Shown in pieces: positions 1 to 64,000 of a stretch of 64,000 bases of DNA (positions are counted from its first letter, which is position 1; the number at the start of each line of letters is the position of its first letter). The stretch spans positions 37,237 to 101,236 of the forward strand of contig DUVH01000015.1 of the NCBI GenBank assembly GCA_012841145.1. The letters run 5' to 3'. The DNA comes from Clostridiaceae bacterium (GTDB lineage: Bacteria > Bacillota > Clostridia > Saccharofermentanales > DTU023). Under the pieces are notes generated by a model. That model saw only the letters and a program-made list of their open reading frames with translations, had not been told where the DNA came from and searched no databases. The translations under genes were made by a program, and so were the position numbers.

Positions 1-1386
1 CGCCTCCGCAAGCTCTTTGACCGTCAGATGTTCAGGCAGAACGACGTGTGTCAACTGGGCAACGGGCCGTTTCGGAGCACTGGCCACGGCTCCATCGCGT
101 TGACGGCGCAGACGTGCACTTCTATCCATCGCTTCCTGCTGCTCGCGACGCATTTGCCTGTCGCGATGTTCCTGATCACGCTGCCTTCCGCGTTCTCTTT
201 GACGTCTCGAGACGGAAGGCGGCGGAGCTTCAGCGAGAGGAGGTTCAACGGGCACGACAGGAACTGCCGACGATTGGCGTCTCGGTCGCGACCTGCGAGC
301 CGTTTGCTCGCGATCGGAAGGCGGTGTCGGAATCGGTGTCGGCGAAGAACGGCGCTCATCGCGCGTCTGCTGTGCGGCAGCTCGCGCAGGACGTCTCCGG
401 TCACTCACCGGGATATCGCGGTCTCTGCCGACATAACTGCCGCGCTGCGGCCTGACAGGACGCCCGTCACTCGTCGTCAAGGGCTTCCTGCGCACGGGCT
501 CCGGCGGCGCGACGGGGTCGGGCGTCGTGATGCGCTCCGTAATCGGCAGCGAGAGTTCCGCAATGCTCCTGCGTTCCCTACGAACCGGTCTGGCAGGCTT
601 TGCGGGCGCAGGTTTGTCCGGTGTTTCTCTCTTAACAGTCTGAACGCGTTTTGCAGGCTCTTTTTTCTTAGGTTTCGCCGTCGCCTTCGCAGAGCGCTTC
701 TCGGCACGGGGAGCTGTCTCTTCCGCAACCACAGCCGCACGAGGAGTCGTTTCACGCTTCGTCGTGAGGTCGCGCGCTTCTGCGGCGGCAGGACGCGCCT
801 CGACAACTTCAGAAGCGGCAGGTATTGCAGCAGGCGCTTTTTCGGTTTCGTCTTTAGTTGTTTCCGGTGTCGAGGGTTTTTCAGGTTTCTTCGCTTCCTC
901 TTTAGGAACTTCGGTCGCCTTGACCTCTTCCTTCGGAGCCTGAACTTTCTCGACGACAGGTGCCGGTTTCTCCGCCTCTTTTTTCTCCTCTGCAACAGGA
1001 GCAACAGGAGTAACAACCGGCGGAGCGACAGGTACAGTCTCAGCCTTCTTAGCTTCCGAAACGGGTTCACTCACGGCAGGCTGCGGTGCGACCTTAGGCT
1101 CCGCCTTGACGGGTTTCGGCTTCTTAACAATCTTAATTACGCCGGGAATGCTTTTACCGGATATGCCCTGTATCTCAATCGTCGAAGGACCGGGGAGGTC
1201 TTTTAACCTCTCATCAGGTGAAGGCTCAACCTTTACAGATTCTTCTTTCTCTTTTTCAGGTTTTTCCGGTATTTCGAGCGTCTCAAGAAAAGCGCGCGCC
1301 TCCAATTCACGGCGCTGTCTCATCGCCTCATCTTCAGTGATATACCCTGCTCTGAGTCCTGAATCTGCTTCTTCACGTTTTGCCAT
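1..1386 (-). CDS. infB: translation initiation factor IF-2, N-terminal part (partial, continues past window start)
   Basis: Absent from the ORF track because it runs off the edge. My minus-strand translation from ATG 1386..1384 gives MAKREEADSGLRAGYITEDE..., then a long K/E/A/P-rich low-complexity linker, and is still in frame at position 1 (...HLTVKELAEA). It lies directly downstream of nusA-ylxR, as in the conserved operon. Confidence 0.85.
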   Translation of the reverse strand, partial: MAKREEADSGLRAGYITEDEAMRQRRELEARAFLETLEIPEKPEKEKEESVKVEPSPDERLKDLPGPSTIEIQGISGKSIPGVIKIVKKPKPVKAEPKVAPQPAVSEPVSEAKKAETVPVAPPVVTPVAPVAEEKKEAEKPAPVVEKVQAPKEEVKATEVPKEEAKKPEKPSTPETTKDETEKAPAAIPAASEVVEARPAAAEARDLTTKRETTPRAAVVAEETAPRAEKRSAKATAKPKKKEPAKRVQTVKRETPDKPAPAKPARPVRRERRSIAELSLPITERITTPDPVAPPEPVRRKPLTTSDGRPVRPQRGSYVGRDRDIPVSDRRRPARAAAQQTRDERRSSPTPIPTPPSDREQTARRSRPRRQSSAVPVVPVEPPLAEAPPPSVSRRQRERGRQRDQEHRDRQMRREQQEAMDRSARLRRQRDGAVASAPKRPVAQLTHVVLPEHLTVKELAEA

Positions 1387-1417
1387 ATTCAGTTCATTCC
1401 TCCCGTCTATCGACGCC

Positions 1418-1771
1418 TTACGGACGATTGCTTCCCGCATTCGCTACGCTGTCCCGTCCTGAGACATCTGAACATGTCGACTCGCCATCGAGAGATGACA
1501 CGTCAGCCACGGCACTTTCAATATCTTTCCAGATCTCCTCCGGAATAGAGCATTTGAGCGCTCTTCGGAGCAAATCTCTTTTTCTCGCTTTTGCGACACA
1601 TTCATGCCGACAACATAAGTAAGCTCCCCTGCCCGGCAGCTTCTGTTCGCTGTCGAGCGCAACGTCTCCGTCCTTCGACGCCGTTACACGCAGGAGTTCG
1701 CGCTGTTCGCGTTTTTCACGACAGGCGATACACGTGCGCAGGGGTTGCCTTTTTTGTCGTCGAGTACTCAA
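1418..1771 (-). CDS. ylxR: YlxR/DUF448-family RNA-binding protein
   Basis: 117 aa. Contains RTCIACREKREQRELLRV and GRGAYLC motifs typical of YlxR. Sits between nusA and infB. Confidence 0.85.
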   Translation of the reverse strand: MSTRRQKRQPLRTCIACREKREQRELLRVTASKDGDVALDSEQKLPGRGAYLCCRHECVAKARKRDLLRRALKCSIPEEIWKDIESAVADVSSLDGESTCSDVSGRDSVANAGSNRP

Positions 1772-1788
1772 ATTATGCCGCCTTCCGA

Positions 1789-3132
1789 CTAACCTTGCAG
1801 GTTATTTTCAACGTCAACCTCGTCCGGATCGTTCTCGTCGAGCGCCTCAATGACACTCTCAATGATGCCCGGAGAGCTCGCAGGCGACGTCATCGACTGT
1901 GACACGCCGTTCAACTCATCGTCGTATTCATCAAAATAATCGTCACCCATCGCCTCTTCGCGCTCCGCCTCGTCAGCGGCAACAGCTTCGTCGAAATCGG
2001 AAATCCAGCTTGCTTCGAGCAATTCGCGATACTGGGTCTCGCTCTTTATGTCTATTTTCCATTCTGTCAACTTAGCGGCTAGGCGAGCGTTCTGGCCTTC
2101 TTTTCCGATCGCGAGTGACAACTGGTGGTCTGCAACGATCACGCGTGCGCTCTGATCTTCTTCATCAAGTACGACACGCATGACACGCGCCGGAGAGAGA
2201 GCGCTGCTGATAAATTCGGCAATATCGGGATCCCACTCGATCACGTCGATTTTCTCGCCATTGAGTTCCGTGATGACTGATTGGACGCGCATACCGCGCT
2301 GACCGACACAGGCTCCGACGGCGTCAATATTTTTATCGTGACTTGTCACGGCCATTTTTGTTCTCGATCCGGCTTCCCTGGCGATACTTACGATCTCCAC
2401 GATTCCAGCGCCGATCTCAGGCACTTCCTGTTCGAACAATCTCCTGACGAGGCCCGGGTGACTTCTCGAGATCATAATCACGGGGCGATGTTCTCGCTGG
2501 TCGACTTTCAGTATGTAGAAACGCATATGTTTTCTAAAAGTATAGTTATCAAGCCGCGACTGCTGATTGTACGGGAGCACCGCTTGAGCGCGCCCGATAT
2601 CCACGAGCACTTCGTTGCGATCACGGCGCTGAACAATACCGCTCGCAAGACCGCCCACACGACCTGAAAACTCCTCGTGAATGCGCATTTTTTCCGCTTG
2701 CGAGAGTTTCTGGTTTATGACGCTCTTGGCAGTCTGTGCCGCAAGGCGTCCGAAGTGTGAAGGATCAACTTCGCGCACGAGCTGGTCACCAAGCTCAAGA
2801 TCGGGCGAAAGCGCATGTGCCTGTTCGAGGGAGAGCTCACTGTTCGGATCCTGAACTTCTTCGACAACCGTCATAGGCTGGTAGACGCGCATCTCGCCGG
2901 TACGACGATCGATATGCGCCGTGATACCGTCACTATCAACGTGTTTCGATTCACTTTCCTGGCCTGCCGTACCTTCTCGCTCACGCGATTTATCGCGATC
3001 TTTCGAGCGAATTTCAAACTCGCGACGATAGGCAGCGACAAGCGCGCCTTCGATCGCTTCAATCAAAGTCTCCATCTCGATACCGCGTTCTTTTTCAAGA
3101 AGCCTCAGTGCCTCAATAAATTCGTGGTTCAT
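1789..3132 (-). CDS. nusA: transcription termination/antitermination factor NusA
   Basis: 447 aa. N-terminus MNHEFIEALRLLEKERGI, S1/KH-like core (GACVGQRGMRVQSVITELNGEKIDVIEW), acidic C-terminal tail. Conserved rimP-nusA synteny. Confidence 0.95.
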   Translation of the reverse strand: MNHEFIEALRLLEKERGIEMETLIEAIEGALVAAYRREFEIRSKDRDKSREREGTAGQESESKHVDSDGITAHIDRRTGEMRVYQPMTVVEEVQDPNSELSLEQAHALSPDLELGDQLVREVDPSHFGRLAAQTAKSVINQKLSQAEKMRIHEEFSGRVGGLASGIVQRRDRNEVLVDIGRAQAVLPYNQQSRLDNYTFRKHMRFYILKVDQREHRPVIMISRSHPGLVRRLFEQEVPEIGAGIVEIVSIAREAGSRTKMAVTSHDKNIDAVGACVGQRGMRVQSVITELNGEKIDVIEWDPDIAEFISSALSPARVMRVVLDEEDQSARVIVADHQLSLAIGKEGQNARLAAKLTEWKIDIKSETQYRELLEASWISDFDEAVAADEAEREEAMGDDYFDEYDDELNGVSQSMTSPASSPGIIESVIEALDENDPDEVDVENNLQG

Positions 3133-3242
3133 TCAATCTCCTTCACCATCGCTATCCTGATCTTACGAGCGGTCGGTAAATCTTCCACATCGATCAATCA
3201 GCACACTTTTGTCTGTCCGACAGACAAAGTTCAAGCCCTATA

Positions 3243-3707
3243 CTAGAAAACAATCTCGCGCTTTATATTCGCGATTTGTTCCAAATCAAAAAGCACCCGC
3301 TCTCCGCCTTCCGCTTCTACACCGACACGATCTCCGTCAACGATAAGATGACCGAACAACCGCTTTTCTCCGTCGATAGCACGATAAAGGCTTAATCTGA
3401 CGTAAGCTCCCTCATGTCGGATGAAATCATCCATCGTCTTTAACGGCCTGTCAATCCCGGGCGACGAGACTTCAAAAGTGTCAAAATCATCAAGCCCGAG
3501 TTCATCAGAGATGATGGGGTCGGCAAGCTCGCTCAGCGACTCGCAATCCTCGATTCCGACACCGCCGCGCTTATCGATCACCAAACGGAGAATGTTCCTG
3601 CCATTCTCATGTACGTAAATCACGTCAAGCAAATCGAGGTCGAGCGACTTCGCTACGGGCGTGATCGCCTCGACAATGCGGAGTATATTTGTTTTTCTTG
3701 AACGCAT
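3243..3707 (-). CDS. rimP: ribosome maturation factor RimP
   Basis: The track ORF extends to 3851. The internal ATG at 3707 (MRSRKTNILRIVEAITPVAKSLDLDLLDV...) is preceded by AGGAGA at 3711..3719 (minus) and matches the usual RimP length and N-terminus. Confidence 0.85.
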   Translation of the reverse strand: MRSRKTNILRIVEAITPVAKSLDLDLLDVIYVHENGRNILRLVIDKRGGVGIEDCESLSELADPIISDELGLDDFDTFEVSSPGIDRPLKTMDDFIRHEGAYVRLSLYRAIDGEKRLFGHLIVDGDRVGVEAEGGERVLFDLEQIANIKREIVF

Positions 3708-3909
3708 ATCAATTCTCCTATACCGCACGCGATCGACCATTACATACAAAAGAGCGGACCACCCCGCTCTTTCAACCCGATACACGCTGTGTTTCTTAAT
3801 TATAACAGGTTTATCAACACGGTCAAGCGCCTGTGCGCCGTCAGTCTCCACCGCTTTACGAAACTTGCGCTACTCCCCATACAAAACCGAAAAACGGCCA
3901 GTTGCCCTA

Positions 3910-3986
3910 TGGTGATCCCGGCGCGATTCGAACGCGCGACCTGCCGCTTAGGAGGCGGCCGCTCTATCCTGCTGAGCTACGGGACC
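3910..3986 (-). tRNA. tRNA-Arg (anticodon CCU)
   Basis: Minus-strand read: GGTCCCGTAGCTCAGCAGGATAGAGCGGCCGCCTCCTAAGCGGCAGGTCGCGCGTTCGAATCGCGCCGGGATCACCA. It has a 7-bp acceptor stem (one G-U), a D-arm, anticodon loop CT-CCT-AA, the T-arm GTTCGAATC and an encoded CCA. Confidence 0.9.
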
Positions 3987-4041
3987 GATTAACGACGGTC
4001 AAAGATCATTGTACAGAAAAATGATCTCCCGGTCATCCCGC

Positions 4042-4200
4042 GTGTACAATTTTTCAATTAATTACGAATTATTGTACTCAGCAGCGGCAGGACTCTCCGA
4101 GAGCCCCTCACACGTGTACAGTTTTTCAATTAATATCGAATTTCTGCACTTTACGCCCAGAGTCCGGCACCCCGGGAATTTTGCAACTAATATCGATTTT
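4042..4200. repeat. three degenerate tandem copies (~71 and ~63 bp spacing) of a GTGTACA(A/G)TTTTTCAATTAAT(T/A)(A/T)CGAATT core
   Basis: Copies at 4042-4070 and 4113-4141, plus a diverged copy at 4174-4200. The periodic peptide of track ORF 4009..4278 (YNFSINYELLYS / YSFSINIEFLHF / NFATNIDFLDI) is only a reflection of this repeat. Confidence 0.7.
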
Positions 4201-4276
4201 TTGGATATTTTGCTTGGGAGGACTAAGCTTCGCATATTTTCTAATGGATCATTTTCAGAAAAACTTCACCATGTTT

Positions 4277-4307
4277 AAGGGGGCCCTCTCTTTGAGAAAG
4301 CCCCCTT
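4277..4307 (-). terminator. hairpin just downstream of the cyclase gene (possible operon terminator)
   Basis: AAGGGGGC (4277-4284) pairs with GCCCCCTT (4300-4307). There is no clean U-run on the minus strand, so the call is weak. Confidence 0.35.
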
Positions 4308-4352
4308 CCAGTGAACATTAAGCTAACGAAAAACGTTTAACCGCGATCGAGA

Positions 4353-5156
4353 TTACTCCACCGTGTCGAATGCGACGCAGCGGCAGAAGGCCGATTCACC
4401 ATACTGGAACTTCCACGGGAACGTTCCGAGGATCATGCGCTTGTTCTTAGGCACGATGTCGATTTCGCCGCCGAGACATTCAACGTGAATGATTTCCCAA
4501 GGCTGCGGGAAGACCCAGATGTGCATCGCTTGATACGTATCGGGCCATTTGTAGATCTCATTGAGTCCTTTGCCATAGCGCTCTCTCATAAACGCATCAC
4601 AACGCTCTGCTTCAAGAGGCTCCCAGTCACGGATTTTCGTATTCATCGGATGGTCGGCGGAGCCGGCATCGACAGCGATGTACTTGAGTTCCATTTCCTT
4701 CATCCAGTCGGGGAAATCGACTGAAGGACCGGGGTGACGAAGCATATAACGGCGCTCATCCGGCGTTTCCCCATCTAACGAATATTTGTGGTAACCCGTG
4801 TAGATGAAGATGATGTCGCCCTTGCGGATGTCCGCACGATCCATGAGATCTTGAGGCGTGTAGATCGACCAGTCTTCCGCGATATCGGAGATATCGACGA
4901 CGACGCCCGGTCCGACGAGTTTTTCCATCTCGAGCGATGCGATATCGCGTCCGCCCGTGTCAAAATGCTGCGGGCCGTCGAGGTGTGTTCCGACGTGGTT
5001 TGACGTCGTGATAATCATGCCGTTCGCCCCGTTAGGCGCCAAACGCTTGAAATATTTGACGTTCAAGGGCTCATAAGTCGGCCACGGAGGCGTCATATGA
5101 TTTGTGTTCAGTGTCAAGTCATACACTTTGATTTTGTCCCAATTTTTGAGTAACAT
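4353..5156 (-). CDS. cyclase-family metal-dependent hydrolase (kynurenine formamidase / isatin hydrolase-like)
   Basis: 267 aa. Carries the family signature HxGTHxDxPxH as HVGTHLDGPQHF. Last gene of the PucR-led minus-strand operon. Confidence 0.75.
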   Translation of the reverse strand: MLLKNWDKIKVYDLTLNTNHMTPPWPTYEPLNVKYFKRLAPNGANGMIITTSNHVGTHLDGPQHFDTGGRDIASLEMEKLVGPGVVVDISDIAEDWSIYTPQDLMDRADIRKGDIIFIYTGYHKYSLDGETPDERRYMLRHPGPSVDFPDWMKEMELKYIAVDAGSADHPMNTKIRDWEPLEAERCDAFMRERYGKGLNEIYKWPDTYQAMHIWVFPQPWEIIHVECLGGEIDIVPKNKRMILGTFPWKFQYGESAFCRCVAFDTVE

Positions 5157-5262
5157 AAAGCAATTCCTTTCATTCTTTACTTTTCAGGTTAGTAAAGCCT
5201 CTATTCTTTTCCGCCCTGTTATTGAAACGGGCGTACCTTCCTATTTGTTGCCGTTATCAGGC

Positions 5263-6525
5263 TCAGCCCAGCATTCCCTCGCTCTCGAGAAGCTCGACAT
5301 ACGCCTCTAAAGCGTCGGTAAAGCACTTCATCGGAGGATTGACGATACCAGCTCCCACCTGTCCGATACCGGCTCGTTTATGGGCGATACCAGTATTGAT
5401 GACGGGGAGGATTTGCGTCTCGACGACGAGACGAATATCGATACCTGTCGGTGTTCCGCGGAAATTCATCGTCGGCATCTTATAGATCACGCTCTCCTCA
5501 AGTGTAATCTCGTACATGCTCGTCGTGTAATTGACCGCGTCCTGCGGAGTTCCCCCGACGAACTGCACGATCGCGGGCGCCGTCGCCATAGCGAAACCGC
5601 CGATACCGTACGTCTCCGTAATGCAAGAGTCGCCGATGTCGGGGTTGGCATCGTCCGTGCTGTAGCCCGGGAAGTATAGACCGTCGATGATTGCGGCGGG
5701 ACCCGTGAACCAGCGGTCTCCGAGAGCGGCGACTCTGATGCCGAATTCCGTTCCGTTGCGCGCCATAGTGTAAACGATTGTCGAATGCTTAACTTTTCCG
5801 ACGGGATCCATCGCTGACTTGGCTGCCGGCATCGAGAGATTCAGGAAGAAGTGGTCGTTCGAATTCAGGAAATCGAAGACAGCAACTTGATCTTCTTTCG
5901 ATGCGTCTGTTTTGACGATGCTTGATGCAATCTCGCGGATAAACAGCGATGTCGCAGCTTTGTTGCGGTTGTGCACTTCATCGCCCATCTGAGCCGCTTG
6001 CGCGATCATGCTCTTGAGATCCAATGGACCGTAGATCTCCAACGTTTGCTTCATGATAGGATAGAGCGTTTTTTCCATCCATTTCAAATGCTTGATAACA
6101 TCTTCGCCATATGCACCGAAACGAAGGACGTTGCCGAGCCCCTCATTCATCGTGCAGTATGCAAAGTTGCCTTGTGCCTTGTTCTCAATGATAAAGACCG
6201 GCATCGATGCCGTTACGACACCCGCCATCGGTCCCACAGCCTGATGATGGTGGCAAGGATCGAATTCAATTTCGCCCGAAGCTGCAAGCTTCTCCGCCTC
6301 TTCCGGCGTCGCCGCAAGACCCTCATAGATCAGTCCGCCGATTACGGCACCGCGGAGCGGCCCAGACATCTTCTCCCACGTGATGGGAGGACCGGCGTGC
6401 ATGACGAGTTTCTTGTGCATGCCCGGAACAACATCTTTTGCTACGCCCATACCAACGAGTGTCGGCTGCGCATTCTGCATGATTTCCAGTGCTTTCCTGT
6501 TGGCGGCCTCAATAAAATTTGCCAT
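5263..6525 (-). CDS. DUF1116 (YlbE-like) protein
   Basis: 420 aa. Its sequence (AGPPITWEKMSGPLRGAVIGGLIYEG, DPCHHHQAVGPMAGV) and its position next to FdrA match the fdrA-ylbE-ylbF association known from E. coli. Confidence 0.75.
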   Translation of the reverse strand: MANFIEAANRKALEIMQNAQPTLVGMGVAKDVVPGMHKKLVMHAGPPITWEKMSGPLRGAVIGGLIYEGLAATPEEAEKLAASGEIEFDPCHHHQAVGPMAGVVTASMPVFIIENKAQGNFAYCTMNEGLGNVLRFGAYGEDVIKHLKWMEKTLYPIMKQTLEIYGPLDLKSMIAQAAQMGDEVHNRNKAATSLFIREIASSIVKTDASKEDQVAVFDFLNSNDHFFLNLSMPAAKSAMDPVGKVKHSTIVYTMARNGTEFGIRVAALGDRWFTGPAAIIDGLYFPGYSTDDANPDIGDSCITETYGIGGFAMATAPAIVQFVGGTPQDAVNYTTSMYEITLEESVIYKMPTMNFRGTPTGIDIRLVVETQILPVINTGIAHKRAGIGQVGAGIVNPPMKCFTDALEAYVELLESEGMLG

Positions 6526-6630
6526 AAATCCCTTCTTTCTCTAACTTGTGCCTTTCCGTAAGACGACACATTCCTCTTATTCAAACTTAAAACCTGCGCG
6601 CTGCATGGCAGAGTACAGGTTTATAAACCT

Positions 6631-6804
6631 CTATAACCCTTTCAGTCTGCCGAGCAGTGATGCCATTTTTTTGTCACCGCCGGCGGCTGGTTTCCAATCG
6701 ACGTGGATTGTTCCCACATCCTGACTGCGCAGCTCTTCGTAAAAAGATTCGAGCCCCATGTTGATCACTTTCAACTCCCGTTTAAATAGTTCGTTGACTG
6801 ACAT
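6631..6804 (-). CDS. small ORF (57 aa) between fdrA and the DUF1116 gene, below the ORF-track cutoff
   Basis: My translation is MSVNELFKRELKVINMGLESFYEELRSQDVGTIHVDWKPAAGGDKKMASLLGRLKGL*. A GGAGGAG RBS lies 7-8 nt upstream, and the ORF starts 15 nt after the fdrA stop. Confidence 0.6.
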   Translation of the reverse strand: MSVNELFKRELKVINMGLESFYEELRSQDVGTIHVDWKPAAGGDKKMASLLGRLKGL

Positions 6805-6819
6805 ATCGCTTTCTCCTCC

Positions 6820-8373
6820 TTATGCGCTGACTTTTTCCATGATGAGATCGACAAGCCTGACCGCTTGCGCATTGGAAGGCATGACGATGACGCCTGCCTG
6901 TTCAAGACTTGCAATCGACTGATCGAGACCCTGGGGATCTTTATCCGTTCCCGTCACGGAAGCTACGACGACGAGATCTTTGCCTTCTGCCTTCAAGCGC
7001 TCGCGCGCTTCCGAGACCGATGCGGCGACAGCGCCGGCGGGGTTCTCGTGCGCCCCGTAGCCGATCACGACATCGCAGAGCACCACGGCTGTCGAGCTGT
7101 TGACGTGCGTCTTGAAGAAATCCGCTCTCGTCAAGGGATCGATCATCGGGTGCGGTCTGCCGCGTGTGAACTCGTCTTCTCCGAGATCGAGACAGATATG
7201 ACCGTTCAGACCTTCCAGATTCGCCAAGGCTCGGTCAGGCGTGAGCGGGATATTTGAATAGATCGGATAATGGTCTCCCAAATACTTGATCGCTTCGTCG
7301 GCGAGCGTTCCGCCCGTGTAAAGCGCACGCAAATATTTCTGACCTGCCGATAGTTTTGCCGCTGAGCCCGAAACGAGCTTTTCGATCTCCTCTTCTGACG
7401 CATCAAAACCGTCAAAATCCACAACTTTTTCACCGCGCAGTAATGCTACGGCTTTGCGAGCGGCGTCTTCCAAGCTTAAGCAAGGCGTTGCGCCGGCATC
7501 GACAATAGAAGCGGCGTCGCCTCCGATAAAATCGATGACGACGGGTTTGTCCGCCTGTTTCACCAAGTCGATGATCTTCTTTTCGACGGTAGGGTGAGGA
7601 GGCTTAGAAACGAGCACGATGACTTCCGTCTCAGGATCGTTCAGCAGCGCTTCAATACCCTGAATCATCATCAGTCCGCCGATCTCCTCGCGCAGGTCGC
7701 GACCGCCCGTACCTATGACTTGCGAGAGTCCCTCGCCGAGCTGATCGATGCGCACGGTGATCTCCTGCGTGCCTGTCCCCGAAGCGCCTACGAGACCGAT
7801 TTTCCCTCTCGATACAACGTTGGCGAAACATAGAGGGACACCGTTGATGATCGCCGTCCCGCAATCGGGTCCCATCATCAAAAGTCCCTTTTCTACTGCC
7901 ATCTTTTTCAGCCGGAGTTCATCGTTGATCGATACGTTATCCGAAAACATCATGACGTGGAGTCCAGCTCTAAGAGCTGTCTCCGCCTCTTCCGCGGCAT
8001 ACTGGCCGGGGATTGAGATCTGGACAAGGTTAGCGCCCTCGAGGTGATCGATCGCCGAACGGAGCGTCGGCGGTCGATAATCGCCAGCCGATGCGTCCTT
8101 TTTACGGTTAATCTGCTCCTCGAAAGACTCGACAAGCTGTTCCATCGTGACGAACTCTTCGTTGAACTTTGCCGCGATGAAGAGATCGTTCGGCGTAATA
8201 CTTTCGAGATTTGCGTCGAACATGTTGAGATTACGAACGAGATCTAAATTCAGATCAGTACCCATTCCGACGAGGACTTCCTCGACGCCTTCGATTGATT
8301 TCATTTCGCGAGAAATCAACATCAACGTTACAGAGTCGTAATAAGCATTTTTTCTTACTATACTTTGAATCAT
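6820..8373 (-). CDS. fdrA: FdrA-family protein (succinyl-CoA-synthetase-like / acyl-CoA synthetase fold)
   Basis: The track ORF extends to 8445. The ATG at 8373 (MIQSIVRKNAYYDSVTLML...) has an AAGGAGG RBS and forms an ATGA overlap with the stop of the upstream gene. Contains CoA-ligase-like motifs (GPDCGTAIINGVPLCFANVV, GLVGASGTGTQE). Confidence 0.85.
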   Translation of the reverse strand: MIQSIVRKNAYYDSVTLMLISREMKSIEGVEEVLVGMGTDLNLDLVRNLNMFDANLESITPNDLFIAAKFNEEFVTMEQLVESFEEQINRKKDASAGDYRPPTLRSAIDHLEGANLVQISIPGQYAAEEAETALRAGLHVMMFSDNVSINDELRLKKMAVEKGLLMMGPDCGTAIINGVPLCFANVVSRGKIGLVGASGTGTQEITVRIDQLGEGLSQVIGTGGRDLREEIGGLMMIQGIEALLNDPETEVIVLVSKPPHPTVEKKIIDLVKQADKPVVIDFIGGDAASIVDAGATPCLSLEDAARKAVALLRGEKVVDFDGFDASEEEIEKLVSGSAAKLSAGQKYLRALYTGGTLADEAIKYLGDHYPIYSNIPLTPDRALANLEGLNGHICLDLGEDEFTRGRPHPMIDPLTRADFFKTHVNSSTAVVLCDVVIGYGAHENPAGAVAASVSEARERLKAEGKDLVVVASVTGTDKDPQGLDQSIASLEQAGVIVMPSNAQAVRLVDLIMEKVSA

Positions 8374-9344
8374 ATACGATCCTCCTTTTTTACTATACAC
8401 TCCTCCTGCCGCGCCCAGCGCGAAAATATTGTCTGAATACACCAAACCCCGAACAGAAAATCCGCTCCGGATGTCGCACCGAACTCCAACACGCGCTCAA
8501 TCGCGCGATGAAGTTCGGGGATGTTCTGCGTTGCCAATGCATCTAATACCTTAAGATAACTGCAGCTCGCTTTCCCCCTTGATGCGTGTTTGAGCATTGA
8601 ATAGCTCACGATTGTCGTTCTCGATCTCGCGAGATCAACAACGTCATGCAAAAAATTCAACAAGGCATGATCATCACTGTGATTCCACAGGTTCCTGTAG
8701 TAAAGGGACAAAATAAACGCCGCAAGAAAATCATCGCACGAAGGTGTCAGCCCCGGCCCAAAACCGATGAGCAGCTCAGCTCTGCTAAGCGACAAGTCCC
8801 AATTTTTCCCCTCAACAGCTTCCAGAAATGAACAAATATCTCCCGTAATAAAACGCGCATAGATATTCGTGCACGAAGAAGGCTCGTTCGAGTCACCGTC
8901 AATGAAACGAATGACCGACGCAACACCGCCGGAGTCGAGTTCCAGTAAAGTCTTTTTGATCAAATCGAGCATTTCTTTGCTCGCACAGGTTACTTCTCCT
9001 GAGGGTACCGCAAGTTCCGGACTCCATACACGCGCATTTCGAAACCTGATGCGACTTTCGCTGTTCGGTAAGACAAACTCCATCTGTCCCCCATATAACA
9101 CGCTGTCATCATTTTCAAAAGGCCAGGCAGCGTGTGAAGACAAATCAACGATCATACCCATCGGCATTATGTCAAGATCGGTTCTGGCGATCGTCGCCAA
9201 TTCTTTATCCGGCGACAACAGATTGACAGCACCGCGAAAGATTGAGTGAACGCGAAATACAACATCGTCTCGCTGAAGCAGGAAATCATAGAGATCTTGC
9301 GACATCTGCAAAACACTGATCGTTCGCTCGAATCTTCCCGCCAT
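8370..9344 (-). CDS. DUF2877 (YlbF-like) protein
   Basis: ~324 aa. Start is ATG 9344 (or GTG 9347), sharing one base with the PucR stop (TGATG). Its stop overlaps the fdrA start (ATGA). The family call rests on my recollection of the sequence and on synteny with fdrA/DUF1116. Confidence 0.65.
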   Translation of the reverse strand: MAGRFERTISVLQMSQDLYDFLLQRDDVVFRVHSIFRGAVNLLSPDKELATIARTDLDIMPMGMIVDLSSHAAWPFENDDSVLYGGQMEFVLPNSESRIRFRNARVWSPELAVPSGEVTCASKEMLDLIKKTLLELDSGGVASVIRFIDGDSNEPSSCTNIYARFITGDICSFLEAVEGKNWDLSLSRAELLIGFGPGLTPSCDDFLAAFILSLYYRNLWNHSDDHALLNFLHDVVDLARSRTTIVSYSMLKHASRGKASCSYLKVLDALATQNIPELHRAIERVLEFGATSGADFLFGVWCIQTIFSRWARQEECIVKKEDRI

Positions 9345-11029
9345 CACCGAATAAGCTCCTTTATCCGAATCGCCAGTTGTATATTGAACGCCGTTTCAGG
9401 ATCTCGCAGATCAATCCCGTAAACATCGCGAATCCTGTTGATCCGATAAATAATCGTGTTGTAGTGCGTAAACAATATCTCCGACACGCGTTTCAAGTTA
9501 CCGCCGGAAGCGAAATAAACGCGCACTGTTTCGAGCAGATCGCCGTGCTGCCTGTGATCGTGTTCTTCAAGCGGATTAAGGATTTCATCCGCATAGGCAA
9601 GCGCCTCATCTCTGAGGAGCGGGTGTCCCAACACACGAAGCAATCCCAGATCATCGTAATAGAGAACGGGGTTATCCCTTTCCTGTCGGCTCATCAGTAT
9701 GCGAACAGTCTGCTCCGCCTGTTGTAAACTCATCGGCAAAGAGCGAAACGTCTCGACGCACGAACCGACTCCGATGAAAGTATAATCAAGCACGCCTTTC
9801 TCATCGATGCACTTGATCAGCGTATCGATAAATCGTTGCGCATCAGCCTCCCGCCTCTCGGATGTACACTCTTTATCAAACTGCAAGAGAAAGACGGCGC
9901 GATCACTTTTTCGCGTCACGAGAAAGTAGCCGTCGTACTCCTGCTTCAAGCGATTTGTGAGGTTTAAGAGATTCGTGTTGAGGTTCTTGGCCATGCGTGC
10001 GTTATTGGGCGTCAGCTGATACTGCCTATTCTGTTCCATCATGAGCACGACGCATTGGCTTGGAAGATCAGGATGAAACAGATAAAAATCGGCATTCTCG
10101 AGCGCTTTGTTCTGTTCTTCCCGATCATCACTGAGCAGCTGCTCGAGAAAGGTAGTCTGATGGACATTTTCTCGCTCTACGAGCGTAATACGATTTAAGA
10201 TATCAAGAGCGATCAGCGACGTAGCCGACTCGATCACGAATAAATCCTGCACGCGAATCACATTTTCCGTATCCCACAGATAGATGCTTCCGTAGTGCAT
10301 ATTGTCAAAGTAGATGGGAATCGCAAATCGTTTGACGGAATGCTCTGTCACGATCGACTCGCTGATACGCATATCGGGAGCTTGCGGGTAACGTCTTGAG
10401 AAAGCATTGGCCATCACATCCTTCAAATCATCCTCGATCATCGCCTCTTTATCACGATCCAGACAATAAAAGTGAACATCGCGGAAAATGTCATCACAGA
10501 TAGCGACGGGCACTCGAACGGAACGGTAGATCTGTTCTGCGATCGCTTTCATACCGCCATGACGCAACATGATATTGCGCACTTTCGAATTGAAATCATT
10601 GATATGACCCAGCAATTTAGTCTGCTCACCGATGATCCTGTTGAAAATCTCTTTAATCAGATCCCCATAGGGTACTGCTTGAGGAATTCTAATGATGGGG
10701 AACGAGATCTCATCGGCAATTTTCAGCACATTTTCAGGCACCTCGCTGATGTATCTCTGCGTCTTAATCCCCATTCCACAAACTTGTCGCTCCTTCAACT
10801 GAGGGATAAGGCGCTCAAATGCCCCAATATCACGACTGAACGTATACGCCGTCGTCAAAAGGAATTCACCGGGACGAACCCAGTCGACAATATCGGGAAC
10901 TTCAAGAACATTGACAGAGACAATCCTGTTGGTCAGACCGTCTTTCCCTGCCAACACTTCAGCATCTTTCAACAAACTGACTTGTAGAATATCTTTTAAT
11001 TCAATCATAAGTTTGTGATCGTTAGGCAT
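9344..11029 (-). CDS. PucR-family transcriptional regulator (purine catabolism regulator-like)
   Basis: 561 aa. Has the N-terminal PucR-type sensory region and the C-terminal PucR helix-turn-helix (LKRVSEILFTHYNTIIYRINRIRDVYGIDL). First gene of the operon. Confidence 0.8.
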   Translation of the reverse strand: MPNDHKLMIELKDILQVSLLKDAEVLAGKDGLTNRIVSVNVLEVPDIVDWVRPGEFLLTTAYTFSRDIGAFERLIPQLKERQVCGMGIKTQRYISEVPENVLKIADEISFPIIRIPQAVPYGDLIKEIFNRIIGEQTKLLGHINDFNSKVRNIMLRHGGMKAIAEQIYRSVRVPVAICDDIFRDVHFYCLDRDKEAMIEDDLKDVMANAFSRRYPQAPDMRISESIVTEHSVKRFAIPIYFDNMHYGSIYLWDTENVIRVQDLFVIESATSLIALDILNRITLVERENVHQTTFLEQLLSDDREEQNKALENADFYLFHPDLPSQCVVLMMEQNRQYQLTPNNARMAKNLNTNLLNLTNRLKQEYDGYFLVTRKSDRAVFLLQFDKECTSERREADAQRFIDTLIKCIDEKGVLDYTFIGVGSCVETFRSLPMSLQQAEQTVRILMSRQERDNPVLYYDDLGLLRVLGHPLLRDEALAYADEILNPLEEHDHRQHGDLLETVRVYFASGGNLKRVSEILFTHYNTIIYRINRIRDVYGIDLRDPETAFNIQLAIRIKELIR

Positions 11030-11559
11030 GATTTGTACTCCAGATCTATTTTATACGAATTCGACAGAAAATGATTTAGTTTTAAATAACAATGTCAAAA
11101 ATATTATATCACAGTCATGTGTGAAATTAGCACAGATTTTTATCATTAATTAACAATCTTCTTGCATAAAGTGATTGGTTTTTGAATTTTCATTTTAGTG
11201 ATTATTTATAATTAGACTCAAATTAAAAGAATAAGAACAAATCAAATGCCTCAAACGGCAGCGCCGCCGTATCTTGCACTTACGAAATGGCCGCATCGCA
11301 ATTATAACTCGAATCGCACAAAAAAACAGACGTGAATATCATCGTATTTGTTGATTGATACCAAATCTAAGTCAGAGAACTCTAATAACTTGTACCCAGT
11401 AACAAGGTTCTATTCCAATAAACGTGTTAAAATTGGTAATATCGAACTAGTATTGGTGGCTATATCGTCCGGATAGTCAGTTTCCTGACGGATAAACATC
11501 AATAAGAAAACGGCTCGAATTCAATCCGAAGAGAAAGTCTTTATCGCAAGGAGGTTTCT
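11030..11559. promoter_or_regulatory. 530-bp AT-rich divergent control region between the PucR operon and the Mo-hydroxylase operon
   Basis: Visibly much more AT-rich than the flanking coding DNA. I saw no credible ORF in it. It contains short hairpins (e.g. GTCAGtttcCTGAC near 11478-11491). It must hold both divergent promoters. Confidence 0.6.
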
Positions 11560-12411
11560 GTGCTAAGTCAATTTGATTATGTCAAACCGCTTGTTCTGGA
11601 TGAGGCGCTCGCAGCTCTTGCAAAGGAAGATGATTCCTATGTATTGGCAGGAGGTACTGACCTCCTGATCATGTTGCGCCACAATCTGATCAATGCCCGC
11701 CACATCATTGACATCAAGGGCATCCCCGAACTGAATGAACTTTGTTTTATTGAGAACGAAGGCCTGACGATCGGCGCCAATGTGGTGGTAAACGCGCTCG
11801 TTGACTCGGAGCTCGTCAAGAACAAGTACAAAGCATTACATGACGCCGCCTCATGTCTCGCGTCGTTTCAATTGAGAAACAGAGCGACACTTGTCGGCAA
11901 CATTTGTAATGCCTCACCCGGGGCAGACCTGCCCCCCGCACTTCTAATCTATGACGCCGTCGTCAAGATCGCGAGCGTTGACGGAGTGCGAGAAGTTCCG
12001 CTCGTAGAATTCTTTACAGGTGTCAAGAAAACAGTCCTGTCAGATGAAGAGCTCGTCATCTCCGTCTTCCTGCCCGATCCGGGCGAGAATGACTCAAGCT
12101 GCTATATGCGTCAGACACGCCTCAAGGGGCACGACCTCTCGACCGTAGGCGTCGCGTGCCGGCTGGACGGAGAAGGTAAAGTCTCCGTCGCCATCGGTGC
12201 CGTCGCGACCACACCGCTCAGGCTGACCGCGTTGGAAGCCGAGATCAATCAGAGAGGCATCTCCGAGGAGACAATTTTGTGGGCGTCGAATGCCATCAAC
12301 GATCACATTAAACCGATCTCAGACGTACGCGCATCAGAAGCTTACCGCCGCCATATGGCGTCAGTTCTTCTGAAACGATGCCTAGTGACATTGACAGGCA
12401 AGGAGGTATAA
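11560..12411 (+). CDS. molybdenum hydroxylase FAD-binding subunit (CoxM/XdhB-like)
   Basis: 283 aa, GTG start after AGGAGG. Shows the FAD-binding PCMH-type pattern (LAGGTDLLIMLR) and a CO-dehydrogenase flavoprotein C-terminal region (DVRASEAYRRHMA). Confidence 0.85.
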   Translation: MLSQFDYVKPLVLDEALAALAKEDDSYVLAGGTDLLIMLRHNLINARHIIDIKGIPELNELCFIENEGLTIGANVVVNALVDSELVKNKYKALHDAASCLASFQLRNRATLVGNICNASPGADLPPALLIYDAVVKIASVDGVREVPLVEFFTGVKKTVLSDEELVISVFLPDPGENDSSCYMRQTRLKGHDLSTVGVACRLDGEGKVSVAIGAVATTPLRLTALEAEINQRGISEETILWASNAINDHIKPISDVRASEAYRRHMASVLLKRCLVTLTGKEV

Positions 12412-12414
12412 AAC

Positions 12415-12972
12415 ATGACAGTCGCAGAATTGAAACATGACGAAAAAGGTTGTGCCATGGAGACGGCGCATATCAGTTCGGCAAGAGAATCTCGTGTTGT
12501 CATTGACCTTGTCGTCAACGGAGAGCGCGTAATCGAAGAAATCGAACCGAACATGCTCTTGCTCCACTTTTTGCGTGACAAGCTGAAGCTTTTCGGCGCA
12601 AAAGAATCGTGCGGAGAAGGTGAATGCGGCGCATGCACCGTTCTGATGAACGGCTACGCCGTTACGTCCTGTCTCGTCCTAGCTATTGAGGCGAACGGCG
12701 CTGAGATACTCACCGTTGAGGGCCTTTCCAAAGGAAATGAACTCAGCATTCTCCAGCAGGAATTCGTGTTCCAGGATGCGCTCCAATGCGGTTTCTGCAC
12801 ACCGGGCATGCTGATGTCGGCGCGCGGACTCCTCGACAAGAACCCCGATCCGACCGATGAAGAGATTCGCGAGGCAATGGCAGGCAACCTCTGTCGTTGC
12901 ACCGGGTATCTCCAGATCTTCGATGCGGTCAAACGGGCTGCCGAGCGCGAGAGAGAAGAGAGAGAGGAGTAG
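12415..12972 (+). CDS. molybdenum hydroxylase [2Fe-2S] subunit (CoxS/XdhC-type iron-sulfur subunit)
   Basis: 185 aa. Two cluster motifs are present: CGEGECGACTV and CGFCTPGM...CRCTGY. It has a ~28 aa N-terminal extension relative to typical small subunits (alternative start at the internal METAH...). Confidence 0.9.
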   Translation: MTVAELKHDEKGCAMETAHISSARESRVVIDLVVNGERVIEEIEPNMLLLHFLRDKLKLFGAKESCGEGECGACTVLMNGYAVTSCLVLAIEANGAEILTVEGLSKGNELSILQQEFVFQDALQCGFCTPGMLMSARGLLDKNPDPTDEEIREAMAGNLCRCTGYLQIFDAVKRAAEREREEREE

Positions 12973-12979
12973 GATACTC

Positions 12980-15394
12980 ATGTCAAATCTTTGTCAATTA
13001 GAAAACTTTGAATACAGTTGCTGCAGGGATTACGAGTCTAAGTACAAGCATGTGGGACAACCCTACGTCAGGAAAGATGCCGTCGAAAAGGTGACGGGTC
13101 AGGCAACGTATACGGTCGACATGGAACTGCCCGGTATGCTACACGCGAAGACTCTGCACTCACCTTATGCTAGAGCGAGAATTGTCTCGATCGATATGAG
13201 CAAGGCAAGAGCGCTCTATGGCGTCAAAGCCTGTCTGTGCGGTGAAGATGCCAATACAAAAGTCGGTCTTTACATGCAGGATAAGATGGTCTTTGCCAGC
13301 GGTGAAACGCGCTATCAAGGTGAAGTCGTCGCCGCCGTCGCCGCCACAACGGAAGCGATCGCGGAGCGCGCCATTTCTCTCATCGAAGTCGAATATGAAG
13401 TGCTCGAACCGGTGATCAATGTCGACCAGGCGCTTGAAGCGAAGACACTCGTCCACCCGGACATCAATACGATACAACATACTGTGGGCGTCTTCTTCCC
13501 GCAACCCGATACCAACATCGCTAGCCTCAATACGAGCCGCCGCGGCAGCCTCGTAAAGGGTTTCGAGGAAGCCGATCTCATCGTCGAGAACGAATTCTCG
13601 TTACCTGCCGTCGCACACGTTCCTCTTGAAACACACGTGACGATTGTCGAAGCTGATCCTTACACCGATAAAATCCGTATATGGTCCTCAGCGCAATCAC
13701 CGTTCGCCTTGAGACAGATGATGGCGGCCGCATTCGACATTAAGGAATCCGATATTGAAGTTCATATTCCTTACGTCGGCGGAGCTTTCGGAGGAAAAGC
13801 CGGCATCCACCTCGAGCCGTTGGTCACCTTGTTGTCGAAAGCTGCAGGTGGAGTTCCCGTCAAGCTGCGCATGACGCGTGAGCAGGAATTCAATTACATG
13901 CCAACACGCGCCGGCATGCGCGGCAGGATCAAGTCGGGTGTAACGAAGGACGGCCAGATCACTGCAACCGAAATCGTGTACGACTGGGACAGCGGCGCAT
14001 ACGCTGACTACGGAGTCAACGTCGGAAAGACTGCCGTTTACGGCGGTCTCGGCCCTTACGACATTCCAAATGCGAGCATCGTCTCGAACACAATTTACAC
14101 GAACAAAGTCTTCAGCACAGCGTACCGCGGTTTTGGTCACCTCGAGACTCTCTGGACAGTGGAACGTCAAACCGATATCCTCTCACAGAAACTCGGGATC
14201 GATCCTTATGAATTCCGCATGATGAATTTGTTGAAGCCGGGATCAAAGACAATCACAGAGGAAACCATCACGGAGAGCTCCGGTAGTCCTTGCGACTGCT
14301 TGTCCGCCGTCGTCAAAGAAATCGGATGGACCGGACGCAAGACACAGGAAGAACGCGAGAAAGAGTGGAAAACAGGTAAGGTTCGCGGCAAGGGTTTCGC
14401 CATGATCCAAAAGGCGCCGGCGATGCCTGCTAATACGGCCACATCCGTCATCATGCAGATGGCTGGGGACGGGCACGTCAATATCATGATGGGAGCCGTC
14501 GACTACGGGCAGGGCGCGCTCACGGCGCTCGCTCAGATCGCGGCGCAAGAGCTCGATATCCCGTTTGACATGGTCAAGGTCATTCCGCAAACCAATACGG
14601 AGACCAATCCATACGACTGGAACACCGTGGCGTCTAAGCTCACATTCATGGCGGGCAATGCCGTCATTCAAGCAAGCCGTAACATGGTCGCCCAGTTGAA
14701 AGACGTCGCGGCTCGCGCTCTGCGCTGCTCACCCGACGTGTTGGCGCATGCTGACGGTTACATTTACAAAAAGCACATGCCGGAAATCCGTATTGCTTAC
14801 AAGGACATGGCACTCGGTTATGCTTATCCGGACGGCATGGGAATCGGCGGCCCGATCATTTCGCACGGCGTTTGCATGGCGGACGGTCTGACGAACCTCG
14901 ACCCGAAATCGGGTAAAGGCTTCCCTGCCCTCGCATGGACATTCGGCGCACACGCCGTCGAGATTGAACTTGACGTCGAAAGCGGAAACATCGATATCCT
15001 GAAAGTCGCTTCGGCGTTCGACATCGGACAAGTCATCAACGAAAGAATGGTCTACAGCCAAGTCGTCGGCGGCGTCATGCAGGGAATCGGATCTGCGATC
15101 CTCGAAGGGTACAAATTCAGTCCCGACAATGTGTTGCTGAACCCCTCGTTCACCGATAACAAGATCCCGACGATGAAAGATATGCCGTTCGAGGTCGTCC
15201 CGATCTACATCGAGAATCCTCAGTTAAACGGCCCATACGGTGCCCGCGGTATTGCGGAACACACGATGATCTCCGTTCCCTCCGCGATCGGCAATGCTCT
15301 CTATGAGGCGACAGGCATCAACTTCTATCGTCTGCCGCTCACACCGGAGAACGTCATGCTGGGTATTCTGTCAGGCAAAAAAGACATTAAATAA
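12980..15394 (+). CDS. molybdenum hydroxylase molybdopterin-binding large subunit (xanthine dehydrogenase / aldehyde oxidase family)
   Basis: The track ORF starts at 12857 inside the FeS gene. The ATG at 12980 follows GAGAGAGGAG and gives MSNLCQLENF...VGQPYVRKDAVEKVTGQATYTVD, a typical a/b-hammerhead start. About 804 aa. Substrate cannot be inferred. Confidence 0.85.
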   Translation: MSNLCQLENFEYSCCRDYESKYKHVGQPYVRKDAVEKVTGQATYTVDMELPGMLHAKTLHSPYARARIVSIDMSKARALYGVKACLCGEDANTKVGLYMQDKMVFASGETRYQGEVVAAVAATTEAIAERAISLIEVEYEVLEPVINVDQALEAKTLVHPDINTIQHTVGVFFPQPDTNIASLNTSRRGSLVKGFEEADLIVENEFSLPAVAHVPLETHVTIVEADPYTDKIRIWSSAQSPFALRQMMAAAFDIKESDIEVHIPYVGGAFGGKAGIHLEPLVTLLSKAAGGVPVKLRMTREQEFNYMPTRAGMRGRIKSGVTKDGQITATEIVYDWDSGAYADYGVNVGKTAVYGGLGPYDIPNASIVSNTIYTNKVFSTAYRGFGHLETLWTVERQTDILSQKLGIDPYEFRMMNLLKPGSKTITEETITESSGSPCDCLSAVVKEIGWTGRKTQEEREKEWKTGKVRGKGFAMIQKAPAMPANTATSVIMQMAGDGHVNIMMGAVDYGQGALTALAQIAAQELDIPFDMVKVIPQTNTETNPYDWNTVASKLTFMAGNAVIQASRNMVAQLKDVAARALRCSPDVLAHADGYIYKKHMPEIRIAYKDMALGYAYPDGMGIGGPIISHGVCMADGLTNLDPKSGKGFPALAWTFGAHAVEIELDVESGNIDILKVASAFDIGQVINERMVYSQVVGGVMQGIGSAILEGYKFSPDNVLLNPSFTDNKIPTMKDMPFEVVPIYIENPQLNGPYGARGIAEHTMISVPSAIGNALYEATGINFYRLPLTPENVMLGILSGKKDIK

Positions 15395-15422
15395 TCCACG
15401 TGACCTGTGACATAGTCCACCA

Positions 15423-15462
15423 GTGTCCCGGAACACAGCATCGTGATCCGGGACACTTTTTT
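15423..15462. terminator. rho-independent terminator shared by the convergent Mo-hydroxylase and bioY transcripts
   Basis: GTGTCCCGGA (15423-15432) pairs with TCCGGGACAC (15447-15456), followed by TTTTTT. Confidence 0.75.
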
Positions 15463-15464
15463 CG

Positions 15465-16001
15465 TTATGTCGTTCCGGTCTTATCCGAAAAAGGGGTTAA
15501 GCGATACGCAAGAAACCATGCGGTAACAGCCTTGAGAGCATCTCCCGGTAAAAATACAACCATCCCTGTCATGAGGATATTCCCAAAAGTTATTGTTTGA
15601 TTCAGATAGAAACGAAGAACCAAAGCCATGTACGGCAAACCTAAAATGTAGATTAGAAACGTAACGGCGGCAATATTAAGCGCCGTCCGGACACAGTTCC
15701 CTTTGTTTCTTTGCGTCAAAAAGGAAAGGAGCGGTGACGCGACCACAAAAGCGAGAACAAAACCGAAGCCGGGCGAAACGAAAGGCGATGAACCGCCTAG
15801 GATAATCTTCAAAAACGCATGGAGCAGCATAGCCAAACATGACGTAGCCGGTTTCAGAAGAAGTCCTGCCATAAGTACAGCGAGTGTCTGCAGCGTGATG
15901 GGAACAGGCCCGACAGGTATTCTGATAAAACCGAACACAAACGTCAGCACGCCGAACAAAGCGGCGTACGTCATCATTCTTGTCGTCACTTTCACCTTCA
16001 T
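15465..16001 (-). CDS. bioY: biotin transporter S-component BioY
   Basis: 178 aa, multi-pass membrane protein. BioY-like sequence (IRIPVGPVPITLQTLAVLMAGLLL). Adjacent to birA. Confidence 0.85.
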   Translation of the reverse strand: MKVKVTTRMMTYAALFGVLTFVFGFIRIPVGPVPITLQTLAVLMAGLLLKPATSCLAMLLHAFLKIILGGSSPFVSPGFGFVLAFVVASPLLSFLTQRNKGNCVRTALNIAAVTFLIYILGLPYMALVLRFYLNQTITFGNILMTGMVVFLPGDALKAVTAWFLAYRLTPFSDKTGTT

Positions 16002-16058
16002 TATTCAACCTCAGCCCCGCGACATAATACATAGTCGGTGTCGGTTATATAAAGAAAA

Positions 16059-17069
16059 CTAAAAGCTGACGAGGCTGATTTCACCCGATGTGATTTCGCG
16101 TATTTTGCCATCGGCATCGCAATAAGTGAGCGCGCCGTCATCCGAAATGCCGGTCGGAACGATCGTGCGGCCGTCATCAAGAACCACTTCCCTGTCGATA
16201 ATAAAACAGCGCTCACGATACTCGTCGAGATAATCCCGACCGGGGAGCTCGCTCATAATGCAAGTCAACTCATTAATCATCATCGCGACTAAAACGTTGC
16301 GATTAAACGTGAGATTGCCCTCTTCATCTTTTGCGAAAGCCGTCCCGTCGATACACATGTTCGTGTGATCCAAAGCATCGGATAGAGCGCCGACCTTTTC
16401 CCGCAACTCAGCAGGATAGCCTTGTTCAGGACGCTCCAAATTCAAACCGACACCTATTACAATTGCTTTTTCATCTGACAAATCACGTTGTGCTATCGCT
16501 TCAGTCAATATGCCGCCAACCTTTTTCCCATCAATGAAAATATCGTTCACCCATTTAACATCGGCGCGCACCCCTAACTCTCTTTCGAGAACACGACAAA
16601 TAGCAACAGCCGCCATCGTCGTCAGAAGCGAAGGAGGCTCTTCGCGATCCCAGGAAAAAGCGAGTGAAAAATAGAGTCCGACATGAGGCGGAGAATAAAA
16701 AGACTTACCACGGCGTCCTCTTCCGCCCGTCTGTCCGTTCGTAACGATGAGACACGGAATCTTTCCTTCGCCGACCGCCACCCTCGCGAAAAGGTTTGTC
16801 GAAGTAACTGTCTCAAAACAGCGAATATACAGGTCGCTCCAATCATCGGATAATCGACTCCTAATAGCTTCTTCCGAGAAAAGATACGGTTCGCTGACTA
16901 GGCGATACCCGCGATTCTGGACGCCTTCAATCACATACCCCTGACTTCTGAAAACGTCGATTACTTTCCATACGGCTGTACGTGATACGTCAAGTTTTGA
17001 TGCTATTTGCTCCCCCGATAGAGACTCTTCTGCTTCTTTAAGTAATTTCAAAATAATCTGATTGTTCAT
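16059..17069 (-). CDS. birA: bifunctional biotin-[acetyl-CoA-carboxylase] ligase / biotin operon repressor
   Basis: 336 aa. N-terminal winged HTH (LSGEQIASKLDVSRTAVWKVIDVFRSQGYVIEG), followed by a ligase core with GRGRRGKSF (the GRGRxGR motif). Confidence 0.9.
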   Translation of the reverse strand: MNNQIILKLLKEAEESLSGEQIASKLDVSRTAVWKVIDVFRSQGYVIEGVQNRGYRLVSEPYLFSEEAIRSRLSDDWSDLYIRCFETVTSTNLFARVAVGEGKIPCLIVTNGQTGGRGRRGKSFYSPPHVGLYFSLAFSWDREEPPSLLTTMAAVAICRVLERELGVRADVKWVNDIFIDGKKVGGILTEAIAQRDLSDEKAIVIGVGLNLERPEQGYPAELREKVGALSDALDHTNMCIDGTAFAKDEEGNLTFNRNVLVAMMINELTCIMSELPGRDYLDEYRERCFIIDREVVLDDGRTIVPTGISDDGALTYCDADGKIREITSGEISLVSF

Positions 17070-17201
17070 ATTAATGAAAGTTTACCATAAATACGCACTG
17101 ACAATACTTAGCGACATCCTCTCTAACATGACAAATGCGTAACAATACTTTTGAAGTCACCTCTTTCTATAGCTAGGTCGATTACGTCAAAAGATATGAC
17201 G

Positions 17202-18680
17202 TCAGTCGATTGGCGGCGTAGAGGCCGGCGGCTTGCGGAACTTTGACAGCTGCTCGAATGCGTACGCGATCTCAATCAAAACAGGCTCGCTGAAAGGGCG
17301 TCCGATGATTTCAAGACCGACCGGAACGCCGACGGGTGCATCAGGAGCCGGTGCAAACCCTGCCGGAACGGCAATCGAAGGAAAGCCTGTCGCCGAACAT
17401 AGTACTCCGTTTCGCTGTTGCTGCCCTTCACCGATCAGGCAGACGAGCTGTTGTTGATGCGGATAGACGAGCGCATCCAATTGACGATCAGCCATGATGT
17501 TCATAATCCTCGTGCGCATCTCCGCCTGTCTGATTAATTTCTTATTGTATGCCGCCGTACCGACGTCCAGTTTCAAGGCCGTCAGCATATTATCTTCAAT
17601 GCCAGGATGATACTTCCCACCCGCCAGAATCTCCTCAACTGAATGGACGGGAGCGTCATCTCCAAGCGCCGAGAGATAGCCGTTGAGATGTGTTTTGAAA
17701 TCATCGAGATGGACGCTGGCATTCCGAATCATCTCATCGGAATCGATATCGTCATCGACCTCGATCAGTACGGCACCGCCCTCTTCAAAGACAGCCAGAG
17801 CTTCTTTCATCACGTCATTGACCGGTTCATTAATCTCCTCTTTGCCGAAAAAACTGCGTAAGATCCCTACTCGCTTACCTTGCAAACCGTCAAGCTTAAG
17901 AAACGGCATGTAACTTTCCGGTTGACGACCGATACTCCAAGCTGTCTCGGGATCATCTGGATCATAACCTGCGATCACGTCAAGCGTCCGCACGCAATCC
18001 TCAACCGTCCTGCAGATCGGTCCCGCCGTATCCTGCGTCAGACTGTACGGAACAATACCCGCACGGCTCACAAGTCCGACCGTCGGCCTTATACCTGCGA
18101 GACTGCACGCCGAAGCGGGACTCCTGATTGAATTGATTGTGTCGGTTCCGATACCGATAATTCCGATGTTGGCAGCGATCGCCGAACCTGTTCCGCCGGA
18201 AGAACCTCCGGGCGTACGCGTCAAATCATAAGGGTTGACCGTCTGTCCGAGCATGGAGCTGATCGTCTCGCCCCAGATCGCGAATTCATGGAGGTTCGTC
18301 TTTGCCAGAATGATGGCGCCTGCTTCCCGCAGGCGTTTCGTGATAAAAGCGTCCTCGTTAGGAACATAGCCCTCAAGCGAAGCAGATCCGGCCGTCGTCG
18401 CCATGTCAAACGTATTGACATTGTCTTTCAACATGACAGGGATGCCGTGGAGCGGTCCTTGCAGCTCGCCTGTCTCCGCCAACATTCGGTCGAGAGCGTC
18501 GGCTTCATCGCATGCTTTCGGGTTAACCTCTATAATTGAATGAAGCGAGGGGCCTTGTTTATCATAAGCTTCGATACGTTTTAAATACGCATCGACGAGT
18601 TCACGGCTTGTCACTTCGCCTGCCTTCATCGAGGCATGAACGAGCGCAACCGTCGTTTCCATGATGTCAAAATATTTCAT
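17202..18680 (-). CDS. amidase-signature family amidohydrolase
   Basis: 492 aa. Has the classic signature GGSSGGTGSAIAA and the Ser-cisSer-Lys context. Lies 74 nt downstream of the decarboxylase beta subunit on the same strand. Confidence 0.85.
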   Translation of the reverse strand: MKYFDIMETTVALVHASMKAGEVTSRELVDAYLKRIEAYDKQGPSLHSIIEVNPKACDEADALDRMLAETGELQGPLHGIPVMLKDNVNTFDMATTAGSASLEGYVPNEDAFITKRLREAGAIILAKTNLHEFAIWGETISSMLGQTVNPYDLTRTPGGSSGGTGSAIAANIGIIGIGTDTINSIRSPASACSLAGIRPTVGLVSRAGIVPYSLTQDTAGPICRTVEDCVRTLDVIAGYDPDDPETAWSIGRQPESYMPFLKLDGLQGKRVGILRSFFGKEEINEPVNDVMKEALAVFEEGGAVLIEVDDDIDSDEMIRNASVHLDDFKTHLNGYLSALGDDAPVHSVEEILAGGKYHPGIEDNMLTALKLDVGTAAYNKKLIRQAEMRTRIMNIMADRQLDALVYPHQQQLVCLIGEGQQQRNGVLCSATGFPSIAVPAGFAPAPDAPVGVPVGLEIIGRPFSEPVLIEIAYAFEQLSKFRKPPASTPPID

Positions 18681-18754
18681 GGTATATTATTACCTCCTAA
18701 ATTACGTCAATAACAATTGTCTTGAGCTCTTAACAGTTAATCCCGAGCAGGCCT

Positions 18755-19918
18755 TTATCCGAAAAAATTCAGCAACAACCCCGCGGCAACTGCCGAGCCG
18801 ATGACGCCGGCGACATTCGGCCCCATCGCATGCATCAACAGGAAGTTCGATGGATTGTACTTCTGCCCTTCTCTCTGGACGACGCGAGCCGCCATCGGCA
18901 CGGCAGAAACGCCGGCTGCACCGATCAACGGATTGATTTTACTCTTCGTCAAGAAACACATCAGTTTACCGAGCAAAACACCTCCCGCGGTTCCGATCGA
19001 GAATGCGAGAAGTCCGAGCCCGACGATCATTAGCGTTTGAGGGCGTAAGAATCGTTCGGCCGTGGCCGTCGCACCAACTGTCATGCCGAGAAAAATCGAG
19101 ACGATGTACATGAGCGAATCTTTGATCGCATTGACGAGAAGCGGTACTTTGCCCGACTCCTTCAATAAATTGCCGAGCATGAGCATACCGATCAGCGAAG
19201 CGGCGGAAGGAAGGAGCAGTATGGTAAACAGTGTGACAGCGATCGGAAAGATAATCTTCTCGTCTTGACTGACTTCGCGAAGCTGTTCCATTTTAATCAT
19301 ACGCTCTTTTTCCGTCGTCAGCACTTTCATAATCGGCGGCTGAATGATAGGCACAAGCGCCATGTACGAGTAGGCTGCAATCGCGATTGGACCAAGAAGG
19401 TCAGGCGCAAGACGCCCCGTGAGAAAGAGCGCTGTCGGGCCGTCTGCCCCGCCGATGATACCGATTGACGCCGCTTCCGCTCCCGTAAATCCTAGTGCGA
19501 TCGCGCCGATAAACGTAATAAAAATACCGAGCTGCGCGGCGGCTCCAAGGAGAAGGCTTCTCGGGTTGGCAATCAGCGGTCCGAAATCGGTACCGACTCC
19601 TATGCAGAGGAAGATGAGAGGCGGATAAATGCCGAGCGCAGTTCCTTGATAGAGGTAGTACAATAGACCACCAGGCTGTGTCCCTAAGGGCCCATCCATC
19701 AGTCCTGCAAGCGGCAAGTTGGTGAGCAGCATACCGAAAGCGATCGGAATCAATAAATACGGTTCGTAGCCCCTTTTCACACCGAGGTAGATAAAGGTAA
19801 GCGCGATTACCACCATGATCAATTTCCCGGGAATCATCACGCCGAAGAGCTCCGTATCGAAACGGAAAAGCTCCGTGATGCCGGTACTCCTAAAGAAATC
19901 TACGAGTATGTCGTGCAT
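18755..19918 (-). CDS. Na+-translocating decarboxylase beta subunit (OadB/MmdB/GcdB family)
   Basis: 387 aa polytopic membrane protein. Family-typical stretches include LLIPIAFGMLLTNLP and AAGVSAVPMAARV. Confidence 0.9.
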   Translation of the reverse strand: MHDILVDFFRSTGITELFRFDTELFGVMIPGKLIMVVIALTFIYLGVKRGYEPYLLIPIAFGMLLTNLPLAGLMDGPLGTQPGGLLYYLYQGTALGIYPPLIFLCIGVGTDFGPLIANPRSLLLGAAAQLGIFITFIGAIALGFTGAEAASIGIIGGADGPTALFLTGRLAPDLLGPIAIAAYSYMALVPIIQPPIMKVLTTEKERMIKMEQLREVSQDEKIIFPIAVTLFTILLLPSAASLIGMLMLGNLLKESGKVPLLVNAIKDSLMYIVSIFLGMTVGATATAERFLRPQTLMIVGLGLLAFSIGTAGGVLLGKLMCFLTKSKINPLIGAAGVSAVPMAARVVQREGQKYNPSNFLLMHAMGPNVAGVIGSAVAAGLLLNFFG

Positions 19919-19927
19919 AGAATGCTC

Positions 19928-20317
19928 CTATTTGAACGTGACAAGAAGATCGCCAGATGACACAACGACACCTTTGCTAGTGTGAACTTTGGCGATCTCG
20001 CCATCGTGCGGAGCGACAATTTCATTCTCCATTTTCATCGCTTCGATCACTACGAGAATATCACCTGCTTTCACTTGGTCGCCGGCAGCAACATCGACGC
20101 TGAGAATCGTGCCCTGTAACGGCGCTTTCACGTCATCCCCGCCGGAAGCTGCCGCAGGTGGAGACGCCTTCGGTGCGGATGTGACGGGCGCCACGGGCGT
20201 AGGCACGGCCTTTACGGGGCGCGGTATCGACGCCGAGCGCTCCGCTTTGACTTCCTCTACTTCAACGAAATATTCTTCTCCGTCAATGACGATACGAAAT
20301 GTCTTAACTGTGGACAT
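19928..20317 (-). CDS. biotin carboxyl carrier subunit of the decarboxylase (MmdC/OadA-C-terminal-like)
   Basis: The track ORF extends to 20446. The ATG at 20317 gives MSTVKTFRIVIDGEEYFVEVEEV..., an A/P-rich linker and the biotinylation motif EAMKMEN. Confidence 0.9.
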   Translation of the reverse strand: MSTVKTFRIVIDGEEYFVEVEEVKAERSASIPRPVKAVPTPVAPVTSAPKASPPAAASGGDDVKAPLQGTILSVDVAAGDQVKAGDILVVIEAMKMENEIVAPHDGEIAKVHTSKGVVVSSGDLLVTFK

Positions 20318-20336
20318 GTGATTAAACCCTTTCTCT

Positions 20337-20702
20337 TTATAGCGAGCGCCTGAGCGACTCTTCAATGGCGGCGGCCTCCCATCCGGTTGACCCCGCTGAT
20401 TCGCGATAGATACGACGGACGACAAGCGTGACATCATCACCCGCATAAGCCTGAATCGCGGCGGATAGCGCGGCGATTTTTACTGAACTCAGTTTCGTCT
20501 CCGGCGCGTCGGTCGCGAGGAGTTCCGTCTCCTTCAGTTCGGGAGAATCGGAATCTTTCTTATTTTTTTTCTTTTTTCTATTCACGAAGAATGCCGTAAT
20601 ATCGACCAAGTACGAGATCGCAAGCAACACGATGAATACGAAAACCATATAGATAATCGACAATACGACGCTGTCTATCACTGTAATATTATCTGGCGTC
20701 AT
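20337..20702 (-). CDS. small membrane-anchor subunit of the decarboxylase (OadG/MmdD-like)
   Basis: The ATG at 20702 gives MTPDNITVIDSVVLSIIYMVFVFIVLLAISYLV (one TM helix), then a lysine run and a soluble tail. Size and position match gamma/delta subunits. Confidence 0.7.
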   Translation of the reverse strand: MTPDNITVIDSVVLSIIYMVFVFIVLLAISYLVDITAFFVNRKKKKNKKDSDSPELKETELLATDAPETKLSSVKIAALSAAIQAYAGDDVTLVVRRIYRESAGSTGWEAAAIEESLRRSL

Positions 20703-20712
20703 ACACTCACCT

Positions 20713-22275
20713 CTATAGGGGGATATTGCCATGTTTCTTGGCAATCTTCGGCATGCGTTTCCCGCGCAGCGAGTCGAAGGAGGAGATAAGGCGCTGACGC
20801 GTCTCCTCAGGCAAGATTACATCGTCAAGGTAACCGCGCTCCGCCGCTACAAACGGATTCATCATAGTCTCGGAATATTCGTCAATCTTCTCTTTACGTT
20901 TTTCTTCCGGATTGTCGGCGTTGCGAATCTCACGCGAGAAAATAATATTCGCGGCGCCCTCCGCACCCATGACGGCAATTTCCGCAGTGGGCCAGCCGAG
21001 CACGATGTCGCCGCCGAGATGCTTTGAGCACATTCCGATGTAGGCGCCGCCATAAGCTTTGCGGGTGATGACTGTTACTTTTGGAACGCTCGCTTCGCTA
21101 TAGGCGTAAAGCATCTTCGCGCCGTGACGAATGATTCCGCCGTACTCCTGCTGTGTGCCGGGGAGGAATCCCGGGACATCGACGAGTGTCAAAAGGGGCA
21201 CGTTAAACGCATCGCACATACGGATAAATCTCGACGCCTTGTCGGATGCATTGATATCGAGACAACCTGCCATCACGCGCGGCTGATTGGCGATGACACC
21301 GACACTTTCTCCGTTCAGGCGTATAAATCCCGTTACGATGTTTTGCGCAAAATAGGGCTGAACCTCAAACAGCGCCTCATCGTCCGCGAGCGCATAGATT
21401 AACTCTTTCATATCGTATGGCGTGCGCGGATCTTCCGGGATAATCGTATTCAGCGCTTTGACCATCTCATTAGGATCACGGAAACATTCCGTGCGCGCCG
21501 GCTTTTCGAGATTATTTTGAGGTAAGAAACTCAACAACTGTTTGATCTGAGCGAGGCACTCGTCTTCATCGGAAGCGCGGAAATGCGCGACACCGCTCAC
21601 ACTGTTATGCGTCATCGCGCCGCCGAGCGTCTGAGCAGAAACTTCTTCACCTGTAACAGCAAGAATGACCTGCGGACCTGTGATGAACATCTCACTCGTC
21701 TCATCAACCATAAACACGAAATCCGTAAGCGCAGGAGAATAGACGGCTCCGCCGGCACAGGGACCCATGATGACGGAAATCTGCGGGATGACGCCCGACG
21801 CCTTCGTATTGTTGTAGAAGATACGCCCGTACCCCGCCAGCGAGTCGACGCCTTCCTGAATACGTGCGCCGCCGGAATCGTTGATGGCAATCATCGGCGC
21901 GCCGACCTTGAGCGCCGCTTCCTGCGTACGCGCAATCTTATCGGCGTGCATTTCGCCCAAAGAACCGCCTATTACGGTAAAATCCTGAGCCGAGACATAG
22001 ACGAGTCGACCGTCGATCGTCCCGTAACCAGTCACAACGCCGTCGCCCGGGGCATTCTTCGAGTCCATTCCGAAGTTTGTCGCCCTGTGTTTGACGAAAA
22101 GGCCTGTCTCGACAAAACTTTTTTCATCGAGAAGCTTTTCGATACGTTCGCGTGCCGTCATCTTTCCTCGCGCGTGTTGCCGCTTAACGCCGGCTTCACT
22201 GCCGCCTGAAGAAAGCGTTTTCTTCATTTCAAGCAACGCTTTTTGTTTTTCATCCAACAAATTCGTATCCTCCAT
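20713..22275 (-). CDS. acyl-CoA carboxyltransferase, MmdA/PccB type (decarboxylase alpha subunit)
   Basis: 520 aa. High-similarity stretches to methylmalonyl-CoA decarboxylase alpha / propionyl-CoA carboxylase beta: DFTVIGGSLGEMHADKI, INDSGGARIQEGV, MGPCAGGAVYSPALTDF. Confidence 0.9.
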   Translation of the reverse strand: MEDTNLLDEKQKALLEMKKTLSSGGSEAGVKRQHARGKMTARERIEKLLDEKSFVETGLFVKHRATNFGMDSKNAPGDGVVTGYGTIDGRLVYVSAQDFTVIGGSLGEMHADKIARTQEAALKVGAPMIAINDSGGARIQEGVDSLAGYGRIFYNNTKASGVIPQISVIMGPCAGGAVYSPALTDFVFMVDETSEMFITGPQVILAVTGEEVSAQTLGGAMTHNSVSGVAHFRASDEDECLAQIKQLLSFLPQNNLEKPARTECFRDPNEMVKALNTIIPEDPRTPYDMKELIYALADDEALFEVQPYFAQNIVTGFIRLNGESVGVIANQPRVMAGCLDINASDKASRFIRMCDAFNVPLLTLVDVPGFLPGTQQEYGGIIRHGAKMLYAYSEASVPKVTVITRKAYGGAYIGMCSKHLGGDIVLGWPTAEIAVMGAEGAANIIFSREIRNADNPEEKRKEKIDEYSETMMNPFVAAERGYLDDVILPEETRQRLISSFDSLRGKRMPKIAKKHGNIPL

Positions 22276-22297
22276 CTACCAAATCAAATATTATTCA

Positions 22298-23929
22298 CTA
22301 TTTCTTAAAACTGTCGGGAATTTCATACAGACCGCCCGACCATTCGACGAGCTCATCAAGGGACTTAGCCGCGAGAAGGTCTTTTGTCGCGAGCGCCTGG
22401 TCAATGTCAAGATCGTCGGGGAGCGCGATTTTACCTGATTTCCTCAACTTTTCAATTACAGCCGGAGTCGCCATGTCACCGATCGGCGTCCCTTGCGCGA
22501 CAGCGCCCATCAGCGTCGTCCTCTCATCTTCGCTTTCAGCAAGATAGAGGTATGCGATCCCCTGCTCCGTCACGACGTGCGTTACATCTTCTCCGTAGAT
22601 CATGACAGGCGTGCTATCCAAACCTGCCTTCCTGCCGATCTCAACGGCATCAAGTTCGGGGACAAAATTGTTTCCGAACCGCCCGCTGCTTGACAACATC
22701 TGAACGATGAGTTTTCTTCCGCCTATCATGGAACGGCCCGGGTTCGGCATCATCGCTTTCCATGCCGGTGTCGAATGGCGTCGCCCTTGCGTGTTATGAC
22801 CCATGTTCGGAGCTCCTCCGAACCCCGACAGCCTGCCGCTCGTTACGGTCGAAGAGTTTGCAAGATAATCCATCTGCAGTGTCGCGCCTAAGAACAAATC
22901 GATACCGTATAATCCGGCCAACTGTGCGTATGCGCGGTTGGATCTTAGCGTTCCGTCATTTCCTGTAAAGAAGATATCGGAGCGAGCTTCCGTATACTTC
23001 TCCATCCCTTTTTCGCCGCCAAACGCGTAGATGCTCTCCACCCAGCCTCTTTCAATCGCCGGGATCATCATCGGATGAGGATTGAGAACCCAGTGACGGC
23101 AAATCTTTCCTTTCAAACCGAGGCTTTCACCGTACGTAGGGAGAATAAGTTCAATCGCAGCACCGTTATAGCCGATACCGTGATTGAGCGACATGACGCC
23201 GTGCTTGGCATAGATCCCCTTGATTGTCATCATCGCCATCAAAATATGTCTGTCGCGAATCTTCGCCGGATCTCTCGTGAAAAGCGCCTCCATCTGGTAC
23301 GGCTCATCCGATTGAACAACGATGTCAACCCAGTCTCCCGGGATATCGACACGCGGCAACGCGCCCTTACCGACAATCTCGTTGACTTGCACGATGACGA
23401 TACCGTCCTTAAACGCGGTCGCCTCGACGAGAATAGGCGTATCCTCCGTACTGTATCCGGTGAAAAGATTCCCGTCTTCATCGGCCATCTCCGCGGCGAC
23501 AAGACAGATATTGGGGATAAGGTCGACAAGCAGTCTCGCGTAAAGCTCGAGGTATGTGTGAATCGAACCTATCTTCAACTGATTGTCTTCAAGCATTTTT
23601 GCCAGTCGCACACTCTGCATGCCGGCAAACGCAAAATTGAGTTCATGCGCAATGCCTTTCTCGAAAAGGTCAAGATGCTCATCGCGCGATACGGCGGGGA
23701 TCATCATTGTGAGACCGTGCACAACAGCAGGGTCTACCGAAGCTAACGCCTGTGAAAGAAACGTCGCTTGCTTCTGGTTATCTCCTTCAAGCACTACTCG
23801 ATCGTTCGGACAGACAACTGCCTCCAGTACGGAGACAATATCTTCGGCTTGAACGATTTTCCCGCGCATCATATCCGAAGCGCGCTGCAGCCTTTGCTGC
23901 TTTCTAATCTTTTGCACATTCCATTCCAT
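22298..23929 (-). CDS. malonate decarboxylase alpha-subunit family protein (MdcA/MadA-like malonate:acetyl-thioester transferase)
   Basis: 543 aa. From my memory of MdcA it aligns along the whole length (LEGDNQKQATFLS, IHTYLELYARL, TEDTPILVEATAFKDGIVIVQVNEIV, LFTRDPAKI, KICRHWVLNPHP, GFGGAPNMG). First gene of the decarboxylase operon. Confidence 0.8.
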   Translation of the reverse strand: MEWNVQKIRKQQRLQRASDMMRGKIVQAEDIVSVLEAVVCPNDRVVLEGDNQKQATFLSQALASVDPAVVHGLTMMIPAVSRDEHLDLFEKGIAHELNFAFAGMQSVRLAKMLEDNQLKIGSIHTYLELYARLLVDLIPNICLVAAEMADEDGNLFTGYSTEDTPILVEATAFKDGIVIVQVNEIVGKGALPRVDIPGDWVDIVVQSDEPYQMEALFTRDPAKIRDRHILMAMMTIKGIYAKHGVMSLNHGIGYNGAAIELILPTYGESLGLKGKICRHWVLNPHPMMIPAIERGWVESIYAFGGEKGMEKYTEARSDIFFTGNDGTLRSNRAYAQLAGLYGIDLFLGATLQMDYLANSSTVTSGRLSGFGGAPNMGHNTQGRRHSTPAWKAMMPNPGRSMIGGRKLIVQMLSSSGRFGNNFVPELDAVEIGRKAGLDSTPVMIYGEDVTHVVTEQGIAYLYLAESEDERTTLMGAVAQGTPIGDMATPAVIEKLRKSGKIALPDDLDIDQALATKDLLAAKSLDELVEWSGGLYEIPDSFKK

Positions 23930-24288
23930 CGTCGTGGCTCCTTTATCTTTTCATTTACGCGGGGCAGTATAATGGATCGTCGTGTCCCTTCATCTGCTCG
24001 ATTGACCAGACCGATAAACGACAGGTTTCCATGAACATTCGCGAGTCATTTAGCGACATGGCCACTGCCCTTCCTGACATACAAACCTGCTATTCTTAAC
24101 TACCTTTAACGCTATCATTTGAGGTGTTGAACGTCAAATATATAACGTGCTAAACTTTACAGTTTATCGCCTTTTTTCCGGGTATGTTTTATAAGTAAAA
24201 TGACAAGGCCGCTTTAAATAATTATAAAAAACGGTCATGACCGCGCTATCAAACCGTCTCAATGTTTTACAGACAATCTTCGGATTCA

Positions 24289-25362
24289 TCAAGACTCATA
24301 TTTGTTATCCGCAATTACCTGATTGATGAACGCAAGCTTTCGTTTCGGATACTCCGGTCCGGCGACAAAAGACGACAATGCGTGCTGAGCACCCTCGACA
24401 ACCCAGTATTCTTTAAGTTCGGAAGAACAGGCATCGAAGAGTTTTTGCGACATCCACGTCGGCACAAAAACATCCTCGCTGCCGTGAATAATAAAAATAG
24501 GAACAGAAGCTCTCGCGATGGCGCTAAGCGCCGTCGGATCGTTCAATCGGTAGCCCATCGCAAAATAGAAGAAAAATTTAGAAAAAAAGAGTGCCGGACC
24601 GCGCAAAATCGGGCTCATACCGCGAGTCAGCCATTTGCCCTGATCGATGAGCGACGTAAACCCGCAATCGGAGATGACAGCGATAACGTTATCGGGGAAC
24701 CGTACGTCACCGGTCGCGGTCAGCACCGTCGCGGCACCCATGGACAGCCCGTCGAGCACGTACCATTCCGGAGCATCCTCGCCTAATCGCTTGTTAATCT
24801 CGTCTATCCAGACAAACAGATCGTCGTAATGTTTACACCCGATATCGATTCTCTTTCCCTCGCTCGGCTTGTGCCCTCGGAGCGAAGGAAGAAAGACTGA
24901 AATACCCGCCTCGATGTACGGTTTCGCGTCGAGGATTCTTGACCCGCTCGCATCACGCCAGCCGTGAACGACGATGGCACATCCGTTTCGGAAAGCAGAT
25001 AGCTCCGTCGATCCGATACAGGCAGGAATGTAAACGCCTCGGAGTTTCAAACCATCTCGCACGATCTCAAGTTCAATCTCGTCACCCGTCAAAAGTTCCT
25101 CTTTGACTTGCTGAGCCGTTGCGAAATAGGCTACCGTCTCCTCGGAAACATAAGCTCTGCTGCCTTGATCCTCATTCCCTTCCGGCGGTTTCGTCGCGTA
25201 GCGGAACAACACGCGTCCGAGAGACAACTCAAACCATAAAAAGATAAGCAGAACGGCACCGACGACAATCAATGCGATCAACCAAGGCGGCGCAGAAGCA
25301 CCAACAGTCGGTACAAACACCGCTTGAGCGAGCAAAAAAGAATACCGCGATAAACAAGCCAT
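24289..25362 (-). CDS. membrane-anchored alpha/beta-hydrolase
   Basis: 357 aa. N-terminal TM helix, nucleophile elbow GLSMGA, late HGSEDVFVP and GAQH motifs typical of the fold. Confidence 0.7.
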   Translation of the reverse strand: MACLSRYSFLLAQAVFVPTVGASAPPWLIALIVVGAVLLIFLWFELSLGRVLFRYATKPPEGNEDQGSRAYVSEETVAYFATAQQVKEELLTGDEIELEIVRDGLKLRGVYIPACIGSTELSAFRNGCAIVVHGWRDASGSRILDAKPYIEAGISVFLPSLRGHKPSEGKRIDIGCKHYDDLFVWIDEINKRLGEDAPEWYVLDGLSMGAATVLTATGDVRFPDNVIAVISDCGFTSLIDQGKWLTRGMSPILRGPALFFSKFFFYFAMGYRLNDPTALSAIARASVPIFIIHGSEDVFVPTWMSQKLFDACSSELKEYWVVEGAQHALSSFVAGPEYPKRKLAFINQVIADNKYES

Positions 25363-25539
25363 AGTTCAACCTCTTCTCACCAATCAAAGCACGTGACGAT
25401 ACGGAGCGCCCAGCGAGCACGTCGTCAATACTTCATCTTCGCTTATCATTATACGCAATTGATCAAAGGAGCATCACATAATGTCTTCTTTTAAATCATG
25501 CGCCCATTTGCCGCGAAAAGAGACACAACTGCTTAATAT

Positions 25540-26967
25540 TTAGTGACGGACGATCGGATCTGTGTACCATTTACCTTTACGATACAAGATCGCTCCCACG
25601 ATAATGATGATTACGTTGGAGGCAAGCATAGAGATCCAGAGTCCTGTCGCTCCGAGCGAAGTAACCGATTTAAAAAAGTAGATGAGCGGAAGTCGAATAC
25701 CCCACAATCTGAGTATCGAAATAAACGCGGAGTATCGATGGTATCCTGCACCGCTGAAAATACCGGCAAACGCATTAAAATATCCCATTGGAGGCGTCAT
25801 GAGAGCGGAGTAAACCATATACTCTAACGACTGCTCCCAGACAAGATCGGCATGCGTGCCCGTTTCTCGGATAAAGAGCGATAGCACGGGGTGACGCAGG
25901 AGCCACATTAGAAAGCCTCCGGCGATCGTTATATACGTGATGTAGCGGAAGGCCGTACTTGAGAATTCTCGCGCTCTTTCGCGATTATCGGCTCCCATGT
26001 TCTGTCCGATAAGCGGCGTCAATGCGCCCCCGATACCTGAGGCGGGCATCATAATAAAACTGTTAATCCTGTTGACCGCGGCGTACGCGGTAATGGTCGC
26101 ATCGCCGTAGCCTACAATGAGCGAGTGCATTAACGTAAACCCCAGCGCCGCACTCGATTGCCCGAGCGCCGTCGGGAAACCTGTACGTGCGAGCCTCGCA
26201 AATTGTGAAACGGTCAGCTTCGTACCCTTTAAACGCAATCTCACCTCATTGACATCGGAGCGAATCGCCATAGCGGCCATGACCATACGAACTGCCTGCG
26301 ATATAATGGTCGCCCATGCCGCTCCGGCAATCCCCATTCCCAGTCCTGACAGATTTACGAAAGGAATTCGCGTAAAAATGAAAACTGGGTCGAGAATGAT
26401 GTTCAAGATAGCTGATACTGCACTGATCCTCGTCGTCACGCGCGTCTTACCTTGAGCGCTTAAGATCGCATAATACGACAAATAGACCATTTCAAACACG
26501 AATCCGATCATCAGAATCGAGAAATACGTCGTCGCCGCATCGTAAAGCGCTCCTGTAGCGCCCATCACCTTAATGATGTAAGGCGCTAAGAAATAACCTG
26601 TGACAGAAAAAAACACGCCTATTACAAGACAAAAGAAAAAGATATGTGTTGCGTATGACTCGGCCCGCTCCTTCTCACCCGCCCCGATCAGTTGCGAGAT
26701 GATCGCCGTTCCGGCGATTGAGATTCCGATACCAAGCGAAATAAACAGATAGTGCGGAGGCCAAACAAAGCTCGTCGCGGAAAAATCGACAAGTGAAAGT
26801 TGCGCTACCCAAAGTCCGTCCGCCAAGTTGTATACGGCATTGATCAAGTTGGTAAGCATCAACGGGACTGAAACAGAAAAAAGGACCGGGACGATCGGTC
26901 CTTTCAAAATGTCTCCGCTGCCTTGAGTTTGAGATGTCAGTTGTTTTGCATTATCTTCGTCTTTCAT
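25540..26967 (-). CDS. MATE-family efflux transporter
   Basis: 475 aa with ~12 predicted TM helices and a MATE-like N-terminus (PIVPVLFSVSVPLMLTNLINAVYNLADGLWV). Confidence 0.85.
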   Translation of the reverse strand: MKDEDNAKQLTSQTQGSGDILKGPIVPVLFSVSVPLMLTNLINAVYNLADGLWVAQLSLVDFSATSFVWPPHYLFISLGIGISIAGTAIISQLIGAGEKERAESYATHIFFFCLVIGVFFSVTGYFLAPYIIKVMGATGALYDAATTYFSILMIGFVFEMVYLSYYAILSAQGKTRVTTRISAVSAILNIILDPVFIFTRIPFVNLSGLGMGIAGAAWATIISQAVRMVMAAMAIRSDVNEVRLRLKGTKLTVSQFARLARTGFPTALGQSSAALGFTLMHSLIVGYGDATITAYAAVNRINSFIMMPASGIGGALTPLIGQNMGADNRERAREFSSTAFRYITYITIAGGFLMWLLRHPVLSLFIRETGTHADLVWEQSLEYMVYSALMTPPMGYFNAFAGIFSGAGYHRYSAFISILRLWGIRLPLIYFFKSVTSLGATGLWISMLASNVIIIIVGAILYRKGKWYTDPIVRH

Positions 26968-26972
26968 GACTG

Positions 26973-27635
26973 TCAGCCTCTTTCCATCCTACATCGAACA
27001 TCGGCAATTCTTTTGTCCGCTGTTGCAGATTCATAGAATAAGCCGTCAGTGATATACAGGTCTCTCGCTTCACATAACAGATTGAGCGCCTTTGACAGTT
27101 CTCCGTCCTCCTCAAGACAACGTGCCTTTAACGTCAACATGTCGGCATACGCTTTTTCCGATGTCACCCGATCGGCATAATCCCGTGCCAATCTCAAATA
27201 GATTTCGCAGTTCTCCCTTTCGCCGATTTCGAGAAATATCGTGCCCTGCCTGATATAATTCTCCGCCAATCTCCGGAAATAATGCGGCATGGAGGACGAC
27301 AAGTGGAGTAACTCCTCGCGATAGTAAGCAATCGCATCGTGCCTGTTACCCTGAAAATCCGCAATTCTCGCCCGTTCATGGAAAAAATAAGGACGAAGGT
27401 TCGGCTGGACTTGTTGCTTCTTATCCTCAAATATTCGCTCAATGAGGTCAATCGCCTCCTCGAAGTTACCGAGTCCGATCAAAGCGCGAACCTCACCGAG
27501 ACGAGCACGACCCTTGATAAGGGGTGCCGACTCGACATCGACGATGAGTGCAGAAAAAAGTTCTCGCGCTTTGGAAAATTGTCCGGCGTCGAGAAGTCGG
27601 TTTGCATCGTCAAGCTTGCTCATGTGTGATTTCAT
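26973..27635 (-). CDS. TPR-like helical repeat protein, function unknown
   Basis: 220 aa, helical repeat character (repeated A..Y/F..A..L patterns). Lies 5 nt upstream of the MATE gene. Confidence 0.5.
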   Translation of the reverse strand: MKSHMSKLDDANRLLDAGQFSKARELFSALIVDVESAPLIKGRARLGEVRALIGLGNFEEAIDLIERIFEDKKQQVQPNLRPYFFHERARIADFQGNRHDAIAYYREELLHLSSSMPHYFRRLAENYIRQGTIFLEIGERENCEIYLRLARDYADRVTSEKAYADMLTLKARCLEEDGELSKALNLLCEARDLYITDGLFYESATADKRIADVRCRMERG

Positions 27636-27906
27636 GTATATATATTATCATCGTTATCTTTTTTTGCACGATCTATTATAGCCAATCAAAATCTCATTGT
27701 TCACAATTTGTTTGTCACTTATTAGCACTTTTACTGTACAATGTGTATAGATTGAAAGGAGATAACGATAAAATTTTCTTCGAACGGAAAATCTGATCGA
27801 AGGAATTTATTGTTGTATACCCTCTTTCTTTAATCAGATTTGTGTTGTGATCTTAAAACGAATATCGGCAACTTGACCGGTATCCAAACGATTGAAAGGA
27901 TCGGGA

Positions 27907-28437
27907 ATGATTGGAAAACATATCGGAAAGTTTCTGATACAGGGCGAAGATCCGCTGATGATCAATGCCGATCAGTGCGCCACAGTCAGAACGGAAAATA
28001 CACTGCTTCACGCGTTGCTGCTGTTGTCCAGTGTCGGTTTCACATCAGTCCCCGTATTAGACGAATCTTCTCGCGTCGCCGGCATTATCACGATGCCTGC
28101 CATCATCAACGGCTTACTCGATAATGAAGACTACAACTGGGATCTTCTACCTGTTCTAAAAGTAAAAGACGTCATGACGACAAATGTCCCGCTCGTCTAT
28201 CGAGACTCGCCCTTTGAGGACATCCTCCGTGTCCTGGTCAACACTAACTACCTCTGCGTCACGGAACGAGATAAAAGTTTCCTCGGCATTATCGCAAGAA
28301 AACAATTGCTGACGCGCGTCAACAGGCTGGCACACGAGTTCGAAGTAGTTTACGAAGTCAGAGAACGTAAAAATGACGGAGTCGAGAACCTACCGCTGCA
28401 TGCAACAGCAGGAAACAATTGTCGGATTACTTTTTAA
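27907..28437 (+). CDS. CBS-domain pair protein (CbpB/YkuL-like)
   Basis: The ATG at 27907 follows AAAGGA. Two CBS modules are present (FTSVPVLDESSRVAGIITMPAIINGL; NYLCVTERDKSFLGIIARKQLL). Confidence 0.75.
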   Translation: MIGKHIGKFLIQGEDPLMINADQCATVRTENTLLHALLLLSSVGFTSVPVLDESSRVAGIITMPAIINGLLDNEDYNWDLLPVLKVKDVMTTNVPLVYRDSPFEDILRVLVNTNYLCVTERDKSFLGIIARKQLLTRVNRLAHEFEVVYEVRERKNDGVENLPLHATAGNNCRITF

Positions 28438-28459
28438 GGTTAAATATTTTCTGTGCATG

Positions 28460-28491
28460 AAAACAGCCGGAGCGCGGCTCCGGCTGTTTTT
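28460..28491. terminator. bidirectional rho-independent terminator (CBS gene / gcvPB convergent)
   Basis: AAAACAGCCGGAGC - gcg - GCTCCGGCTGTTTTT: a perfect stem flanked by an A-run and a T-run. Confidence 0.85.
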
Positions 28492-28540
28492 AATTTGCCT
28501 TTAAGCTGTGTGGACGAGATGTCGTCAAACGACTCTCAGA

Positions 28541-29995
28541 CTAGCCTGCCAAAATCGGATCTCTGGCAGCGGCAGTCTCGTCGGGTCTTGCGATCGGCGT
28601 ATAGCGCGGTGCGCCCTTCAAGAGTTCAGGATCTTCCTTCGCCTCCTCCGCGATCTTGATGAAAGCATCAGCGAGAGCGTCGAGGTCACGCCACGTCTCC
28701 GTTTCGGTCGGCTCGATCATGATCGCCTCCGCGACGACAAGCGGGAAGTACACGGTCGGCGGGTGGAATCCGTAATCGATCAGACGCTTGACGATGTCGA
28801 GCGTGTTGCAACCGCTTTCCTTCTTCTGCCACTCGCTTGTCATGACAAACTCATGCATGGATGGCGTGTCATACGGGATGTGGTAGTAATCCTTCAATCT
28901 CTCGCGGAGATAGGTGGAGTTCGCGACAGCGCCTTCCGAGACTTCGTAAAGACCTTCGGCACCGTTCGAGAGCATGTACGCATAAGTACGGACGAGAACG
29001 CCGAATGTACCGACAAAAGAACGGATCATGCCGAACGATTTCGGACGGTCAAAGTCGAGATAGTACATGTCGTCCTTTTTCGCGACGACAGGTCTCGGCA
29101 GATAGGGCTCCAACAGCTCGTTACAGCCGACAGGGCCGGCACCGGGACCGCCCCCGCCGTGAGGCGTCGAGAGAGTCTTATGAACGTTCCAGTGAACACA
29201 GTCGAATCCCATGTCACCGGGGCGGGCATGCATCATGATCGCGTTCATGTTCGCGCCGTCATAATAACAGAGTCCGCCGCAGTCGTGGATCATTCTCGTA
29301 ATCTTCTCGATGTTGCCGTCGTACAGGCCGAGCGTATTCGGGTTCGTCAGCATCAATCCGGCGACGTCATCACCGAGCGCCGCTTCCAATGATTCTAAAT
29401 CAACCGTACCGTACTCGTTCGATTTGACTTCGCGGACTTTATAACCAGCCATCGCCGCTGTCGCGGGATTCGTGCCGTGGGCAGCGTCGGGAACGATGAT
29501 CGTGTCGCGTTTCGTGTCGCCGCGATCTTCGTGGTACGCCTTGATCAGGAGGATACCTGCAAGTTCGCCGTGAGCGCCGGCCGCGGGTTGGAACGTATGG
29601 GCGGCCATACCGGTCACATCGTTCAGCATCTTTTCAAGGTGATAAAGCAGCTCGAGGTTGCCTTGAACCGTCTCATCCGGCTGCATGGGGTGTGTCGCCG
29701 CAAAGCCCGTTAAGGCGGACATATCCTCATTGACTTTCGGATTGTACTTCATCGTACATGAGCCGAGCGGATACGTGCCAACTTCGACGTGATAATTTTT
29801 CGATGAAAGATTCGTAAAGTGGCGCACAACGGAAATCTCGTCGACATCGGGGATGTTCGGTTTGCCTTCACGGTATGCATCACCGAACCACTCGGAAAAG
29901 TCAGGTTTCGGAACGTCCAAAGGACGAATGTACCGGCTTCCCTCGTTCGAAGTCGCAAGTTCAAAAATTAGTGGTGTTTCTTTATATCTTGACAT
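28541..29995 (-). CDS. gcvPB: glycine dehydrogenase (decarboxylating) subunit 2
   Basis: The ATG at 29995 (MSRYKETPLIFELA...) is 8-9 nt from GGGAGGG. Strong P-protein beta-subunit similarity throughout. Confidence 0.93.
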   Translation of the reverse strand: MSRYKETPLIFELATSNEGSRYIRPLDVPKPDFSEWFGDAYREGKPNIPDVDEISVVRHFTNLSSKNYHVEVGTYPLGSCTMKYNPKVNEDMSALTGFAATHPMQPDETVQGNLELLYHLEKMLNDVTGMAAHTFQPAAGAHGELAGILLIKAYHEDRGDTKRDTIIVPDAAHGTNPATAAMAGYKVREVKSNEYGTVDLESLEAALGDDVAGLMLTNPNTLGLYDGNIEKITRMIHDCGGLCYYDGANMNAIMMHARPGDMGFDCVHWNVHKTLSTPHGGGGPGAGPVGCNELLEPYLPRPVVAKKDDMYYLDFDRPKSFGMIRSFVGTFGVLVRTYAYMLSNGAEGLYEVSEGAVANSTYLRERLKDYYHIPYDTPSMHEFVMTSEWQKKESGCNTLDIVKRLIDYGFHPPTVYFPLVVAEAIMIEPTETETWRDLDALADAFIKIAEEAKEDPELLKGAPRYTPIARPDETAAARDPILAG

Positions 29996-30009
29996 AATCA
30001 TTTCCCTCC

Positions 30010-31347
30010 CTATGCATCGCAAAGACGAAGCATGGCCTCCGCAAAGCGGTCAAGCTGCTCTTTCGTCTTTTTCTCCGTCACGGCAATCAGCAACTTGTTG
30101 TCGTCGACGATGAGTCCGCCGATGATGCCTTCTTCGAGGAGCGCCTTGTTGAGCTTCTCGAGATCGACACCTTCTTTCGCCTCAATAAGGAATTCACGGA
30201 AGTATGGTTTGTCATAGACGAGTTTGAAGTGACCGTTTGCGGTCAGTTTCTTCTCAAGATAGATCGCCTTCGCCGCTGACTGTTCGGCAACGTCCAGCAA
30301 TCCCGATCCGCCTTGCAGCGCCAGCCAGATCGTGGCGGCAGTCGCAATCAGCGCCTGCGATGTGCAGATGTTCGATGTCGCGCGCTCACGGCGGATATGC
30401 TGCTCACGTGCTTGAATCGTAAGAACGTAACATGTTTTTCCATCGCGATCGACTGTCTGTCCGCAGATTCTTCCGGGCATCTTGCGCATCAACTTGTTTG
30501 TCACTGCCATATACCCGATACCGGGGCCGCCGTACGATGTCGGAATTCCGAGCGACTGGGCCTCACCGATAGCGATGTCGACACCGGCATCTCCGGGACG
30601 CTTCAACATCGCCAAACTGACGGGATCGGCGGAGACGACTGCCAGTGCGCCTACGGCGTGTGCTTTCTCAACCAGCAAATCGAGATCCTCGACAATACCG
30701 AAATAGTTCGGGCTCTGAATCATGAAACAGGCGAATTCCCTATTCGCATCGGGGTAAACAGTCTGTTGACCGTTTTCATCAATCTCACCGACGACGACTT
30801 CAATGTCTGCCGCGTGGCAATACGTCTGGACCGTTTCGAGTGTTTCAGGATGCATGCCGCCCGAAACGAACACTTTGTAACGGCGCTTGTCACGGCATGC
30901 GAGAAGCACGGCCTCGGCGGCGCCCGATGCGGCATCATAGAGCCCCGCGTTCGCGATAGGCATACCTGTCAGACGCGTAATGTAGCTTTGCCACTCGAAA
31001 TAAGCCTGAAGCGTACCCTGCGAGATTTCCGCCTGATAAGGCGTGTACGATGTCAGGAACTCGGATCTGTTGATAAGATGCTTAACGGCCGCCGGCTGGT
31101 AATGATCGTAATAACCGGCTCCGAGATAGCAGTCATATTTCGCTGTATTCAAGTTCTTGTCAGCTAACGCCTGAACGTGTTCGACGACTTCCATTTCCTT
31201 CATGCCTTTGTCAGCCAGCGCTTCATACTCTTCCACGCTGCACCTGTCACATTCAGGAATCATGTCAAACAGTTTATCGAGGTCGACGCCGACGGATGCA
31301 AGCATCCGGCGGCGTTCCTCACGGCTCATCGGAAGATAGCCGATCAT
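30010..31347 (-). CDS. gcvPA: glycine dehydrogenase (decarboxylating) subunit 1
   Basis: 445 aa (MIGYLPMSREERRRMLASVGV..., TSYTPYQAEISQGTLQ). Confidence 0.93.
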   Translation of the reverse strand: MIGYLPMSREERRRMLASVGVDLDKLFDMIPECDRCSVEEYEALADKGMKEMEVVEHVQALADKNLNTAKYDCYLGAGYYDHYQPAAVKHLINRSEFLTSYTPYQAEISQGTLQAYFEWQSYITRLTGMPIANAGLYDAASGAAEAVLLACRDKRRYKVFVSGGMHPETLETVQTYCHAADIEVVVGEIDENGQQTVYPDANREFACFMIQSPNYFGIVEDLDLLVEKAHAVGALAVVSADPVSLAMLKRPGDAGVDIAIGEAQSLGIPTSYGGPGIGYMAVTNKLMRKMPGRICGQTVDRDGKTCYVLTIQAREQHIRRERATSNICTSQALIATAATIWLALQGGSGLLDVAEQSAAKAIYLEKKLTANGHFKLVYDKPYFREFLIEAKEGVDLEKLNKALLEEGIIGGLIVDDNKLLIAVTEKKTKEQLDRFAEAMLRLCDA

Positions 31348-31349
31348 AA

Positions 31350-31712
31350 TTACTCCTCCTCACAGAATGCTTTGTATGCGTCTTCGTCGAGGAGTGCGTC
31401 GAGCTCGGCGGGATCCGCCATCTCGATCTTGACAAACCATGTGTCCCACGGTGCTTCGTTGATCAGTTCGGGTGCATCCTCGATCTCTTCGTTCGCTTCA
31501 ACGATTTCGCCGCTGATCGGTGCATAGAGATCCGATGCCGCCTTGACGGATTCCACGGTTCCGATGATGCCTTCGAGTTCAACAACAGTACCCTCCGGCT
31601 CGGCTTCCGCATATACGATCTCGCCCAATTGATCCTGTGCATAATCGGTCAATCCGATCGTTGCGATGTTTCCGTCAACTTTAATCCATTCATGTGTTTT
31701 GGCAAATTTCAT
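31350..31712 (-). CDS. gcvH: glycine cleavage system H protein
   Basis: The ATG at 31712 gives MKFAKTHEWIKVDG.... Lipoyl-lysine motif VESVKAASD is present. Confidence 0.93.
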   Translation of the reverse strand: MKFAKTHEWIKVDGNIATIGLTDYAQDQLGEIVYAEAEPEGTVVELEGIIGTVESVKAASDLYAPISGEIVEANEEIEDAPELINEAPWDTWFVKIEMADPAELDALLDEDAYKAFCEEE

Positions 31713-31834
31713 AATTCTGATTCCTTCCTGCATCTATTTCATTTGTATACCGGTTTCCGATACCGTCTCGAACCGGCTGTTTCATGGCACGAACATCAAA
31801 GAGCCGTGCCGAGATACCTGCTGTTCCGTGCCAA

Positions 31835-32944
31835 CTAGCCTACAAAAGGCGGTTTGACGACGGTGAAAGGCTGCATTTTCTTACGAACGAGCACTTCGAC
31901 GGCTTCAACTTCCGGCGTCTCAACATCTACTAGAGCAAACGCAATACCCTTCTCGAGCACGGGAGAGAACGTACCGGACGAAATAGCACCGATCTTTTTT
32001 CCGTCAAAATAGACTTCATAGCCTTCGCGCGGGATCACTTTCGTGTCGCTGACGAGCGCCAGTTGACGACGAGTGACTTTATCCTTCATCACGTCGCCTT
32101 GGAATTCGCGATCTTTATCGACGAAGAATCCCATACCGCCCTCCAGCGGACTGATCGTTGGCGACATCTCATGACCGTAAAGCGGCAACCCGGCCTCGAG
32201 GCGGAGCGTGTCGCGCGAACCGAGACCGCACGGCTCGATGCCGGCTTCCACGAAGATATCCCAGTAATAGCCTGTCTTATCGATGGGAATGTAGAGCTCA
32301 TAGCCGTTTTCACCCGTATAACCTGTACGCGAAATGATCATGGCGAGCTCTTCGCCTTCGACAGGAACCGTCATATCGCGGAAACGTCTGAGTCCTTCAA
32401 GCTGGGCACGCTGTTCTTCCGTCAGACCGAGTTTATCGGAAAGATCAAGAAGGACTGCGAGGCTCTCCGGTCCCTGAACAGCGATTTGACCGTAGAGATC
32501 TGATTCATCGATGATTTTGATGTCAGAAATATCGCGGTCGGGATACTTTTCCCCGTAGATCGGCAGACTGGTTTCGATATGGACGACGTCCTTATCCTTG
32601 TTAGCGGCATTAACGACGAGCAGATAATCTTCCTCACCTAAAGTGTAGACGAGAAGATCGTCGACCGTGCCTCCGTCAGCCGCACAAAGGATGGTGTATG
32701 TGATCTGATCAGGTTTTTTGCCTGTAACGCGACGCGTCATCAGCCAGTTGAGAAATTCTCCCGCACCTTGACCGCACACACGAACTTCACCCATATGCGA
32801 GACATCGAACATACCGACTTTGTTGCGGACGGCCAAGATTTCATTGCTGATGCCGGCATACTGCACAGGCATGTTCCAGCCCGCATACTCGACCATACGA
32901 GCGCCAAGATCGACATGGCGCTGATATAACGGTGTTTTCTTCAT
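31835..32944 (-). CDS. gcvT: aminomethyltransferase (glycine cleavage T protein)
   Basis: The ATG at 32944 follows GAGGAGG and gives MKKTPLYQRHVDLGARMVEYAGWNMPVQY. Confidence 0.93.
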   Translation of the reverse strand: MKKTPLYQRHVDLGARMVEYAGWNMPVQYAGISNEILAVRNKVGMFDVSHMGEVRVCGQGAGEFLNWLMTRRVTGKKPDQITYTILCAADGGTVDDLLVYTLGEEDYLLVVNAANKDKDVVHIETSLPIYGEKYPDRDISDIKIIDESDLYGQIAVQGPESLAVLLDLSDKLGLTEEQRAQLEGLRRFRDMTVPVEGEELAMIISRTGYTGENGYELYIPIDKTGYYWDIFVEAGIEPCGLGSRDTLRLEAGLPLYGHEMSPTISPLEGGMGFFVDKDREFQGDVMKDKVTRRQLALVSDTKVIPREGYEVYFDGKKIGAISSGTFSPVLEKGIAFALVDVETPEVEAVEVLVRKKMQPFTVVKPPFVG

Positions 32945-33084
32945 GTTTACCTCCTCTGAAAAATCAAGATTCATTTTGATTAGTTATCTACCTGTTATAT
33001 TAACATATGAGCACATGCATATGATACGCGGTATTACGATTAAACATGAAACTGCACATCGGACTTGAGCACAAAAGGCAGGGG

Positions 33085-33822
33085 TCATTCCCCGGAATAA
33101 TCAAGGCCGAATTTATGCTTGATGCGCGTGAGTTTTCTCGTCCACGAACCCAAAATCGGGACAAGGAAGATGACCGTGGCGAACGAATGTGCAAGATTGA
33201 AAAAGAAGCCAGACCCGTAAGCTGTGAGTGCCCCTTTCCATGTCAATGGCGATACAAAGCTGATAATATGCCAAGAATCCATGATCAGACCGAATAGGAG
33301 ACCCGATACGAAACCGTAGACATAGACAACCCAACGATTTCGAAACAAATCGCGGCTTTCCATAACGCCCGATAAGTAACCGATAAGCCCCCATGCGAAC
33401 ATCTGCCACGGCGTCCACGGTCCCTGTCCCATAAACATATTCGACGCGAGCGCCGTAAGCGCTCCCGTAAGATATCCGCTCCGTCTGCCGAAAGCGATCC
33501 CCGTCACGATCACGATGGCGGATACGGGCTTCACATGCGGGATGGGAGTGAAGAGAATTCTCCCGCCGGTTGCAAGAGCCGACATGACCACAATAGGAAG
33601 GATATGGCGCGGTTTCGGGCGTGATTTTTCAAAATTGATAAAGAACGGAATATTGGCGAGGATCGCTGCCAACAACGTCAAAAGAGCAGTCTGTTCGACC
33701 TCGTAATAGACGCAGAGGAACATAAGGATCGGTAAAGCGATCAGCGTAACCCTCTCGATGATCCTTCCCGTATCGATTGAACGTTTATCCGATGCCATCA
33801 CAAGGCTCCTCTTGAGCGACAT
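33085..33822 (-). CDS. ECF-transporter substrate-capture (S) component, substrate presumed corrinoid
   Basis: 245 aa, ~6 TM helices. Last gene of the riboswitch-led operon. Its start overlaps the ATPase gene (alternative ATG at 33798). Confidence 0.65.
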   Translation of the reverse strand: MSLKRSLVMASDKRSIDTGRIIERVTLIALPILMFLCVYYEVEQTALLTLLAAILANIPFFINFEKSRPKPRHILPIVVMSALATGGRILFTPIPHVKPVSAIVIVTGIAFGRRSGYLTGALTALASNMFMGQGPWTPWQMFAWGLIGYLSGVMESRDLFRNRWVVYVYGFVSGLLFGLIMDSWHIISFVSPLTWKGALTAYGSGFFFNLAHSFATVIFLVPILGSWTRKLTRIKHKFGLDYSGE

Positions 33823-35578
33823 TGAAAACTCGGTCGAATCCGCCTATCGCCACAACGGGATTCATGATTCCGCGCGTCACGCGAAAGGCATCGGTCGTGT
33901 AGAAAGCGTTATCTCGAAAAAACGATGATGTCTCATCTTTTGCCACGATACGTCCGTCAAAGATTAACGAACACTCGTCGGCGATATCTGCAGAAAATTC
34001 GAGATCGTGTGTGACAACGAGCAGCGTCATCGCTCGATCACGAAGGCGATTAAAGATCTCAGCGATCTCACGTTTATTCACGGCATCGAGTCCTTTGACA
34101 GGCTCATCGAGCAAAAGGACATCAGGCTCCAAGAGCAAAATCTTTGCGAGCGCACCCTTCTGCATCTCGCCTCCGCTCAAATCGTAGGGATGACGCTCTA
34201 AAAGATGGATCAGACCGAGACTGTCCGCGACGTCCAATACGCGTTGCTCATCATAGTTTCCTAGAGAACGATGTTCCATCAAATCGTCCATGAGTGTATC
34301 GCGAGCAAAGACTGCTTGAGGATTCTGCGTAAGGAGACTGACTTTGACATTAGGAGCGCGCACAATTTTGCCGTACTGCGCTCTCAAGACGCCCGCAAGA
34401 AGATAGAGCAACGTGCTCTTGCCGCTGCCGTTGCCTCCGACAAGCGCGTGAATCGTACCGCGGTAGAGTTCGAAATTCAAGTCCTCCAGAACAAACGGCG
34501 TTTCACTCCTGTAACGAAACGAGAGTCGCTTCACTTGAAGAAGAGGCTTTTCTCTTGATTTGCATTCCTGTAATCTGCTGACTGCGGCACAACAGTCCTC
34601 TGTGGTGCTAACGTGATGTTGTGATGATGTACGGCTATTAATTGCTATGTTCGTTTGACTGCCGCATTTTTCGCCGCCGCTACTTTCATCAGCACTTTTG
34701 GGAAACGACATACGGGACAACTGTACTCTCGCTTCCTGTACGGAGAGCGGAAGCGCGCAATTCTCGCTTTTCAGCGCTCCTTTCGATTCTTCAAGAGCTT
34801 GACGTGCTCTCCAAACAATCTGCGTTGCCGCGGGCAATGCGTATTTGAACGGCTTATCGCTCTCGAGAAGATGCAATGCAAAATCGTACGGTGTTCCGGA
34901 AAAGGAGATTCGTCCGTCCTCCAGATACAACACATCGCTCGCCATTGGGAGCACATCGCCCATCCTATGCTCCGACATAATGATCGTCGTGCCGATTTCA
35001 CGGTGAACGCGTTGCAACATGTTGAGAAGATGCTTGATCGCCACCGGATCGAGTTGAGCCGTCGGTTCATCGAGGATGAGAACGTGCGGGTGCATGATGA
35101 GAGCCGACGCAAGATTGAGAATCTGCTTCTCCCCTCCGGACAGCTCACTGACTTTCTTGTGGATCCAGTTCGATATTCCGAAGAAGTGCGCCGTCTCCGC
35201 GATGCGGCGCTCGATCAGTTCAGGCGACAGCCCGCTATTCTCAAGCCCGAAAGCCAACTCATGCCAGACGACATCCATGACGATCTGGTTTGTCGGGTTC
35301 TGCATGACAAAAGCAATATCGAGAAAAGAATGATGTCCCGATGAACCGTGCGGAACATCGCCATTGAAATGAATGGTGCCTTCTCTTTCTCCGTGCGGCG
35401 CAAGCTCAGGCTTTAGACATCGCAAGAGTGTCGTCTTTCCGCTCCCGCTCGGACCCGCGACAACAGTAAAAGAGCCGGGCGCGACAGAGAAAGAGACACC
35501 GTCAACGGCTTTCTTGTCACTTCCGGGATAGCGGAAACTGAAGTCCTTAATCACGATGCCGCCCGATCCGATCATCAT
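33785..35578 (-). CDS. fused ECF-transporter ATPase (EcfA-EcfA' duplicated ABC ATPase)
   Basis: 597 aa. Two Walker A sites (GPSGSGKTT, GGNGSGKST) and two signature motifs (LSGGEKQ, LSGGEMQ), joined by an S/T-rich linker. Confidence 0.9.
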   Translation of the reverse strand: MMIGSGGIVIKDFSFRYPGSDKKAVDGVSFSVAPGSFTVVAGPSGSGKTTLLRCLKPELAPHGEREGTIHFNGDVPHGSSGHHSFLDIAFVMQNPTNQIVMDVVWHELAFGLENSGLSPELIERRIAETAHFFGISNWIHKKVSELSGGEKQILNLASALIMHPHVLILDEPTAQLDPVAIKHLLNMLQRVHREIGTTIIMSEHRMGDVLPMASDVLYLEDGRISFSGTPYDFALHLLESDKPFKYALPAATQIVWRARQALEESKGALKSENCALPLSVQEARVQLSRMSFPKSADESSGGEKCGSQTNIAINSRTSSQHHVSTTEDCCAAVSRLQECKSREKPLLQVKRLSFRYRSETPFVLEDLNFELYRGTIHALVGGNGSGKSTLLYLLAGVLRAQYGKIVRAPNVKVSLLTQNPQAVFARDTLMDDLMEHRSLGNYDEQRVLDVADSLGLIHLLERHPYDLSGGEMQKGALAKILLLEPDVLLLDEPVKGLDAVNKREIAEIFNRLRDRAMTLLVVTHDLEFSADIADECSLIFDGRIVAKDETSSFFRDNAFYTTDAFRVTRGIMNPVVAIGGFDRVFNVAQEEPCDGIG

Positions 35579-36579
35579 GAATTATCCCTCTTTCTCTCAT
35601 CGATCACGACGCATGAAGCCAACCTCCACCGCCCGGCATCGTGACGGCGCGGCAGCATCGCCGCGACATACGGACTGATCTCATCTGATGAACGATGGCG
35701 CCTGAGACATAGCTCATCACGAAACCATTCACCTAAATCCAGCAGGAGCGGAAGCGCCCCCAACGTTGCGAAAGCACATACGAGGACGTAAAGGCGTCCG
35801 CCTTGCAGAGCGCGTGAGGGAACGTACCACTCAGGATAAAAGAGAAAAGCCGCCCCCCCCATGGCGATACCGACGACAGCCAAACAGGTCAGTAGAACAG
35901 TCAGCAAAACAGGCAACACATCGCGCTGCATCCAACGGACGCGCGCATAAGGTCGGCGAAGTCCCGACTGGTAACCTTTTGCTCTCATCGCGTCGGCCGT
36001 CTCTATGGCGTTTTCCATACTCCATGCCATGAGAATCGAAGCGAGACGAACCGCACGCGTTACCTTCGCTTTTCGTTGTCGATCATCTGAACCGAGCAGA
36101 GCCCGCTGACTCATATCGATCTCCCGTCCGTGTCGAATCGTATCGGGGATATAACGAAAAATCATCGATACCATCATGCTGATCACTGGCAATCGTTTCC
36201 CCAGCATCGCAAGAAAGCGACCGTTATCCATCAAGTCACTGTAACAGGAAAACCAAAACAGCACTGAAAGAAGTGTCAGCCCTGAGATAAATCCGTAAAG
36301 TAATGCTTCCAAGGAGAATGACCTTCGACCGATCGTAAACAGCACCGTCATGCCGCGATCATTCGCTACGGCATTGAAACAAGTGATAAACACAAGCATC
36401 GGCAGGATGTAGAGCAGCGATTTCAATGTTTTGACAACACCCGTCAAGCGCCATCTCATAAAAACTGCGAAAAGAAACGAAATGCCCGCGATCACAGGGT
36501 GGCGAACAAGCATCGTCACCAACAGCACGGCGGCAAAATAAAGGAAGATGACTGTAGGATGATAGCGTTTCAGGGCCAA
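35575..36579 (-). CDS. ECF-transporter transmembrane (T) component (EcfT/CbiQ family)
   Basis: 334 aa polytopic protein (YHPTVIFLYFAAVLLV...). 4-nt overlap with the ATPase gene. Confidence 0.8.
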   Translation of the reverse strand: MALKRYHPTVIFLYFAAVLLVTMLVRHPVIAGISFLFAVFMRWRLTGVVKTLKSLLYILPMLVFITCFNAVANDRGMTVLFTIGRRSFSLEALLYGFISGLTLLSVLFWFSCYSDLMDNGRFLAMLGKRLPVISMMVSMIFRYIPDTIRHGREIDMSQRALLGSDDRQRKAKVTRAVRLASILMAWSMENAIETADAMRAKGYQSGLRRPYARVRWMQRDVLPVLLTVLLTCLAVVGIAMGGAAFLFYPEWYVPSRALQGGRLYVLVCAFATLGALPLLLDLGEWFRDELCLRRHRSSDEISPYVAAMLPRRHDAGRWRLASCVVIDERKRDNS

Positions 36580-36611
36580 CGGTCTTCGAACTCCCTTTCT
36601 GAGGCTTGACG

Positions 36612-37427
36612 TTACTTGACGTCACCTTTCTCAATCGTGTACCCCCAGTGTACGACATCGCCGTCATTCAGAATACATTGACCGGCACCTTTCATCACAA
36701 AGACGCCGTTGACGAGATAGACCCATCCGCTGTAAGATCCGCCCTCTTTTTCAGCGAGTCCTCCGATCGCCACAATATAACCGGGATTGAATGCGCTGAC
36801 CTTAACATCCAAGGGAAGCGAAAGCAAGGCATCGTACACAGTCGTATCGCGTGGAAACGAAGCTGTCTTTTTGAGCATATGACCGTCGGCCGAGCATAGA
36901 TTTTTCTCAATCATATAATCGATCTTATCCTCAAGACCGGAAAACTCTTTTTTGCGAAGAACGGCGTTGCGGCACTCGACGACAAACGTAACGGTGATCT
37001 TATCTGATACAGTTGTCGGCGGCGGCGTTGTCGACCGACTAGTCGACGTCGTTACCGTCGTGACGCGACGCGTCGTTTTGGTGACACGGCTTGTTGTCGT
37101 CTTGGCAGTACGGCTTGCAGGCGACTGTGTTGTCGTACCGGACGTCGACGTACCGGATGAAGTCTCCTCTGTCGCCGTACTCTCAGCCGGCAGCTCGCTA
37201 TCAGTCAGCTTATCTGATGCGCCGTATAAAACAGGTGTACTGGAGGAAGTGTCGGAAGGCGAATCTGACGTGCTCAACGTCGGTTCGGCGAGACTGCTTG
37301 TCGCAGGATCCACGCTCTCGATCACAGGCGGCGCACACGCGACGCAGCTTATGACCAGCAGACAGGCCAGAACTAAGACGACCCGCCGAAGCGTGGTTTC
37401 AGTTTTTTGCTTGCTGTACTTCAACAT
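36612..37427 (-). CDS. lipoprotein with S/T-rich linker and C-terminal DUF4430 (transcobalamin-like beta) domain
   Basis: 271 aa. Signal peptide with Cys lipobox (LLVISCVAC), ~120 aa S/T/P-rich linker, then a DUF4430-like domain (ITVTFVVE...GWVYLVNGVFVMKGAGQCILNDGDVVHWGY). Confidence 0.7.
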   Translation of the reverse strand: MLKYSKQKTETTLRRVVLVLACLLVISCVACAPPVIESVDPATSSLAEPTLSTSDSPSDTSSSTPVLYGASDKLTDSELPAESTATEETSSGTSTSGTTTQSPASRTAKTTTSRVTKTTRRVTTVTTSTSRSTTPPPTTVSDKITVTFVVECRNAVLRKKEFSGLEDKIDYMIEKNLCSADGHMLKKTASFPRDTTVYDALLSLPLDVKVSAFNPGYIVAIGGLAEKEGGSYSGWVYLVNGVFVMKGAGQCILNDGDVVHWGYTIEKGDVK

Positions 37428-37539
37428 CTCTATTATTTACCGCGATGCATGGCAAGATAGCCGCAAGGCCTGCGCGCGTCCGGCATGAAAGCCGGACGAG
37501 GCGCAAGCCTGTCACACAGTTAATAGCGGTTATAAACTA

Positions 37540-39759
37540 TTACTCGTCGGAAACCGTCGAATGTCTCCTCTTGCGTGCCGCGCATACGAACCCTGCTGAG
37601 AGGGCAACAAACAACAGCCCTGCAAACACGAGTTCTCGCGTCTCGCCCGTCGGCGGTATGCCGTCCAGCGCCGGCTCCTTCGCCTCCGCTTTTTTCACGC
37701 TCATTTGGATCGCGAAGATATGCCCGCTGTCGTTCGTATAATAGATCGTCCCCTTCCCGTCTGTTACAGGACTGGCCGTGCAATAATTCCGCTGATCTTG
37801 AACAGGTTCGTGCGCCATCTTGACGTCTTTGCCGTCGTAGACATAAAGCGCGCCCGGTTCATTATTCGCCGTAAAGAAGGTGAACGGATTACCTGTAGCG
37901 CCCGCGATCACAAGCGGCGCCGATTTCACATCTCCGACAACGTCGTATTGAAAGTCGATCGCCATGGTCGCAAGATCGATCACGGCGAATACGCCTTTGC
38001 CCTCTTTAGCGCCTCCGACGTAGGCTTTCCCTCGATAGATGGTCGGCGTCGACGTCGACACTTGACCGATCTTAACACTTCTGAGCTTGCCGAAACTGCC
38101 GTCCTCTTTGTTGAAAGTTATCTCGTGGAACTTGCCGTCACGCGAGGTAAAGTAGAGTTTTCCGTCGGCGTGAACGATCGTCGAGCGGATCGGCCCACCG
38201 ATGTTCACGGTGTTTTTAGCAACTACAGGTTGCGCGAGTGTATCAATCGCCTCGAGACCGCCGCCGTCATTTCCGATGACAAGCCATTTTCCGATCTTCA
38301 CGGGACCTGCCCAGTAATAGCCTGCAGCTGAGTTTTGATATTGCCACAGCGTTTTGCCCGTCGCCATGTCGATTGCCCGGATAATCCCGCCTAGAGCGGC
38401 ACCCTCCTTGTCAACGGCCGTCGTCGTAGAATAAGCAACTTCATCGGCGATAAGAAGCGTCGCAAGGCTTTGAATGCCGTGATTGGTAGGTTGCCATGCC
38501 TCATCATAGATTGTTATCAGGTCTTGCGCCTCGGCGACCCACTTTGTCTTCATCGTCTTCGCGTCGACCGCCTGAACGGCGCCGCCGTCAAGAGGAACAA
38601 CGACGAGTCCGTAATCGTAGGCAAGTCGACCGAAATAGCCGATGGTGTTGCGGAGCGTCTCTTTCGCGATGACATCGCCATTCCCGTTCAGCTTGAACAA
38701 TTCATTACCAGCCGCGAAGTAGAGATTGCCGCCGATAATCAGAAAGTCGGACTTCGTGGCGTAATAGTCACCCCATTCAAATTTAATCTTTTCCCCGTAC
38801 GTATTACTCCAAAGAAGCTTAAAATTACTCTCCAGCGTGCCTTCAACGTTCTTGGCGGCGTTGTGGAGACTGCCCGATCCGAAGCTCGTCCAATAATCGG
38901 GGGTCATTATTAAAGCGAGCGGTGAATCGGGCGTCTCCTGCGCGATACTGAGCGGATATCTCGGATCGTTGACAAACTTCCACTCGATCACGTCATCGGC
39001 CACGGGAATCGTTTCATCCATTCCCTTTTCTGCGCTTTTGCCGTTGATCAGCAGATACCAATAAGAGTTTTGCCCGTTGGTGACGCCTCCGGTGTTCGTC
39101 TTGCCTTCCACGGTAATCTCGTTAAGGAAAGACCCCCAATCAGAGGAAAAAATGACGACCGATCTGTTATTTGCCTGATCGTCGAGCAACTGTTTTGTAA
39201 TGTCGGCAACCGTCTTGCCGCTTTCGATCTCGACCTTCTCGCTCAACCACGGCCCGCCATCGTACGCCGTCTCTTGGTCGCCTTTCGTTTCGAGAATCTT
39301 GGAACCTGTCACGGTGAACGTCACCGTAATCGTCTCCTTAACGCTCTCAGCGGGAAGTGCTGCTAAACCGCCCTCTTCAGTCGCGACTTCCTCCGAAGAG
39401 TCCGCGGGCTTCTCCCCTTCCGAGGTGTTGGCGCCTCCCTGTTCAGCTTCCGTCGCAACTCCCTTAGTAGAGTCTGCGGGCTGCTCCCCGCCCGAGGCAT
39501 TGGCGCCTCCCTCTTCAGCTTCTGTCACAGGGTCTTGCCCGCTGCTCGGAGCTTGCGACTCCGCATTCGGATCGCCAGCCGTTTCTCCTCCGGACTCAGA
39601 CGCTTCCCCTCCCGTCGAGCCCTCGCCGCTTCCCGTTTCCGTCGCAACCGTCTCGCCGCCTTGCGCTGACGCATACGTTGTCGGCATGACGAACGGCGCA
39701 ATTGACACCATGAGCGCCACAATCACTAAGATGGCGCCCCATCTTTTCAGTTCCTTCAT
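37540..39759 (-). CDS. cell-wall-anchored surface protein: acidic tandem repeats + DUF4430 domain + PQQ/BamB-like beta-propeller + [LI]PxTG sorting signal
   Basis: The ATG at 39759 is 8 nt after GGAGG (the track ORF starts at an upstream TTG, 39774). The protein has a signal peptide, a DUF4430-like segment (ITVTFTVTG...YWYLLINGKSAEKGMDETIPVADDVIEWKF), repeated beta-propeller-like blades, and a C-terminus IPPTGE + hydrophobic helix + ARKRRH. Confidence 0.75.
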   Translation of the reverse strand: MKELKRWGAILVIVALMVSIAPFVMPTTYASAQGGETVATETGSGEGSTGGEASESGGETAGDPNAESQAPSSGQDPVTEAEEGGANASGGEQPADSTKGVATEAEQGGANTSEGEKPADSSEEVATEEGGLAALPAESVKETITVTFTVTGSKILETKGDQETAYDGGPWLSEKVEIESGKTVADITKQLLDDQANNRSVVIFSSDWGSFLNEITVEGKTNTGGVTNGQNSYWYLLINGKSAEKGMDETIPVADDVIEWKFVNDPRYPLSIAQETPDSPLALIMTPDYWTSFGSGSLHNAAKNVEGTLESNFKLLWSNTYGEKIKFEWGDYYATKSDFLIIGGNLYFAAGNELFKLNGNGDVIAKETLRNTIGYFGRLAYDYGLVVVPLDGGAVQAVDAKTMKTKWVAEAQDLITIYDEAWQPTNHGIQSLATLLIADEVAYSTTTAVDKEGAALGGIIRAIDMATGKTLWQYQNSAAGYYWAGPVKIGKWLVIGNDGGGLEAIDTLAQPVVAKNTVNIGGPIRSTIVHADGKLYFTSRDGKFHEITFNKEDGSFGKLRSVKIGQVSTSTPTIYRGKAYVGGAKEGKGVFAVIDLATMAIDFQYDVVGDVKSAPLVIAGATGNPFTFFTANNEPGALYVYDGKDVKMAHEPVQDQRNYCTASPVTDGKGTIYYTNDSGHIFAIQMSVKKAEAKEPALDGIPPTGETRELVFAGLLFVALSAGFVCAARKRRHSTVSDE
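39367..39525 (-). repeat. 72-bp coding tandem repeat (~2.2 copies) in the surface protein N-terminal region
   Basis: Peptide units are TEAEEGGANASGGEQPADSTKGVA / TEAEQGGANTSEGEKPADSSEEVA / TEEGG. The DNA units are visibly near-identical (GAGG(T/C)(G/A)TTGGCGCCTCCCT(G/C)TTCAGCTTC). Confidence 0.85.
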
Positions 39760-39825
39760 CGATAAAACCTCCAATTCCTCTTGTCGATGGACCTGGGGTT
39801 TTGCTCGTTTCGGGATGCGTCGCCA

Positions 39826-39874
39826 TAAAAAGAACCGCGCGTCCGTCTCACAGTCGGAACGCGCGGTCCGTTTT
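39826..39874 (-). terminator. second terminator-like hairpin in the operon leader
   Basis: Perfect 9-bp GC-rich stem: ACCGCGCGT (39834-39842) / ACGCGCGGT (39859-39867). Flanked by an A-run and a T-run (bidirectional-looking). Lies between the riboswitch terminator and the RBS. Confidence 0.5.
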
Positions 39875-39889
39875 CACACCATACGCATC

Positions 39890-39928
39890 AAAAAACCCGT
39901 AACGCACAATAACCCGTTGCACTGTTAC
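39890..39928 (-). terminator. riboswitch expression-platform terminator
   Basis: Minus-strand GTAACAGTGCAA-cgggtta-TTGTGCGTTAC (one bulge, G-U pairs), followed by GGGTTTTTT. Confidence 0.6.
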
Positions 39929-39930
39929 TC

Positions 39931-40093
39931 TACTGCGCTCGGCAGGTCTTCTGGCTCATGAGGCGAAGCTGTGACTTCCGTTTTTTCCGCCTTCCCAATT
40001 TCTCAGTGGCTGACCTAGTCAGGAAAAAACACTCATTTACAGCGGCGGTACCGCACAGGTTTTTCACCTGTTTCCCTTCGCTCGAACGCACTA
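39931..40093 (-). promoter_or_regulatory. cobalamin (B12) riboswitch aptamer
   Basis: Minus-strand read contains AGGGAAACAGGTGAAAAACCTGTGCGGTACCGCCGCTGTAA and the B12 box GAGCCAGAAGACCTGCC. It is closed by a P1-like pairing TAGTGCG/CGCAGTA (one mismatch) and lies upstream of the surface-protein/ECF operon. Confidence 0.85.
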
Positions 40094-40218
40094 TTCATTT
40101 ATACATTGATCATAGAATAGAATCGTCTCTGAAGTCAAACAATAGAGAGCAAACTCCCCTGCATCCTGTCTTTATTTTCCGGCATCTTCGTTATGTATCT
40201 CGCGCGATTCCGTATCAG

Positions 40219-41799
40219 TTACCACTCGGGACATCTGTACACACCGATGAGAATCGGCGTATTGTACTTTCCCTCTGTCAAACAGAAGATAAACGGACGA
40301 TCAAAAACAGCCTCCAGCGACATCCGGTCGACGGCATCGAGACCGTGCGCGTCGGGTTCATGGACTGAACCGTCAATCGAGAACTCAATGACTTGATCGA
40401 TCACAGGAAAGGATACGCCTTCGCCGTCTAACCACTGCAGATTTACGGGCATCTTAATAAACTCGCACAACTCCTCTACACATGAAGAGCCGACGAGATT
40501 GTGCCTGTCGGCGATTTTGAACATAGGGAATCGAGCGACGGCGTTCTCACCAGCCGGATCTGCCGTCAGAAGTCTCGTAAAGAAATGATCCTGCCTCAGC
40601 AGATCATCGGGTGTCAAATCTTCATCGGGTAAAACAAGATAGATATTGCCGCCCTCAACAGGCAATTCACATGCGACCGCGCCGTCGAGCTGAAAATGCC
40701 TGAGCGACGCATCATCGGAATCGTAAAATGACAAATCTGTTAATGTTCCGCGAGATGTATGGAACACTCCCTCGCTGAGGTTAACATCCGCCAGACTGCG
40801 TTTCGACATGGCATCGATGTTACACCGGAACGTAAGCAGCAGTTCATTCCCGGGATTCCAGCGGGCGGAATCAACTGACTGAGAAAACACAACAGGCACA
40901 GGATCATCCGGCTCGCTTTCCAACGTATAGACATCGAATAAATATCTTTTACACAGTGATCCCAACAACGTCCGGTCACACTTCTCATACAAGTCTGCGC
41001 CCATCAACAATGAGTTTTGCGCATCGAATTCATCTATTGAGAAATGGTATGGAAAAGAGCTCGCATCAAACTCATCTTCATCGGGCACATCTATATCCCA
41101 GCGATCAAGCAATGCAAGCCGATCGCTATCGACGCTGTCAGCAAGGAAAGCGAACATCTGGTACAGATTAAGGGGTGAGTACACGGCATTTACCTCGCCA
41201 CCGGAGAGAACTTGACAGGCAGATTGATCGGCCAAGCGCGCGATCTCTCGCGACACGGCAGATGCGCTTTCATCACCTGTCGTCGTTGTCGGTTTCATTG
41301 GAGGCATTTCGATCGACTCGATGGCTTTAACGGGCTTATCACTATCTAAAAGGAGGAGGTAATCGTTTTGAGCTACGACTCCCTCGAGTGAATCAAAGTC
41401 GTGCGAGTCAGACTTTTGCCCCGGGGCGTTCTGCATTTCGAATTTTGCGGAGGCGTCTTCCGGCGCCCTCGCACCCTGCGTGGCATTCAAAACGAAGAGG
41501 ATGCCGAAGACGACGACGAGACACGCCGCGATACTCGCCACGGAAATTAAGACCTTGCGATTCGACCAGCCCTTGCGTTTGTTTCGCACGTTCATGTTGC
41601 GGCGATCGTCGGACGCAGCTTGAAGGACAGTTTGATTTCGCTCGACTTCGACAGCGGAACTAGCGTCAATACGGCGAAGAGGCATCCTGATGACGTTCTT
41701 CCTCTTTGCAGGCTCGACGTCGAGCAGCAAGTCGTCATCAATCGACGAAAGACTTTGCATCAATCGATTTAACATCTCTTGCTCATCACTCATAGCCAT
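40219..41799 (-). CDS. single-pass membrane protein with extracytoplasmic serpin-fold domain; putative anti-sigma factor by synteny
   Basis: 526 aa. About 95 aa cytoplasmic N-terminus, a TM helix (VLISVASIAACLVVVFGILFVL), then a serpin-like domain. Serpin landmarks: NAVYSPLNLYQMFAFLA, ACELPVEGGNIYLVLPDE, VARFPMFKI, and the C-terminal FDRPFIFCLTEGKYNTPILIGVYRCPEW (compare the serpin F-x-a-D-r-P-F-l-F...G-r-v-x-x-P). Its start overlaps the sigma gene by 14 nt. Confidence 0.7.
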   Translation of the reverse strand: MAMSDEQEMLNRLMQSLSSIDDDLLLDVEPAKRKNVIRMPLRRIDASSAVEVERNQTVLQAASDDRRNMNVRNKRKGWSNRKVLISVASIAACLVVVFGILFVLNATQGARAPEDASAKFEMQNAPGQKSDSHDFDSLEGVVAQNDYLLLLDSDKPVKAIESIEMPPMKPTTTTGDESASAVSREIARLADQSACQVLSGGEVNAVYSPLNLYQMFAFLADSVDSDRLALLDRWDIDVPDEDEFDASSFPYHFSIDEFDAQNSLLMGADLYEKCDRTLLGSLCKRYLFDVYTLESEPDDPVPVVFSQSVDSARWNPGNELLLTFRCNIDAMSKRSLADVNLSEGVFHTSRGTLTDLSFYDSDDASLRHFQLDGAVACELPVEGGNIYLVLPDEDLTPDDLLRQDHFFTRLLTADPAGENAVARFPMFKIADRHNLVGSSCVEELCEFIKMPVNLQWLDGEGVSFPVIDQVIEFSIDGSVHEPDAHGLDAVDRMSLEAVFDRPFIFCLTEGKYNTPILIGVYRCPEW

Positions 41800-42364
41800 A
41801 CCCCTTTCTTATGAACTTATCCTTCAACTCGGCTCTCATCCTAAACATCAATGATTTGACGGCGCCTTCCGTCATTCCGTGCTCTTCCGCAATCTCGCGC
41901 ACACCCGAGGCGTAGAAATAGCGTTGGATGAAAATGGTTCTACGCAGTTTCGTTTGAGAGCGGAGATACTCGCTGATTACCTCCGCCATCTCGGCATTCT
42001 CCAACAGCCGAACCGTGTCCGCCTCGGATGCGATGCATTCACTTAACTCGTCCAGCAAAAGATTAATCTTTCCGCCTCCGCGTTTACTTCTCGTCTTCTC
42101 TTTTACACGATCGAGCGCATTGTTGCGGGCTATCTTGCACAAATACGCTTTTAAATACTCAGGGCGCTCAGGAGGAATCGAATTCCAAGCGGCCAAGTAC
42201 GTATCGTTTACGCACTCCTCAACATCTTCGCGATTCCCGAGAATGTTCCATGCCAAACTGCGCAACAGAACACCGTATTTATCCATCGACGACATGATCG
42301 CTTCTTCTGAGCGCTCAAAGTAGAGTTCGATAATCGCTTCATCTGTCAGGTGGCCCGATACCAT
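41786..42364 (-). CDS. ECF-type sigma-70 family RNA polymerase sigma factor
   Basis: The track ORF extends to 42406; the ATG at 42364 (MVSGHLTDEAIIELYF...) is the more typical N-terminus. Region 2 (DVEECVNDTYLAAW) and a region 4 HTH (GVREIAEEHGMTEGAVKSLMFRMR) are present. Confidence 0.8.
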   Translation of the reverse strand: MVSGHLTDEAIIELYFERSEEAIMSSMDKYGVLLRSLAWNILGNREDVEECVNDTYLAAWNSIPPERPEYLKAYLCKIARNNALDRVKEKTRSKRGGGKINLLLDELSECIASEADTVRLLENAEMAEVISEYLRSQTKLRRTIFIQRYFYASGVREIAEEHGMTEGAVKSLMFRMRAELKDKFIRKGYGYE

Positions 42365-42586
42365 GCCCTGCGCGGATCTCTCTTTCCGATAATAAGTTGA
42401 CCGCAAGCCGTCTCACAGCCGGCGACAGTCATCTCTCTATCGGAAATTGTATCACGCGCCACATCAATATTTCCTTTCACTGCATAAGACGACAAAAATG
42501 ATCTGCGGTTACGCATAAAGTGCTTAAACACGAACTCTTCTCGGATTCTCATCGATACTTGTTCAATTTGACGAGACTTTTTCCGC

Positions 42587-42615
42587 TTGACACGTTGAAT
42601 TTCCTTCTCTATACT
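42587..42615 (+). promoter_or_regulatory. sigma-A type promoter of the acpP-fab operon
   Basis: TTGACA (42587-42592), 17-nt spacer, TATACT (42610-42615). A perfect 12-bp palindrome ATTTATATAAAT at 42632-42643 lies just downstream and is a candidate operator. Confidence 0.6.
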
Positions 42616-42724
42616 TCGAATGGTTAAAATTATTTATATAAATTTATTTAACATTCATTTCTTAATGACCGACCGCGGTCGAAAGAGTGAAGACGAAGAA
42701 AAGATCTTAGGAGGTCATCATCGT

Positions 42725-42955
42725 ATGGTAAAGGAAAAAATTGTAGATATCTTTGTCGATCTGTTGGGAGTATCCGCAGAAGAGGTCACGGAGAACGCGC
42801 GCCTGATTGAAGATTTAGCAGTCGATTCTCTTGACGCCGTCGAACTCTCGCTGGCTCTCGAAGAGCAGTTCTCGCTCACAGTTGAAGACCACGAGATTGA
42901 ACAGCTTCAAACAGTTTCCGATGTTATCAATTTGATTCAAGGGAAACTCGGCTGA
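42725..42955 (+). CDS. acpP: acyl carrier protein
   Basis: The ATG at 42725 follows TAGGAGG. 76 aa: MVKEKIVDIFVDLLGV...LAVDSLDAVELSLALEEQF with the phosphopantetheine Ser in DSLD. The track ORF from 42620 is an artefactual 5' extension. Confidence 0.9.
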   Translation: MVKEKIVDIFVDLLGVSAEEVTENARLIEDLAVDSLDAVELSLALEEQFSLTVEDHEIEQLQTVSDVINLIQGKLG

Positions 42956-42971
42956 TTCATTTTCCGATGTA

Positions 42972-43019
42972 AAAGCCTGCCTGTTCATCCCACCCCCCGG
43001 GAAGGCAGGCTTTCTTTTT
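42972..43019 (+). terminator. hairpin terminator/attenuator after acpP
   Basis: AAAGCCTGCC...GGCAGGCTTT followed by CTTTTTAT. Confidence 0.7.
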
Positions 43020-43054
43020 ATCAGCGATTCCAACTATTACCATGAGGCAATAAC

Positions 43055-44014
43055 ATGAAACTAACACTTTGCAGTTGCGGGCATGCTGTACCCGCCAAAT
43101 GCATTCACAATAACTATTTCACTACATTTCTCGAAACGTCCGATCAGTGGATAAGGGAACGATCCGGCATTGTCACGCGACACCATGTCGAAGACGAATC
43201 GCTTGTCGAGCTGACGATCGAGGCGGCACAACACTGTCTCGACGGAGTCCCTGAGCGCGTGCGCGAGAAAATAGGCGTCGTCATCGTCGCTTCTGTCAAT
43301 CCGGAGCGCATCGTACCGTCGATCGCGTCGTGCCTGCAGACTCCGCTCAGACTTTCAGAAGATGTACTCACGTTTGATATGAACACTGGTTGCAGCGGAC
43401 TCGTCTATGCCATTGAGATCGCAGGCAAACTGCTCGCCGGAATGGAAGAAGGAACTTATGCGCTGACAGTCGGCGCGGAAACACTTTCGCGCATGACCGA
43501 TTTTACGGATCGTTCGACGTGCGTCTTATTCGGTGACGCGGCAGCCGCTTCGCTCTGGACGTTGACGCCCGGTGAACGCGATACTTTTTCCGCATTTACA
43601 CGTAGCGATGACCAAGTCTTATTCACCGATGAACGAGGCAAAATACACATGGAAGGCAAAAATGTCTTCCGTTTCGCCGTAACGACAGTCCCCCGGCTGA
43701 TAAGAAAAACGGCCGAAATGGCGGATATCACGCTTTCCGATATCGACTTTTTCCTGACACATCAGGCAAACAGCCGAATTATCCAATCGATCGCGCGCGA
43801 TCTCAAAGTTCCTATCGAACGCTTTCCCATGAACCTCGAACACTACGGAAATACGTCGGCCGCGAGTATCGGCCTCCTGATGAGCGAACTGTGGCATAGC
43901 GGTCAGCTCGATGGAGAAAAAACGCTCTGCCTGTCAGGATTCGGCGCGGGACTCACCGCCGGCTCTCTTCTGTTGAAAGGACATAGACCACATGTGGCTT
44001 CAGAAAACATTTAA
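43055..44014 (+). CDS. fabH: 3-oxoacyl-ACP synthase III
   Basis: 319 aa. Active-site context NTGCSGLVYA, with HQANSRI and GNTSAASI motifs. Confidence 0.92.
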   Translation: MKLTLCSCGHAVPAKCIHNNYFTTFLETSDQWIRERSGIVTRHHVEDESLVELTIEAAQHCLDGVPERVREKIGVVIVASVNPERIVPSIASCLQTPLRLSEDVLTFDMNTGCSGLVYAIEIAGKLLAGMEEGTYALTVGAETLSRMTDFTDRSTCVLFGDAAAASLWTLTPGERDTFSAFTRSDDQVLFTDERGKIHMEGKNVFRFAVTTVPRLIRKTAEMADITLSDIDFFLTHQANSRIIQSIARDLKVPIERFPMNLEHYGNTSAASIGLLMSELWHSGQLDGEKTLCLSGFGAGLTAGSLLLKGHRPHVASENI

Positions 44015-44927
44015 TCTCGAATACCCCGTACTGCAAGGCGGCATGGCGCACGTCGCAACGGCCACATTCGCGGCGGCCGTGTCGAATGCGGGAGCTATGG
44101 GACAAATAGGCACCGGAGCGATGACCTCTTCTCAGGTGCGCGACGCCATCCGTCAAACACGCGCGCTGACCGAGAAGCCTTTCGGCGTCAACATCATGCT
44201 GATGAATCCCGAAGCCGACGAGATCGCCAAGATCATCGCGGAAGAACGCGTTCCGCTTGTCACAACGGGCGCAGGAAGTCCCGGACGCTTTATACCGATG
44301 TGGAAAGATGCGGGGTGTATCGTTATCCCCGTCGTCTCCTCACTCAGTCTTGCCGTTCGTATGGAGCGAACAGGCGCCGATGCCGTTATCGCCGAGGGTC
44401 AGGAGGCGGGCGGTCATATCGGAGAAATGACCTCACTCGTCCTCTGGCCTCTTCTCTCAGAGAACTTAAGCATTCCCGTCATCGCCGCCGGCGGACTGGC
44501 TAAAGGGAGTCAGCTTCTAGCCGCAAGGCTGCTCGGTGCCGAAGGATTTCAGCTCGGTACGATCTTTCTGGCAACTGAGGAATGCCCCATACACGAACAT
44601 TACAAGGATGCCGTCGTACAGGCGCGCGATTCGCAAATCGGCGTCATCGGCCGATTCAACGGTTTACCTTGTCGCGTGTTGAAAAACTCGCTCGCTCGTC
44701 AGGCAGTCGAACTCGAAAAACACGAATCGGACAAGATGATTCTCGAACAGAAGCTTGCAGGATCTCTGAGGCGCGCAGTATTCGACGGCGACAAAGTTGA
44801 CGGCGGTTTTATGATGGGCCTCTCCGCGAGTTTAATCAGCGAGATCAAGCCGATTCGTCAATTGCTTGAGGACTTGTTTGAAGAGATGGAGTCGGCCAAG
44901 ACACGTTGTAGAGAAGAAAGGTCGTGA
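43992..44927 (+). CDS. fabK: enoyl-ACP reductase II (FMN-dependent, nitronate monooxygenase fold)
   Basis: 311 aa: LEYPVLQGGMAHVATATFAAAVSNAGAMGQIG, AEGQEAGGHIG. Located between fabH and fabD. Confidence 0.88.
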   Translation: MWLQKTFNLEYPVLQGGMAHVATATFAAAVSNAGAMGQIGTGAMTSSQVRDAIRQTRALTEKPFGVNIMLMNPEADEIAKIIAEERVPLVTTGAGSPGRFIPMWKDAGCIVIPVVSSLSLAVRMERTGADAVIAEGQEAGGHIGEMTSLVLWPLLSENLSIPVIAAGGLAKGSQLLAARLLGAEGFQLGTIFLATEECPIHEHYKDAVVQARDSQIGVIGRFNGLPCRVLKNSLARQAVELEKHESDKMILEQKLAGSLRRAVFDGDKVDGGFMMGLSASLISEIKPIRQLLEDLFEEMESAKTRCREERS

Positions 44928-45919
44928 AAGAGATGAAAGAAATAAAAGATCAATCATTTGTCTTCCTGTACGGAGGACAAGGTTCGCAAGTTGCGGGTAT
45001 GGGGCGCGATTTTGCCGACCATTACCCTGAAATCGGGGCGTTCTACAGTCATTTTTTTGCCCGTTACCCAGTCTATAAGAACTTGCTCGATCCGTCATTT
45101 GACAAGATCAACGAGACATTTTACGCGCAACCGGCGCTCACACTCCTAGGACTCGCCGTGACGCACTTATTAAAAAAGGAGGGCGTAGAACCGGCGGCAA
45201 CAGCAGGACTCAGCATCGGGGAATTCCCGGCTCTCACGACGGCAGGCATTTACTCAGATGTATCAGTACTCGACATCGTTGCCAAACGTGCCGCGTTGAT
45301 GGATCGACGGTTAAAAAAACGTCGTGAAGACGGCTTTGATGACGGAATGCTCGCCGTCATCGGGCTCTCCGGAGACGCTGTCGAAGAACAGCTTGTCCCT
45401 TTCGGGAAGGAAGTCTCAATCACTAATATCAACGCGCCGACACAGCTCGTTGTCGGCGGTGAAAGGGCGACGCTCGAAAAAGTTAGAGAAGCCGTTCTGA
45501 AAGCCGGCGCCCGACGGGCAGTCATGCTTGAATGTGAAGGAGCTTTCCACACCTCCGTCTTCGAAGATGAGGTTGATGAGCTCGCTGCGGAAATATCGGG
45601 TCACAGGGCCTCGGACCCTGTCATCCCCATGCCGCTCAATGCGCTCGGAGAATTTATGTCGGATGAGAATGTTCCTGAGGAAATCCTCTCCTTGCCGACT
45701 TCCGAGCGCTACGCCCGTCTCATGTCGCGTCAAATGAGCACCACAGTCAATCTGAACGGTTGTCTGGATACCTTGTTGGCAGAGGGATGGACACATTTCA
45801 TCGAAATTGCGCCGCGCGCCGTTCTGACGCCCATGCTGAAAAAGAAATCATCCGACTCCGTCGCTTTCACAGTCAGCGATCTTCATTCTTTTAACGCGTT
45901 ATTGGCGACACTTAATTAA
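44924..45919 (+). CDS. fabD: malonyl-CoA:ACP transacylase
   Basis: 331 aa. FLYGGQGSQ and the GLSIGEF nucleophile motif are present. Confidence 0.9.
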   Translation: MKEMKEIKDQSFVFLYGGQGSQVAGMGRDFADHYPEIGAFYSHFFARYPVYKNLLDPSFDKINETFYAQPALTLLGLAVTHLLKKEGVEPAATAGLSIGEFPALTTAGIYSDVSVLDIVAKRAALMDRRLKKRREDGFDDGMLAVIGLSGDAVEEQLVPFGKEVSITNINAPTQLVVGGERATLEKVREAVLKAGARRAVMLECEGAFHTSVFEDEVDELAAEISGHRASDPVIPMPLNALGEFMSDENVPEEILSLPTSERYARLMSRQMSTTVNLNGCLDTLLAEGWTHFIEIAPRAVLTPMLKKKSSDSVAFTVSDLHSFNALLATLN

Positions 45920-45932
45920 AGGAGACTAGAGA

Positions 45933-46676
45933 ATGACAGATAAACAGATTGTCCTCGTCACAGGCGCCGGCCGAGGTATCGGGCGCGCTATCGCGAAGAG
46001 ATTGGCTTCCGAAAACAGAAAACTGTACCTGCATTACGGCCAATCGGCTGAAGGAGCGGAAGCTTTGCGTCGGGAACTTGACGTTGAGGGATTCGAAGCG
46101 GAGACGATCAGAGCCGACCTTTTCGATCTTGATGCAACGACAAAACTCGTCAAGACAATCGCAGATAAAGAAGGTCGCTTCGACATTCTCGTCAACAACG
46201 CAGGCATTACGCGCGACGGGTTGGCAGTCCGAATGTCAAACGACGACTACGATGACGTCATCACAGTCAATCAGCGCGCCCCTTTCATCTTAATGAGAGA
46301 AGCGGGAAAAATCATGATGCGCCGTCGTTTCGGGCGAATCATCAATATCGCGAGCGTCGTCGGACTCACAGGAAATGCGGGGCAAATCAATTACGCGGCT
46401 TCTAAAGCGGCGCTGATCGCTATGAGCAAGAGCCTCGCTTTCGAACTCGCCACACGCGGTGTGACGGTCAACTGCATCGCGCCGGGCTACATCGAGACTG
46501 AAATGACCGATGTGCTGAGCGAATCGGTTCGTGAAGCGATCATGGCGCAAATTCCGCAGAAGCGCGCAGGATCACCTGAAGATATCGCGGCGGTCGCCGC
46601 TTTTCTCGCAAGCGATGACGCCGCCTATATTACGGCTCAGACAATCTCCGTCGACGGCGGCATGCTTCGCGGATAA
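45933..46676 (+). CDS. fabG: 3-oxoacyl-ACP reductase
   Basis: 247 aa SDR. Motifs TGAGRGIGRAIA, NNAGIT, YAASKAA. Confidence 0.92.
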   Translation: MTDKQIVLVTGAGRGIGRAIAKRLASENRKLYLHYGQSAEGAEALRRELDVEGFEAETIRADLFDLDATTKLVKTIADKEGRFDILVNNAGITRDGLAVRMSNDDYDDVITVNQRAPFILMREAGKIMMRRRFGRIINIASVVGLTGNAGQINYAASKAALIAMSKSLAFELATRGVTVNCIAPGYIETEMTDVLSESVREAIMAQIPQKRAGSPEDIAAVAAFLASDDAAYITAQTISVDGGMLRG

Positions 46677-46700
46677 AGGAAAAGGAAACGGGAGGTTTAC

Positions 46701-47945
46701 ATGGATAAGAGACGTGTTGTCGTCACAGGTATCGGCCTCGTGACACCGCTCGGTTTAGACGCCGAGACAAATAGAAAGAACATTCAATCTGGTACGCTAG
46801 GCATCGGCTATATGACGCGCGTTCAGCGCGACGACATCGACATCAAAGTCGCAGGAGAATTGAAAGATTATAACCCGGCCGACTACTTTGATTCAAAAAC
46901 GATTCGTCGCACCGATCCCGTCATGCAATACGGCATGATCGCCGCGCGCGAGACGCTAAAAAATGCGCGTCTTTCCGAGGGCGATTTTGACCCCGCCATG
47001 GCAGGCGTCATCATAGCATCAGGTATAGGCGGACTTTCAACGGTCGAAAAAGAAGTGGAAAATGCTCTGAACAGAGGATATAACCGCGTCTCGCCCTTTT
47101 TTATCCCGCTGACGATCGCCAACACGACGGCAAGTTCCGTCGCGATGGAATCGGGATTTAAAGGTCTTTGCACTTGCATCATCACCGCCTGTGCCGCCGG
47201 AACGAACGCGATCGGCGAGGCATTTCACAAAATACGCGACGGCTATCTCGATCTCGCTCTGACAGGAGGCGCGGAAGCGACGCTGACCCCGATGGCGTTC
47301 GGCGGTTTTGCTTCGATGCGCGCACTCTCGCGGTCGGCTGATCCCGCGCTCGCTTCAATACCCTTCGACAGACGTCGCGACGGTTTCGTCATGGGCGAAG
47401 GCGCCGGCGTCCTGCTCCTCGAATCACTTGAACACGCGCAAAAGCGCGGCGCCGCGATCCTCGCCGAAATCATCGGATACGGCGCATCGTGCGACGCCTT
47501 TCACATGACGGCACCCGATCCGTCCGGAGAACAGCCGGCGCGATCGATGTCGCTTTGTCTTGAGGATGCGGGCATTCACCCCGAAGACGTCCAATACATC
47601 AACGCTCACGGCACCTCAACGCCGCTCAACGATGTCATGGAAACGCAGGCGATCAAAAATGTATTTGGCGAGCACGCCTATAAGCTCCTTATCTCATCAA
47701 CAAAATCGATGACTGGTCACTTGCTCGGAGCAAGCGGAGCTCTGGAGGCGGCAGCAACTATTTTCGCGCTGCGAGACCAGTTCGTCCACCCGACGATCGG
47801 CTTGAGCGAACAGGATCCCGATTGTGATCTCGACTATGTCCCCGGTAAGGGCCGTCATGTCGATCTCACCTACGCGCTCAGCAACTCTCTCGGTTTCGGC
47901 GGGCACAATGCGAGTATCGCCTTCAAAGTCTGGAAAGAAGCTTAA
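46701..47945 (+). CDS. fabF: 3-oxoacyl-ACP synthase II
   Basis: 414 aa. RRVVVTGIGLVTPLG, active-site ITACAAGTNAIGEA, HGTSTPLND, GHLLGASG. Confidence 0.93.
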   Translation: MDKRRVVVTGIGLVTPLGLDAETNRKNIQSGTLGIGYMTRVQRDDIDIKVAGELKDYNPADYFDSKTIRRTDPVMQYGMIAARETLKNARLSEGDFDPAMAGVIIASGIGGLSTVEKEVENALNRGYNRVSPFFIPLTIANTTASSVAMESGFKGLCTCIITACAAGTNAIGEAFHKIRDGYLDLALTGGAEATLTPMAFGGFASMRALSRSADPALASIPFDRRRDGFVMGEGAGVLLLESLEHAQKRGAAILAEIIGYGASCDAFHMTAPDPSGEQPARSMSLCLEDAGIHPEDVQYINAHGTSTPLNDVMETQAIKNVFGEHAYKLLISSTKSMTGHLLGASGALEAAATIFALRDQFVHPTIGLSEQDPDCDLDYVPGKGRHVDLTYALSNSLGFGGHNASIAFKVWKEA

Positions 47946-47968
47946 AACCCGATAGGAGAACACAAACA

Positions 47969-48451
47969 ATGCCAAATCAATCACATGAACAGACAGGAGC
48001 CGCTGACAAAAAGCCTCTTGCGTTCGAATACGAAGAGATTCAGAACATTCTCCCTCACCGATACCCTTTCCTTCTCGTCGATCGCATCATTGACGGAGAA
48101 CTCGGTTCATTCGCCAAGGGAATTAAGCAGGTAACCGGGAATGAGATCTTTTTCCAAGGTCACTTCCCGGGGCAACCTGTCTTTCCGGGCGTTCTGCAGA
48201 TTGAAGCTCTCGCACAAGTCGGTGCCATCGCCGTGCTGGCCATGCCGGAGCATCGAGGAAAGATTGCGCTCTTCGCAGGGGTCAATCGCGCCCGTTTTAA
48301 AGGAATCGTTCGACCGGGAGATACGCTTGTTATGACGACAAAATTCACAGGCAAAAAAGCTGGTATCGGTTTTGCCGAGGGTAAAGCGACGGTAGACGGA
48401 AAGACGGTCTGTCAAGCGGAATTCATGTTTGCGTTGACAGAAAATACTTAA
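47969..48451 (+). CDS. fabZ: 3-hydroxyacyl-ACP dehydratase
   Basis: 160 aa. LPHRYPFLLVDRI, FFQGHFPGQPVFPGVLQIEALAQ. Confidence 0.93.
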   Translation: MPNQSHEQTGAADKKPLAFEYEEIQNILPHRYPFLLVDRIIDGELGSFAKGIKQVTGNEIFFQGHFPGQPVFPGVLQIEALAQVGAIAVLAMPEHRGKIALFAGVNRARFKGIVRPGDTLVMTTKFTGKKAGIGFAEGKATVDGKTVCQAEFMFALTENT

Positions 48452-48536
48452 AATACGCTGCACGACTCTTTGCGAACACAGCGTTATCACCATTTCCGGT
48501 GTGAATCTGTTAATATGTTCAAGGGGTGTAAAATAG

Positions 48537-49022
48537 ATGTTACAAGATGATATCCATTCGATTTATCAAAAACTCAAACTGTATTACTACCGACGCATTT
48601 TCCGGAAAATGGACGTGCATGAGGAGGATGCGCTCACCGCACTTGAAACGTTTTGTGCCGAAGCAATTTACGGTCTCGGACTTCCGACACTGACAGAATT
48701 CGCCGAATTCATCAATGTGTCACAGCCGAACGCGGCCTACAAAATCGCGAACCTCGAAAAGAAAGGGTTCGTGAAGAAAATCCGCTCCCAAGAGGACGGG
48801 CGTGTCGTACTGCTTCAGGTCACGGACAAATTCCTCGACTTGTACGGTACGAGTCAACGCTATTCGTCAATTCTCACGAAGCGCATTGAACGCCGCTTTT
48901 CAAAAGAGGAAGTCGAAGTCTTCCAGCGTGTGATGCATACGCTCTCTGAAGAGCTGATGAAAGAAGTCAACCAATACTTGGTAAAAAGGGCCAATCTTCC
49001 CAAGGGTGTCCTCGAAGAATAG
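48537..49022 (+). CDS. MarR-family transcriptional regulator (possible FabT-like fab regulator by position)
   Basis: 161 aa. Winged-helix core (LTEFAEFINVSQPNAAYKIANLEKKGFVKKIRSQEDGRVVLLQVTDK). Terminal gene of the fab cluster. Confidence 0.7.
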   Translation: MLQDDIHSIYQKLKLYYYRRIFRKMDVHEEDALTALETFCAEAIYGLGLPTLTEFAEFINVSQPNAAYKIANLEKKGFVKKIRSQEDGRVVLLQVTDKFLDLYGTSQRYSSILTKRIERRFSKEEVEVFQRVMHTLSEELMKEVNQYLVKRANLPKGVLEE

Positions 49023-49064
49023 ACGTCCTATCCCCCCTAAGTCCTTCTGCCTCAATACCAAACT

Positions 49065-50021
49065 TTAAGCATCGGGATCAATCCATACGAACGGTGTCTT
49101 TTCTTCGTGTGAAACGGGAATCTTGAGCGGGCGATCAGGAATGAGCGTACGTATCGTATAACGCTGCAGGTCGGATCGTCTCGCTTTTCTCACGGAGATT
49201 TCGATATCGCCGTGTTCCTCACACTTCGCCGCGGCAAACCACCTTTTGCCGGTTTTGAGCGTATGCCAATAACCGCCTGATTCGGTCTTGGCCAAATCAA
49301 GTTTTCTCCCGCACGCGGGACACGTATATTCGCGCGACTCAAGAAACGAGACAACATCGATACCTTTGTCAAGCGTGACGACGCTTTCCAACTGCCTTGT
49401 CAAGTGCGGATCGAAGATATAAGGCTTGAGCAGAGACTCGACCGTCTCTCCGGGATGATCCGTCAATTCCATCTCAAGCGTGCGCGCCAAAATACGGGCC
49501 GTGTAGATAGCGTCGGTAATCGCCTCATGAAACGGGAGATCCTTTGGAAGCCTCAGAAAATCGAGTGCGTATTCGACGGAGCGCTGATTGCCCGACGTCT
49601 CACCCTCCGCCAGACCGGAAAAAACTGCCTGTGCATTGAGGGCACGAAATTTGAAATCGCCTGCGACATCATGAAAGTGACAATTGGAAAGAAATACGTC
49701 GGCATCAGCTGTTCCCCACGATGCAAAAACGGGGTTTTCGCCTGCATACGCGATAATATCGTCGATCATGTGCGTGAATAATACGCCCTCACGCAGACTC
49801 TGCTGTGTTCTTTTTGTCACTGCCGCGATATGATAATGGATTTTCTTGTATAAGACAGGTGTCACATAACGATGAAACTCGCTGCCGAGCGAAAGATCCT
49901 CTCTCAAGCGCACGGCACCGAGTTCAATAATTTCAAATCTCATTAATGACGCGAGTTCTTGATCGACTTTTTGGGATCTCGACGCGGAATTCCACTCCAA
50001 ATCGACAACGATAAGGTTCAT
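49065..50021 (-). CDS. DEDDh-type 3'-5' exonuclease domain protein with C-terminal zinc-ribbon-like region
   Basis: 318 aa. Exo I VVDLEWN, a terminal H-x4-D ([11 protein letters not shown]), and C-terminal CPACG...CEEHG. ATGA overlap with the dnaJ stop. Confidence 0.7.
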
Positions 50022-51190
50022 GTCGATGTGTTGCCTTTCAGCGTATCGCGCACACGCTCAAAGAAACCGCGACGTTTCACATAATTCTGCTCCGTGCACG
50101 AGTCGTCAAACGCGCGCAACAAATCCTTTTGCTCCTGCGACAGGTAACGAGGCACTTCAATCACGACACGGAACTGATGATCACCACGCGCCGTCGGACG
50201 GCCGATATAGGGAATACCTTTCCCGCGCATGGTAAATACTTCGCCGGGCTGCGTTCCCTCGCGCAATTTATATTTTTGTTCACCGTCAATCGTCGGGACG
50301 TTTATTTCATCGCCGAGAGCCGCCTGTGCGAACGTGATCGGCACCTCACAGAATGTCATATTGCCCTCGCGTGTAAAAACGGGATGAGGCCTGATAAAGA
50401 CCTGGACATAGAGGTCACCGAACGGACCGCCGTTGCGACCCGGTTCCCCCTCGCCGCGAAGCGTCAGCATCTCACCCTCGTTAATGCCCGCCGGAACGGA
50501 AACGAGGAGCTTTCTGTCACGCATGACGGTGCCTTCTCCGTGACACGTCGGACACGGGTTTGTGATCACTTGTCCCGAACCGCCGCAACGCGAACACGTA
50601 CGCGACGTCAGCATCGAGCCGAAGAGCGTTTGCTGCTGCGTATGTTCCTGACCTGTTCCGTCACAAACGGGACATATCGTAGGCTCTGTCCCGTCCGCCG
50701 TCCCTTTACCTGAACATGTCGAACAGCGATCCGCCTTACGAATCGAAATTTCACGTTCTGTTCCGAAAGCCGCCTCTTCAAAATCGAGATTCATGCGATA
50801 GCGTAAGTTCGCGCCGCGCGTCGGACCCGTTCTGCGTCTCGTCTGCGTGCCGCCGAAACCGCCAAATCCGCCGAACCCTCCGAAGTTGCCGAAAAGTGTC
50901 GAAAAGAGATCATCCAAATTAATGTTATAAGCTCCGCCGCCGAAACCGCCGTAAGCTGAAGGGTCGACGCCCGCATGGCCGTACTGGTCGTAATTGGCAC
51001 GTTTCTCGGCATCGGAAAGGACTTCATAGGCTTCATTCGCTTCCTTGAATTTCTCTTCCGCGTCCTTGTCATCGGGATTGACGTCGGGGTGATACTGCTT
51101 CGCAAGCTTCCAGAAAGCTTTCTTGATCTCACCCTCGTCCGCATCGCGAGGAACGCCAAGCACTTCGTAATAATCGCGTTTTCCTGCCAA
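50018..51190 (-). CDS. dnaJ: molecular chaperone DnaJ
   Basis: 390 aa. J-domain (DYYEVLGV...HPD), G/F region, four CxxCxGxG zinc motifs. Confidence 0.95.
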
Positions 51191-51346
51191 TTGTGACCTC
51201 CTGTGCGGATGGATATACTCTCTCTTCCGCCACTCTATCTTATCATTCTTGCGTCATGAGAGCGGGGCGGCTCCCCGCTCTCATGCGGTTGATTTTGTTG
51301 CTCGGCGATTACAGTTTGTCCGCCGAATTATCTTCTGAAATTCCGC

Positions 51347-53191
51347 TTACTGAGGGTCGCCGCCGACATCTTTGAAATCAGCCTCATACGCTCCGGGGCC
51401 GGCACCTTGGCCATTCGCCTGCTGCTGATAAGGATCGGCCTGCGGAGGCTGTTCCTGCTGAGCCTGTTGGTATAGTTTCTCAGACGCCTTATAGATTGAC
51501 TGGCTCAGCGATTCCATATCTTGTTTCATAGCATCCAGATCGCCGCGGCCATGGCTGTCGCGCAGTTTTGCCAGATGCTCTTCAATGGCCTGTTTATCTG
51601 CGCCGTCAAACTTGTCGCCTGTCTCTTTTAAGAGCTTCTCCGTCTCGTAGATCGTCGTCTCTGCCCTGTTCTTCGTGTCGACTTCATCTTTCTTCTTGCG
51701 ATCTTCCTCTGCAAAGCGCTCCGCGTCTTTGACAGCCTGATCGATCTCGCTGTCCGACAGGTTCGTGCTCGCCGTGATCGTGATGTGCTGTTGACGGTTT
51801 GTTCCCTTGTCGATCGCGGATACGTTCACTATGCCGTTCGCGTCAATATCAAAGCTGACTTCAATCTGCGGAATACCGCGCGGCGCAGGGGCGATGCCGT
51901 CGAGGATAAAGCGACCGAGCGACTTGTTGCCCGCCGCCATCTCGCGCTCACCTTGAAGGACGTGGACTTCAACTTGTGTCTGTCCATCAGCCGCCGTCGA
52001 GAAGATTCGCTTCTTACTCGTCGGGATACGCGTATTGCGGTCGATCATGCGCGTCATAACGCCGCCGAGCGTCTCAATGCCGAGCGTCAACGGTGTAACG
52101 TCAATCAGAACCATGTCGTCAATCTCACCCGCCAAGATACCGCCCTGAATGGCGGCACCCATCGCGACACACTCGTCGGGGTTGATACCCTTGAACGGCT
52201 CCTTGCCGAAGAAATCACGCACCATGTCCTGCACGGCAGGGATTCTCGTCGAACCGCCGACTAATAGAACCTTGTCGATGTCGGCAGGTTTCAGACCGGC
52301 ATCGTTCATCGCTGCTCTTAAAGGCACTTTCGTCTTCTCGACAAGATCGTATGTCATTTCATCAAATTTAGCTCTCGTCAGCGAGAGATCGAGGTGTTTC
52401 GCACCGTGCTGGTCGGCCGAGATAAAGGGCAGGTTGATGCTCGTCGTCAGAACGCTCGACAGTTCAATCTTCGCCCTTTCCGCCGCCTCGCGCAGTCTCT
52501 GCATCGCCAGACGATCGCCTGAAAGATCGAGCCCTTGCTCTCTCTTCATCTCACTGACCATCCAGTCAACAATCTTATTATCAAAGTCATCGCCGCCGAG
52601 ACGCGTATTGCCTGAAGTCGCCTTCACTTCAAAGACGCCGTCCCCGATCTCCAGGATCGAGACGTCAAAAGTACCGCCGCCGAGGTCGAAAATCAAGATC
52701 TTCTGGTCGGATTCTTTATCAAGCCCGTAAGCGAGCGACGCAGCCGTCGGCTCGTTAATGATGCGATCGACGGTAAGTCCGGCGATAAGTCCCGCATCTT
52801 TCGTCGCCTGACGTTGAGAGTCGGAAAAGTAAGCGGGAACGGTCACGACGGCGTGCGTCACGGTCTCTCCGAGATACGCCTCCGCATCCTGTTTCAGCTT
52901 CTGGAGAATCATCGCCGAAATTTCCTGCGGCGAATACGCTTTTCCGTCGATCACGTTGCGGTGATCGCTTCCCATCTCGCGCTTGATCGACTGGATCGTG
53001 CGCTCGGGATTCTTCTGCGCCTGATTTTTCGCGATCTGCCCCACGAGACGCTCTCCCGTCGCCGTAAAAGCGACGACAGACGGTGTCGTTCGACTTCCCT
53101 CCGCGTTAGGGATTACAACCGGCTCTCCGCCTTCCATCACAGCGACAACGGAGTTCGTCGTTCCTAAGTCAATACCGATAATTTTTGCCAT
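51347..53191 (-). CDS. dnaK: molecular chaperone DnaK
   Basis: The ATG at 53191 gives [18 protein letters not shown].... Full Hsp70 similarity. Confidence 0.97.
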
Positions 53192-53293
53192 AATCATTTC
53201 CTCGTTTCGTTATAGTCGTTTTATTGCGCCACGGTTTAACTTGGCTCACGTCCCCCATGGCAAAGGCGCGAGCATGTGTGTCTTCCGTCAGTA

Positions 53294-53854
53294 TTAGTTG
53301 ACGACCTTGACCATGCTGTGTCGAATGACGCGGTCGCCTTTTTTGTATCCTTTCCGGAATACCTCCGTTACGGTGTTTTCCGGTTGATCCTCTTCTTCTG
53401 TATGCAGGACAACTTCGTGGACGTTGGGGTCGAACTGTGAGCCGACACCCTCGATCTCTTCGACTCCGAGCTTTCGGAACGCTTCATTGAGCTGTTGACC
53501 GATCAACACGATCCCTTCCGTAATCTCGCGCGCTTCATCCGTTTCCCATTGAGATGACCCCTTGATCGCGCTGTCGATGCTGTCGATCACGGGCATAAGG
53601 GCGCGGACTGTTTCCATAACGCCTTCTTCATAGCTTATCGCCTGATCTTGGCGCGTCCGACGTCTGTAATTGTCGAAGTCGGCACAAACGCGAAGATAGC
53701 GCCTGTTCAGCTCGTCATACTTGTCCTGCTCCGTTTCTTCCTTTTCGACTTCCTCCGTTTCAGGCAGTTCAACAGTCGTTTCTTCGACGACCTCTTCTTC
53801 CGTCAAACGGTATTTCTTCTCTTTCGCTTTCGCTTCTCCCTGTCGTTCGCTCAT
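53294..53854 (-). CDS. grpE: nucleotide exchange factor GrpE
   Basis: 186 aa. Acidic N-terminus, YLRVCADFDNYRRR, C-terminal beta domain. Confidence 0.93.
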   Translation of the reverse strand: MSERQGEAKAKEKKYRLTEEEVVEETTVELPETEEVEKEETEQDKYDELNRRYLRVCADFDNYRRRTRQDQAISYEEGVMETVRALMPVIDSIDSAIKGSSQWETDEAREITEGIVLIGQQLNEAFRKLGVEEIEGVGSQFDPNVHEVVLHTEEEDQPENTVTEVFRKGYKKGDRVIRHSMVKVVN

Positions 53855-53888
53855 TGCCGACTTACACTCCTTTGCCTCTTACGCTCTT

Positions 53889-55031
53889 TCAGTCCTCAAT
53901 CTCCGGGTGGTCATCGACGCGTGCGTAATGATCTCTTGCCACGTCGCAGAGCACCCTGTTGACGAAACTGATTTGCGAGATAATATTTCCATATTCCATA
54001 CGTTTAGGTCCGATGACGCCGATCTGTCCCGAGATCTGTCGCCCAATCCTATATGTCGTCGTAATGAACGACATGTCTTCCATGCCGCTCAGCGCGATCT
54101 CCTGCCCGATCCTGACCATATACGCCGGTCTGTCTTTTCGTGTAGCGAGGGCAGTCGGCGAAGACTCCATCTTTTCAAGCGTATCTAGACCCTCAACGAT
54201 GTTCCTTTCTTCTTCCTGCTCCATCTCCAGCATATAGCCCGCTACCATATGCTCCTGCCGCATCGTGTCATAGAAACGGCTGGCACGATCGACATCGCGG
54301 AACTCAGGGTGTTTGAGCAGTCGATATTTGCCGTCAATATAAACGTCGATCCTCTCTGTCTGCTTAATCGCGATATACGCCTCATATAAGACTTGGTTAA
54401 CGAGCGCTTCGGGGAGTTCCGTCTCTTCGGCAGCCGACGAAATCGTTACGAGTGTGATGTCATCGAGACGCTTGCCTGCCAGACAGCGCTCGATCGCCTG
54501 ACCGATTTCGTTGAGATCCTCCTCATCGATTAACGACGGTATCCTGATCAGCCTGTCATGGACAACGCCGGGTGACAGCACGAGAACGACGATCGCCCTC
54601 CCGGGCTCGATCATCATGATTTTGATCTGTTCCAAACTCGTATCGGAATACTGAGGCGAGAGTACGACAGAGAGATAGTTCGTCTTTTCCGCTAAGTATT
54701 CAGCCGTGCGCTCGATCATCTCGCGCGCCTCCCTGAGATTCTCCGACAAAAAATGTCGGACGGCGACTTCTTCCTCGGGAGGAATCTCCGGCAGAGAGAG
54801 CATATTGTCGACATATGCCCTATATCCCCTATCGGACGGCATGCGACCGGCTGAAGTGTGCGGTTTCACGAGGAATCCCATCTCTTCCAGTTCAGCCATC
54901 TCGTTCCGAATCGTAGCCGACGAATAGTTCAGATTGTGTCGTTTGACAAGCGACTTCGATCCGACAGGCTCACAAGTTTTGACGTAATCGTCTACGATTG
55001 CCTTCAATATGATCTTTTTACGATCGTCCAT
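53889..55031 (-). CDS. hrcA: heat-inducible transcription repressor HrcA
   Basis: The ATG at 55031 gives MDDRKKIILKAIVDDYVKTCEPVGSKSLV.... The track ORF extends to 55058, into the operator. Confidence 0.93.
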   Translation of the reverse strand: MDDRKKIILKAIVDDYVKTCEPVGSKSLVKRHNLNYSSATIRNEMAELEEMGFLVKPHTSAGRMPSDRGYRAYVDNMLSLPEIPPEEEVAVRHFLSENLREAREMIERTAEYLAEKTNYLSVVLSPQYSDTSLEQIKIMMIEPGRAIVVLVLSPGVVHDRLIRIPSLIDEEDLNEIGQAIERCLAGKRLDDITLVTISSAAEETELPEALVNQVLYEAYIAIKQTERIDVYIDGKYRLLKHPEFRDVDRASRFYDTMRQEHMVAGYMLEMEQEEERNIVEGLDTLEKMESSPTALATRKDRPAYMVRIGQEIALSGMEDMSFITTTYRIGRQISGQIGVIGPKRMEYGNIISQISFVNRVLCDVARDHYARVDDHPEIED

Positions 55032-55051
55032 GTCGCTCGTCCTTTCTCGCT

Positions 55052-55078
55052 TTGGCACTCGATGGCGTTGAGTGCTAA
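55052..55078. promoter_or_regulatory. CIRCE operator (HrcA binding site)
   Basis: TTGGCACTC-GATGGCGTT-GAGTGCTAA: a 9-bp inverted repeat with a 9-nt spacer, one mismatch from the consensus TTAGCACTC-N9-GAGTGCTAA. Confidence 0.92.
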
Positions 55079-55082
55079 TTAC

Positions 55083-55111
55083 AAGATATCACCATCTAAA
55101 TGGTGTGTCAA
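55083..55111 (-). promoter_or_regulatory. probable sigma-A promoter of the hrcA operon
   Basis: On the minus strand: TTGACA (55111-55106), 17-nt spacer, TATCTT (55088-55083), immediately upstream of CIRCE. Confidence 0.55.
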
Positions 55112-55176
55112 GAAAGAGAGCGTGACGAACGTGACAACGCCGTTAATTGTTGAGAAAAAGATTTATCTTCCCTCGA

Positions 55177-56439
55177 TTAGAGAAATTCGCGGGCGACAAC
55201 ATCGGCAAAATCGAACCCTTTTGCCGTTAAACAGACGCACTCATCGGAGCGTTCGAGAAGTCCTCTTTCCTCAAGGCGCGCCATCTGATCGCCGAAGACA
55301 TCGTCATAGTCGATATTATGTCTTAGTTGAAAACGAGAACGCGAAACACCCCGCATCAACCTCAAACCGAGTATCATCGTCTCGACGCGGGCGGCCGATT
55401 CGTCGACGACTTCCTCGACGATCGCCTGTCCGTAAGGCCCTTGCGCCGCATCGTAGACGTTGGCGAGCCAGCGCTCGATCGAGGTCTCGTTGCGTCTCCT
55501 TATCCCGCCCATGTAGCTGGCGGCAGCGGGACCTGCCGCCAGATAGGGGTCGGCATTCCAATAGACGAGGTTGTGTTTTGATTCCGCGCCGGAGAGTGCA
55601 AAATTACTGAGTTCATAATGAGTGAATCCAAACTCAAGAAGTCCGTCAGTCAGTCGACGGTTCATCAGACGCTCCGCCTCATCATCGGGGAATCGGGCGG
55701 GGTGTTCATTTCGAAAAAAGTAGAACGGCGTCCCTTCTTCCACAGTCAAGGCGTACGAAGAAACGTGATTGACGGGCAGTTGAGCGATCGTTTGAAGAGC
55801 ATATTCAATGTCTTCGACGGTCTGTGACGGCAGACCCGTCATCAAATCGACTGAAATATCGCGAAACCCGACATCGGCGGCGATTCGCACCGCTTCAACC
55901 GCCTGTGCGCACGTATGACGGCGACCGGCAAGACGTAAAAGCGAATCGGTCGCCGATTGCATACCGAAACTGACGCGATTGATACCGGGCTCGACCCAAC
56001 GATGTGCCGTTTCTCGCCCACGATCACTCTCTCCGAACATCAAATCACCGGCAATCGATTCGGGATTGGCCTCGAGCGTGATATCGCAACAGTCTTTCAA
56101 CATAAAGAGTGACTTTGCGTGTGCAATGATCGAGGCGATGATATCAGGACTTAAAAACGACGGCGTCCCGCCGCCGAAATAGATCGTCTCAAGCGGTTCA
56201 ATCATTACACCGTGGTCATACGCCTCTTCTCCGATGCGTTGAAGTTCAGTCCGGATACCCTCGTGCCAAGCATCGACAAGGTCATCGCCGGCTCCGGCGA
56301 TCGAGTAAAAATCACAGTAGCCACACTTGTCGTGACAAAAAGGAACGTGAACATAAAGCGAGGTGACACTGCACCTCGCGGCGTATGTCACCTCGTTCTT
56401 CTCATTCACATGTATCATAGCGTAAAACGCCGCATCCAA
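55177..56439 (-). CDS. hemW: radical SAM heme chaperone HemW (HemN-like, oxygen-independent coproporphyrinogen oxidase family)
   Basis: 420 aa. Radical-SAM CxxxCxxC as CHDKCGYCDF. Conserved position upstream of hrcA. Confidence 0.85.
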   Translation of the reverse strand: MDAAFYAMIHVNEKNEVTYAARCSVTSLYVHVPFCHDKCGYCDFYSIAGAGDDLVDAWHEGIRTELQRIGEEAYDHGVMIEPLETIYFGGGTPSFLSPDIIASIIAHAKSLFMLKDCCDITLEANPESIAGDLMFGESDRGRETAHRWVEPGINRVSFGMQSATDSLLRLAGRRHTCAQAVEAVRIAADVGFRDISVDLMTGLPSQTVEDIEYALQTIAQLPVNHVSSYALTVEEGTPFYFFRNEHPARFPDDEAERLMNRRLTDGLLEFGFTHYELSNFALSGAESKHNLVYWNADPYLAAGPAAASYMGGIRRRNETSIERWLANVYDAAQGPYGQAIVEEVVDESAARVETMILGLRLMRGVSRSRFQLRHNIDYDDVFGDQMARLEERGLLERSDECVCLTAKGFDFADVVAREFL

Positions 56440-56454
56440 AAACGGCGAACCGGG

Positions 56455-57414
56455 TTATGACGGATCAGCAACCGTCGACGTATCAATGTTTGAATCGTTG
56501 ATTAACTCTTTAATAGATACCGCCATGCCCGCAAGACTTTGGATATCCGACGGGATGATGATCTTGGTGGCACGACCGTCCGCGACGTTCACCATCGTCT
56601 CGAGACCTTTAAGCGCGATCAGCGCCCTGTCGGCCTCGACTTCCTTGATCATGCGCAAGCCTTCCGCCGTTGCTTTCTGGATCGTCAGGATCGCCTCCGC
56701 GCGGCCTTGCGATTCGCGGATTGCCTGCTCCTTTTTCGCATCGGCACGCAAAATCGCAGCTTCTTTTTCTCCTTCAGCGACGCGGATCAAAGCTTCTTTC
56801 TCGCCCTCAGAGATCAGGATCTTCTCGCGTTTCTCACGCTCCGCCTTCATCTGGCGCTCCATCGCCGTCTGAATCTCTCTCGGCGGGATGATATTTTTCA
56901 ACTCTACACGATTGACTTTGATGCCCCATGGGTCTGTCGCTTCGTCGAGTGTCTGGCGCATACGCGTATTGATCACATCGCGCGATGTCAGCGTTTCGTC
57001 GAGCTCCAGATCTCCGATCAAGTTACGTAGCGTTGTCGCCGACAAGTTCTCAATAGCGACGATCGGGTTTTCGATGCCGTAACAGTAGAGAACCGGGTCG
57101 ACGATCTGATAGAACACGACCGTATCAATCTGCATCGTGACGTTATCTCGCGTAATGACGGCCTGTGGAGGGAAGTCGGCGACTCTCTCCTTCAGCGAGA
57201 CACGACGTTCGATCTTGTCGATAAACGGCATTTTCGCATGAAGTCCCGTGTGCCATGTCGTCTTGTAAGTACCGAGACGCTCAATGACAAACGCATGAGC
57301 TTGAGGGACGACACGAATATTCCTGACAAAGATGATCAGAACGGCAAGTGCAAGTATGCCCAATGCAATGTATCCTATGAAAGGTACGGACGATGCTAAA
57401 AACAAACTGTACAT
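56455..57414 (-). CDS. SPFH/band-7 (stomatin-like) membrane protein
   Basis: 319 aa. N-terminal TM helix, SPFH core, coiled-coil E/K/A-rich region. Confidence 0.88.
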   Translation of the reverse strand: MYSLFLASSVPFIGYIALGILALAVLIIFVRNIRVVPQAHAFVIERLGTYKTTWHTGLHAKMPFIDKIERRVSLKERVADFPPQAVITRDNVTMQIDTVVFYQIVDPVLYCYGIENPIVAIENLSATTLRNLIGDLELDETLTSRDVINTRMRQTLDEATDPWGIKVNRVELKNIIPPREIQTAMERQMKAEREKREKILISEGEKEALIRVAEGEKEAAILRADAKKEQAIRESQGRAEAILTIQKATAEGLRMIKEVEADRALIALKGLETMVNVADGRATKIIIPSDIQSLAGMAVSIKELINDSNIDTSTVADPS

Positions 57415-57489
57415 AGGATCCTCCTCGTTGAATTCCCATCGTGGTCGTGGCGACCATATTCTTGCTCTTTATGTCAGAGCGTTTTCACT

Positions 57490-57987
57490 TTACCTTTTTG
57501 TCCAAGGCGTCGGCGTATCCCCTGCAACCGGTTTGACAATCGCCTTAACGCCAGCGATGCCGAGAACATGTACGAGTTCGCCCTCCGCGATCGTTCCCTC
57601 GCCTTCGACCCTCGCACTCCAGACCTGTCCTTGCACTTTGATCTGTCCCGTGCCCTTTATCGAATCGATCGGCTCGATGACGACACCCTCTTGGCCGATG
57701 ATGCGATCGGCGTTTGTCGCTCTGACGACGCGCTTAGCGAGCCTCGGCTTGATCGCAAAGAAAAAGATAATAAAACCAACACCTGACAGAACGACAAAAA
57801 GTACGAACTGCAACGCTATAGAAGCGCCGAGAAGTGCAGCGATCAGTGACACGATCGCTCCGAAAATGAACCAGATTGAGACTAGGTTCAGGGTCGCTAA
57901 TTCAGCAATAACCGCGATCGCCAGAATGATGCCCCAAAAAAGCACATCCGACACACCTAAAATCTTGTACGTCATTAAGATATTCAT
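57490..57987 (-). CDS. NfeD-family membrane protein
   Basis: The ATG at 57987 follows AGGAGGAGAG. TM helices followed by a C-terminal OB-like domain (GTGQIKVQGQVWSARVEGEG). Paired with the SPFH gene as usual. Confidence 0.8.
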   Translation of the reverse strand: MNILMTYKILGVSDVLFWGIILAIAVIAELATLNLVSIWFIFGAIVSLIAALLGASIALQFVLFVVLSGVGFIIFFFAIKPRLAKRVVRATNADRIIGQEGVVIEPIDSIKGTGQIKVQGQVWSARVEGEGTIAEGELVHVLGIAGVKAIVKPVAGDTPTPWTKR

Positions 57988-58107
57988 CGTTTCATTCTCT
58001 CCTCCTGCGCACTTACATCGGTTATGAATCTTCTTATTGCACAACGAAAATCACGGTGCATTGCGGCAAAATTCATATCGCACAATGGCCGGCCGGCACA
58101 AGGCATG

Positions 58108-59412
58108 CTACCCGTCGAACTCGTAATCGAGCGGGCCTTTCCTAGCCAACTGTACGATCACAAACGCCGTATTGTTCACTCGCAACGGCAGACGCGGAAT
58201 GCGCTGCTGTTCATCCTCATCAACGCTCCCGTCCGTTTCTTCTTCCTGAGTTTCCTGAGTATCCCAATCGACCGGTAATGTCTGTCGCGCGCTCTGCTCC
58301 TCAATGTCTTTGAAAAGATCTTCCAGTGTGCTCTGTCGATCAAACTGCGTCCCGGAAATCACACCTTCCGACGCCATAAACAGAGGGTTCTTATTCTCCA
58401 GTCCGACTTCCTCAATAGACTTGATGCGGTACTCGCCGGACTCCATAAAAACAACGGGAATACCTGCATCGTCGAACGGTGTATGGTCTGAAAGCTTCGT
58501 CGTCCATTCGCGAAAAATCCCGCTCTTGCCGGTACGCGTCGAAGCGATAAAAGAAGCCTGATTCGTGTAAATTGCGTATCCGTTCCGCGTATTGAGCTTG
58601 TATTCGAAGAAAATATCTGTCATTTGATAGAGCTTTCTTCTGTTAGCGTAATTTTTATACTCTCCGCCCGTCACGGAATTTTGCCCGGCGTGCGCGTAGA
58701 CCTTATCGCCTGCGAAGATCGGACCTACGTTGACCATAGCGTCGATGCGCGCACGTTCTTCATTTGACAATGAGTTCAAAAAATGTTTCGCTCCCGCGAA
58801 GGAGTCGGTTCCGGCTCCGAAAAAAACGAAAATGATATCGTATCCCGGTTTCATCTCGCGCATGATCTTTGCTGCAGTCATCACGGCAGCGACGCCTGAC
58901 GCGTTGTTATGGATGCCGTCGGCAACTAAAGGCTCCGTGTACCCTTCTTCATTCGGTTCAAGATGGACTGACGGAGTATCGTAGTGGGCACCGACAACCA
59001 AGACAAGATCGTCCGCTCGACCCGGTGTCGCCTGATCTGTCGCGTCTTTCGACTTAGGAGCATAGCGAAACCCCAGACCGTCAAGTCGAACGATCACATT
59101 CTGCGAAGCCTTCGTACTGCCGTCGCCGGCGACGGCTTTAAACTCCTGAATCTCAGGTTCATAACCAAACGACTTTAACCGTTCGGCGATCAAAGCGGAC
59201 GCATCTTTCTCCTGGCCGGTAAACGCCTCACGACGCGGAAATTTCTTGGCAAGTTCTCGTGCGAAATCGGCGCCGTCATTTCCGTAATCTGCGATACGAA
59301 TACTTTCCTTGTCAGTCTCCGTCGAACATGCTGTGAAGGTTAAAAGAAGCAAAATCACAAAAAACAGCGAGAATACACGGAGTCTTAACGTTCTGTACGG
59401 GGGCCGATTCAT
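58108..59412 (-). CDS. M28-family metallopeptidase lipoprotein
   Basis: The ATG at 59412 gives MNRPPYRTLRLRVFSLFFVILLLLTFTAC (lipobox). M28 motifs present: VGAHYDT, NNASGVAAV, FVFFGAG. The longer track ORF (to 59715) would overlap the divergent gene. Confidence 0.7.
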   Translation of the reverse strand: MNRPPYRTLRLRVFSLFFVILLLLTFTACSTETDKESIRIADYGNDGADFARELAKKFPRREAFTGQEKDASALIAERLKSFGYEPEIQEFKAVAGDGSTKASQNVIVRLDGLGFRYAPKSKDATDQATPGRADDLVLVVGAHYDTPSVHLEPNEEGYTEPLVADGIHNNASGVAAVMTAAKIMREMKPGYDIIFVFFGAGTDSFAGAKHFLNSLSNEERARIDAMVNVGPIFAGDKVYAHAGQNSVTGGEYKNYANRRKLYQMTDIFFEYKLNTRNGYAIYTNQASFIASTRTGKSGIFREWTTKLSDHTPFDDAGIPVVFMESGEYRIKSIEEVGLENKNPLFMASEGVISGTQFDRQSTLEDLFKDIEEQSARQTLPVDWDTQETQEEETDGSVDEDEQQRIPRLPLRVNNTAFVIVQLARKGPLDYEFDG

Positions 59413-59549
59413 CTGTCCGAACACGCCTGCCTTTTCTATCATTTGTGTCTGGTTTGCGCCGCAAGACGCGCCAAACAAGCGAGTTAATTGTATCACACTC
59501 GACACTTCGTTCTCGACGGACGACGGGCGTCGTATGGTATGATCTGGGT

Positions 59550-61091
59550 GTGAATAAAGTCGGCTTGCAATCGGTGTTTTCAAGTTTTTCTCCGTTGTCG
59601 TCAAAACGGTCTTTTGCCGCTGTTCTGCTATGTGCCGCACTTTTTTTCTCCCTGCTCCCGTCATCGCAGGGCGTCTTAGCGGACGACGGACAGACAACTG
59701 AACCGTCGGAACCACGTATCAGTGAAGGGTTCGAACCTTCCGTCAAGCTTCCCGCCGTACTTGTGCTCGACTCGTCGCTCCGATCGGAACTCTATGCGAA
59801 AAACAGCGAGATCGTTCTGGAAATTCCCGCCGTTTCTCGTCTGATGACTCTTTATCTCGCGTCCGAGCGCCTTGCCGCAGATGACATGATTCCCATAAGT
59901 AAAGATGCCGCGAGGATCTCCGAGTTTGAGGATCACATCGATATCCCGCTCCGAGAAGGCGACTCTTTTCCCGTTCGATATATGTTGTTGCGTCTCATGT
60001 TCCAGCAATCTGATGCGGCAGCAGTCGCGCTCGCCGAGAAGATCGCCGGCTCAAGAAGGGAGTTCGTCTCCGAAATGCAGAAAACGGCCATGATGCTCGG
60101 TATGAGTCAGACGACTATTCACAGGTGTGATGTAGTGCGGGCGGAACGCGAATCGAGCATTGCGAGTGAAATTGCCGATGCCGCCGCCATACTGGAGGAA
60201 CATATCGCTCAAAATGCTTCCGGAGCTCCCGCCTTACCCGAGGCATCCGACAGGGTATCAACGGCAAAGACGACGCTCCGAGACGTGGCACGGCTCCTCT
60301 CCGCCATACAGGCGAATGCGCGCGCAAAAAACGTACTCTCCCTTCAAGAAGAATTGATACAGGTGACGCTTTCGACCGGCGTCCGTGTTGTCGCGATGCG
60401 TTCTCCGGCGAGCAGGCTCAGAACGCTGTCCGAAAACCGTATCACGTGTGCCTGGCTGATGATGTCGGATCGCTACTCCTTGGCGGTCACCACCGGATCG
60501 ACAGTCGACGGCATCTCTGTCATGACGTTGACGGCATCGCTCAACCAAGCGAGCACGATACAGCCGACTTTGCAACTCTACCAGGAGATCGATACTTTTT
60601 ACACTAAATCAGTATTGACACGCTCCGGCGAAAAATACCCCGGGGCTCCGGAAGCGGCAGAAAACGGCGAACTGTTCTCGTTGATGTACCTCGATTCCGT
60701 CGATTACATCCACCCGAAAACGGACCACTTTCTCACGCCGAAACTCGATTACATCGGAAACGCGCCTTACCCCTTGCCTATTCTCAGAGGTACCATGACG
60801 GGGCAGGTGCTCTTTACGCTGAAAGACGGCACGCGTATACCGGTGCGCGTCGGATCGGACTCCGATATTCTGGCGAGTAACAACATCATAAGTCGCGGTA
60901 TTCAACTGATGTCGCGCAACCCTAACCTCGCCTACAGCATCATGGGAATCGCGGTCGTCCTGTCACTCGCTCTCTTATTCGTTATTATCCGGGAAATTAG
61001 AAAAATTCTCTATTGGCAGCGTATCAAATCACTGGAGGACACTGTCCAAGCTGCGCGCTCCATTCTCATCGGTGAACAGAAAGACCGATAA
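59550..61091 (+). CDS. PBP5/D-Ala-D-Ala carboxypeptidase-like protein with degenerate active-site motifs and C-terminal membrane anchor
   Basis: GTG at 59550 precedes a signal peptide (FAAVLLCAALFFSLLPSSQG). It aligns to S11 peptidases, but SxxK reads AVSR and SxN reads QQS. C-terminal TM helix (AYSIMGIAVVLSLALLFVII). The start codon is uncertain. Confidence 0.6.
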   Translation: MNKVGLQSVFSSFSPLSSKRSFAAVLLCAALFFSLLPSSQGVLADDGQTTEPSEPRISEGFEPSVKLPAVLVLDSSLRSELYAKNSEIVLEIPAVSRLMTLYLASERLAADDMIPISKDAARISEFEDHIDIPLREGDSFPVRYMLLRLMFQQSDAAAVALAEKIAGSRREFVSEMQKTAMMLGMSQTTIHRCDVVRAERESSIASEIADAAAILEEHIAQNASGAPALPEASDRVSTAKTTLRDVARLLSAIQANARAKNVLSLQEELIQVTLSTGVRVVAMRSPASRLRTLSENRITCAWLMMSDRYSLAVTTGSTVDGISVMTLTASLNQASTIQPTLQLYQEIDTFYTKSVLTRSGEKYPGAPEAAENGELFSLMYLDSVDYIHPKTDHFLTPKLDYIGNAPYPLPILRGTMTGQVLFTLKDGTRIPVRVGSDSDILASNNIISRGIQLMSRNPNLAYSIMGIAVVLSLALLFVIIREIRKILYWQRIKSLEDTVQAARSILIGEQKDR

Positions 61092-61124
61092 TCAGGCGTA
61101 TTATTCGTAAGAATCGGAAGAACG

Positions 61125-61673
61125 CTATGAGCGCCGTCTCACCCACGGCGAAATTCTATCCATGTAAAACTGTTCAAAAACTTTCAAGACGTAATGGTAT
61201 ACGAGGAGAAAAATCTGTAATGCGACCATCACGAGCACAATAATCACAAGCGTCGACGGCTCAAATCGTGTAAACACAACACGATCGATTCCGACAATAA
61301 AGAGTGCCATCAGTGCCATCGCCGACATGACGATATGCGTCACCAGCTTTGTGACGAACATGCTCGTCCGCACGCGTAAAAACATGATAAGTTGAGGCAA
61401 ATGGCCGAAACAAAAGGCGAACATCACGCCGGAAAAGACACCGGGATGGATGAAGGCAAGAACTGTCGTAACGAGATAGACAAGAAATGTGCCGCGCGAA
61501 CCGAGCTCCAGATGAGCGACGACGATGACGAGAGAAGCCAGCGTCAAGAGAAAAAAACGGCCCGTTGGCAGGACACCCGCCAAAATCAGGAATAACCAAC
61601 AAAGGGCCGATAGAATACCGCCCAAAGCGATTTGAGCAGAACCGGAAAAAGACGACCTCGTTCCCCTCGCCAT
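61125..61673 (-). CDS. polytopic membrane protein, function unknown
   Basis: 182 aa, ~5 hydrophobic helices. Lies 7 nt downstream of the J-domain gene. Confidence 0.6.
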   Translation of the reverse strand: MARGTRSSFSGSAQIALGGILSALCWLFLILAGVLPTGRFFLLTLASLVIVVAHLELGSRGTFLVYLVTTVLAFIHPGVFSGVMFAFCFGHLPQLIMFLRVRTSMFVTKLVTHIVMSAMALMALFIVGIDRVVFTRFEPSTLVIIVLVMVALQIFLLVYHYVLKVFEQFYMDRISPWVRRRS

Positions 61674-61680
61674 ACCTTAA

Positions 61681-62088
61681 TCAGCAGCAAAGACAGAGAT
61701 CGCCGCCCATGCATTCACAACAAGAGTCGGCACAACAAAGGCATGTGAGCGTTTGACAACACGAATCTTCACTTCCGCCCGAGCGATAGTATGGAGATTG
61801 GTTTTGAGGATCGCCGTATGGCGACTGCTGGTGCGTCCACCGACGTCCGCCGTATCCGAAAGGATCCCATCCGGGATGCTGTTGCTGATCCTGTTGAACG
61901 TTGCCGAGCGTAATCTGGTCATACGCCGCGTTGATCTCGCGCATTTTAGCTTCGGCAAGTTCCTTGGCGCGCTCATCCTGAAACTGATCGGGATGGTATT
62001 TGCGTACGAGTTCTCGGTACGCTGTCCGGACTTCTTCTTCGGACGCTCCCGGAGAGATACCGAGGACGGAATATGGGTTTTTACTCAT
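61681..62088 (-). CDS. J-domain protein with Q/P-rich linker and C-terminal cysteine string
   Basis: 135 aa. J-domain NPYSVLGISPGASEEEVRTAYRELVRKYHPD. The tail CCQTLTCLCCADSCCECMGGDLCLCC has 13 Cys in 26 aa. Confidence 0.8.
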   Translation of the reverse strand: MSKNPYSVLGISPGASEEEVRTAYRELVRKYHPDQFQDERAKELAEAKMREINAAYDQITLGNVQQDQQQHPGWDPFGYGGRRWTHQQSPYGDPQNQSPYYRSGGSEDSCCQTLTCLCCADSCCECMGGDLCLCC

Positions 62089-62115
62089 TATTTACTCCTA
62101 CAAACGATCAGAACT

Positions 62116-63027
62116 TTAGACGTTGGGGAGCGGCTCCCCCGCCACCACACGGCCGCGCGTCATAGGCAAACCGAGCGTAACGATATTATACACAAGCCCA
62201 CCGTAGCGCTCATATGTCAAAAGAGCGAGATTCCTGTCGATCGCCTCCTCCGCCTCAATCAGTCGCATCTCGGCGATCTTACTGCCGTTCTCCAGCGATA
62301 AAAGCGGATTCCAGTTGTTCTTAGCGCGATCGTCCTCCAGATCGTCGAGCGCATCGACCAAATATACCCATCGACCGAGCGCACGCCCCGCGTCGCCAAG
62401 CAGTGTCCTATAGAGGTCGGCATTTTGCTCGCTCTCATACCATCTAGGAGCGCTCGGGACGCCGTCCTGTCCCCGCTCGGAAATATCCTCCGATGATACG
62501 ATTACATCAAAACCGTCCTCGAAAAGACACCCTAGGATATCGCCGAAACAATCTGCGGGATCACGCGACGAGCGCCCCTTCTCGATCTCTTCCAGCTGTT
62601 TCAGCTCATCGCGGATGTACGATGCGACGGCAGGTCTCGCGCGAACTGCCTTATTCGCGGAGTGCCGGAGCAAGAGCGACAGCACGCGCCCGCGAATCGG
62701 TTTATCGTCTTGTGCGTCATCTCTCATCGATTCATATGCGAGAAGACACGACAAGTCCGCCGCGTAGTCCAGCACATGATGGTCAGCTGCGATCGCCTTC
62801 TTCTTAAAAGGATTCAAGACACACCCCTCGTGTCTGACGTCGGGCTCGACGGTCGAAAAAGCGAGGAGCAGAAGTGCCAAAAAAGTCATGTCGTACGAAA
62901 CCGTAAAACGCTGTAGTTGACCGATCCGTTTCCCGATCGCCTTGCAAAGACCGCAGTAAACCGCCTTGTACAAAGTGAAGTCGCGCATCAGAAGTTCAGG
63001 TTTTTCAGGTCTCACGTATCCGAACAT
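62116..63027 (-). CDS. DUF5685-like protein
   Basis: 303 aa. The N-terminus MFGYVRPEKPELLMRDFTLYKAVYCGLCKAIG matches my recollection of the DUF5685 family of Clostridia. Confidence 0.6.
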   Translation of the reverse strand: MFGYVRPEKPELLMRDFTLYKAVYCGLCKAIGKRIGQLQRFTVSYDMTFLALLLLAFSTVEPDVRHEGCVLNPFKKKAIAADHHVLDYAADLSCLLAYESMRDDAQDDKPIRGRVLSLLLRHSANKAVRARPAVASYIRDELKQLEEIEKGRSSRDPADCFGDILGCLFEDGFDVIVSSEDISERGQDGVPSAPRWYESEQNADLYRTLLGDAGRALGRWVYLVDALDDLEDDRAKNNWNPLLSLENGSKIAEMRLIEAEEAIDRNLALLTYERYGGLVYNIVTLGLPMTRGRVVAGEPLPNV

Positions 63028-63155
63028 GACGTATATTGTCCTTATTTTTATGCAATCTGTAAACAGCGTGCACCGCTGATATTCCGCGCAATTATGATAT
63101 CATTGATGAGATTGCGATACACGAGGAGGCGAACCCGTTTTTTAGGGTGATGTTT

Positions 63156-64000
63156 ATGGCAAAAATCACAAAAACTCGTTTTGCACCAAGTCCGACGGGC
63201 ATCATGCACATCGGCAACTTGCGCTCCGCGCTGTACGAGTATTTAATCGCGCGCTCCGAAGGGGGAAAGTTTCTCCTGCGCATCGAGGACACCGATCGCG
63301 AGAGGTACGTTGAGGGAGCCGTTGAAGCGATCTATCGAACGCTCGACGTGTGCGGTCTTCACCACGATGAGGGACCGGATATCGGAGGACCGAACGGGCC
63401 TTACGTTCAGAGCGAGCGCCTTCATCTATACAGTGAATACGCCGATCAACTTGTAGCCTCCGGACACGCATACCCCTGCTTTTGTTCGGTCGAACGACTG
63501 GCAGATATGTGGGAAGACGAAGAAACGGAATTTATCGGATACGATCGCCGCTGCCGCGACATCGATCCCGCAATTGCCGCTCATCGCGTCGCCGCAGGAG
63601 AGCCGCACGTCATCCGTCAACGAATGCCTCTTGACGGCGAGACGACGTTCTCAGATGAAGTCTACGGCGTCATTACCGTCATGAATCAAGAGCTTGAGGA
63701 TCAGATCCTTATCAAGTCGGACGGTTATCCGACCTACAATTTTGCAAACGTCATCGACGATCACCTGATGGAGATCACGCACGTCGTCCGAGGATCCGAG
63801 TATCTGTCGTCGACGCCGAAATACTGCATTCTGTATGACGCCTTCGGTTGGGAGATCCCCACGTTCGTCCACTTGCCGCTAATCGTCGGCGAAGACGGAA
63901 AGAAGCTCTCCAAACGCCACGGCTCCACGAGCTTTGAAGAACTCGTAAAAGACGGATATCTTCCTGAAGCGATCATCAATATGATCGCCTTCCTCGGCTG
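63156..64000 (+). CDS. gltX: glutamate--tRNA ligase (partial, continues past window end)
   Basis: Absent from the ORF track (runs off the edge). My translation from ATG 63156 gives [29 protein letters not shown]...[10 protein letters not shown]...KLSKRHG, with HIGH-like and KMSKS-like motifs. Confidence 0.92.

Follow-up and report, generated by a model that had tools for sequence, protein, structure and literature searches.

An undescribed oxygen-free oxidation of a pyrimidine, probably uracil, is the most likely function of a 20-kb gene block in an uncultured digester Clostridia bacterium

The window, a stretch of 64,000 nucleotides, contains a 20-kb block from an uncultured digester Clostridia bacterium, formed by three adjacent units. 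The first, on the minus strand, carries the genes of a PucR regulator, AllH (DUF2877), AllF (FdrA), a 57-aa ORF, AllG (DUF1116) and a cyclase-family hydrolase (PF04199). The second, on the plus strand, encodes the FAD, 2Fe-2S and Moco subunits of a Mo hydroxylase. The third returns to the minus strand with MdcA, an MmdA-type protein, an OAD-gamma-type protein, a biotin carrier, a beta subunit, an amidase-signature (AS) amidase, BirA and BioY. Pfam and NCBIfam profile matches bore out the gene list of the initial annotation in position, strand and family for every gene. Our summary count was 19 genes; the features described below are 17 genes and 2 noncoding features. The same block was observed in an independent contig (L001) and in related MAGs.

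In the first unit, the PucR-family regulator (9344..11029, minus strand; PucR, GGDEF_2 and HTH_30) lies beside AllH, a position kept in most of the architectures compared. AllH (8370..9347, minus; PF11392, 1e-23) shares 34% identity with E. coli YlbF within the C-terminal domain. AllF (6820..8373, minus) matched NF004760 with 512 bits vs 433 and carries CoA_binding and Ligase_CoA; its ORF extends to 8445, and Met25 aligns with the start of E. coli FdrA, with 38% identity from that residue. AllG (5263..6525, minus; PF06545, 6.1e-101), an oxamate-carbamoyltransferase-like subunit, has 46% identity to E. coli AllG/YlbE. Between the two lies the 57-aa ORF (6631..6804, minus), a putative small subunit representing a detached AllF C-terminal/AllG N-terminal segment: it matches residues 511-555 of E. 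coli FdrA (51% identity, E 1e-13) as well as the N-terminus of a 472-aa AllG in locus L131, and is kept at 46-96% identity in related loci. By homology, it is a real conserved gene related to the C-terminal tail of E. coli AllF.

The cyclase (4353..5156, minus; Pfam 3.8e-32), a metal-dependent amidohydrolase proposed as a ring-opening 'barbiturase' analogue, keeps the HxGTHxDxPxH metal motif NHVGTHLDGPQHF. Its AlphaFold model (pLDDT 79, pTM 0.81) was nearest to Mn-dependent isatin hydrolases (E 1e-10, TM 0.61-0.63), which are lactam-opening enzymes, ahead of kynurenine formamidases. DUF1116, DUF2877 and FdrA have since been renamed AllG, AllH and AllF, and their activity on oxalurate, described as merely proposed in the initial annotation, has been established experimentally, which supersedes that status (PMC11326118). 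In purified form, AllFGH of E. coli acts as an oxamate carbamoyltransferase, and its operon also encodes carbamate kinase (PMC11326118). The E. coli oxamic transcarbamylase cleaves oxalurate; the substrate proposed for the block, ureidomalonate, is one carbon longer and would be cleaved in just the same manner.

An AT-rich divergent intergenic region (11030..11559; GC 0.435 over 10001-12000) separates pucR from the hydroxylase genes and contains one good promoter-like site on the minus strand (11098-11071); no motif shared by this region and the other intergenic regions of the block was found. On the plus strand follow the FAD subunit (11560..12411; FAD_binding_5 7.5e-49, CO_deh_flav_C), the 2x[2Fe-2S] subunit (12415..12972; Fer2_2 6.7e-32, Fer2) and the Moco subunit, a proposed uracil/thymine C6-hydroxylase (12980..15394; Ald_Xan_dh_C, MoCoBD_1, MoCoBD_2). 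A terminator formed by the inverted repeat AGTGTCCCGGA / TCCGGGACACT and a TTTTTT run (15422..15463) lies where the Moco and bioY genes converge. The Moco subunit was under the cut-off of every characterised NCBIfam equivalog, its top XDH equivalog score being 467 bits against 780. Its closest solved structures were 4-hydroxybenzoyl-CoA reductase and quinoline oxidoreductase, and that of its active-site segment was nicotinate dehydrogenase. It has a GGxFGxK-Ala signature common to four distant cluster orthologues; canonical XDH has a substrate-binding Glu where this protein has Ala, at the position which we take to be Glu802 from the bovine XDH numbering. The subunit is thus set apart from bona fide xanthine dehydrogenases, as the earlier reading required.

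The third unit, on the minus strand throughout, begins with MdcA (22298..23929; PF16957 8.8e-257; TIGR01110 equivalog, 807 bits vs 789), a proposed acetyl-CoA:malonate CoA-transferase. No match to the MdcC, MdcB or MdcG families was found among the window ORFs scanned (outside the block, those of at least 150 aa), and within this scope MdcA has no ACP partner. The MmdA-type carboxyltransferase (20713..22275; Carboxyl_trans 9.1e-202), proposed to act on malonyl-CoA, scored 856 bits with TIGR01117 mmdA, under the cut-off of 999; its gene is always directly downstream of MdcA (L005-L009, L089/90, L136, L137). The OAD-gamma-type membrane anchor (20337..20702; PF04277 2.5e-10) and the biotin carboxyl carrier (19928..20317; Biotin_lipoyl 3.2e-18), with its EAMKME biotinylation motif intact, come next, the gene calls of 121 aa and 129 aa, respectively, being taken from L001. 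They are followed by the Na+-translocating carboxybiotin decarboxylase beta subunit (18755..19918; PF03977 3.1e-156; TIGR01109 476 bits vs 191) and the AS amidase (17202..18680; PF01425 2.7e-96), a proposed malonamate amidohydrolase. The catalytic motif of the amidase is intact, with GGSSGG present, and among solved structures it is closest to peptide amidase, which hydrolyses primary amides (3e-89). BirA, a biotin-protein ligase/repressor (16059..17069; HTH_11, BPL_LplA_LipB, BPL_C), and the biotin transporter S component BioY (15465..16001; PF02632 9.8e-22; 169 aa from an alternative start) complete the unit.

From this gene content it is most likely that the block specifies an undescribed oxygen-free oxidation and ring opening of a pyrimidine, probably uracil, with two energy yields, most likely carbamoyl phosphate and a Na+ gradient gained through malonate decarboxylation. 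In the proposed mechanism the three-subunit hydroxylase would hydroxylate uracil at C6 to barbiturate, whose ring the isatin-hydrolase-like cyclase would open to ureidomalonate (malonurate). AllF/orf57/AllG/AllH, as an oxamic transcarbamylase paralogue, would convert ureidomalonate and phosphate to carbamoyl phosphate and malonamate; a carbamate kinase encoded elsewhere in the genome would draw ATP from the former, and the amidase would hydrolyse the latter to malonate and ammonia. MdcA, without acyl carrier protein, may then move CoA from acetyl-CoA onto malonate, and the MmdA/gamma/biotin-carrier/beta complex would decarboxylate malonyl-CoA to acetyl-CoA and CO2 with Na+ pumping. BirA and BioY would serve biotin attachment and supply, and PucR the control of the block. 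The analysis shows the gene content, the family membership, the co-localisation and the non-orthologous replacements; the substrates of all enzymes are inferred, as is the sequence in which the hydrolytic steps take place. The support is entirely comparative and no activity was assayed. We regard as fairly probable that the block is one catabolic system for the oxygen-free fermentation of a pyrimidine base, with acetate, CO2 and ammonia as end products; the base is most likely uracil, and thymine may be used as well. If true, this would be a new form of the oxidative pyrimidine route. A full-text literature search found no description of such a pathway, and every computational test proposed in the initial annotation favoured the interpretation made there.

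Neither a nucleobase permease nor a carbamate kinase was found in the window itself, which counts against the proposal. Six NCS2 permeases are linked to related clusters, and in 6/6 the ranking was uracil permease (226-386 bits), RutG and then xanthine permease (108-227 bits), all scores being under the UraA equivalog cut-off of 477; by these scores they look like uracil/pyrimidine rather than xanthine permeases. A pyrimidine is preferred to a purine on the basis of these permeases, the failed XDH cut-offs, the Ala at the Glu802 position and the absence of allantoin genes from the window, although the classical association of PucR regulators and XDH-type enzymes is with purines. A different N-heterocycle giving (substituted) malonate, such as thymine only, 5-substituted uracils, 4,6-dihydroxypyrimidine, or barbiturate-like, other xenobiotic or plant heterocycles, seems improbable to us. 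The hydroxylase fits no characterised equivalog, the permeases do not reach the UraA cut-off, and an MmdA-type carboxyltransferase would suit thymine-derived methylmalonyl-CoA; but the permease ranking is uniform, MdcA is above the malonate equivalog cut-off, and in gut and digester habitats no other candidate approaches uracil in abundance.

The core, consisting of the XDH-like hydroxylase, AllF/G(/H) and the cyclase, was found in about 10-11 of 12 distinct architectures, and its peripheral steps are exchanged for nonhomologous equivalents. Three unrelated linear-amide hydrolases occupy the amide-hydrolysis slot: the AS amidase, a CN-hydrolase (L084, L133) and an M42 peptidase (L131). The malonate slot also has three forms joined to the core, namely, MdcA with the Mmd-type pump (window, L089), a complete Malonomonas-type Mad decarboxylase with ACP, MadC/D, MadH, MdcG and CitG (L131, where MdcA reached 887 bits vs the cut-off of 789), and a type III CoA-transferase (L084, L029, L109-114) with about equal scores against oxalate, glutarate and mesaconate enzymes. 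That three different malonate-consuming modules are joined to the same upstream core points towards malonate as the product.

These arrangements also bear on a purine/ureide reading of the upstream half, in which a xanthine-type dehydrogenase and a canonical oxalurate-cleaving AllFGH would lead from oxalurate to oxamate and, via the amidase, to oxalate, the malonate/methylmalonyl-CoA decarboxylase operon being merely adjacent. We consider it very improbable. Against the malonate-specific modules, which share operons with the core in three independent forms, the uracil-type permeases and a Moco subunit under the XDH cut-offs and without the XDH Glu, it can count on the PucR regulator and the XDH architecture, on a score of 369 bits against CoA:oxalate CoA-transferase for the type III enzyme of some variants, and on L132, where the block adjoins YgeW/X/Y-like reductive urate genes (PMC12507026); the sole proven substrate pair of AllFGH is, moreover, oxamate/carbamoyl phosphate (PMC11326118). 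Allantoinase, allantoate, ureidoglycolate and uricase genes are nevertheless absent, as is oxalyl-CoA decarboxylase, and no known anaerobic purine to oxalurate route suits these enzymes. To our knowledge, the established chemistry of biotin carboxyltransferases does not allow them to act on oxalyl-CoA.

Within the pyrimidine pathway, the assignment of individual steps to individual hydrolases is not resolved. The same pathway with other assignments, or with a parallel hydrolytic branch from ureidomalonate to malonate and urea, is unlikely; in one such scheme the ureidomalonase or ring opener would be the AS amidase, the CN-hydrolase or the M42 enzyme, and the cyclase would be a malonamidase acting right after AllFGH. 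The cyclase is directly downstream of AllG in 11 of the 12 architectures, and kynurenine formamidase, a member of its family, hydrolyses a linear amide. Locus L130 has the cyclase with only the M42 peptidase and the Mad decarboxylase, and neither AllFGH nor XDH lies within 10 kb, so that the cyclase could act later than proposed. The aerobic ureidomalonase is reported, besides, to be an amidase-signature enzyme. On the other side, the cyclase model is nearest to lactam-opening enzymes and the nearest solved relative of the amidase frees ammonia from primary amides. Hydrolysis of linear amides or carbamoyl groups is typical of AS amidases, CN-hydrolases and M42/M20 enzymes; we know of no ring opener among them, and therefore another enzyme must open the ring.

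The neighbours of the amidase orthologues were varied. They lie within the full block in L004-L007, beside cyclase-AllG-AllF-AllH in L029, L031 and L032, beside XDH in L011 and L015 and beside MdcA in L024; in L012 the orthologue adjoins a carboxylate transporter and a CoA-transferase, as expected for a step from amide-acid to di-acid and thus contrary to the reassignment. A genuine methylmalonyl-CoA mutase/decarboxylase operon is adjacent in L013 (Lutispora), which counts against our proposal, and many orthologues have unrelated neighbours (L016-L028).

The latter observation, together with the lack of a common intergenic motif, would fit independent modules juxtaposed without metabolic link. 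So would L136, where MdcA-Mmd stands alone as a LysR-regulated malonate operon, likewise flanked by BioY and BirA; MdcA-Mmd is therefore better seen as a recruited module than as an obligate part. We find such a juxtaposition hardly credible, considering that comparisons started from the amidase, from the cyclase or from MdcA each led back to the other modules, across unrelated lineages and differing gene orders; judged from these genomes, the linkage of the three units is far beyond chance. They re-associate repeatedly, in varied orders and with nonhomologous substitutes, in Clostridia, Synergistaceae, Ignavibacteriales and a deltaproteobacterium. The expected co-conservation was thus met by co-localisation in many lineages and, in Lachnospiraceae (L089/L090), by a single collinear same-strand operon, MdcA-MmdA-gamma-BCCP-beta-amidase-AllF-orf57-AllG-cyclase-XDH-nucleobase permease. 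Against our proposal, AllH is missing from this operon, although the E. coli enzyme requires all three subunits AllF, AllG and AllH. Carbamate kinase is present in only 1 of the 12 architectures (L133), where arcC (419 bits vs the cut-off of 358) immediately follows the cyclase, an arrangement that fits the carbamoyl removal earlier ascribed to FdrA/DUF1116/DUF2877.

All the genes named in the initial annotation, which had read the region between 4353 and 23929 as a supercluster leading from an N-heterocycle to malonate and acetate, were recovered on the strands assigned to them, according to ORF listing and to profile searches with Pfam and NCBIfam. The first unit (4353-11029, minus strand) encodes a cyclase-family hydrolase (PF04199), AllG (formerly DUF1116), a 57-aa ORF, AllF (FdrA), AllH (formerly DUF2877), and a PucR regulator. 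The second (11560-15394, plus strand) encodes the FAD, 2Fe-2S, and Moco subunits of a molybdenum hydroxylase of the XDH family and is closed by a hairpin/T-run terminator. The third (15465-23929, minus strand) encodes BioY, BirA, an amidase-signature amidase, a biotin-dependent Na+-pumping decarboxylase of four subunits (beta, biotin carrier, gamma anchor, and MmdA-type carboxyltransferase), and MdcA, the first gene of the operon. The flanking genes are of the housekeeping kind: rimP/nusA with a tRNA-Arg at one end of the block and, at the other, alpha/beta hydrolase, MatE, TPR, and glycine-cleavage genes. They bound it at the coordinates first proposed. Consensus scans for promoters and terminators gave counts not above those of shuffled sequence and were thus uninformative on operon structure, and no regulator site shared among the intergenic regions of the block was detected by k-mer search. 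The spacer that separates the cyclase gene from rimP (3910-4352) contains a tRNA-Arg(CCT) (3910-3986, minus strand) and three 25-nt direct repeats, TTTTTCAATTAATATCGAATTTCTG-like, at 4050, 4122, and 4179.

Searches for linkage were anchored separately on the amidase, the cyclase, and MdcA; for the amidase, orthologues were surveyed from one genome per species. The identical amidase was present on three metagenome contigs, one of which (L001) reproduced the block. The closest named relatives were uncultured "Clostridiaceae", Saccharofermentanales, and Mageeibacillus MAGs from anaerobic digesters, with amidase identities of 74-90%, and the full block surrounded the amidase orthologue in loci L004-L007. 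The orthologue was next to the hydroxylase alone in Peptoniphilaceae (L011, L015), next to MdcA in a deltaproteobacterial MAG (L024), and adjoined cyclase-AllG-orf57-AllF(-AllH) in Clostridium sp. Cult2 (L029), in Oscillospiraceae (L031/L032), and in locus L034, while in Synergistaceae (L012) it adjoined a carboxylate transporter, a type III CoA-transferase, and a PucR regulator. Cyclase orthologues more than 58% identical were widespread in anaerobic Firmicutes; the cyclase directly followed AllG in 11 of about 12 distinct architectures, and about 10 of these also had the three-subunit hydroxylase within 10 kb. Cultured carriers of the cluster include Alkaliphilus metalliredigens QYMF (CP000724, 722-743 kb), Clostridium sp. 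Cult2, and Thermoanaerobacteraceae SP2. Decisive was a pair of Lachnospiraceae contigs (L089/L090) in which the three units and a transporter form one operon, a single same-strand array MdcA-MmdA-gamma-BCCP-beta-amidase-AllF-orf57-AllG-cyclase-FAD-FeS-Moco-NCS2 permease. The search with MdcA found the window arrangement again in L137. The proposal that the three units belong together was therefore borne out, since each of the anchors recovers the other modules and one array unites them; the rival reading, in which they are merely chance neighbours, was considered and rejected.

A stand-alone LysR-MdcA-MmdA-gamma-BCCP-beta-BioY-BirA operon was observed in an Erysipelotrichaceae MAG (L136, 10001-16650), which indicates that the malonate module is autonomous and has been joined to the nucleobase module in some lineages. 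In another related locus, L086, a thiolase and a DUF35-like zinc-ribbon protein (4358-5933) lie upstream of AllH, and an uncharacterised 186-aa protein, probably membrane-anchored, is encoded between the cyclase and the hydroxylase (10904-11464); the latter was ruled out as a relative of the amidase, to which it is unrelated. Also ruled out were the 350-aa unknown protein after the L089 permease as a divergent AllH and the 726-aa ORF upstream of AllF in L031 as a Mo hydroxylase.

The terminal module of the block bears on its end product. MdcA passes the cut-off of the malonate-decarboxylase-alpha equivalog TIGR01110 (807 bits versus 789) and is the sole Mdc component of the window, in which no ACP, MdcD/E, CitG, or MdcG was hit among the block genes and the ORFs of 150 aa or more outside the block. 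The set fails the test for the biotin-independent Mdc type of Klebsiella/Pseudomonas (MdcA together with MdcC, the ACP, and with MdcD/E, MdcB, MdcG, and MdcH). It also fails that for the biotin-dependent Malonomonas-type Mad (MadA, the beta subunit MadB, a MadC/D split carboxyltransferase, the ACP MadE, the biotin protein MadF, MadH, and MadG): MadA-like, biotin-carrier, and beta subunits are there, but the carboxyltransferase is of the fused MmdA type, and ACP and MadH are lacking. The four subunits of an Mmd pump are all present (carboxyltransferase, beta pump, small anchor, and a biotin carrier with the biotinylation motif EAMKME). The beta subunit scored 476 bits against TIGR01109 (cut-off 191) and 184 against TIGR03136 (cut-off 597), and the carboxyltransferase remained under the TIGR01117 subfamily cut-off (856 versus 999). 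Taking into account the lack of ACP and ACP-maturation genes and the single MmdA-type carboxyltransferase, the window pump should use free malonyl-CoA; methylmalonyl-CoA decarboxylase Na+ pumps accept malonyl-CoA too.

This terminal module, MdcA plus an Mmd-type pump, is shared by the window and L089. In L131, it is replaced by a complete Malonomonas-type biotin- and ACP-dependent malonate decarboxylase (OAD-beta, biotin carrier, MdcA with 887 bits, ACP, two carboxyltransferase subunits, MadH, MdcG, and CitG); the Mad set is also complete in L130. The Mad enzyme of Malonomonas rubra is itself a biotin- and ACP-dependent Na+ pump. That malonate decarboxylases of two different mechanisms are attached to one and the same upstream core is strong evidence for malonate as the product of that core. 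In L084, L029, and L109-114, the position is taken by a type III CoA-transferase, for which the profile scores give no single substrate. With Malonomonas rubra and Sporomusa malonica, the block has in common an MdcA/MadA-type transferase, a biotin carrier, and a Na+-pumping beta subunit, although its module is situated in a nucleobase catabolic cluster and not in a malonate-uptake operon. A malonyl-CoA route of malonate fermentation has reportedly been described in physiological terms for Sporomusa malonica, and the ACP-free, CoA-dependent, Na+-pumping module of the L136 type may be its genetic basis. The subunit set is also that of the methylmalonyl-CoA decarboxylase of Veillonella parvula/Propionigenium modestum (MmdA, gamma/delta anchor, biotin carrier, and beta), but the pump of the block is linked to MdcA and not to a mutase/epimerase. 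In contrast, Lutispora (L013/L014, about 8258-19400) has an amidase orthologue of 67% identity, flanked by formate-THF ligase on one side and by a methylmalonyl-CoA mutase-MmdA-beta-BirA operon on the other, so that in some lineages the amidase is tied to a genuine methylmalonyl-CoA pathway.

As for the substrate that enters the block, the Moco subunit was under every XDH equivalog cut-off (467 versus 780 for NF043082, its best XdhA match, and 436 versus 916 for NF007426) and also failed TIGR03196 pucD (400 versus 784) and TIGR02965 (256 versus 850). It reaches no characterised equivalog and by score is not a bona fide XDH. The nearest solved structures were 4-hydroxybenzoyl-CoA reductase and quinoline oxidoreductase and, for the active-site segment, nicotinate dehydrogenase. 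In the window protein and in three cluster orthologues 37-43% identical to it, the GGxFGxK motif is followed by Ala, at the position that in canonical XDH (after GGGFGGK) we take to be the purine-binding Glu (bovine E802). The position taken as equivalent to bovine R880, located by gap-free counting from the RGFG motif and without a bovine alignment, is Thr, Ser, or Ala. The RGFG motif itself (Phe914 equivalent under the same numbering) is kept in all four proteins. Residues were mapped by motif counting because the PDB query with the active-site segment ranked nicotinate dehydrogenase and others above XDH. E. coli XdhA was discarded as a poor XDH reference, its key position being Gln and not Glu.

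Six NCS2 permeases linked to the cluster, from six architectures, all gave their best score with the uracil permease UraA (226-386 bits), RutG being second and the xanthine permease last (108-227 bits). All of them were below the UraA equivalog cut-off, and the result is consequently a ranking, not an identification. No nucleobase permease was detected in the window with Pfam profile searches. Considering that in many close relatives (L096-L118) a uracil-type NCS2 permease directly follows the cyclase, at the position of the spacer, the window lineage has apparently lost or relocated it.

The cyclase matches PF04199 with 112 bits (cut-off 23), keeps the metal-binding motif HxGTHxDxPxH as NHVGTHLDGPQHF, and is below the arylformamidase equivalog cut-off (46.5 versus 223). 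Its AlphaFold model (pLDDT 79, pTM 0.81) was closest to Mn-dependent isatin hydrolases (E 1e-10, TM about 0.6), enzymes that open a lactam ring. No family match to a barbiturase of the cyanuric-acid-hydrolase/AtzD fold was obtained among all block genes or among the ORFs of 150 aa or more in the rest of the window; the conserved position is taken by a cyclase-family hydrolase instead. The amidase (PF01425, 324 bits) has GGSSGG at residue 158, which fits the GGSS[GS]G signature, and its closest solved structure is a peptide amidase that hydrolyses primary amides (3e-89). This third hydrolase varies among loci: it is an AS amidase in the window, L089, L109-114, L029, and L031, a CN-hydrolase in Alkaliphilus metalliredigens (L084) and L133, and an M42 peptidase in L131, all of them families of linear-amide or carbamoyl hydrolases. 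Judging from gene content, unrelated proteins of equivalent chemistry have taken over the peripheral steps again and again. In L130, the cyclase, an M42 peptidase, and the Mad set occur with neither AllFGH nor XDH nearby, and it is for this reason conceivable that the cyclase and the variable hydrolase have exchanged roles or that a purely hydrolytic branch exists. Ring opening by the cyclase is the assignment used in the scheme below.

AllF (CoA_binding and Ligase_CoA), AllG (PF06545), and AllH (PF11392) are encoded together, which is the subunit composition of the E. coli type; AllF passes the FdrA profile NF004760 (512 bits versus 433). In E. coli, purified AllF-AllG-AllH forms oxamate and carbamoyl phosphate from oxalurate and phosphate (PMC11326118). 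The identities to the E. coli subunits, 38, 46, and 34%, respectively, leave room for a changed acyl specificity. The block would share with E. coli allFGHK, which encodes oxamic transcarbamylase and carbamate kinase (PMC11326118), the logic of phosphorolysing an N-acylurea for ATP, but its proposed substrate is the C3 homologue ureidomalonate (malonurate) and not oxalurate. Which of the two is the substrate is the key unknown of the window AllFGH, whose catalysis is itself inferred. A further difference is that the block lacks allantoin genes (no allB/C/D/E in the window or in the related loci with Pfam-annotated called genes) and always comes with a Mo hydroxylase and a cyclase-family hydrolase; no uricase genes were found alongside it. 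A reading of the block as an oxalurate/oxalate pathway was considered and rejected. Whereas in E. coli the carbamate kinase belongs to the operon, none was found in the 64-kb window by tblastn or Pfam, nor by tblastn in the related loci first compared. It was later seen only in L133, between the cyclase and the CN-hydrolase (TIGR00746/arcC, 419 bits versus 358), a placement that, by analogy, mirrors allFGHK. AllH is missing from the Lachnospiraceae operon (L089/L090).

Also unlike E. coli, the tail of AllF is split off in the block as the 57-aa protein. This ORF (6631-6804, minus strand) shares 51% identity with the final 45 residues of E. coli AllF (L128, 6681-8348) and can be aligned to the first 56 residues of the longer L131 AllG (8545-9963); tblastn matches place the same segment at the start of the 474-aa AllG of L086. 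The AllG of L132, a locus from an Ignavibacteriales MAG, is 472 aa long. In the window, L084, and L089, the segment stands as a gene of its own. Its three states, joined to AllF in E. coli, joined to AllG in some Firmicutes, and separate in the window, offer a Rosetta-stone hint of AllF-AllG bridging. The ORF is not noise but a mobile segment, and its distribution suggests that it mediates contact between AllF and AllG.

A scheme was assembled in which every substrate is inferred. The Mo hydroxylase would hydroxylate uracil (or thymine) at C6 to barbiturate, and the cyclase-family enzyme would open the ring to ureidomalonate. AllF/orf57/AllG/AllH would phosphorolyse this N-acylurea to carbamoyl phosphate and malonamate, a chemistry taken by analogy to be homologous to the demonstrated oxalurate reaction, and a carbamate kinase would turn the carbamoyl phosphate into ATP. 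The amidase is predicted to convert malonamate to malonate; MdcA, without an ACP partner, would act as an acetyl-CoA:malonate CoA-transferase; the MmdA/gamma/BCCP/beta complex would decarboxylate malonyl-CoA and export Na+; and BirA and BioY would provide the holo-biotin protein. In net terms, uracil would yield acetate + 2 CO2 + 2 NH3 + 2[H]; the energy gained would be one ATP at the substrate level plus a Na+ gradient. The initial interpretation was supported by every comparative test available, and this support is comparative only. We consider the overall reading, from nucleobase to malonate to acetate, to be likely. The specific route through uracil, barbiturate, ureidomalonate, and malonamate is the best-supported mechanism, and we favour it with moderate confidence. 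The absence of a permease and a carbamate kinase from the window, the finding of the kinase in one architecture, the AllH gap, L130, Lutispora, and the CoA-transferases reduced our confidence, more so for the individual steps than for the reading as a whole. At least two new enzyme functions are predicted in the block. More tentatively, and with slightly less than even chances, gut and digester Firmicutes could ferment uracil anaerobically by means of three unrecognised functions, namely, a Mo-dependent uracil C6-hydroxylase, a cyclase-family "barbiturase", and an AllFGH-paralogue ureidomalonate phosphorylase/malonamate carbamoyltransferase, with two sites of energy conservation, carbamate kinase yielding ATP and malonyl-CoA decarboxylation a Na+ gradient.

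The aerobic oxidative pyrimidine pathway (Rhodococcus/Mycobacterium type) employs uracil/thymine dehydrogenase, barbiturase, and ureidomalonase, the last releasing urea and malonate. The chemistry proposed here from uracil through barbiturate to ureidomalonate is the same, malonate is likewise the carbon product, and an amidase-signature enzyme would take part in both systems. In contrast, the block has an isatin-hydrolase-like cyclase-family enzyme in place of the barbiturase of AtzD/"Toblerone" fold, its ureido group would be released as carbamoyl phosphate through the AllFGH paralogue and not as urea, which makes malonamate a new intermediate, its hosts are strict anaerobes, and an energy-conserving malonate decarboxylation is joined on. 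The biochemistry of oxidative pyrimidine breakdown goes back to the 1950s; to our knowledge, the route is known only in aerobes, and we know of no gene assignment so far for its first enzyme. A full-text literature search, with subscription-only papers outside its scope, found no work that brings these modules together or reports an oxidative pyrimidine route that is anaerobic. From a laboratory that works on nucleobase catabolism, a 2025 paper about anaerobic urate degradation lists in its introduction four pyrimidine routes only (oxidative, reductive, Rut, and URC) and refers the oxidative one to a 2015 review (PMC12507026). The block gives candidate genes for each step of an oxygen-free oxidative route, leads us to predict that the recently discovered AllFGH transcarbamylase has another class of substrates and the poorly understood cyclase family a new role, and its scheme accounts for both ATP and a sodium gradient from one pyrimidine ring. 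Since the cluster is common in gut Lachnospiraceae and digester Clostridia, it may affect the turnover of uracil, thymine, and possibly fluoropyrimidines in the gut; nitrogen release from nucleic acids in anaerobic habitats may also be affected.

The reductive uric acid pathway of E. coli/C. difficile (XdhD, YgfK, SsnA, HyuA, YgeW, YqeA, YgeY, and YgeX; PMC12507026) is, like the block, anaerobic, starts with an XDH-family enzyme, and harvests the ureido group with a carbamoyltransferase and carbamate kinase. It differs in its enzymes, in its first step, which is reductive and not an oxidation, and in its products, diaminopropionate/pyruvate; none of its genes was detected in the window by a Pfam scan of ORFs. 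In L132 (1-4183), genes of the Pfam families of YgeX, YgeY, and YgeW (PALP, M20 peptidase, and OTCase-like), which in E. coli are part of this pathway (PMC12507026), directly adjoin an AllH-AllF-AllG-cyclase-XDH-permease-PucR block, so that purine and putative pyrimidine catabolism are apparently clustered there. The L132 carbamoyltransferase scored best as ornithine carbamoyltransferase, under all NCBIfam cut-offs.

Elsewhere in the window, a 392-aa ORF without Pfam match lies at the edge (28-1206, plus strand) and is 57% conserved in the relative L095. Fatty-acid synthesis genes (43055-49022, plus strand) are arranged as fabH, fabK-like NMO, fabD, fabG, fabF, and fabZ, then a MarR regulator, and no acetyl-CoA carboxylase genes were found anywhere in the 64 kb. 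An ECF-type transporter set (33085-39774, minus strand) comprises an S component, a duplicated ABC ATPase, and a CbiQ-like T component, followed by two DUF4430 proteins, one of them of 744 aa with a PQQ-like beta-propeller.

Follow-up and report, generated by a model that had tools for sequence, protein, structure and literature searches.

The genes located between positions 11029 and 4353 on the minus strand of the window (the whole 64,000-nucleotide stretch of Clostridiaceae DNA analyzed here) form a real six-gene operon encoding a PucR-family regulator, three AllFGH-type carbamoyltransferase subunits, a 57-aa tail ORF, and a cyclase-fold amidohydrolase. The allF-tail-allG-cyclase core of this operon is a conserved module of mostly anaerobic bacteria, and the searchable literature yielded no account of the cluster. 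On the basis of gene context, we propose, with a probability of about one half, that the island serves the oxygen-independent oxidative catabolism of uracil (and cytosine, possibly thymine). If true, this would be an undescribed energy-yielding anaerobic route for uracil breakdown.

All six genes start with an ATG and are free of internal stops. The regulator gene (9344–11029) is followed by those encoding AllH (8370–9344), AllF (6820–8373), the 57-aa protein (6631–6804), AllG (5263–6525), and the cyclase-family enzyme (4353–5156). An earlier note on this DNA had described a regulator-first, translationally coupled operon. Its domain assignments hold, as Pfam and NCBIfam agree, and the junctions were verified on the minus strand: the TGA of pucR (9346–9344) and the ATG of allH (9344–9342) have one A in common (TGATG), the TGA of allH (8372–8370) overlaps the ATG of allF (8373–8371) as ATGA, and the 57-aa ORF, preceded by a GGAGGAG Shine-Dalgarno sequence, begins 15 nt past the TAA of allF. 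Gaps of 105 nt between this ORF and allG and of 106 nt between allG and the cyclase gene had been left out. The reading as one operon was also borne out by the common strand of the six genes, a conserved promoter-like element preceding pucR, and a strong hairpin downstream of the last gene. The former is a putative extended −10 element, TGATATAAT (11103–11111, minus strand), lying ~75 nt 5′ of the pucR ATG and kept as TGGTATAAT in the sister lineage L091, whose intergenic region has otherwise diverged; a generic promoter scan gave no result above chance. The latter is a GC-rich hairpin with a 14-bp stem (4277–4308, minus strand) in a region that folds at −33.6 kcal/mol (z = −2.8 relative to shuffles); because a clean U-tract is absent, it can only be considered a putative terminator.

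The regulator (561 aa) contains the PucR N-terminal domain (PF07905, 119 bits), HTH_30 (PF13556, 75 bits), and a GGDEF_2 domain, and may act from the 530-bp intergenic region to activate both its own operon and the divergently transcribed hydroxylase genes. Its translational coupling to the enzymes under its control had been regarded as unusual, and such a regulatory design could be seen as the notable feature of the locus. The 1-nt overlap with allH is indeed real, and L091 has a 4-nt one, the only other overlap among PucR-first relatives. However, 1-nt (at 35575) and 4-nt overlaps recur in unrelated operons of the window, and an ECF-transporter operon shows one of 14 nt, so the overlaps in the PucR-AllH-AllF stretch are ordinary. 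Moreover, the PucR-AllH gap is roughly 20–230 nt in other PucR-first relatives, this layout is limited to a few lineages, and most phyla either lack PucR, encode it divergently, or have GntR or LysR-type regulators in its place. Nor was there any enrichment of the B. subtilis PucR box (13 matches versus 19.5 expected). A special regulatory design thus appears quite improbable.

The earlier note had also called the enzyme triad biochemically poorly defined. This is outdated, since the purified E. coli AllFGH proteins have been identified as an oxamate carbamoyltransferase, which interconverts oxamate plus carbamoyl phosphate and oxalurate plus Pi (Kim and Kim 2024, PMC11326118). The E. coli allFGHK genes (fdrA-ylbE-ylbF-ybcF) encode this enzyme and a catabolic carbamate kinase (PMC11326118). 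The AllF body of the window (517 aa) matched NF004760 with 512.6 bits (cut-off 433) over model positions 1–493 of 555 and lacks the C-terminal tail of the family; it is 38% identical to residues 1–497 of E. coli AllF and related to PDB 3DMY. AllG (420 aa; DUF1116, PF06545, 336.9 bits) is 46% identical to E. coli YlbE and matched PDB 3CLQ (E 4e-125). For AllH (324 aa; DUF2877, PF11392, 84.5 bits), no PDB relative was found by sequence or by fold; its AF2 model (pLDDT 91.6) comprises a beta-barrel and an all-alpha domain, and a GxGPGLTPSxDD motif is invariant.

The 57-aa ORF matched positions 508–555 of the FdrA model (E 1.3e-11) and is 51% identical to residues 511–555 of E. coli AllF. Judged from these alignments, it is the C-terminal tail domain of AllF in detached form, which is a new finding; this identity had been missed in the earlier note. 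The tail module carries a conserved motif. Its architecture could be scored at 79 loci (77 related ones plus the window and E. coli): it is fused to the AllG N-terminus in 57, free in 17, part of an AllF-tail-AllG fusion in three, and fused to AllF in two, one of them E. coli. In the window, the ORF lies in the frame of allF, with only the TAA and five codons between them, which might indicate that fdrA was broken by an in-frame nonsense mutation and that the ORF is debris of a decaying enzyme. This explanation is effectively refuted by the 16 other loci with free tails at 57–75% AllG identity. All 17 free tails have their own ATG and a Shine-Dalgarno-like sequence, and 13 are in another frame than allF. 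In addition, pN (0.2–0.3) is far below the saturated pS (~0.8 or more), the same split was observed in six independent metagenome assemblies, and free-standing forms of at most 72 aa account for 63 of the 150 best database representatives. The detached tail peptide may dock AllF to AllG.

The last gene encodes a cyclase-family metal-dependent amidohydrolase of 267 aa (PF04199, 111.9 bits), with the fold of isatin hydrolase and kynurenine formamidase. Its HxGTHxDxPxH metal site is intact, with H54-x3-H58-x-D60-x3-H64, H224, and E226 invariant, and the best PDB folds for its AF2 model (pLDDT 81) were isatin hydrolases, i.e., ring-opening enzymes (Foldseek E ~3e-11, TM ~0.63), lending support to a ring-opening role. 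However, identity to these known enzymes is only ~20%, the protein falls below the arylformamidase equivalog cut-off (46.5 versus 223 bits), and it is set apart by its fixed synteny with allG and by a C-terminal half that is distinct and highly conserved. It could instead be a linear amidase.

A survey of the gene that follows DUF1116 in other genomes, which the earlier note had suggested as a check of the cyclase pairing, left that pairing standing: the cyclase gene lies directly after allG in 64 of the 69 testable loci, which span ~20 phyla. The usual company of the core consists of a three-subunit XDH-family molybdenum hydroxylase, UraA-like permeases, an amide hydrolase (amidase-signature or CN-hydrolase type), and a dicarboxylate CoA-transferase, and cytosine-deaminase-like genes are often found beside it. 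The 39 long loci contained XDH (27), permease (21), amidase (11), and family III CoA-transferase (9) neighbours; carbamate kinase was encoded within 10 kb in only six. In Alkaliphilus metalliredigens QYMF, three XDH genes, a permease, PucR, AllH, AllF, a 56-aa ORF, AllG, the cyclase, a CN-hydrolase, and a CoA-transferase are all encoded on one strand. The most frequent alternative neighbours, a thiolase, a DUF35 protein, and a 224–245 aa protein of no known function (15 of the 39), have no clear place in a uracil scheme.

In the window, a three-subunit XDH-family hydroxylase is encoded divergently from the operon (11560–15394, plus strand), with FAD (11560–12411; FAD_binding_5/CO_deh_flav_C), 2Fe-2S (12415–12972; Fer2_2), and Mo (12980–15394; Ald_Xan_dh_C/MoCoBD) subunits. 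It fell below every equivalog cut-off. Among PDB entries, 4-hydroxybenzoyl-CoA reductase is its best relative, and orthologues with 60–73% identity were found in related clusters. On the minus strand, 6 kb from the six-gene operon, an amidase-signature amidase (17202–18680; 492 aa, generic amidase by NCBIfam), which we propose to be a malonamate amidase, is co-operonic with genes for a Na+-translocating malonate/malonyl-CoA decarboxylase (18755–23929: beta subunit, biotin carrier, gamma subunit, MmdA-like carboxyltransferase, and MdcA). MdcA passed the TIGR01110 cut-off (807 bits, cut-off 789); the carboxyltransferase scored 856 bits as MmdA-like, a TIGR01109 match among these genes scored 476 bits, and the Pfam context agrees. 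Downstream of the amidase gene and in the same direction are birA and bioY (15465–17069, minus strand; BPL_LplA_LipB plus HTH_11, and BioY), encoding a biotin ligase/repressor and a biotin transporter. Both the hydroxylase and the malonate decarboxylase/amidase operon had escaped the earlier note, whose statement that carbamate kinase and transcarbamylase are missing was confirmed for all called genes in ~1–63 kb of the window (Pfam). The window itself also contains no nucleobase permease or cytosine deaminase.

The recurrence of the core next to molybdenum hydroxylases and uracil transporters in ~20 phyla points to energy-yielding uracil breakdown. The hydroxylase would convert uracil to barbiturate, the ring of which would be opened by the cyclase-family enzyme to give ureidomalonate (3-oxo-3-ureidopropanoate). 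AllH, AllF, the tail, and AllG would then phosphorolyse this N-acylurea to carbamoyl phosphate, which could yield ATP via a carbamate kinase encoded elsewhere, and malonamate, which the amidase would hydrolyse to malonate and NH3. Finally, MdcA and the Na+-pumping carboxyltransferase/decarboxylase would turn malonate into CO2 and either acetyl-CoA or an acetyl thioester. Ureidomalonate is the homologue, one carbon longer, of oxalurate, the substrate of E. coli AllFGH. A pyrimidine substrate is suggested by the permeases, UraA-like in nine of ten sampled (three above the uracil-permease equivalog cut-off), and by the cytosine-deaminase-like amidohydrolases in or beside several clusters, including that of L091. 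Malonate is suggested by the MdcA score, the co-operonic amidase, whose orthologues (48–68% identity) lie inside AllFG-cyclase clusters at four loci (L072, L011, L010, and L013), and a carboxyltransferase gene abutting allF in L083. The thin linkage to carbamate kinase speaks against this route, as does the absence of a nucleobase permease, a cytosine deaminase, and a carbamate kinase from the window. MdcA, moreover, adjoins the cluster in the window only; carboxyltransferases adjoin the cluster at only two other loci.

Alternatively, the complex may be a true oxamate carbamoyltransferase acting on oxalurate, produced by the hydroxylase and cyclase from a purine/hydantoin-type ring (e.g., parabanate), with oxamate subsequently deamidated and the resulting oxalate activated by a Frc/YfdE-like CoA-transferase. 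Oxalurate is the substrate of the sole assayed family member, the regulator belongs to a purine-catabolism family, and the family III CoA-transferases of the clusters scored best or near-best against CoA:oxalate CoA-transferase models, with 369–380 bits not reaching the cut-off of 522. We consider this unlikely, because formation of oxalurate from a nucleobase by a molybdenum hydroxylase and one hydrolase alone is not plausible, the sampled permeases are mostly of the uracil and not the xanthine type, the clusters show linkage to cytosine-deaminase-like genes, and the amidase of the window is paired with the malonate-specific MdcA. Furthermore, allB, allC, allE, and allD homologues were not found, save two generic amidohydrolase matches, and oxalyl-CoA decarboxylase was not noticed among the annotated neighbour families.

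A somewhat doubtful but possible reading is that the module removes the carbamoyl group from another N-heterocycle ureide (xanthine/urate-derived, hydantoin, or modified pyrimidine), the malonate operon being an unrelated neighbour. Sequence does not reveal what the hydroxylase acts on, the one remaining permease of the ten sampled (L055) resembles PbuX, Lachnospiraceae clusters contain 8-oxoguanine-deaminase-like genes, the thiolase/DUF35 set falls outside the uracil scheme, and malonate genes adjoin the cluster in the window only. However, two non-homologous amide hydrolases and dicarboxylate CoA-transferases recur right after the cyclase, in keeping with a short amide/dicarboxylate product, clusters elsewhere harbour orthologues of the window amidase, and UraA-type permeases predominate. 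Uracil breakdown to malonate remains our preferred reading.

Compared with E. coli allFGHK, the three subunits are homologous (AllH by Pfam family), their genes share one operon in both, and the chemistry is probably alike, i.e., N-acylurea phosphorolysis to carbamoyl phosphate and an amide. The arrangement is nevertheless not that of E. coli: the order is H-F-tail-G instead of F-G-H, the AllF tail forms a protein of its own, and, as the earlier note had recognized, the partner gene encodes a cyclase-family hydrolase instead of carbamate kinase. The hydroxylase, PucR, and amidase/malonate decarboxylase genes are found nearby instead of allantoin genes, and the proposed substrate is ureidomalonate instead of oxalurate. 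Known Na+-translocating malonate and methylmalonyl-CoA decarboxylases include Mad of Malonomonas rubra and Mmd of Veillonella and Propionigenium. The window operon resembles these systems in its MdcA/MadA-type transferase, carboxyltransferase, biotin carrier, and membrane beta and gamma subunits, but has in addition an amidase gene, with birA and bioY transcribed in that direction too, and adjoins the AllFGH/Mo-hydroxylase island. The regulator family is shared with the Bacillus subtilis PucR purine-catabolism regulon, as is presumably control of nucleobase catabolism including an XDH-family enzyme; here, however, the regulator gene opens the enzyme operon, the B. subtilis type of box is not enriched, and the likely substrate is a pyrimidine instead of a purine. 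Finally, an aerobic route from uracil via barbiturate and 3-oxo-3-ureidopropanoate to malonate is known (PMC3758960), relying in Rhodococcus and a few other aerobes on uracil/thymine dehydrogenase, barbiturase, and ureidomalonase (Soong et al. 2001, 2002, as summarized in PMC3758960). The intermediates proposed here from uracil to malonate are alike, but the ring would be opened by an enzyme of the cyclase/isatin-hydrolase fold instead of an AtzD-family barbiturase, none of which was seen in the annotated loci. Cleavage of the ureide would be phosphorolytic, giving carbamoyl phosphate and malonamate, whereas it is hydrolytic in the aerobic route, giving urea and malonate, and the hosts of the present cluster are mostly anaerobes.

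All six genes of the operon lie on the minus strand, begin with ATG, and contain no internal stop: pucR (11029-9344, 561 aa), allH (DUF2877, 9344-8370, 324 aa), allF (fdrA, 8373-6820, 517 aa), an open reading frame (ORF) of 57 aa (6804-6631), allG (DUF1116, 6525-5263, 420 aa), and a gene encoding a cyclase-family protein (5156-4353, 267 aa). These coordinates agree with the earlier note, as do the three junctions, namely the 1-nt PucR/AllH overlap (TGATG at 9346-9342), the 4-nt AllH/AllF overlap (ATGA at 8373-8370), and the 15-nt spacer, containing a GGAGGAG Shine-Dalgarno sequence, that precedes the 57-aa ORF. Every domain call was also backed by Pfam and NCBIfam. Two gaps that the note did not mention, of 105 nt and 106 nt, are located 5' of allG and of the cyclase gene, respectively. 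The note's observations were thus correct, but its interpretation was only partly so: the partner gene does differ from that of E. coli, whereas neither an unusual coupling nor a biochemically poorly defined triad was upheld.

The related loci were obtained by searching the representative genomes of GTDB with an alignment of AllG, and the best 80 of at least 597 relatives were kept (AllG identity 57-75%). The translational coupling of the regulator to the enzymes, claimed to be unusual, is a local and unremarkable layout. Comparable overlaps are ordinary, since they are also found in unrelated operons of the window, such as the ECF-transporter operon (one 1-nt and one 14-nt overlap) and others with 4-nt overlaps. 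Moreover, the arrangement with pucR ahead of allH on one strand is restricted to the window, its sister lineage (L091), L090, and 5 of the 80 loci (L011, L014, L015, L016, and L084), and the stop/start overlap is confined to the window and L091, the other PucR-first loci having gaps of about 20-230 nt. Other clusters have a divergent pucR, none at all, or a GntR or LysR-type regulator in its stead.

PucR contains the N-terminal PucR domain (PF07905, 119 bits) and HTH_30 (PF13556, 75 bits), and the genes of a molybdenum (Mo) hydroxylase (11560-15394) diverge from pucR. Autoregulation by PucR from the shared 530-bp region may reasonably be supposed. An extended −10 element, TGATATAAT (11111-11103), is kept in L091 within an otherwise diverged intergenic region. 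The B. subtilis-type PucR box WWWCNTTGGTTAA was not enriched in the window (13 matches with up to two mismatches, 19.5 expected); the sequence at 11141-11153 matched it weakly. A 19-nt AT-rich direct repeat, TTTAGTTTTAAATAACAAT / TTTATCATTAATTAACAAT (11075-11093 and 11139-11157, 64 nt apart), flanks the −10 element 5' of pucR and may represent either an operator or a coincidence of AT-rich sequence. The cyclase gene is followed by a strong hairpin (4308-4277, z = -2.8). Generic promoter and terminator scans did not exceed shuffled sequences (10 versus 8.8 and 7 versus 7.6), neither of the ~105-nt gaps within the operon had a hairpin that stood out from shuffled sequence (z = -0.6 and -0.9), and an Rfam scan of 4000-11700 at E values up to 1 detected no riboswitch or leader.

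The description of the FdrA/DUF1116/DUF2877 triad as poorly defined became outdated in 2024, when Kim and Kim (PMC11326118) purified E. coli AllF, AllG, and AllH and showed that together they act as an oxamic transcarbamylase, which interconverts oxalurate + Pi and oxamate + carbamoyl phosphate; in Pfam, DUF1116 and DUF2877 carry the names AllG and AllH. The window AllF matched NCBIfam NF004760 at 512.6 bits (cut-off 433) over model positions 1-493, and AllG (PF06545, 336.9 bits) and AllH (PF11392, 84.5 bits) are encoded alongside it. Identity to the E. coli proteins is 38% for AllF and 46% for AllG. The AF2 model of AllH (pLDDT 91.6) consists of an N-terminal beta-barrel and then an all-alpha domain, in which the motifs GxGPGLTPSxDD and GATSGxD are invariant, and it had no match among PDB folds at E values up to 0.001. 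In several phyla, allH adjoins the xanthine dehydrogenase (XDH) family genes instead of allF. When E. coli AllB, AllC, AllE, and AllD were searched against the 80 loci by tblastn, only two weak AllB-type amidohydrolase matches were obtained, and the window annotation contains no allantoin-to-oxalurate genes. AllFGH-type enzymes may have a second physiological role here.

The earlier note also pointed out that a cyclase-type hydrolase, rather than carbamate kinase, accompanies the triad. In E. coli, the transcarbamylase genes are found together with a catabolic carbamate kinase gene (allFGHK; PMC11326118). The absence of carbamate kinase and transcarbamylase was confirmed over about 1-63 kb of the window, where no annotated gene encodes an amino-acid kinase. 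When the 80 loci were examined by tblastn and by clustering of de novo ORFs, the cyclase gene was found directly 3' of allG in 64 of the 69 with sufficient flanking sequence, and in 38 of the 39 long loci, those with at least 8 kb of flank on both sides. The loci, as labelled, span about 20 phylum-level lineages, including Chloroflexota, Bacillota, Spirochaetota, Thermotogota, Cloacimonadota, Verrucomicrobiota, Elusimicrobia, and Riflebacteria. The cyclase is therefore the rule as the partner of allG and not an oddity.

The cyclase orthologues form a tight group (59-97% identity), labelled in databases merely as "cyclase family protein" or "kynurenine formamidase". The window protein passed the Pfam gathering threshold for PF04199 (111.9 bits), and the HxGTHxDxPxH metal site (H54, H58, D60, and H64) and a later His/Glu are invariant in 27 orthologues. 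The best fold matches of its AF2 model (pLDDT 81) were Mn-dependent isatin hydrolases (Foldseek E ~3e-11, TM ~0.63, identity ~20%), followed by kynurenine formamidases, including KynB. The arylformamidase equivalog TIGR03035 matched the N-terminal 80 residues alone, at 46.5 bits against a cut-off of 223. The protein might be a linear amidase instead of a ring opener. The gene order of the window and a 100% identical AllG recur in six assemblies from metagenomes (L001-L006), one or more of them labelled as a biogas fermenter. In L001, which has a coverage of about 4x, the cyclase gene appears disrupted (11600-12100; ORFs of 47 and 73 aa), most likely through assembly errors, since the breaks are small indels within runs of G/C.

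The 57-aa ORF encodes what is the C-terminal module ("tail") of AllF in E. coli. On the 555-position NCBIfam FdrA model, the 517-aa AllF covers positions 1-493 and the 57-aa ORF positions 508-555 (E 1.3e-11); by BLASTP, the latter is 51% identical to E. coli AllF residues 511-555. In a frame-aware survey of the 80 loci, the window, and E. coli, of which 79 were scorable, the tail formed the N-terminus of an AllG fusion in 57, stood alone in 17, belonged to an AllF-tail-AllG fusion of about 1040 aa in three (the single ORFs of L033, L052, and L088, about 8078-11245), and was fused to AllF in two, one being E. coli. All forms have the motif LF....L.V[VI]N.GLESF...L..QG...V.VDW.PPAGGD....L..L in common.

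In the window, the 57-aa ORF is in frame with allF, and we considered whether it was the debris of a gene split by a nonsense mutation. This was rejected: all 17 free-standing tails begin with ATG, are 56-67 codons long, and are preceded by a Shine-Dalgarno-like sequence, 13 of the 17 are out of the allF frame, and their nonsynonymous differences (0.2-0.3) are far below the synonymous ones (~0.8 or higher, saturated). Short forms also recur in databases, where a search of 1.84 billion cluster representatives gave 541 matches; among the best 150, 63 are no longer than 72 aa, 61 of which begin with M, and six proteins of 560-663 aa carry the module at their C-terminus. Judging from this recurrence and purifying pattern, the ORF encodes a genuine micro-protein under selection. 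Because the tail alternates between AllF and AllG and sometimes joins both, AllF and AllG would bind each other through it, in agreement with the co-purification of E. coli AllF, AllG, and AllH (PMC11326118), and the 57-aa protein would be a portable subunit-docking domain. The wandering of this tail offers a "Rosetta-stone" clue, from natural fusion and fission, to the assembly of the AllF-AllG complex, for which the natural ~1040-aa fusions would be handy constructs in structural work.

Among the 39 long loci, a three-subunit XDH-family Mo hydroxylase was found in 27, an NCS2 permease in 21, a thiolase and DUF35 zinc-ribbon pair in 15 (with a 224-245 aa protein in 12), an amidase-signature amidase in 11, a family III CoA-transferase in 9, a carbamate kinase within 10 kb in 6, and a CN-hydrolase in 4. 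In Alkaliphilus metalliredigens QYMF, a single strand encodes three XDH subunits, permease, PucR, AllH, AllF, a 56-aa ORF, AllG, cyclase, CN-hydrolase, and CoA-transferase. By this recurrence of gene content, allF-tail-allG-cyclase with Mo hydroxylase is a widely conserved island exemplified by the window locus. The Mo subunit of the window fell below all curated cut-offs, including those of the XdhA and PucD equivalogs (best match NF043082, 466.8 bits, cut-off 780), and can be assigned to the XDH family only. The island is embedded in the core chromosome, since it is flanked by housekeeping genes: rimP-nusA-infB (1-3851) directly downstream of the operon, and the glycine-cleavage genes gcvT/H/P, a fab cluster for fatty-acid synthesis that includes a MarR regulator, and hrcA-grpE-dnaK (28541-32974, 43055-48451, and 51347-55058). 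The thiolase-like (Thiolase_C_1), DUF35/ChsH2, and 224-245 aa proteins, the last with no Pfam or NCBIfam match, occur after the cyclase or before allH, for instance in L024 (12168-14370), and also in L030, L033, L052, L061, L062, L067, L068, L088, and others. We found no description of the island in the searchable literature, in which subscription journals are thinly covered, and such an absence is not proof.

Converging on the Mo-hydroxylase genes is a complete-looking operon (15465-23929, minus strand) for malonate/malonyl-CoA decarboxylation of the biotin-dependent, Na+-translocating type, encoding MdcA, an MmdA-like carboxyltransferase, gamma, biotin carrier, and beta subunits. MdcA passed its equivalog threshold (TIGR01110, 807 bits, cut-off 789) and a TIGR01109 match reached 476 bits (cut-off 191), while the carboxyltransferase (856 bits) remained below its cut-off of 999. 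An amidase gene (17202-18680) lies in the same direction directly 3' of the decarboxylase genes, followed by birA and bioY. Orthologues of this amidase (48-68% identity) are found inside the clusters of L072, L011, L010, and L013. MdcA adjoins the cluster in this window alone; a carboxyltransferase gene abuts allF in L083, and no decarboxylase components were recognised among the genes downstream in L022, L075, and L087, which proved unrelated. The window contains no dicarboxylate-type CoA-transferase. A locus whose amidase is 68% identical to that of the window, L072 from Bacterium D16-56, a mouse-gut Clostridia isolate, has allF, tail-allG, carbamate kinase, and amidase genes (8258-13682), with cyclase, permease, and cytosine-deaminase-like genes a few kb further on; it is the sole surveyed locus in which allG directly precedes carbamate kinase, the E. 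coli partner, and a cyclase is also present.

Several features point to a pyrimidine as the probable substrate. Of the specific models, that of the uracil permease UraA was the best match for 9 of 10 sampled cluster permeases, three of them above its cut-off, the tenth being PbuX-like, and cytosine-deaminase-like amidohydrolases are found in or beside several clusters, including that of L091. Since the permeases are UraA-like, xanthine or urate was judged less likely. The position after the cyclase is taken by two non-homologous amide hydrolases and then by a dicarboxylate-type CoA-transferase, suggesting that a short amide is turned into a dicarboxylate. A route through oxalurate, oxamate, and oxalate may operate instead, as the cluster CoA-transferases are about equally similar to oxalate CoA-transferases and to the other characterised types. 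The window itself has no nucleobase permease, cytosine deaminase, or carbamate kinase, and the thiolase/DUF35 trio falls outside the uracil scheme proposed below. The gene annotation of the window, L090, and L091 included no AtzD/barbiturase Pfam family.

The most coherent reading of the island would be an oxygen-independent, ATP-yielding oxidative pyrimidine pathway. In the known aerobic route, uracil is converted to barbiturate, then to 3-oxo-3-ureidopropanoate (ureidomalonate), and finally to urea and malonate (PMC3758960, which covers reductive and oxidative routes). Ureidomalonate differs from oxalurate by a single additional CH2. From this likeness, the aerobic chemistry, and the gene context, we propose five steps: the Mo hydroxylase would oxidize uracil to barbiturate; the cyclase-fold hydrolase, in place of barbiturase, would open it to ureidomalonate; AllH/AllF/tail/AllG would cleave the latter with Pi to carbamoyl phosphate and malonamate; the amidase would release malonate and NH3; and malonate would be converted through a malonyl thioester to an acetyl thioester and CO2, coupled to Na+ export. 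While the gene content is as observed, all five reactions are inferred. The whole proposal, in which allF-tail-allG-cyclase and Mo hydroxylase form the core of an undescribed, widespread pathway with an isatin-hydrolase-fold ring opener and phosphorolysis of ureidomalonate, drawing ATP and a Na+ gradient from uracil, and in which AllFGH-type proteins are an acylurea phosphorylase family joined by a docking peptide of about 50 aa, has in our estimate slightly less than an even chance of being right (about 0.45).

Three bacterial pyrimidine routes are established: reductive, Rut, and a rare aerobic oxidative one. If correct, our proposal would add a fourth, energy-conserving route in about 20 phyla of anaerobes, change the annotation of nucleobase turnover, give a function to a large group of proteins labelled as cyclases or kynurenine formamidases, and add a second role to the AllFGH family, which was given an activity only in 2024. 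The habitats concerned would include gut, sediment, and biogas digesters, the contig sequence recurring in digester metagenomes, and the cluster is present in several cultured, sequenced isolates. Compared with E. coli, where the gene order is F-G-H, the tail (residues 511-555, ~45 aa) belongs to the AllF polypeptide, and the partner is the AllK carbamate kinase, the window has the order H-F-G, a separate tail, and no AllK-type gene. Compared with the aerobic oxidative route, the ring would be opened by a cyclase/isatin-hydrolase fold instead of barbiturase, and the ureide would be cleaved with phosphate instead of yielding urea and malonate.

What the first reader, a model, noticed from the sequence alone, without database searches (positions are those of the whole stretch)
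17202..23929. Hybrid malonate decarboxylase: MdcA/MadA-like transferase wired to an Mmd-type CoA-ester Na+ pump, with no ACP or prosthetic-group genes
What the sequence shows: a full-length MdcA-family gene lies 22 nt upstream of a single 520-aa MmdA/PccB-type carboxyltransferase. That is followed by the small anchor, the biotin carrier (EAMKMEN) and the OadB-family membrane subunit.

Established background: known malonate decarboxylases use a dedicated ACP carrying a phosphoribosyl-dephospho-CoA group plus its biosynthesis and loading genes. This holds for both the Klebsiella/Acinetobacter Mdc type (biotin-independent) and the Malonomonas Mad type (biotin-dependent), and both use split MdcD/E- or MadC/D-type carboxyltransferases. 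None of those genes (mdcB/C/D/E/G/H equivalents) is present in or beside this operon.

Inference: the MdcA-like protein works as a free malonate:acetyl-CoA CoA-transferase. The Mmd-type complex then decarboxylates malonyl-CoA while pumping Na+. This matches the physiology once described for malonate-fermenting Firmicutes, but I do not know of a gene set assigned to it. The amidase and birA-bioY appear to be on the same transcript direction, with short gaps (74 and 132 nt).
Basis: partly seen in the sequence, partly recalled or inferred. Interest (0 to 1): 0.75.

Follow-up and report, generated by a model that had tools for sequence, protein, structure and literature searches.

The report
ACP-less malonate decarboxylase sodium pump
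An uncultured anaerobe joins the malonate-activating enzyme MdcA to a methylmalonyl-CoA-decarboxylase-type sodium pump with no carrier-protein genes nearby, which looks like a third, not yet described way for bacteria to gain energy from malonate.

Summary
On the minus strand lie a full-length MdcA (22298-23929), a single 520-aa PccB/MmdA-type carboxyltransferase 22 nt downstream, a small membrane anchor, a biotin carrier (EAMKMEN), an OadB-family subunit, an amidase, BirA and BioY.

The arrangement is not chance. At least 18 further loci from Saccharofermentanales and Erysipelotrichaceae metagenome-assembled genomes (MAGs) carry MdcA plus the whole pump (MdcA 66-93% identical).

Of 104 MdcA loci compared, 64 classical ones carry mdcB/C/D/E in cis. 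The 22 carboxyltransferase-linked ones never do. Profile HMMs find no MdcC, B, G or E in the 64-kb window or in any hybrid locus.

The hybrid MdcAs keep all ten malonate and active-site residues. They have lost the Glu-Thr-Phe424, Glu466 and hydrophobic-490 surface that docks the carrier protein MdcC (26 of 26, against about 64 of 64 kept in classical enzymes).

The pump module matches a canonical mutase-linked Mmd operon, but no mutase or epimerase genes occur nearby. The most likely mechanism is free malonate:acetyl-CoA CoA transfer followed by biotin-dependent, Na+-pumping decarboxylation of malonyl-CoA.

Neighbouring genes suggest the malonate comes from breakdown of a pyrimidine-type heterocycle. 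No biochemistry exists and no whole genome was searched. I rate it a new variant of a known kind.

The parts
22298..23929 (-). MdcA-family transferase (543 aa), proposed free malonate:acetyl-CoA CoA-transferase
   Evidence: PF16957 at 853 bits; TIGR01110 at 807 against a cut-off of 789. It is 60% identical to P. aeruginosa MdcA (5vit). All 10 active-site residues are kept, and the MdcC-docking residues are lost.
20713..22275 (-). Single-chain PccB/MmdA-type carboxyltransferase (520 aa), proposed malonyl-CoA:biotin carboxyltransferase
   Evidence: PF01039 at 671 bits; TIGR01117 at 856, below the 998.8 cut-off. Best solved relatives are propionyl-CoA carboxylase beta subunits and the transcarboxylase 12S subunit. 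It carries the signature G58, G414, A438, M471, M472 shared by all 39 MdcA-linked carboxyltransferases.
20337..20702 (-). Small membrane anchor (121 aa), OAD_gamma / MmdD-like
   Evidence: PF04277 at 41 bits; TIGR01195 at 37.9 against a cut-off of 36.05. The translation shows an N-terminal hydrophobic helix. The start codon follows the gene calls on identical contigs.
19928..20317 (-). Biotin carboxyl carrier protein (129 aa)
   Evidence: PF00364 at 65.8 bits. The translation contains VIEAMKMENEI and an Ala/Pro-rich linker.
18755..19918 (-). OadB/MmdB-family carboxybiotin decarboxylase, the Na+-translocating subunit (387 aa)
   Evidence: PF03977 at 520 bits; TIGR01109 at 476 against a cut-off of 190.6. 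The MadB model TIGR03136 gives only 184 against 596.9. D203, Y229, N373, G377, S382, R389 and N412 of the Salmonella beta subunit are all conserved (roles from PMC7274780).
17202..18680 (-). Amidase-signature amidase (492 aa) in the same operon; proposed to release malonate from an amide precursor
   Evidence: PF01425 at 324 bits. The closest solved relative is peptide amidase 1m21. It is conserved directly after OadB in the Saccharofermentanales-type loci.
16059..17069 (-). BirA, biotin ligase/repressor
   Evidence: HTH_11 plus BPL_LplA_LipB domains; TIGR00121 at 120 against a cut-off of 83. Conserved next to the pump in relatives.
15465..15974 (-). BioY, biotin transporter S component
   Evidence: PF02632 at 78 bits. 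Conserved in relatives.
24109..24137 (-). Promoter-like element (TTGACG, 17 nt, TG-n-TAGCGT) upstream of mdcA
   Evidence: The TTGACG and GTGATAGC blocks are the only invariant stretches in the region upstream of mdcA across 5 loci. Inferred, not shown.
24231..24244 (-). Terminator-like hairpin plus T-run after the alpha/beta-hydrolase gene; it separates that gene from the mdcA transcript
   Evidence: Consensus scan and the sequence itself.
24289..26967 (-). Conserved upstream neighbours: alpha/beta hydrolase (24289-25362) and MATE transporter (25540-26967)
   Evidence: Pfam. Conserved in this order in relatives.
11560..15394 (+). Xanthine-dehydrogenase-family enzyme: FAD subunit (11560-12411), 2Fe-2S subunit (12415-12972), molybdopterin subunit (12980-15394). 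Convergent with the operon and part of the conserved block.
   Evidence: Pfam and NCBIfam place it in the family but in no equivalog. Orthologues sit after BioY in relatives L011, L013, L034, L035, L047, L117 and L118.
4353..11029 (-). Possible upstream pathway genes: PucR regulator (9344-11029), AllH-like (8370-9347), FdrA/AllF-like (6820-8445), AllG-like (5263-6525), cyclase-family hydrolase (4353-5156)
   Evidence: Pfam and NCBIfam. The same AllH-FdrA-AllG-cyclase order, followed by an amidase, lies next to an orphan MdcA in a Spirochaetota locus, L027. Belonging to the system is an inference.

Best explanation
This is an ACP-independent, biotin-dependent, Na+-translocating malonate decarboxylase built from two known modules.

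1. MdcA transfers CoA from acetyl-CoA to malonate, giving malonyl-CoA and acetate. It works on free CoA esters rather than on the phosphoribosyl-dephospho-CoA arm of a carrier protein.
2. The single-chain PccB/MmdA-type carboxyltransferase moves the free carboxyl of malonyl-CoA onto the biotin of the 129-aa carrier. This regenerates the acetyl-CoA consumed in step 1.
3. The OadB-family membrane subunit, held to the soluble parts by the small anchor, decarboxylates carboxybiotin and exports Na+.

The net reaction is malonate + H+ -> acetate + CO2, coupled to a sodium gradient. BirA and BioY supply and attach the biotin.

The co-transcribed amidase and the conserved xanthine-dehydrogenase-family enzyme probably make the malonate inside the cell from an N-heterocyclic, pyrimidine-type precursor.

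Shown: gene content and order, family membership, conservation of catalytic and Na+-site residues, loss of ACP-docking residues, and absence of ACP, accessory, mutase and epimerase genes in cis. Inferred: substrate use by each enzyme, Na+ pumping, co-transcription, and the origin of the malonate.
For: - **Anatomy.** The core genes are separated by gaps of 9-22 nt.
- **Recurrence.** MdcA-carboxyltransferase-anchor-BCCP-OadB recurs in at least 18 further loci with MdcA 66-93% identical, from Saccharofermentanales-type and Erysipelotrichaceae MAGs.
- **Dichotomy.** Of 104 MdcA loci, 64 are classical with mdcB/C/D/E in cis and 22 are carboxyltransferase-linked without them. None is mixed.
- **No carrier-protein genes.** Profile HMMs of MdcC, B, G and E find nothing in the window or in the hybrid loci.
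- **Active site kept.** MdcA residues N59, Y134, R228, N258, I261, N292, F312, R341, Q345 and G381 (roles from PMC5534430) are conserved in 26 of 26 hybrid-clade sequences.
- **Docking surface lost.** The MdcC-docking positions described in PMC5534430 are E422-T423-F/Y424 in 64 of 64 classical enzymes, E466 in 62 of 64, and aliphatic or aromatic 490 in 63 of 64. All three are lost in 26 of 26 hybrid-clade sequences. In that paper the F424A mutant alone broke the holoenzyme.
- **The carboxyltransferase is a free-acyl-CoA type.** It scores about 660-670 bits to propionyl-CoA carboxylase beta subunits and the transcarboxylase 12S subunit. That enzyme class accepts acetyl- and malonyl-CoA (PMC8085960).
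- **A bona fide pump module.** A mutase-linked Mmd operon in Senegalia sp. has the same four-gene order and a carboxyltransferase 71% identical.
- **Na+-site residues.** All are conserved in the OadB-family subunit.
- **No propionate-pathway genes.** No mutase, epimerase, MeaB or ScpC homologue is found in the window or in any related locus.
- **Malonate-type regulators and transporters.** Other hybrid loci carry a divergent LysR regulator plus an AEC-family transporter (the MdcF family) or a DASS dicarboxylate transporter.
Against: - No enzyme of this clade has been assayed, and no cultured host was found.
- The whole genome could not be searched, so an ACP with its MdcB/MdcG-type genes encoded elsewhere is not excluded.
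- This MdcA still passes the mdcA equivalog cut-off. It is 60-61% identical to ACP-dependent enzymes.
- All carboxyltransferase-linked MdcAs form one clade. The residue-to-context correlation therefore amounts to about one evolutionary event.
- The carboxyltransferase is as close to a mutase-linked MmdA (71%) as to some other MdcA-linked carboxyltransferases (67%). Its substrate preference is unproven.
- The window's own cluster has no recognisable malonate importer.
Confidence: 0.7

Rival explanations
1. It is a Malonomonas-type (Mad-like) ACP-dependent enzyme. Its carrier protein and the prosthetic-group genes (MadE, MadG, MadK, MadH equivalents) are simply encoded elsewhere in the genome.
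For: This MdcA passes the TIGR01110 equivalog cut-off and is 60-61% identical to ACP-dependent MdcAs. Arg228, proposed to bind the diphosphate of the prosthetic group, is kept. Only 64 kb, plus about 10 kb either side in relatives, could be examined.
Against: - In 64 classical loci the ACP and accessory genes are in cis. In about 35 hybrid loci from several lineages none is.
- The ACP-docking residues, including F424 whose mutation breaks the holoenzyme, are lost in every hybrid-clade MdcA.
- The carboxyltransferase is of the fused, free-acyl-CoA type, not MadC/MadD or MdcD/MdcE. It scores 80 and 32 bits against those models, whose cut-offs are 278 and 237.
Confidence: 0.1
2. The pump is an ordinary methylmalonyl-CoA decarboxylase of succinate-to-propionate metabolism. 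The MdcA-like protein only happens to lie next to it, or it activates another dicarboxylate such as methylmalonate or succinate.
For: The best NCBIfam hit of the carboxyltransferase is mmdA. It is 71% identical to the carboxyltransferase of a canonical ScpC-mutase-MeaB-epimerase-Mmd operon with the same gene order.
Against: - No mutase, epimerase, MeaB or ScpC homologue occurs in the window or in any related locus.
- The MdcA-carboxyltransferase junction, with its gap of about 20 nt, is conserved across lineages.
- All malonate-binding residues of MdcA, including F312 under the C2 methylene, are kept.
- The 39 MdcA-linked carboxyltransferases share five residues that differ in all 27 members of the group containing the mutase-linked one.
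- The carboxyltransferase, carrier and anchor all fall below the Mmd equivalog cut-offs.
Confidence: 0.07
3. The cluster has an anabolic role. MdcA salvages malonate into malonyl-CoA for fatty-acid synthesis, or the pump runs backwards as a Na+-gradient-driven acetyl-CoA carboxylase.
For: The fab cluster in the window (FabH, FabK, FabD, FabG, FabF, FabZ; 43055-48451) has no acc genes beside it. BirA and BioY sit next to this biotin enzyme. Orphan MdcAs elsewhere sit next to thiolase-like enzymes.
Against: Tight coupling of a malonyl-CoA-forming and a malonyl-CoA-decarboxylating enzyme argues for net decarboxylation. In other lineages the neighbours are catabolic regulators, transporters, amidases and oxidoreductases. 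Absence of acc genes from 64 kb says nothing about the rest of the genome.
Confidence: 0.05

Closest known systems
Biotin-dependent, Na+-translocating malonate decarboxylase of Malonomonas rubra (Mad; EC 7.2.4.4)
   Same: Same overall chemistry and energy conservation. An MdcA-family transferase activates malonate as a thioester, the carboxyl group goes to a biotin carrier, and an OadB-family membrane subunit decarboxylates carboxybiotin and pumps Na+ (PMC8085960).
   Different: - Mad works on an acyl carrier protein (MadE) bearing phosphoribosyl-dephospho-CoA and needs MadG, MadK and MadH. None is found here.
- Its carboxyltransferase is split (MadC/MadD). Here it is a fused PccB-type chain.
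- The membrane subunit here scores far below the MadB model (184 against 596.9).
- No MadL/MadM transporter is present.
Methylmalonyl-CoA decarboxylase Na+ pump (Mmd; EC 7.2.4.3), as in Veillonella/Propionigenium and in the Senegalia sp. operon L113
   Same: The same four-gene module and order (carboxyltransferase, small anchor, biotin carrier, OadB-family subunit). The carboxyltransferase is 71% identical to the one in a mutase-linked operon, and the Na+-site residues are conserved.
   Different: - MdcA precedes the module in place of the ScpC-mutase-MeaB-epimerase genes, and no such genes lie nearby.
- The carboxyltransferase, carrier and anchor are all below the Mmd equivalog cut-offs.
- MdcA-linked carboxyltransferases carry a distinct five-residue signature.
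- The presumed substrate is malonyl-CoA, not (S)-methylmalonyl-CoA.
Biotin-independent malonate decarboxylase (MdcACDE with MdcB, G, H) of Klebsiella, Pseudomonas and Acinetobacter (EC 4.1.1.88)
   Same: MdcA is 60-61% identical, with an identical malonate and active site. Some hybrid loci also carry a LysR regulator and an AEC-family transporter, as Klebsiella does with mdcR and mdcF.
   Different: The classical enzyme is soluble, needs no biotin, conserves no energy and depends on an ACP. Here MdcC, D, E, B, G and H are absent and the MdcC-docking surface of MdcA is lost.
Malonyl-CoA-dependent malonate fermentation described physiologically for Sporomusa malonica
   Same: Growth by malonate decarboxylation in a Firmicute (Dehning et al. 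1989, cited in PMC8085960). From my own memory, not checked here: Dehning and Schink 1994 reported a route via malonate CoA-transferase and malonyl-CoA decarboxylase. That is the physiology this gene set would encode.
   Different: I found no genes assigned to that physiology. Sporomusa genomes could not be searched here, so identity with this gene set is untested.

Membership tests
MdcA / MadA family (malonate decarboxylase alpha subunit) | Full-length match above the curated cut-offs | tested here: met
   PF16957 at 853 bits; TIGR01110 at 807.1 against 789.15.
MdcA / MadA family (malonate decarboxylase alpha subunit) | Malonate-binding and oxyanion-hole residues (N59, Y134, N258, I261, N292, F312, R341, Q345, G381) and R228 | tested here: met
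   All are identical to P. aeruginosa MdcA.
MdcA / MadA family (malonate decarboxylase alpha subunit) | Docking surface for the ACP MdcC (E-T-F424, E466, hydrophobic 490) | tested here: not met
   F424 is deleted or replaced, E466 is Q, and position 490 is G. The same holds in 26 of 26 hybrid-clade sequences, whereas the surface is conserved in about 64 of 64 classical ones.
Mad-type biotin-dependent malonate decarboxylase (EC 7.2.4.4) | Dedicated ACP (MadE/MdcC) with prosthetic-group synthesis and loading genes (MadG/MdcB, MadK/MdcG, MadH) | tested here: not met
   None is found in the 64-kb window or in about 35 hybrid loci, by phmmer, profile HMMs and Pfam. The rest of the genome could not be tested.
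Mad-type biotin-dependent malonate decarboxylase (EC 7.2.4.4) | Split MadC/MadD carboxyltransferase | tested here: not met
   The carboxyltransferase is a single 520-aa chain. Scores against the split beta and gamma models are 80 and 32 bits, with cut-offs of 278 and 237.
Mad-type biotin-dependent malonate decarboxylase (EC 7.2.4.4) | MadB-type carboxybiotin decarboxylase | tested here: not met
   TIGR03136 gives 184 bits against 596.9. The protein fits the general Na+-pump beta model TIGR01109 instead.
Mad-type biotin-dependent malonate decarboxylase (EC 7.2.4.4) | Biotin carrier protein | tested here: met
   PF00364 and the AMKM biotinylation motif.
Mmd methylmalonyl-CoA decarboxylase (EC 7.2.4.3) | MmdA, MmdC and MmdD at equivalog level | tested here: not met
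   TIGR01117 at 856 against 998.8; NF047903 at 99 against 200; NF047902 at 22.6 against 150. The proteins match at family level only.
Mmd methylmalonyl-CoA decarboxylase (EC 7.2.4.3) | Na+-translocating beta subunit with the Na+-site residues | tested here: met
   TIGR01109 at 476 against 190.6. D203, S382 and N412, and also Y229, N373, G377 and R389, are conserved.
Mmd methylmalonyl-CoA decarboxylase (EC 7.2.4.3) | Genomic association with methylmalonyl-CoA mutase and epimerase (succinate-to-propionate pathway) | tested here: not met
   No homologue occurs in the window or in any of 113 loci. They are present in the canonical comparator L113.
Mmd methylmalonyl-CoA decarboxylase (EC 7.2.4.3) | Preference for (S)-methylmalonyl-CoA | not testable with these tools
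   This needs enzyme kinetics. The only lead is the five-residue signature, one position of which (G414) lies next to I413, the residue aligned with position 422 of S. coelicolor PccB. From memory, that PccB position influences acyl-CoA specificity.
Mdc biotin-independent malonate decarboxylase (EC 4.1.1.88) | MdcC, MdcD, MdcE in cis, with MdcB, G and H | tested here: not met
   Absent here. Present in 64 classical loci analysed with the same method.

The most novel reading that the evidence does not exclude
The operon may be the terminal, energy-conserving step of an undescribed anaerobic oxidative pathway for pyrimidines or related N-heterocycles.

1. A xanthine-dehydrogenase-family enzyme hydroxylates the ring, for example uracil to barbiturate.
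2. A hydrolase opens the ring. In the window the candidates are the cyclase-family hydrolase and the AllFGH-like transcarbamylase, which could also yield carbamoyl phosphate.
3. The operon's amidase releases malonate.
4. The ACP-less MdcA/Mmd hybrid converts the malonate into a sodium gradient.

If so, this would be both a third type of malonate decarboxylase and the missing link between nucleobase breakdown and decarboxylation-driven energy conservation in uncultured digester and gut Firmicutes.
Probability: 0.3. Interest if true: 0.8.

Novelty: new variant of a known kind. Interest (0 to 1): 0.62.

Why it matters
- Two enzyme systems for bacterial malonate decarboxylation are established, and both depend on a special carrier protein. 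This gene set would be a third, simpler type that uses free CoA esters and still conserves energy as a sodium gradient.
- It gives a concrete gene assignment to a physiology reported decades ago for malonate-fermenting Firmicutes. As far as I could find, no genes have been assigned to it.
- Annotation pipelines currently mislabel the genes. They call them 'malonate decarboxylase subunit alpha' next to 'methylmalonyl-CoA carboxyltransferase / acyl-CoA carboxylase beta', so metabolic reconstructions of digester, rumen and gut MAGs would wrongly read the pump as propionate formation.
- The system is common in metagenomes. One related MdcA-carboxyltransferase pair occurs in 548 index blocks of the collection.
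- MdcA-clade proteins that lack the docking surface are a ready source of natural malonate CoA-transferases for malonyl-CoA supply in metabolic engineering.
- The conserved amidase and molybdoenzyme neighbours suggest an unexplored anaerobic route from pyrimidine-type compounds to malonate.

Tried and rejected
1. **Structured leader or riboswitch upstream of mdcA.** Rfam finds nothing there. The 171-nt leader folds no better than shuffled sequence (z = -0.15), and the alignment of relatives gives almost no covariation. Rejected.
2. **Apparent MdcB profile hits in L012, L038 and L045.** They lie inside mdcA in another reading frame. They arise because the reference ORFs overlap the 3' end of mdcA. 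Artefact.
3. **The MdcH hit in the window.** It is FabD within a fab cluster.
4. **Small antisense ORF between the hydrolase gene and mdcA in relatives (L011, L013, L118), tested as a hidden ACP.** It carries an HExxH motif, has no Pfam or MdcC-profile match, and is absent from the window.
5. **Search for a cultured host.** All three protein searches and the cluster look-up returned only MAG or metagenome sources for hybrid-type MdcA.
6. **Function of the amidase from solved structures.** The closest is peptide amidase, which does not identify the substrate. The cyclase-family protein matches only kynurenine-formamidase-like hydrolases, weakly.
7. **PccB Asp422-equivalent as a specificity marker.** It is Ile here, but Ile, Val or Leu also occur in genuine propionyl-CoA carboxylases and in Mmd-group carboxyltransferases. 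Not diagnostic.
8. **MdcA interface residues R500 and R521.** R500 varies even among classical enzymes. R521 is kept in 59 of 64 classical enzymes but also in 5 of 26 hybrid-clade ones, so it separates the groups less cleanly. Neither is used as evidence.
9. **Literature searches** for barbiturate, ureidomalonate or uracil dehydrogenase in anaerobes found nothing relevant.
10. **My first reading of locus L027** as having a nucleobase permease next to MdcA was wrong. That gene is thiolase-like; the permease is in L021.

Full report
**What is in the sequence**

The finding's coordinates cover six co-directional genes on the minus strand.

- MdcA family protein, 22298-23929, 543 aa. It matches PF16957 over its full length (853 bits). 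It scores 807 bits on the NCBIfam mdcA equivalog model, just above the 789 cut-off.
- Carboxyltransferase, 20713-22275, 520 aa, starting 22 nt downstream. It is a single chain of the PccB/MmdA type: PF01039 at 671 bits, and TIGR01117 at 856 bits, below that model's 998.8 cut-off.
- OAD_gamma-family anchor of 121 aa, 20337-20702.
- Biotin carrier of 129 aa, 19928-20317, with the motif VIEAMKMENEI.
- OadB-family membrane subunit of 387 aa, 18755-19918: TIGR01109 at 476 bits against a 190.6 cut-off.
- Amidase-signature amidase, 17202-18680, after a 74-nt gap.

After a further 132 nt come BirA (16059-17069) and BioY (15465-15974). Gaps within the core are 22, 10, 19 and 9 nt.

A terminator-like hairpin closes the upstream alpha/beta-hydrolase gene (24231-24244). 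The only invariant blocks in the 360-nt region before mdcA, across five loci, form a promoter-like TTGACG-17 nt-TGnTAGCGT element.

**Is it more than chance?**

Identical or nearly identical contigs come from anaerobic-digester metagenomes. The genome collection holds nine related loci, labelled Clostridiaceae, Saccharofermentanales or Mageeibacillus MAGs, with MdcA 71-93% identical. Where the contig allows, they show the same order: MATE, alpha/beta hydrolase, MdcA, carboxyltransferase, anchor, BCCP, OadB, amidase, sometimes a LysR gene, BirA, BioY and a xanthine-dehydrogenase-family enzyme.

A metagenome scan and further look-ups added more. Two distinct lineages stand out:

- L044/L045 (unplaced metagenome contigs): a CN-hydrolase and a DASS dicarboxylate transporter, with a divergent LysR regulator.
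- L116 (Erysipelotrichaceae MAG): a LysR regulator and an AEC-family transporter.

I classified 104 non-redundant MdcA loci with one method:

| Class | Loci |
|---|---|
| Classical, with mdcB/C/D/E in cis | 64 |
| MdcA followed by the PccB-type carboxyltransferase | 22 (15 with the whole pump; 7 cut by a contig end or carboxyltransferase only) |
| Orphan MdcA | 18 |
| Mixed | 0 |

Three more whole-pump loci were found afterwards (L116, L117, L118).

**Are carrier-protein genes really missing?**

I took the Klebsiella mdc operon as reference. phmmer with its proteins found MdcB, C, D, E, G and H in classical loci, but nothing in the window or the hybrid loci except the expected distant match of MdcD to the carboxyltransferase. 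Profile HMMs built from 58 MdcC, 58 MdcB, 49 MdcG and 47 MdcE sequences again found nothing real in the window (all ORFs of 35 aa or more) or in about 35 hybrid loci.

Pfam and NCBIfam scans of essentially all substantial window ORFs show only unrelated functions: housekeeping genes, glycine cleavage, a fab cluster, an ECF/cobalamin cluster and the dnaK operon.

The rest of the genome could not be searched. This remains the main gap.

**Evidence inside MdcA itself**

The Pseudomonas holoenzyme paper (PMC5534430) lists two sets of residues:

- The malonate site and oxyanion holes: N59, Y134, N258, I261, N292, F312, R341, Q345 and G381, plus R228 near the diphosphate.
- The interface with the ACP MdcC. 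The F424A mutant alone disrupted the hetero-tetramer.

Aligned to 5vit (60% identity), the window protein keeps all ten active-site residues.

Across 64 classical MdcAs the interface is strongly conserved: E422-T423-(F/Y)424 in 64 of 64, E466 in 62 of 64, and an aliphatic or aromatic residue at 490 in 63 of 64. In all 26 members of the carboxyltransferase-linked clade the picture is reversed. The E-T-F motif is gone, with F424 deleted or replaced. E466 is Gln or His. Position 490 is Gly, Ala, Asp or Glu.

This is what one expects of an enzyme that still makes a malonyl thioester but no longer docks the carrier protein. There is a caveat. In a neighbour-joining tree, all carboxyltransferase-linked MdcAs, together with a small group of gut orphans, form a single clade. 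The correlation therefore reflects essentially one evolutionary event.

**The pump module**

The closest solved relatives of the carboxyltransferase are propionyl-CoA carboxylase beta subunits and the transcarboxylase 12S subunit, at about 640-670 bits. All of these act on free acyl-CoA esters, and that enzyme class is known to accept acetyl- and malonyl-CoA (PMC8085960).

A homologue 71% identical (P0297, Senegalia sp.) sits in a textbook operon: ScpC-like transferase, methylmalonyl-CoA mutase, MeaB, epimerase, carboxyltransferase, anchor, BCCP, OadB. The four-gene pump module here is thus a genuine Mmd-type module. In the hybrid, MdcA stands where the mutase and epimerase genes stand in the canonical operon.

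Homologues of those four upstream genes are absent from the window and from all 113 loci then held.

In a neighbour-joining tree of the carboxyltransferases, the MdcA-linked ones do not mix with the group that holds the mutase-linked one. Five alignment columns separate 39 MdcA-linked carboxyltransferases (G58, G414, A438, M471, M472) from all 27 members of that group (D, A, P, V, A). G414 lies next to I413, the residue aligned with position 422 of S. coelicolor PccB. From memory, that position influences acyl-CoA specificity. I treat this as a lead, not a proof.

The membrane subunit keeps D203, S382 and N412, the Na+-site residues of the Salmonella enzyme. It also keeps Y229, N373, G377 and R389 (PMC7274780; alignment).

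**Where might the malonate come from?**

The window's cluster has no obvious malonate importer. It does have an amidase in the operon and a three-subunit xanthine-dehydrogenase-family enzyme (11560-15394, plus strand), and both are conserved in the block in relatives.

- In L117 the genes directly upstream of mdcA, and co-directional with it, are a LacI-type regulator, a PreA/dihydroorotate-dehydrogenase-like protein, a second XDH-family enzyme and a cytosine-deaminase-like amidohydrolase (413 bits against a 438 cut-off). A cytosine-permease-like gene lies alongside.
- In the window, beyond the XDH genes, lie a PucR regulator and an AllH-FdrA-AllG-cyclase module (4353-11029).
- The same four-gene order, followed by an amidase, lies next to an orphan MdcA in a Spirochaetota locus (L027).
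- AllFGH is the oxamate carbamoyltransferase of E. coli (PMC11326118).

Together these suggest that malonate is produced inside the cell from a pyrimidine-type heterocycle, for example cytosine/uracil -> barbiturate -> ureidomalonate or malonamate -> malonate. This is inference only. I found no paper describing such an anaerobic route.

An alternative source is hydrolysis of malonyl esters or amides by the conserved alpha/beta hydrolase and the amidase.

In other lineages the hybrid sits beside a LysR regulator and an AEC or DASS transporter. That fits direct uptake of malonate.

**Most likely mechanism**

1. Malonate + acetyl-CoA -> malonyl-CoA + acetate (MdcA, acting on free CoA esters).
2. 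Malonyl-CoA + biotinyl-carrier -> acetyl-CoA + carboxybiotinyl-carrier (carboxyltransferase).
3. Carboxybiotin + H+ -> biotin + CO2, with Na+ export (OadB-family subunit, held to the soluble parts by the small anchor).

Acetyl-CoA cycles catalytically, as acetyl-ACP does in the Malonomonas enzyme. I put this at about 0.7.

Rivals:

- An ACP encoded elsewhere in the genome (about 0.1).
- An ordinary methylmalonyl-CoA decarboxylase with an unrelated neighbour (about 0.07).
- An anabolic or reversed role (about 0.05).

**Comparison with what is known, and novelty**

The system works like the Malonomonas Mad pump. However, it fails Mad's defining features: the ACP with its accessory genes, the split carboxyltransferase, and a MadB-type subunit. 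It is built like an Mmd pump, but it lacks the Mmd pathway context and falls below the Mmd equivalog cut-offs. It shares only MdcA with the Klebsiella/Pseudomonas enzyme.

It is best described as a new variant: a third architecture for malonate decarboxylation assembled from known modules. Full-text searches found no paper that assigns genes to it. That library omits many subscription journals. The link to Sporomusa malonica rests partly on my memory of Dehning and Schink (1994).

Public annotations call the two key genes 'malonate decarboxylase subunit alpha' and 'methylmalonyl-CoA carboxyltransferase / acyl-CoA carboxylase subunit beta'.

**Related variants seen on the way**

- A very common MdcA-carboxyltransferase pair with LysR genes but no pump genes nearby (P0091).
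- Orphan MdcAs in gut metagenomes (L040-L043).
- Orphan MdcAs in Spirochaetota, Thermodesulfovibrionales and other phyla, next to TRAP transporters or thiolase-like enzymes.

These suggest that ACP-free use of MdcA-family transferases is broader than this one operon.

**Limits**

- There is no biochemistry, no cultured host and no whole-genome search.
- The trees are quick neighbour-joining trees with midpoint rooting.
- Co-transcription and promoter assignment are inferred from spacing and conservation only.

Noticed in passing
window 4353-11029 (-); L027 13997-20347 (-): An AllH-FdrA/AllF-AllG-cyclase-family module with a PucR regulator lies beyond the XDH genes. The same four-gene order, followed by an amidase, lies beside an orphan MdcA in a Spirochaetota MAG. 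This could be a transcarbamylase/hydrolase set acting on a ureido- or acylurea-type precursor of malonate.
   Followed up: partly
L117 1-8020 and 17652-18788: In a relative (GCA_012727845.1) the hybrid operon is directly preceded by a LacI-type regulator, a PreA/DHOD-like gene, a second XDH-family enzyme and a cytosine-deaminase-like gene, with a cytosine-permease-like gene alongside. The orthologue of the window's XDH (75% identical) follows BioY. This points to a pyrimidine origin of the malonate.
   Followed up: partly
L029/L030 8966-13277: A very common relative (MdcA P0091, listed in 548 index blocks of the collection) has only LysR-MdcA-carboxyltransferase (542 aa, 67% identical to the window's). 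There is no anchor, carrier or OadB gene nearby. It may be a soluble or trans-complemented variant.
   Followed up: partly
L040-L043 (human gut metagenomes); L017, L018, L021-L024, L026, L027: Orphan MdcA genes have no ACP and no carboxyltransferase nearby. Their neighbours are TRAP or CitMHS transporters, a xanthine/uracil permease (L021), or thiolase-like proteins (L026, L027). Most also lack the MdcC-docking residues.
   Followed up: partly
window carboxyltransferase residues 58, 414, 438, 471, 472 (gene 20713-22275): Five residues (G, G, A, M, M) are invariant in 39 MdcA-linked carboxyltransferases. They are replaced by D, A, P, V, A in all 27 members of the group containing a mutase-linked MmdA. 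This is a possible malonyl-CoA specificity signature.
   Followed up: partly
L114 4019-9039: A close carboxyltransferase homologue (70% identical) sits with a thiolase-like protein, a DUF35-type zinc-ribbon protein, a small ORF, a FabD-like acyltransferase and a 4HBT thioesterase. This is another unexplained malonyl-CoA-related context.
   Followed up: no
window 39924-40101 (-): A cobalamin riboswitch (79 bits) lies upstream of a cluster at 33085-39774 that encodes DUF4430 proteins, a beta-propeller protein and ECF-type transporter parts. It is probably a B12 uptake locus.
   Followed up: no
window 43055-48451 (+): The fatty-acid synthesis cluster (FabH, FabK-like, FabD, FabG, FabF, FabZ) has no acetyl-CoA carboxylase genes beside it within the window.
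   Followed up: no
window 28541-32974 (-): A complete glycine-cleavage operon (T, H, P-alpha, P-beta) lies upstream of the conserved block. In relative L118 ribosomal-protein genes occupy that position, so the operon is not part of the block.
   Followed up: partly
L011 9430-10002 (-), L118 7745-8134 (-): Relatives carry a small antisense gene with an HExxH motif between the alpha/beta-hydrolase gene and mdcA. They also carry a LysR gene between the amidase and BirA. Both are missing from the window.
   Followed up: partly
L009 7454-8392 (-); L116 6523-7467 (-): An AEC-family (Mem_trans) transporter, the family of Klebsiella MdcF, lies just upstream of mdcA in two different hybrid lineages (32% identical to each other). 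It is a candidate malonate importer that the window lacks.
   Followed up: partly
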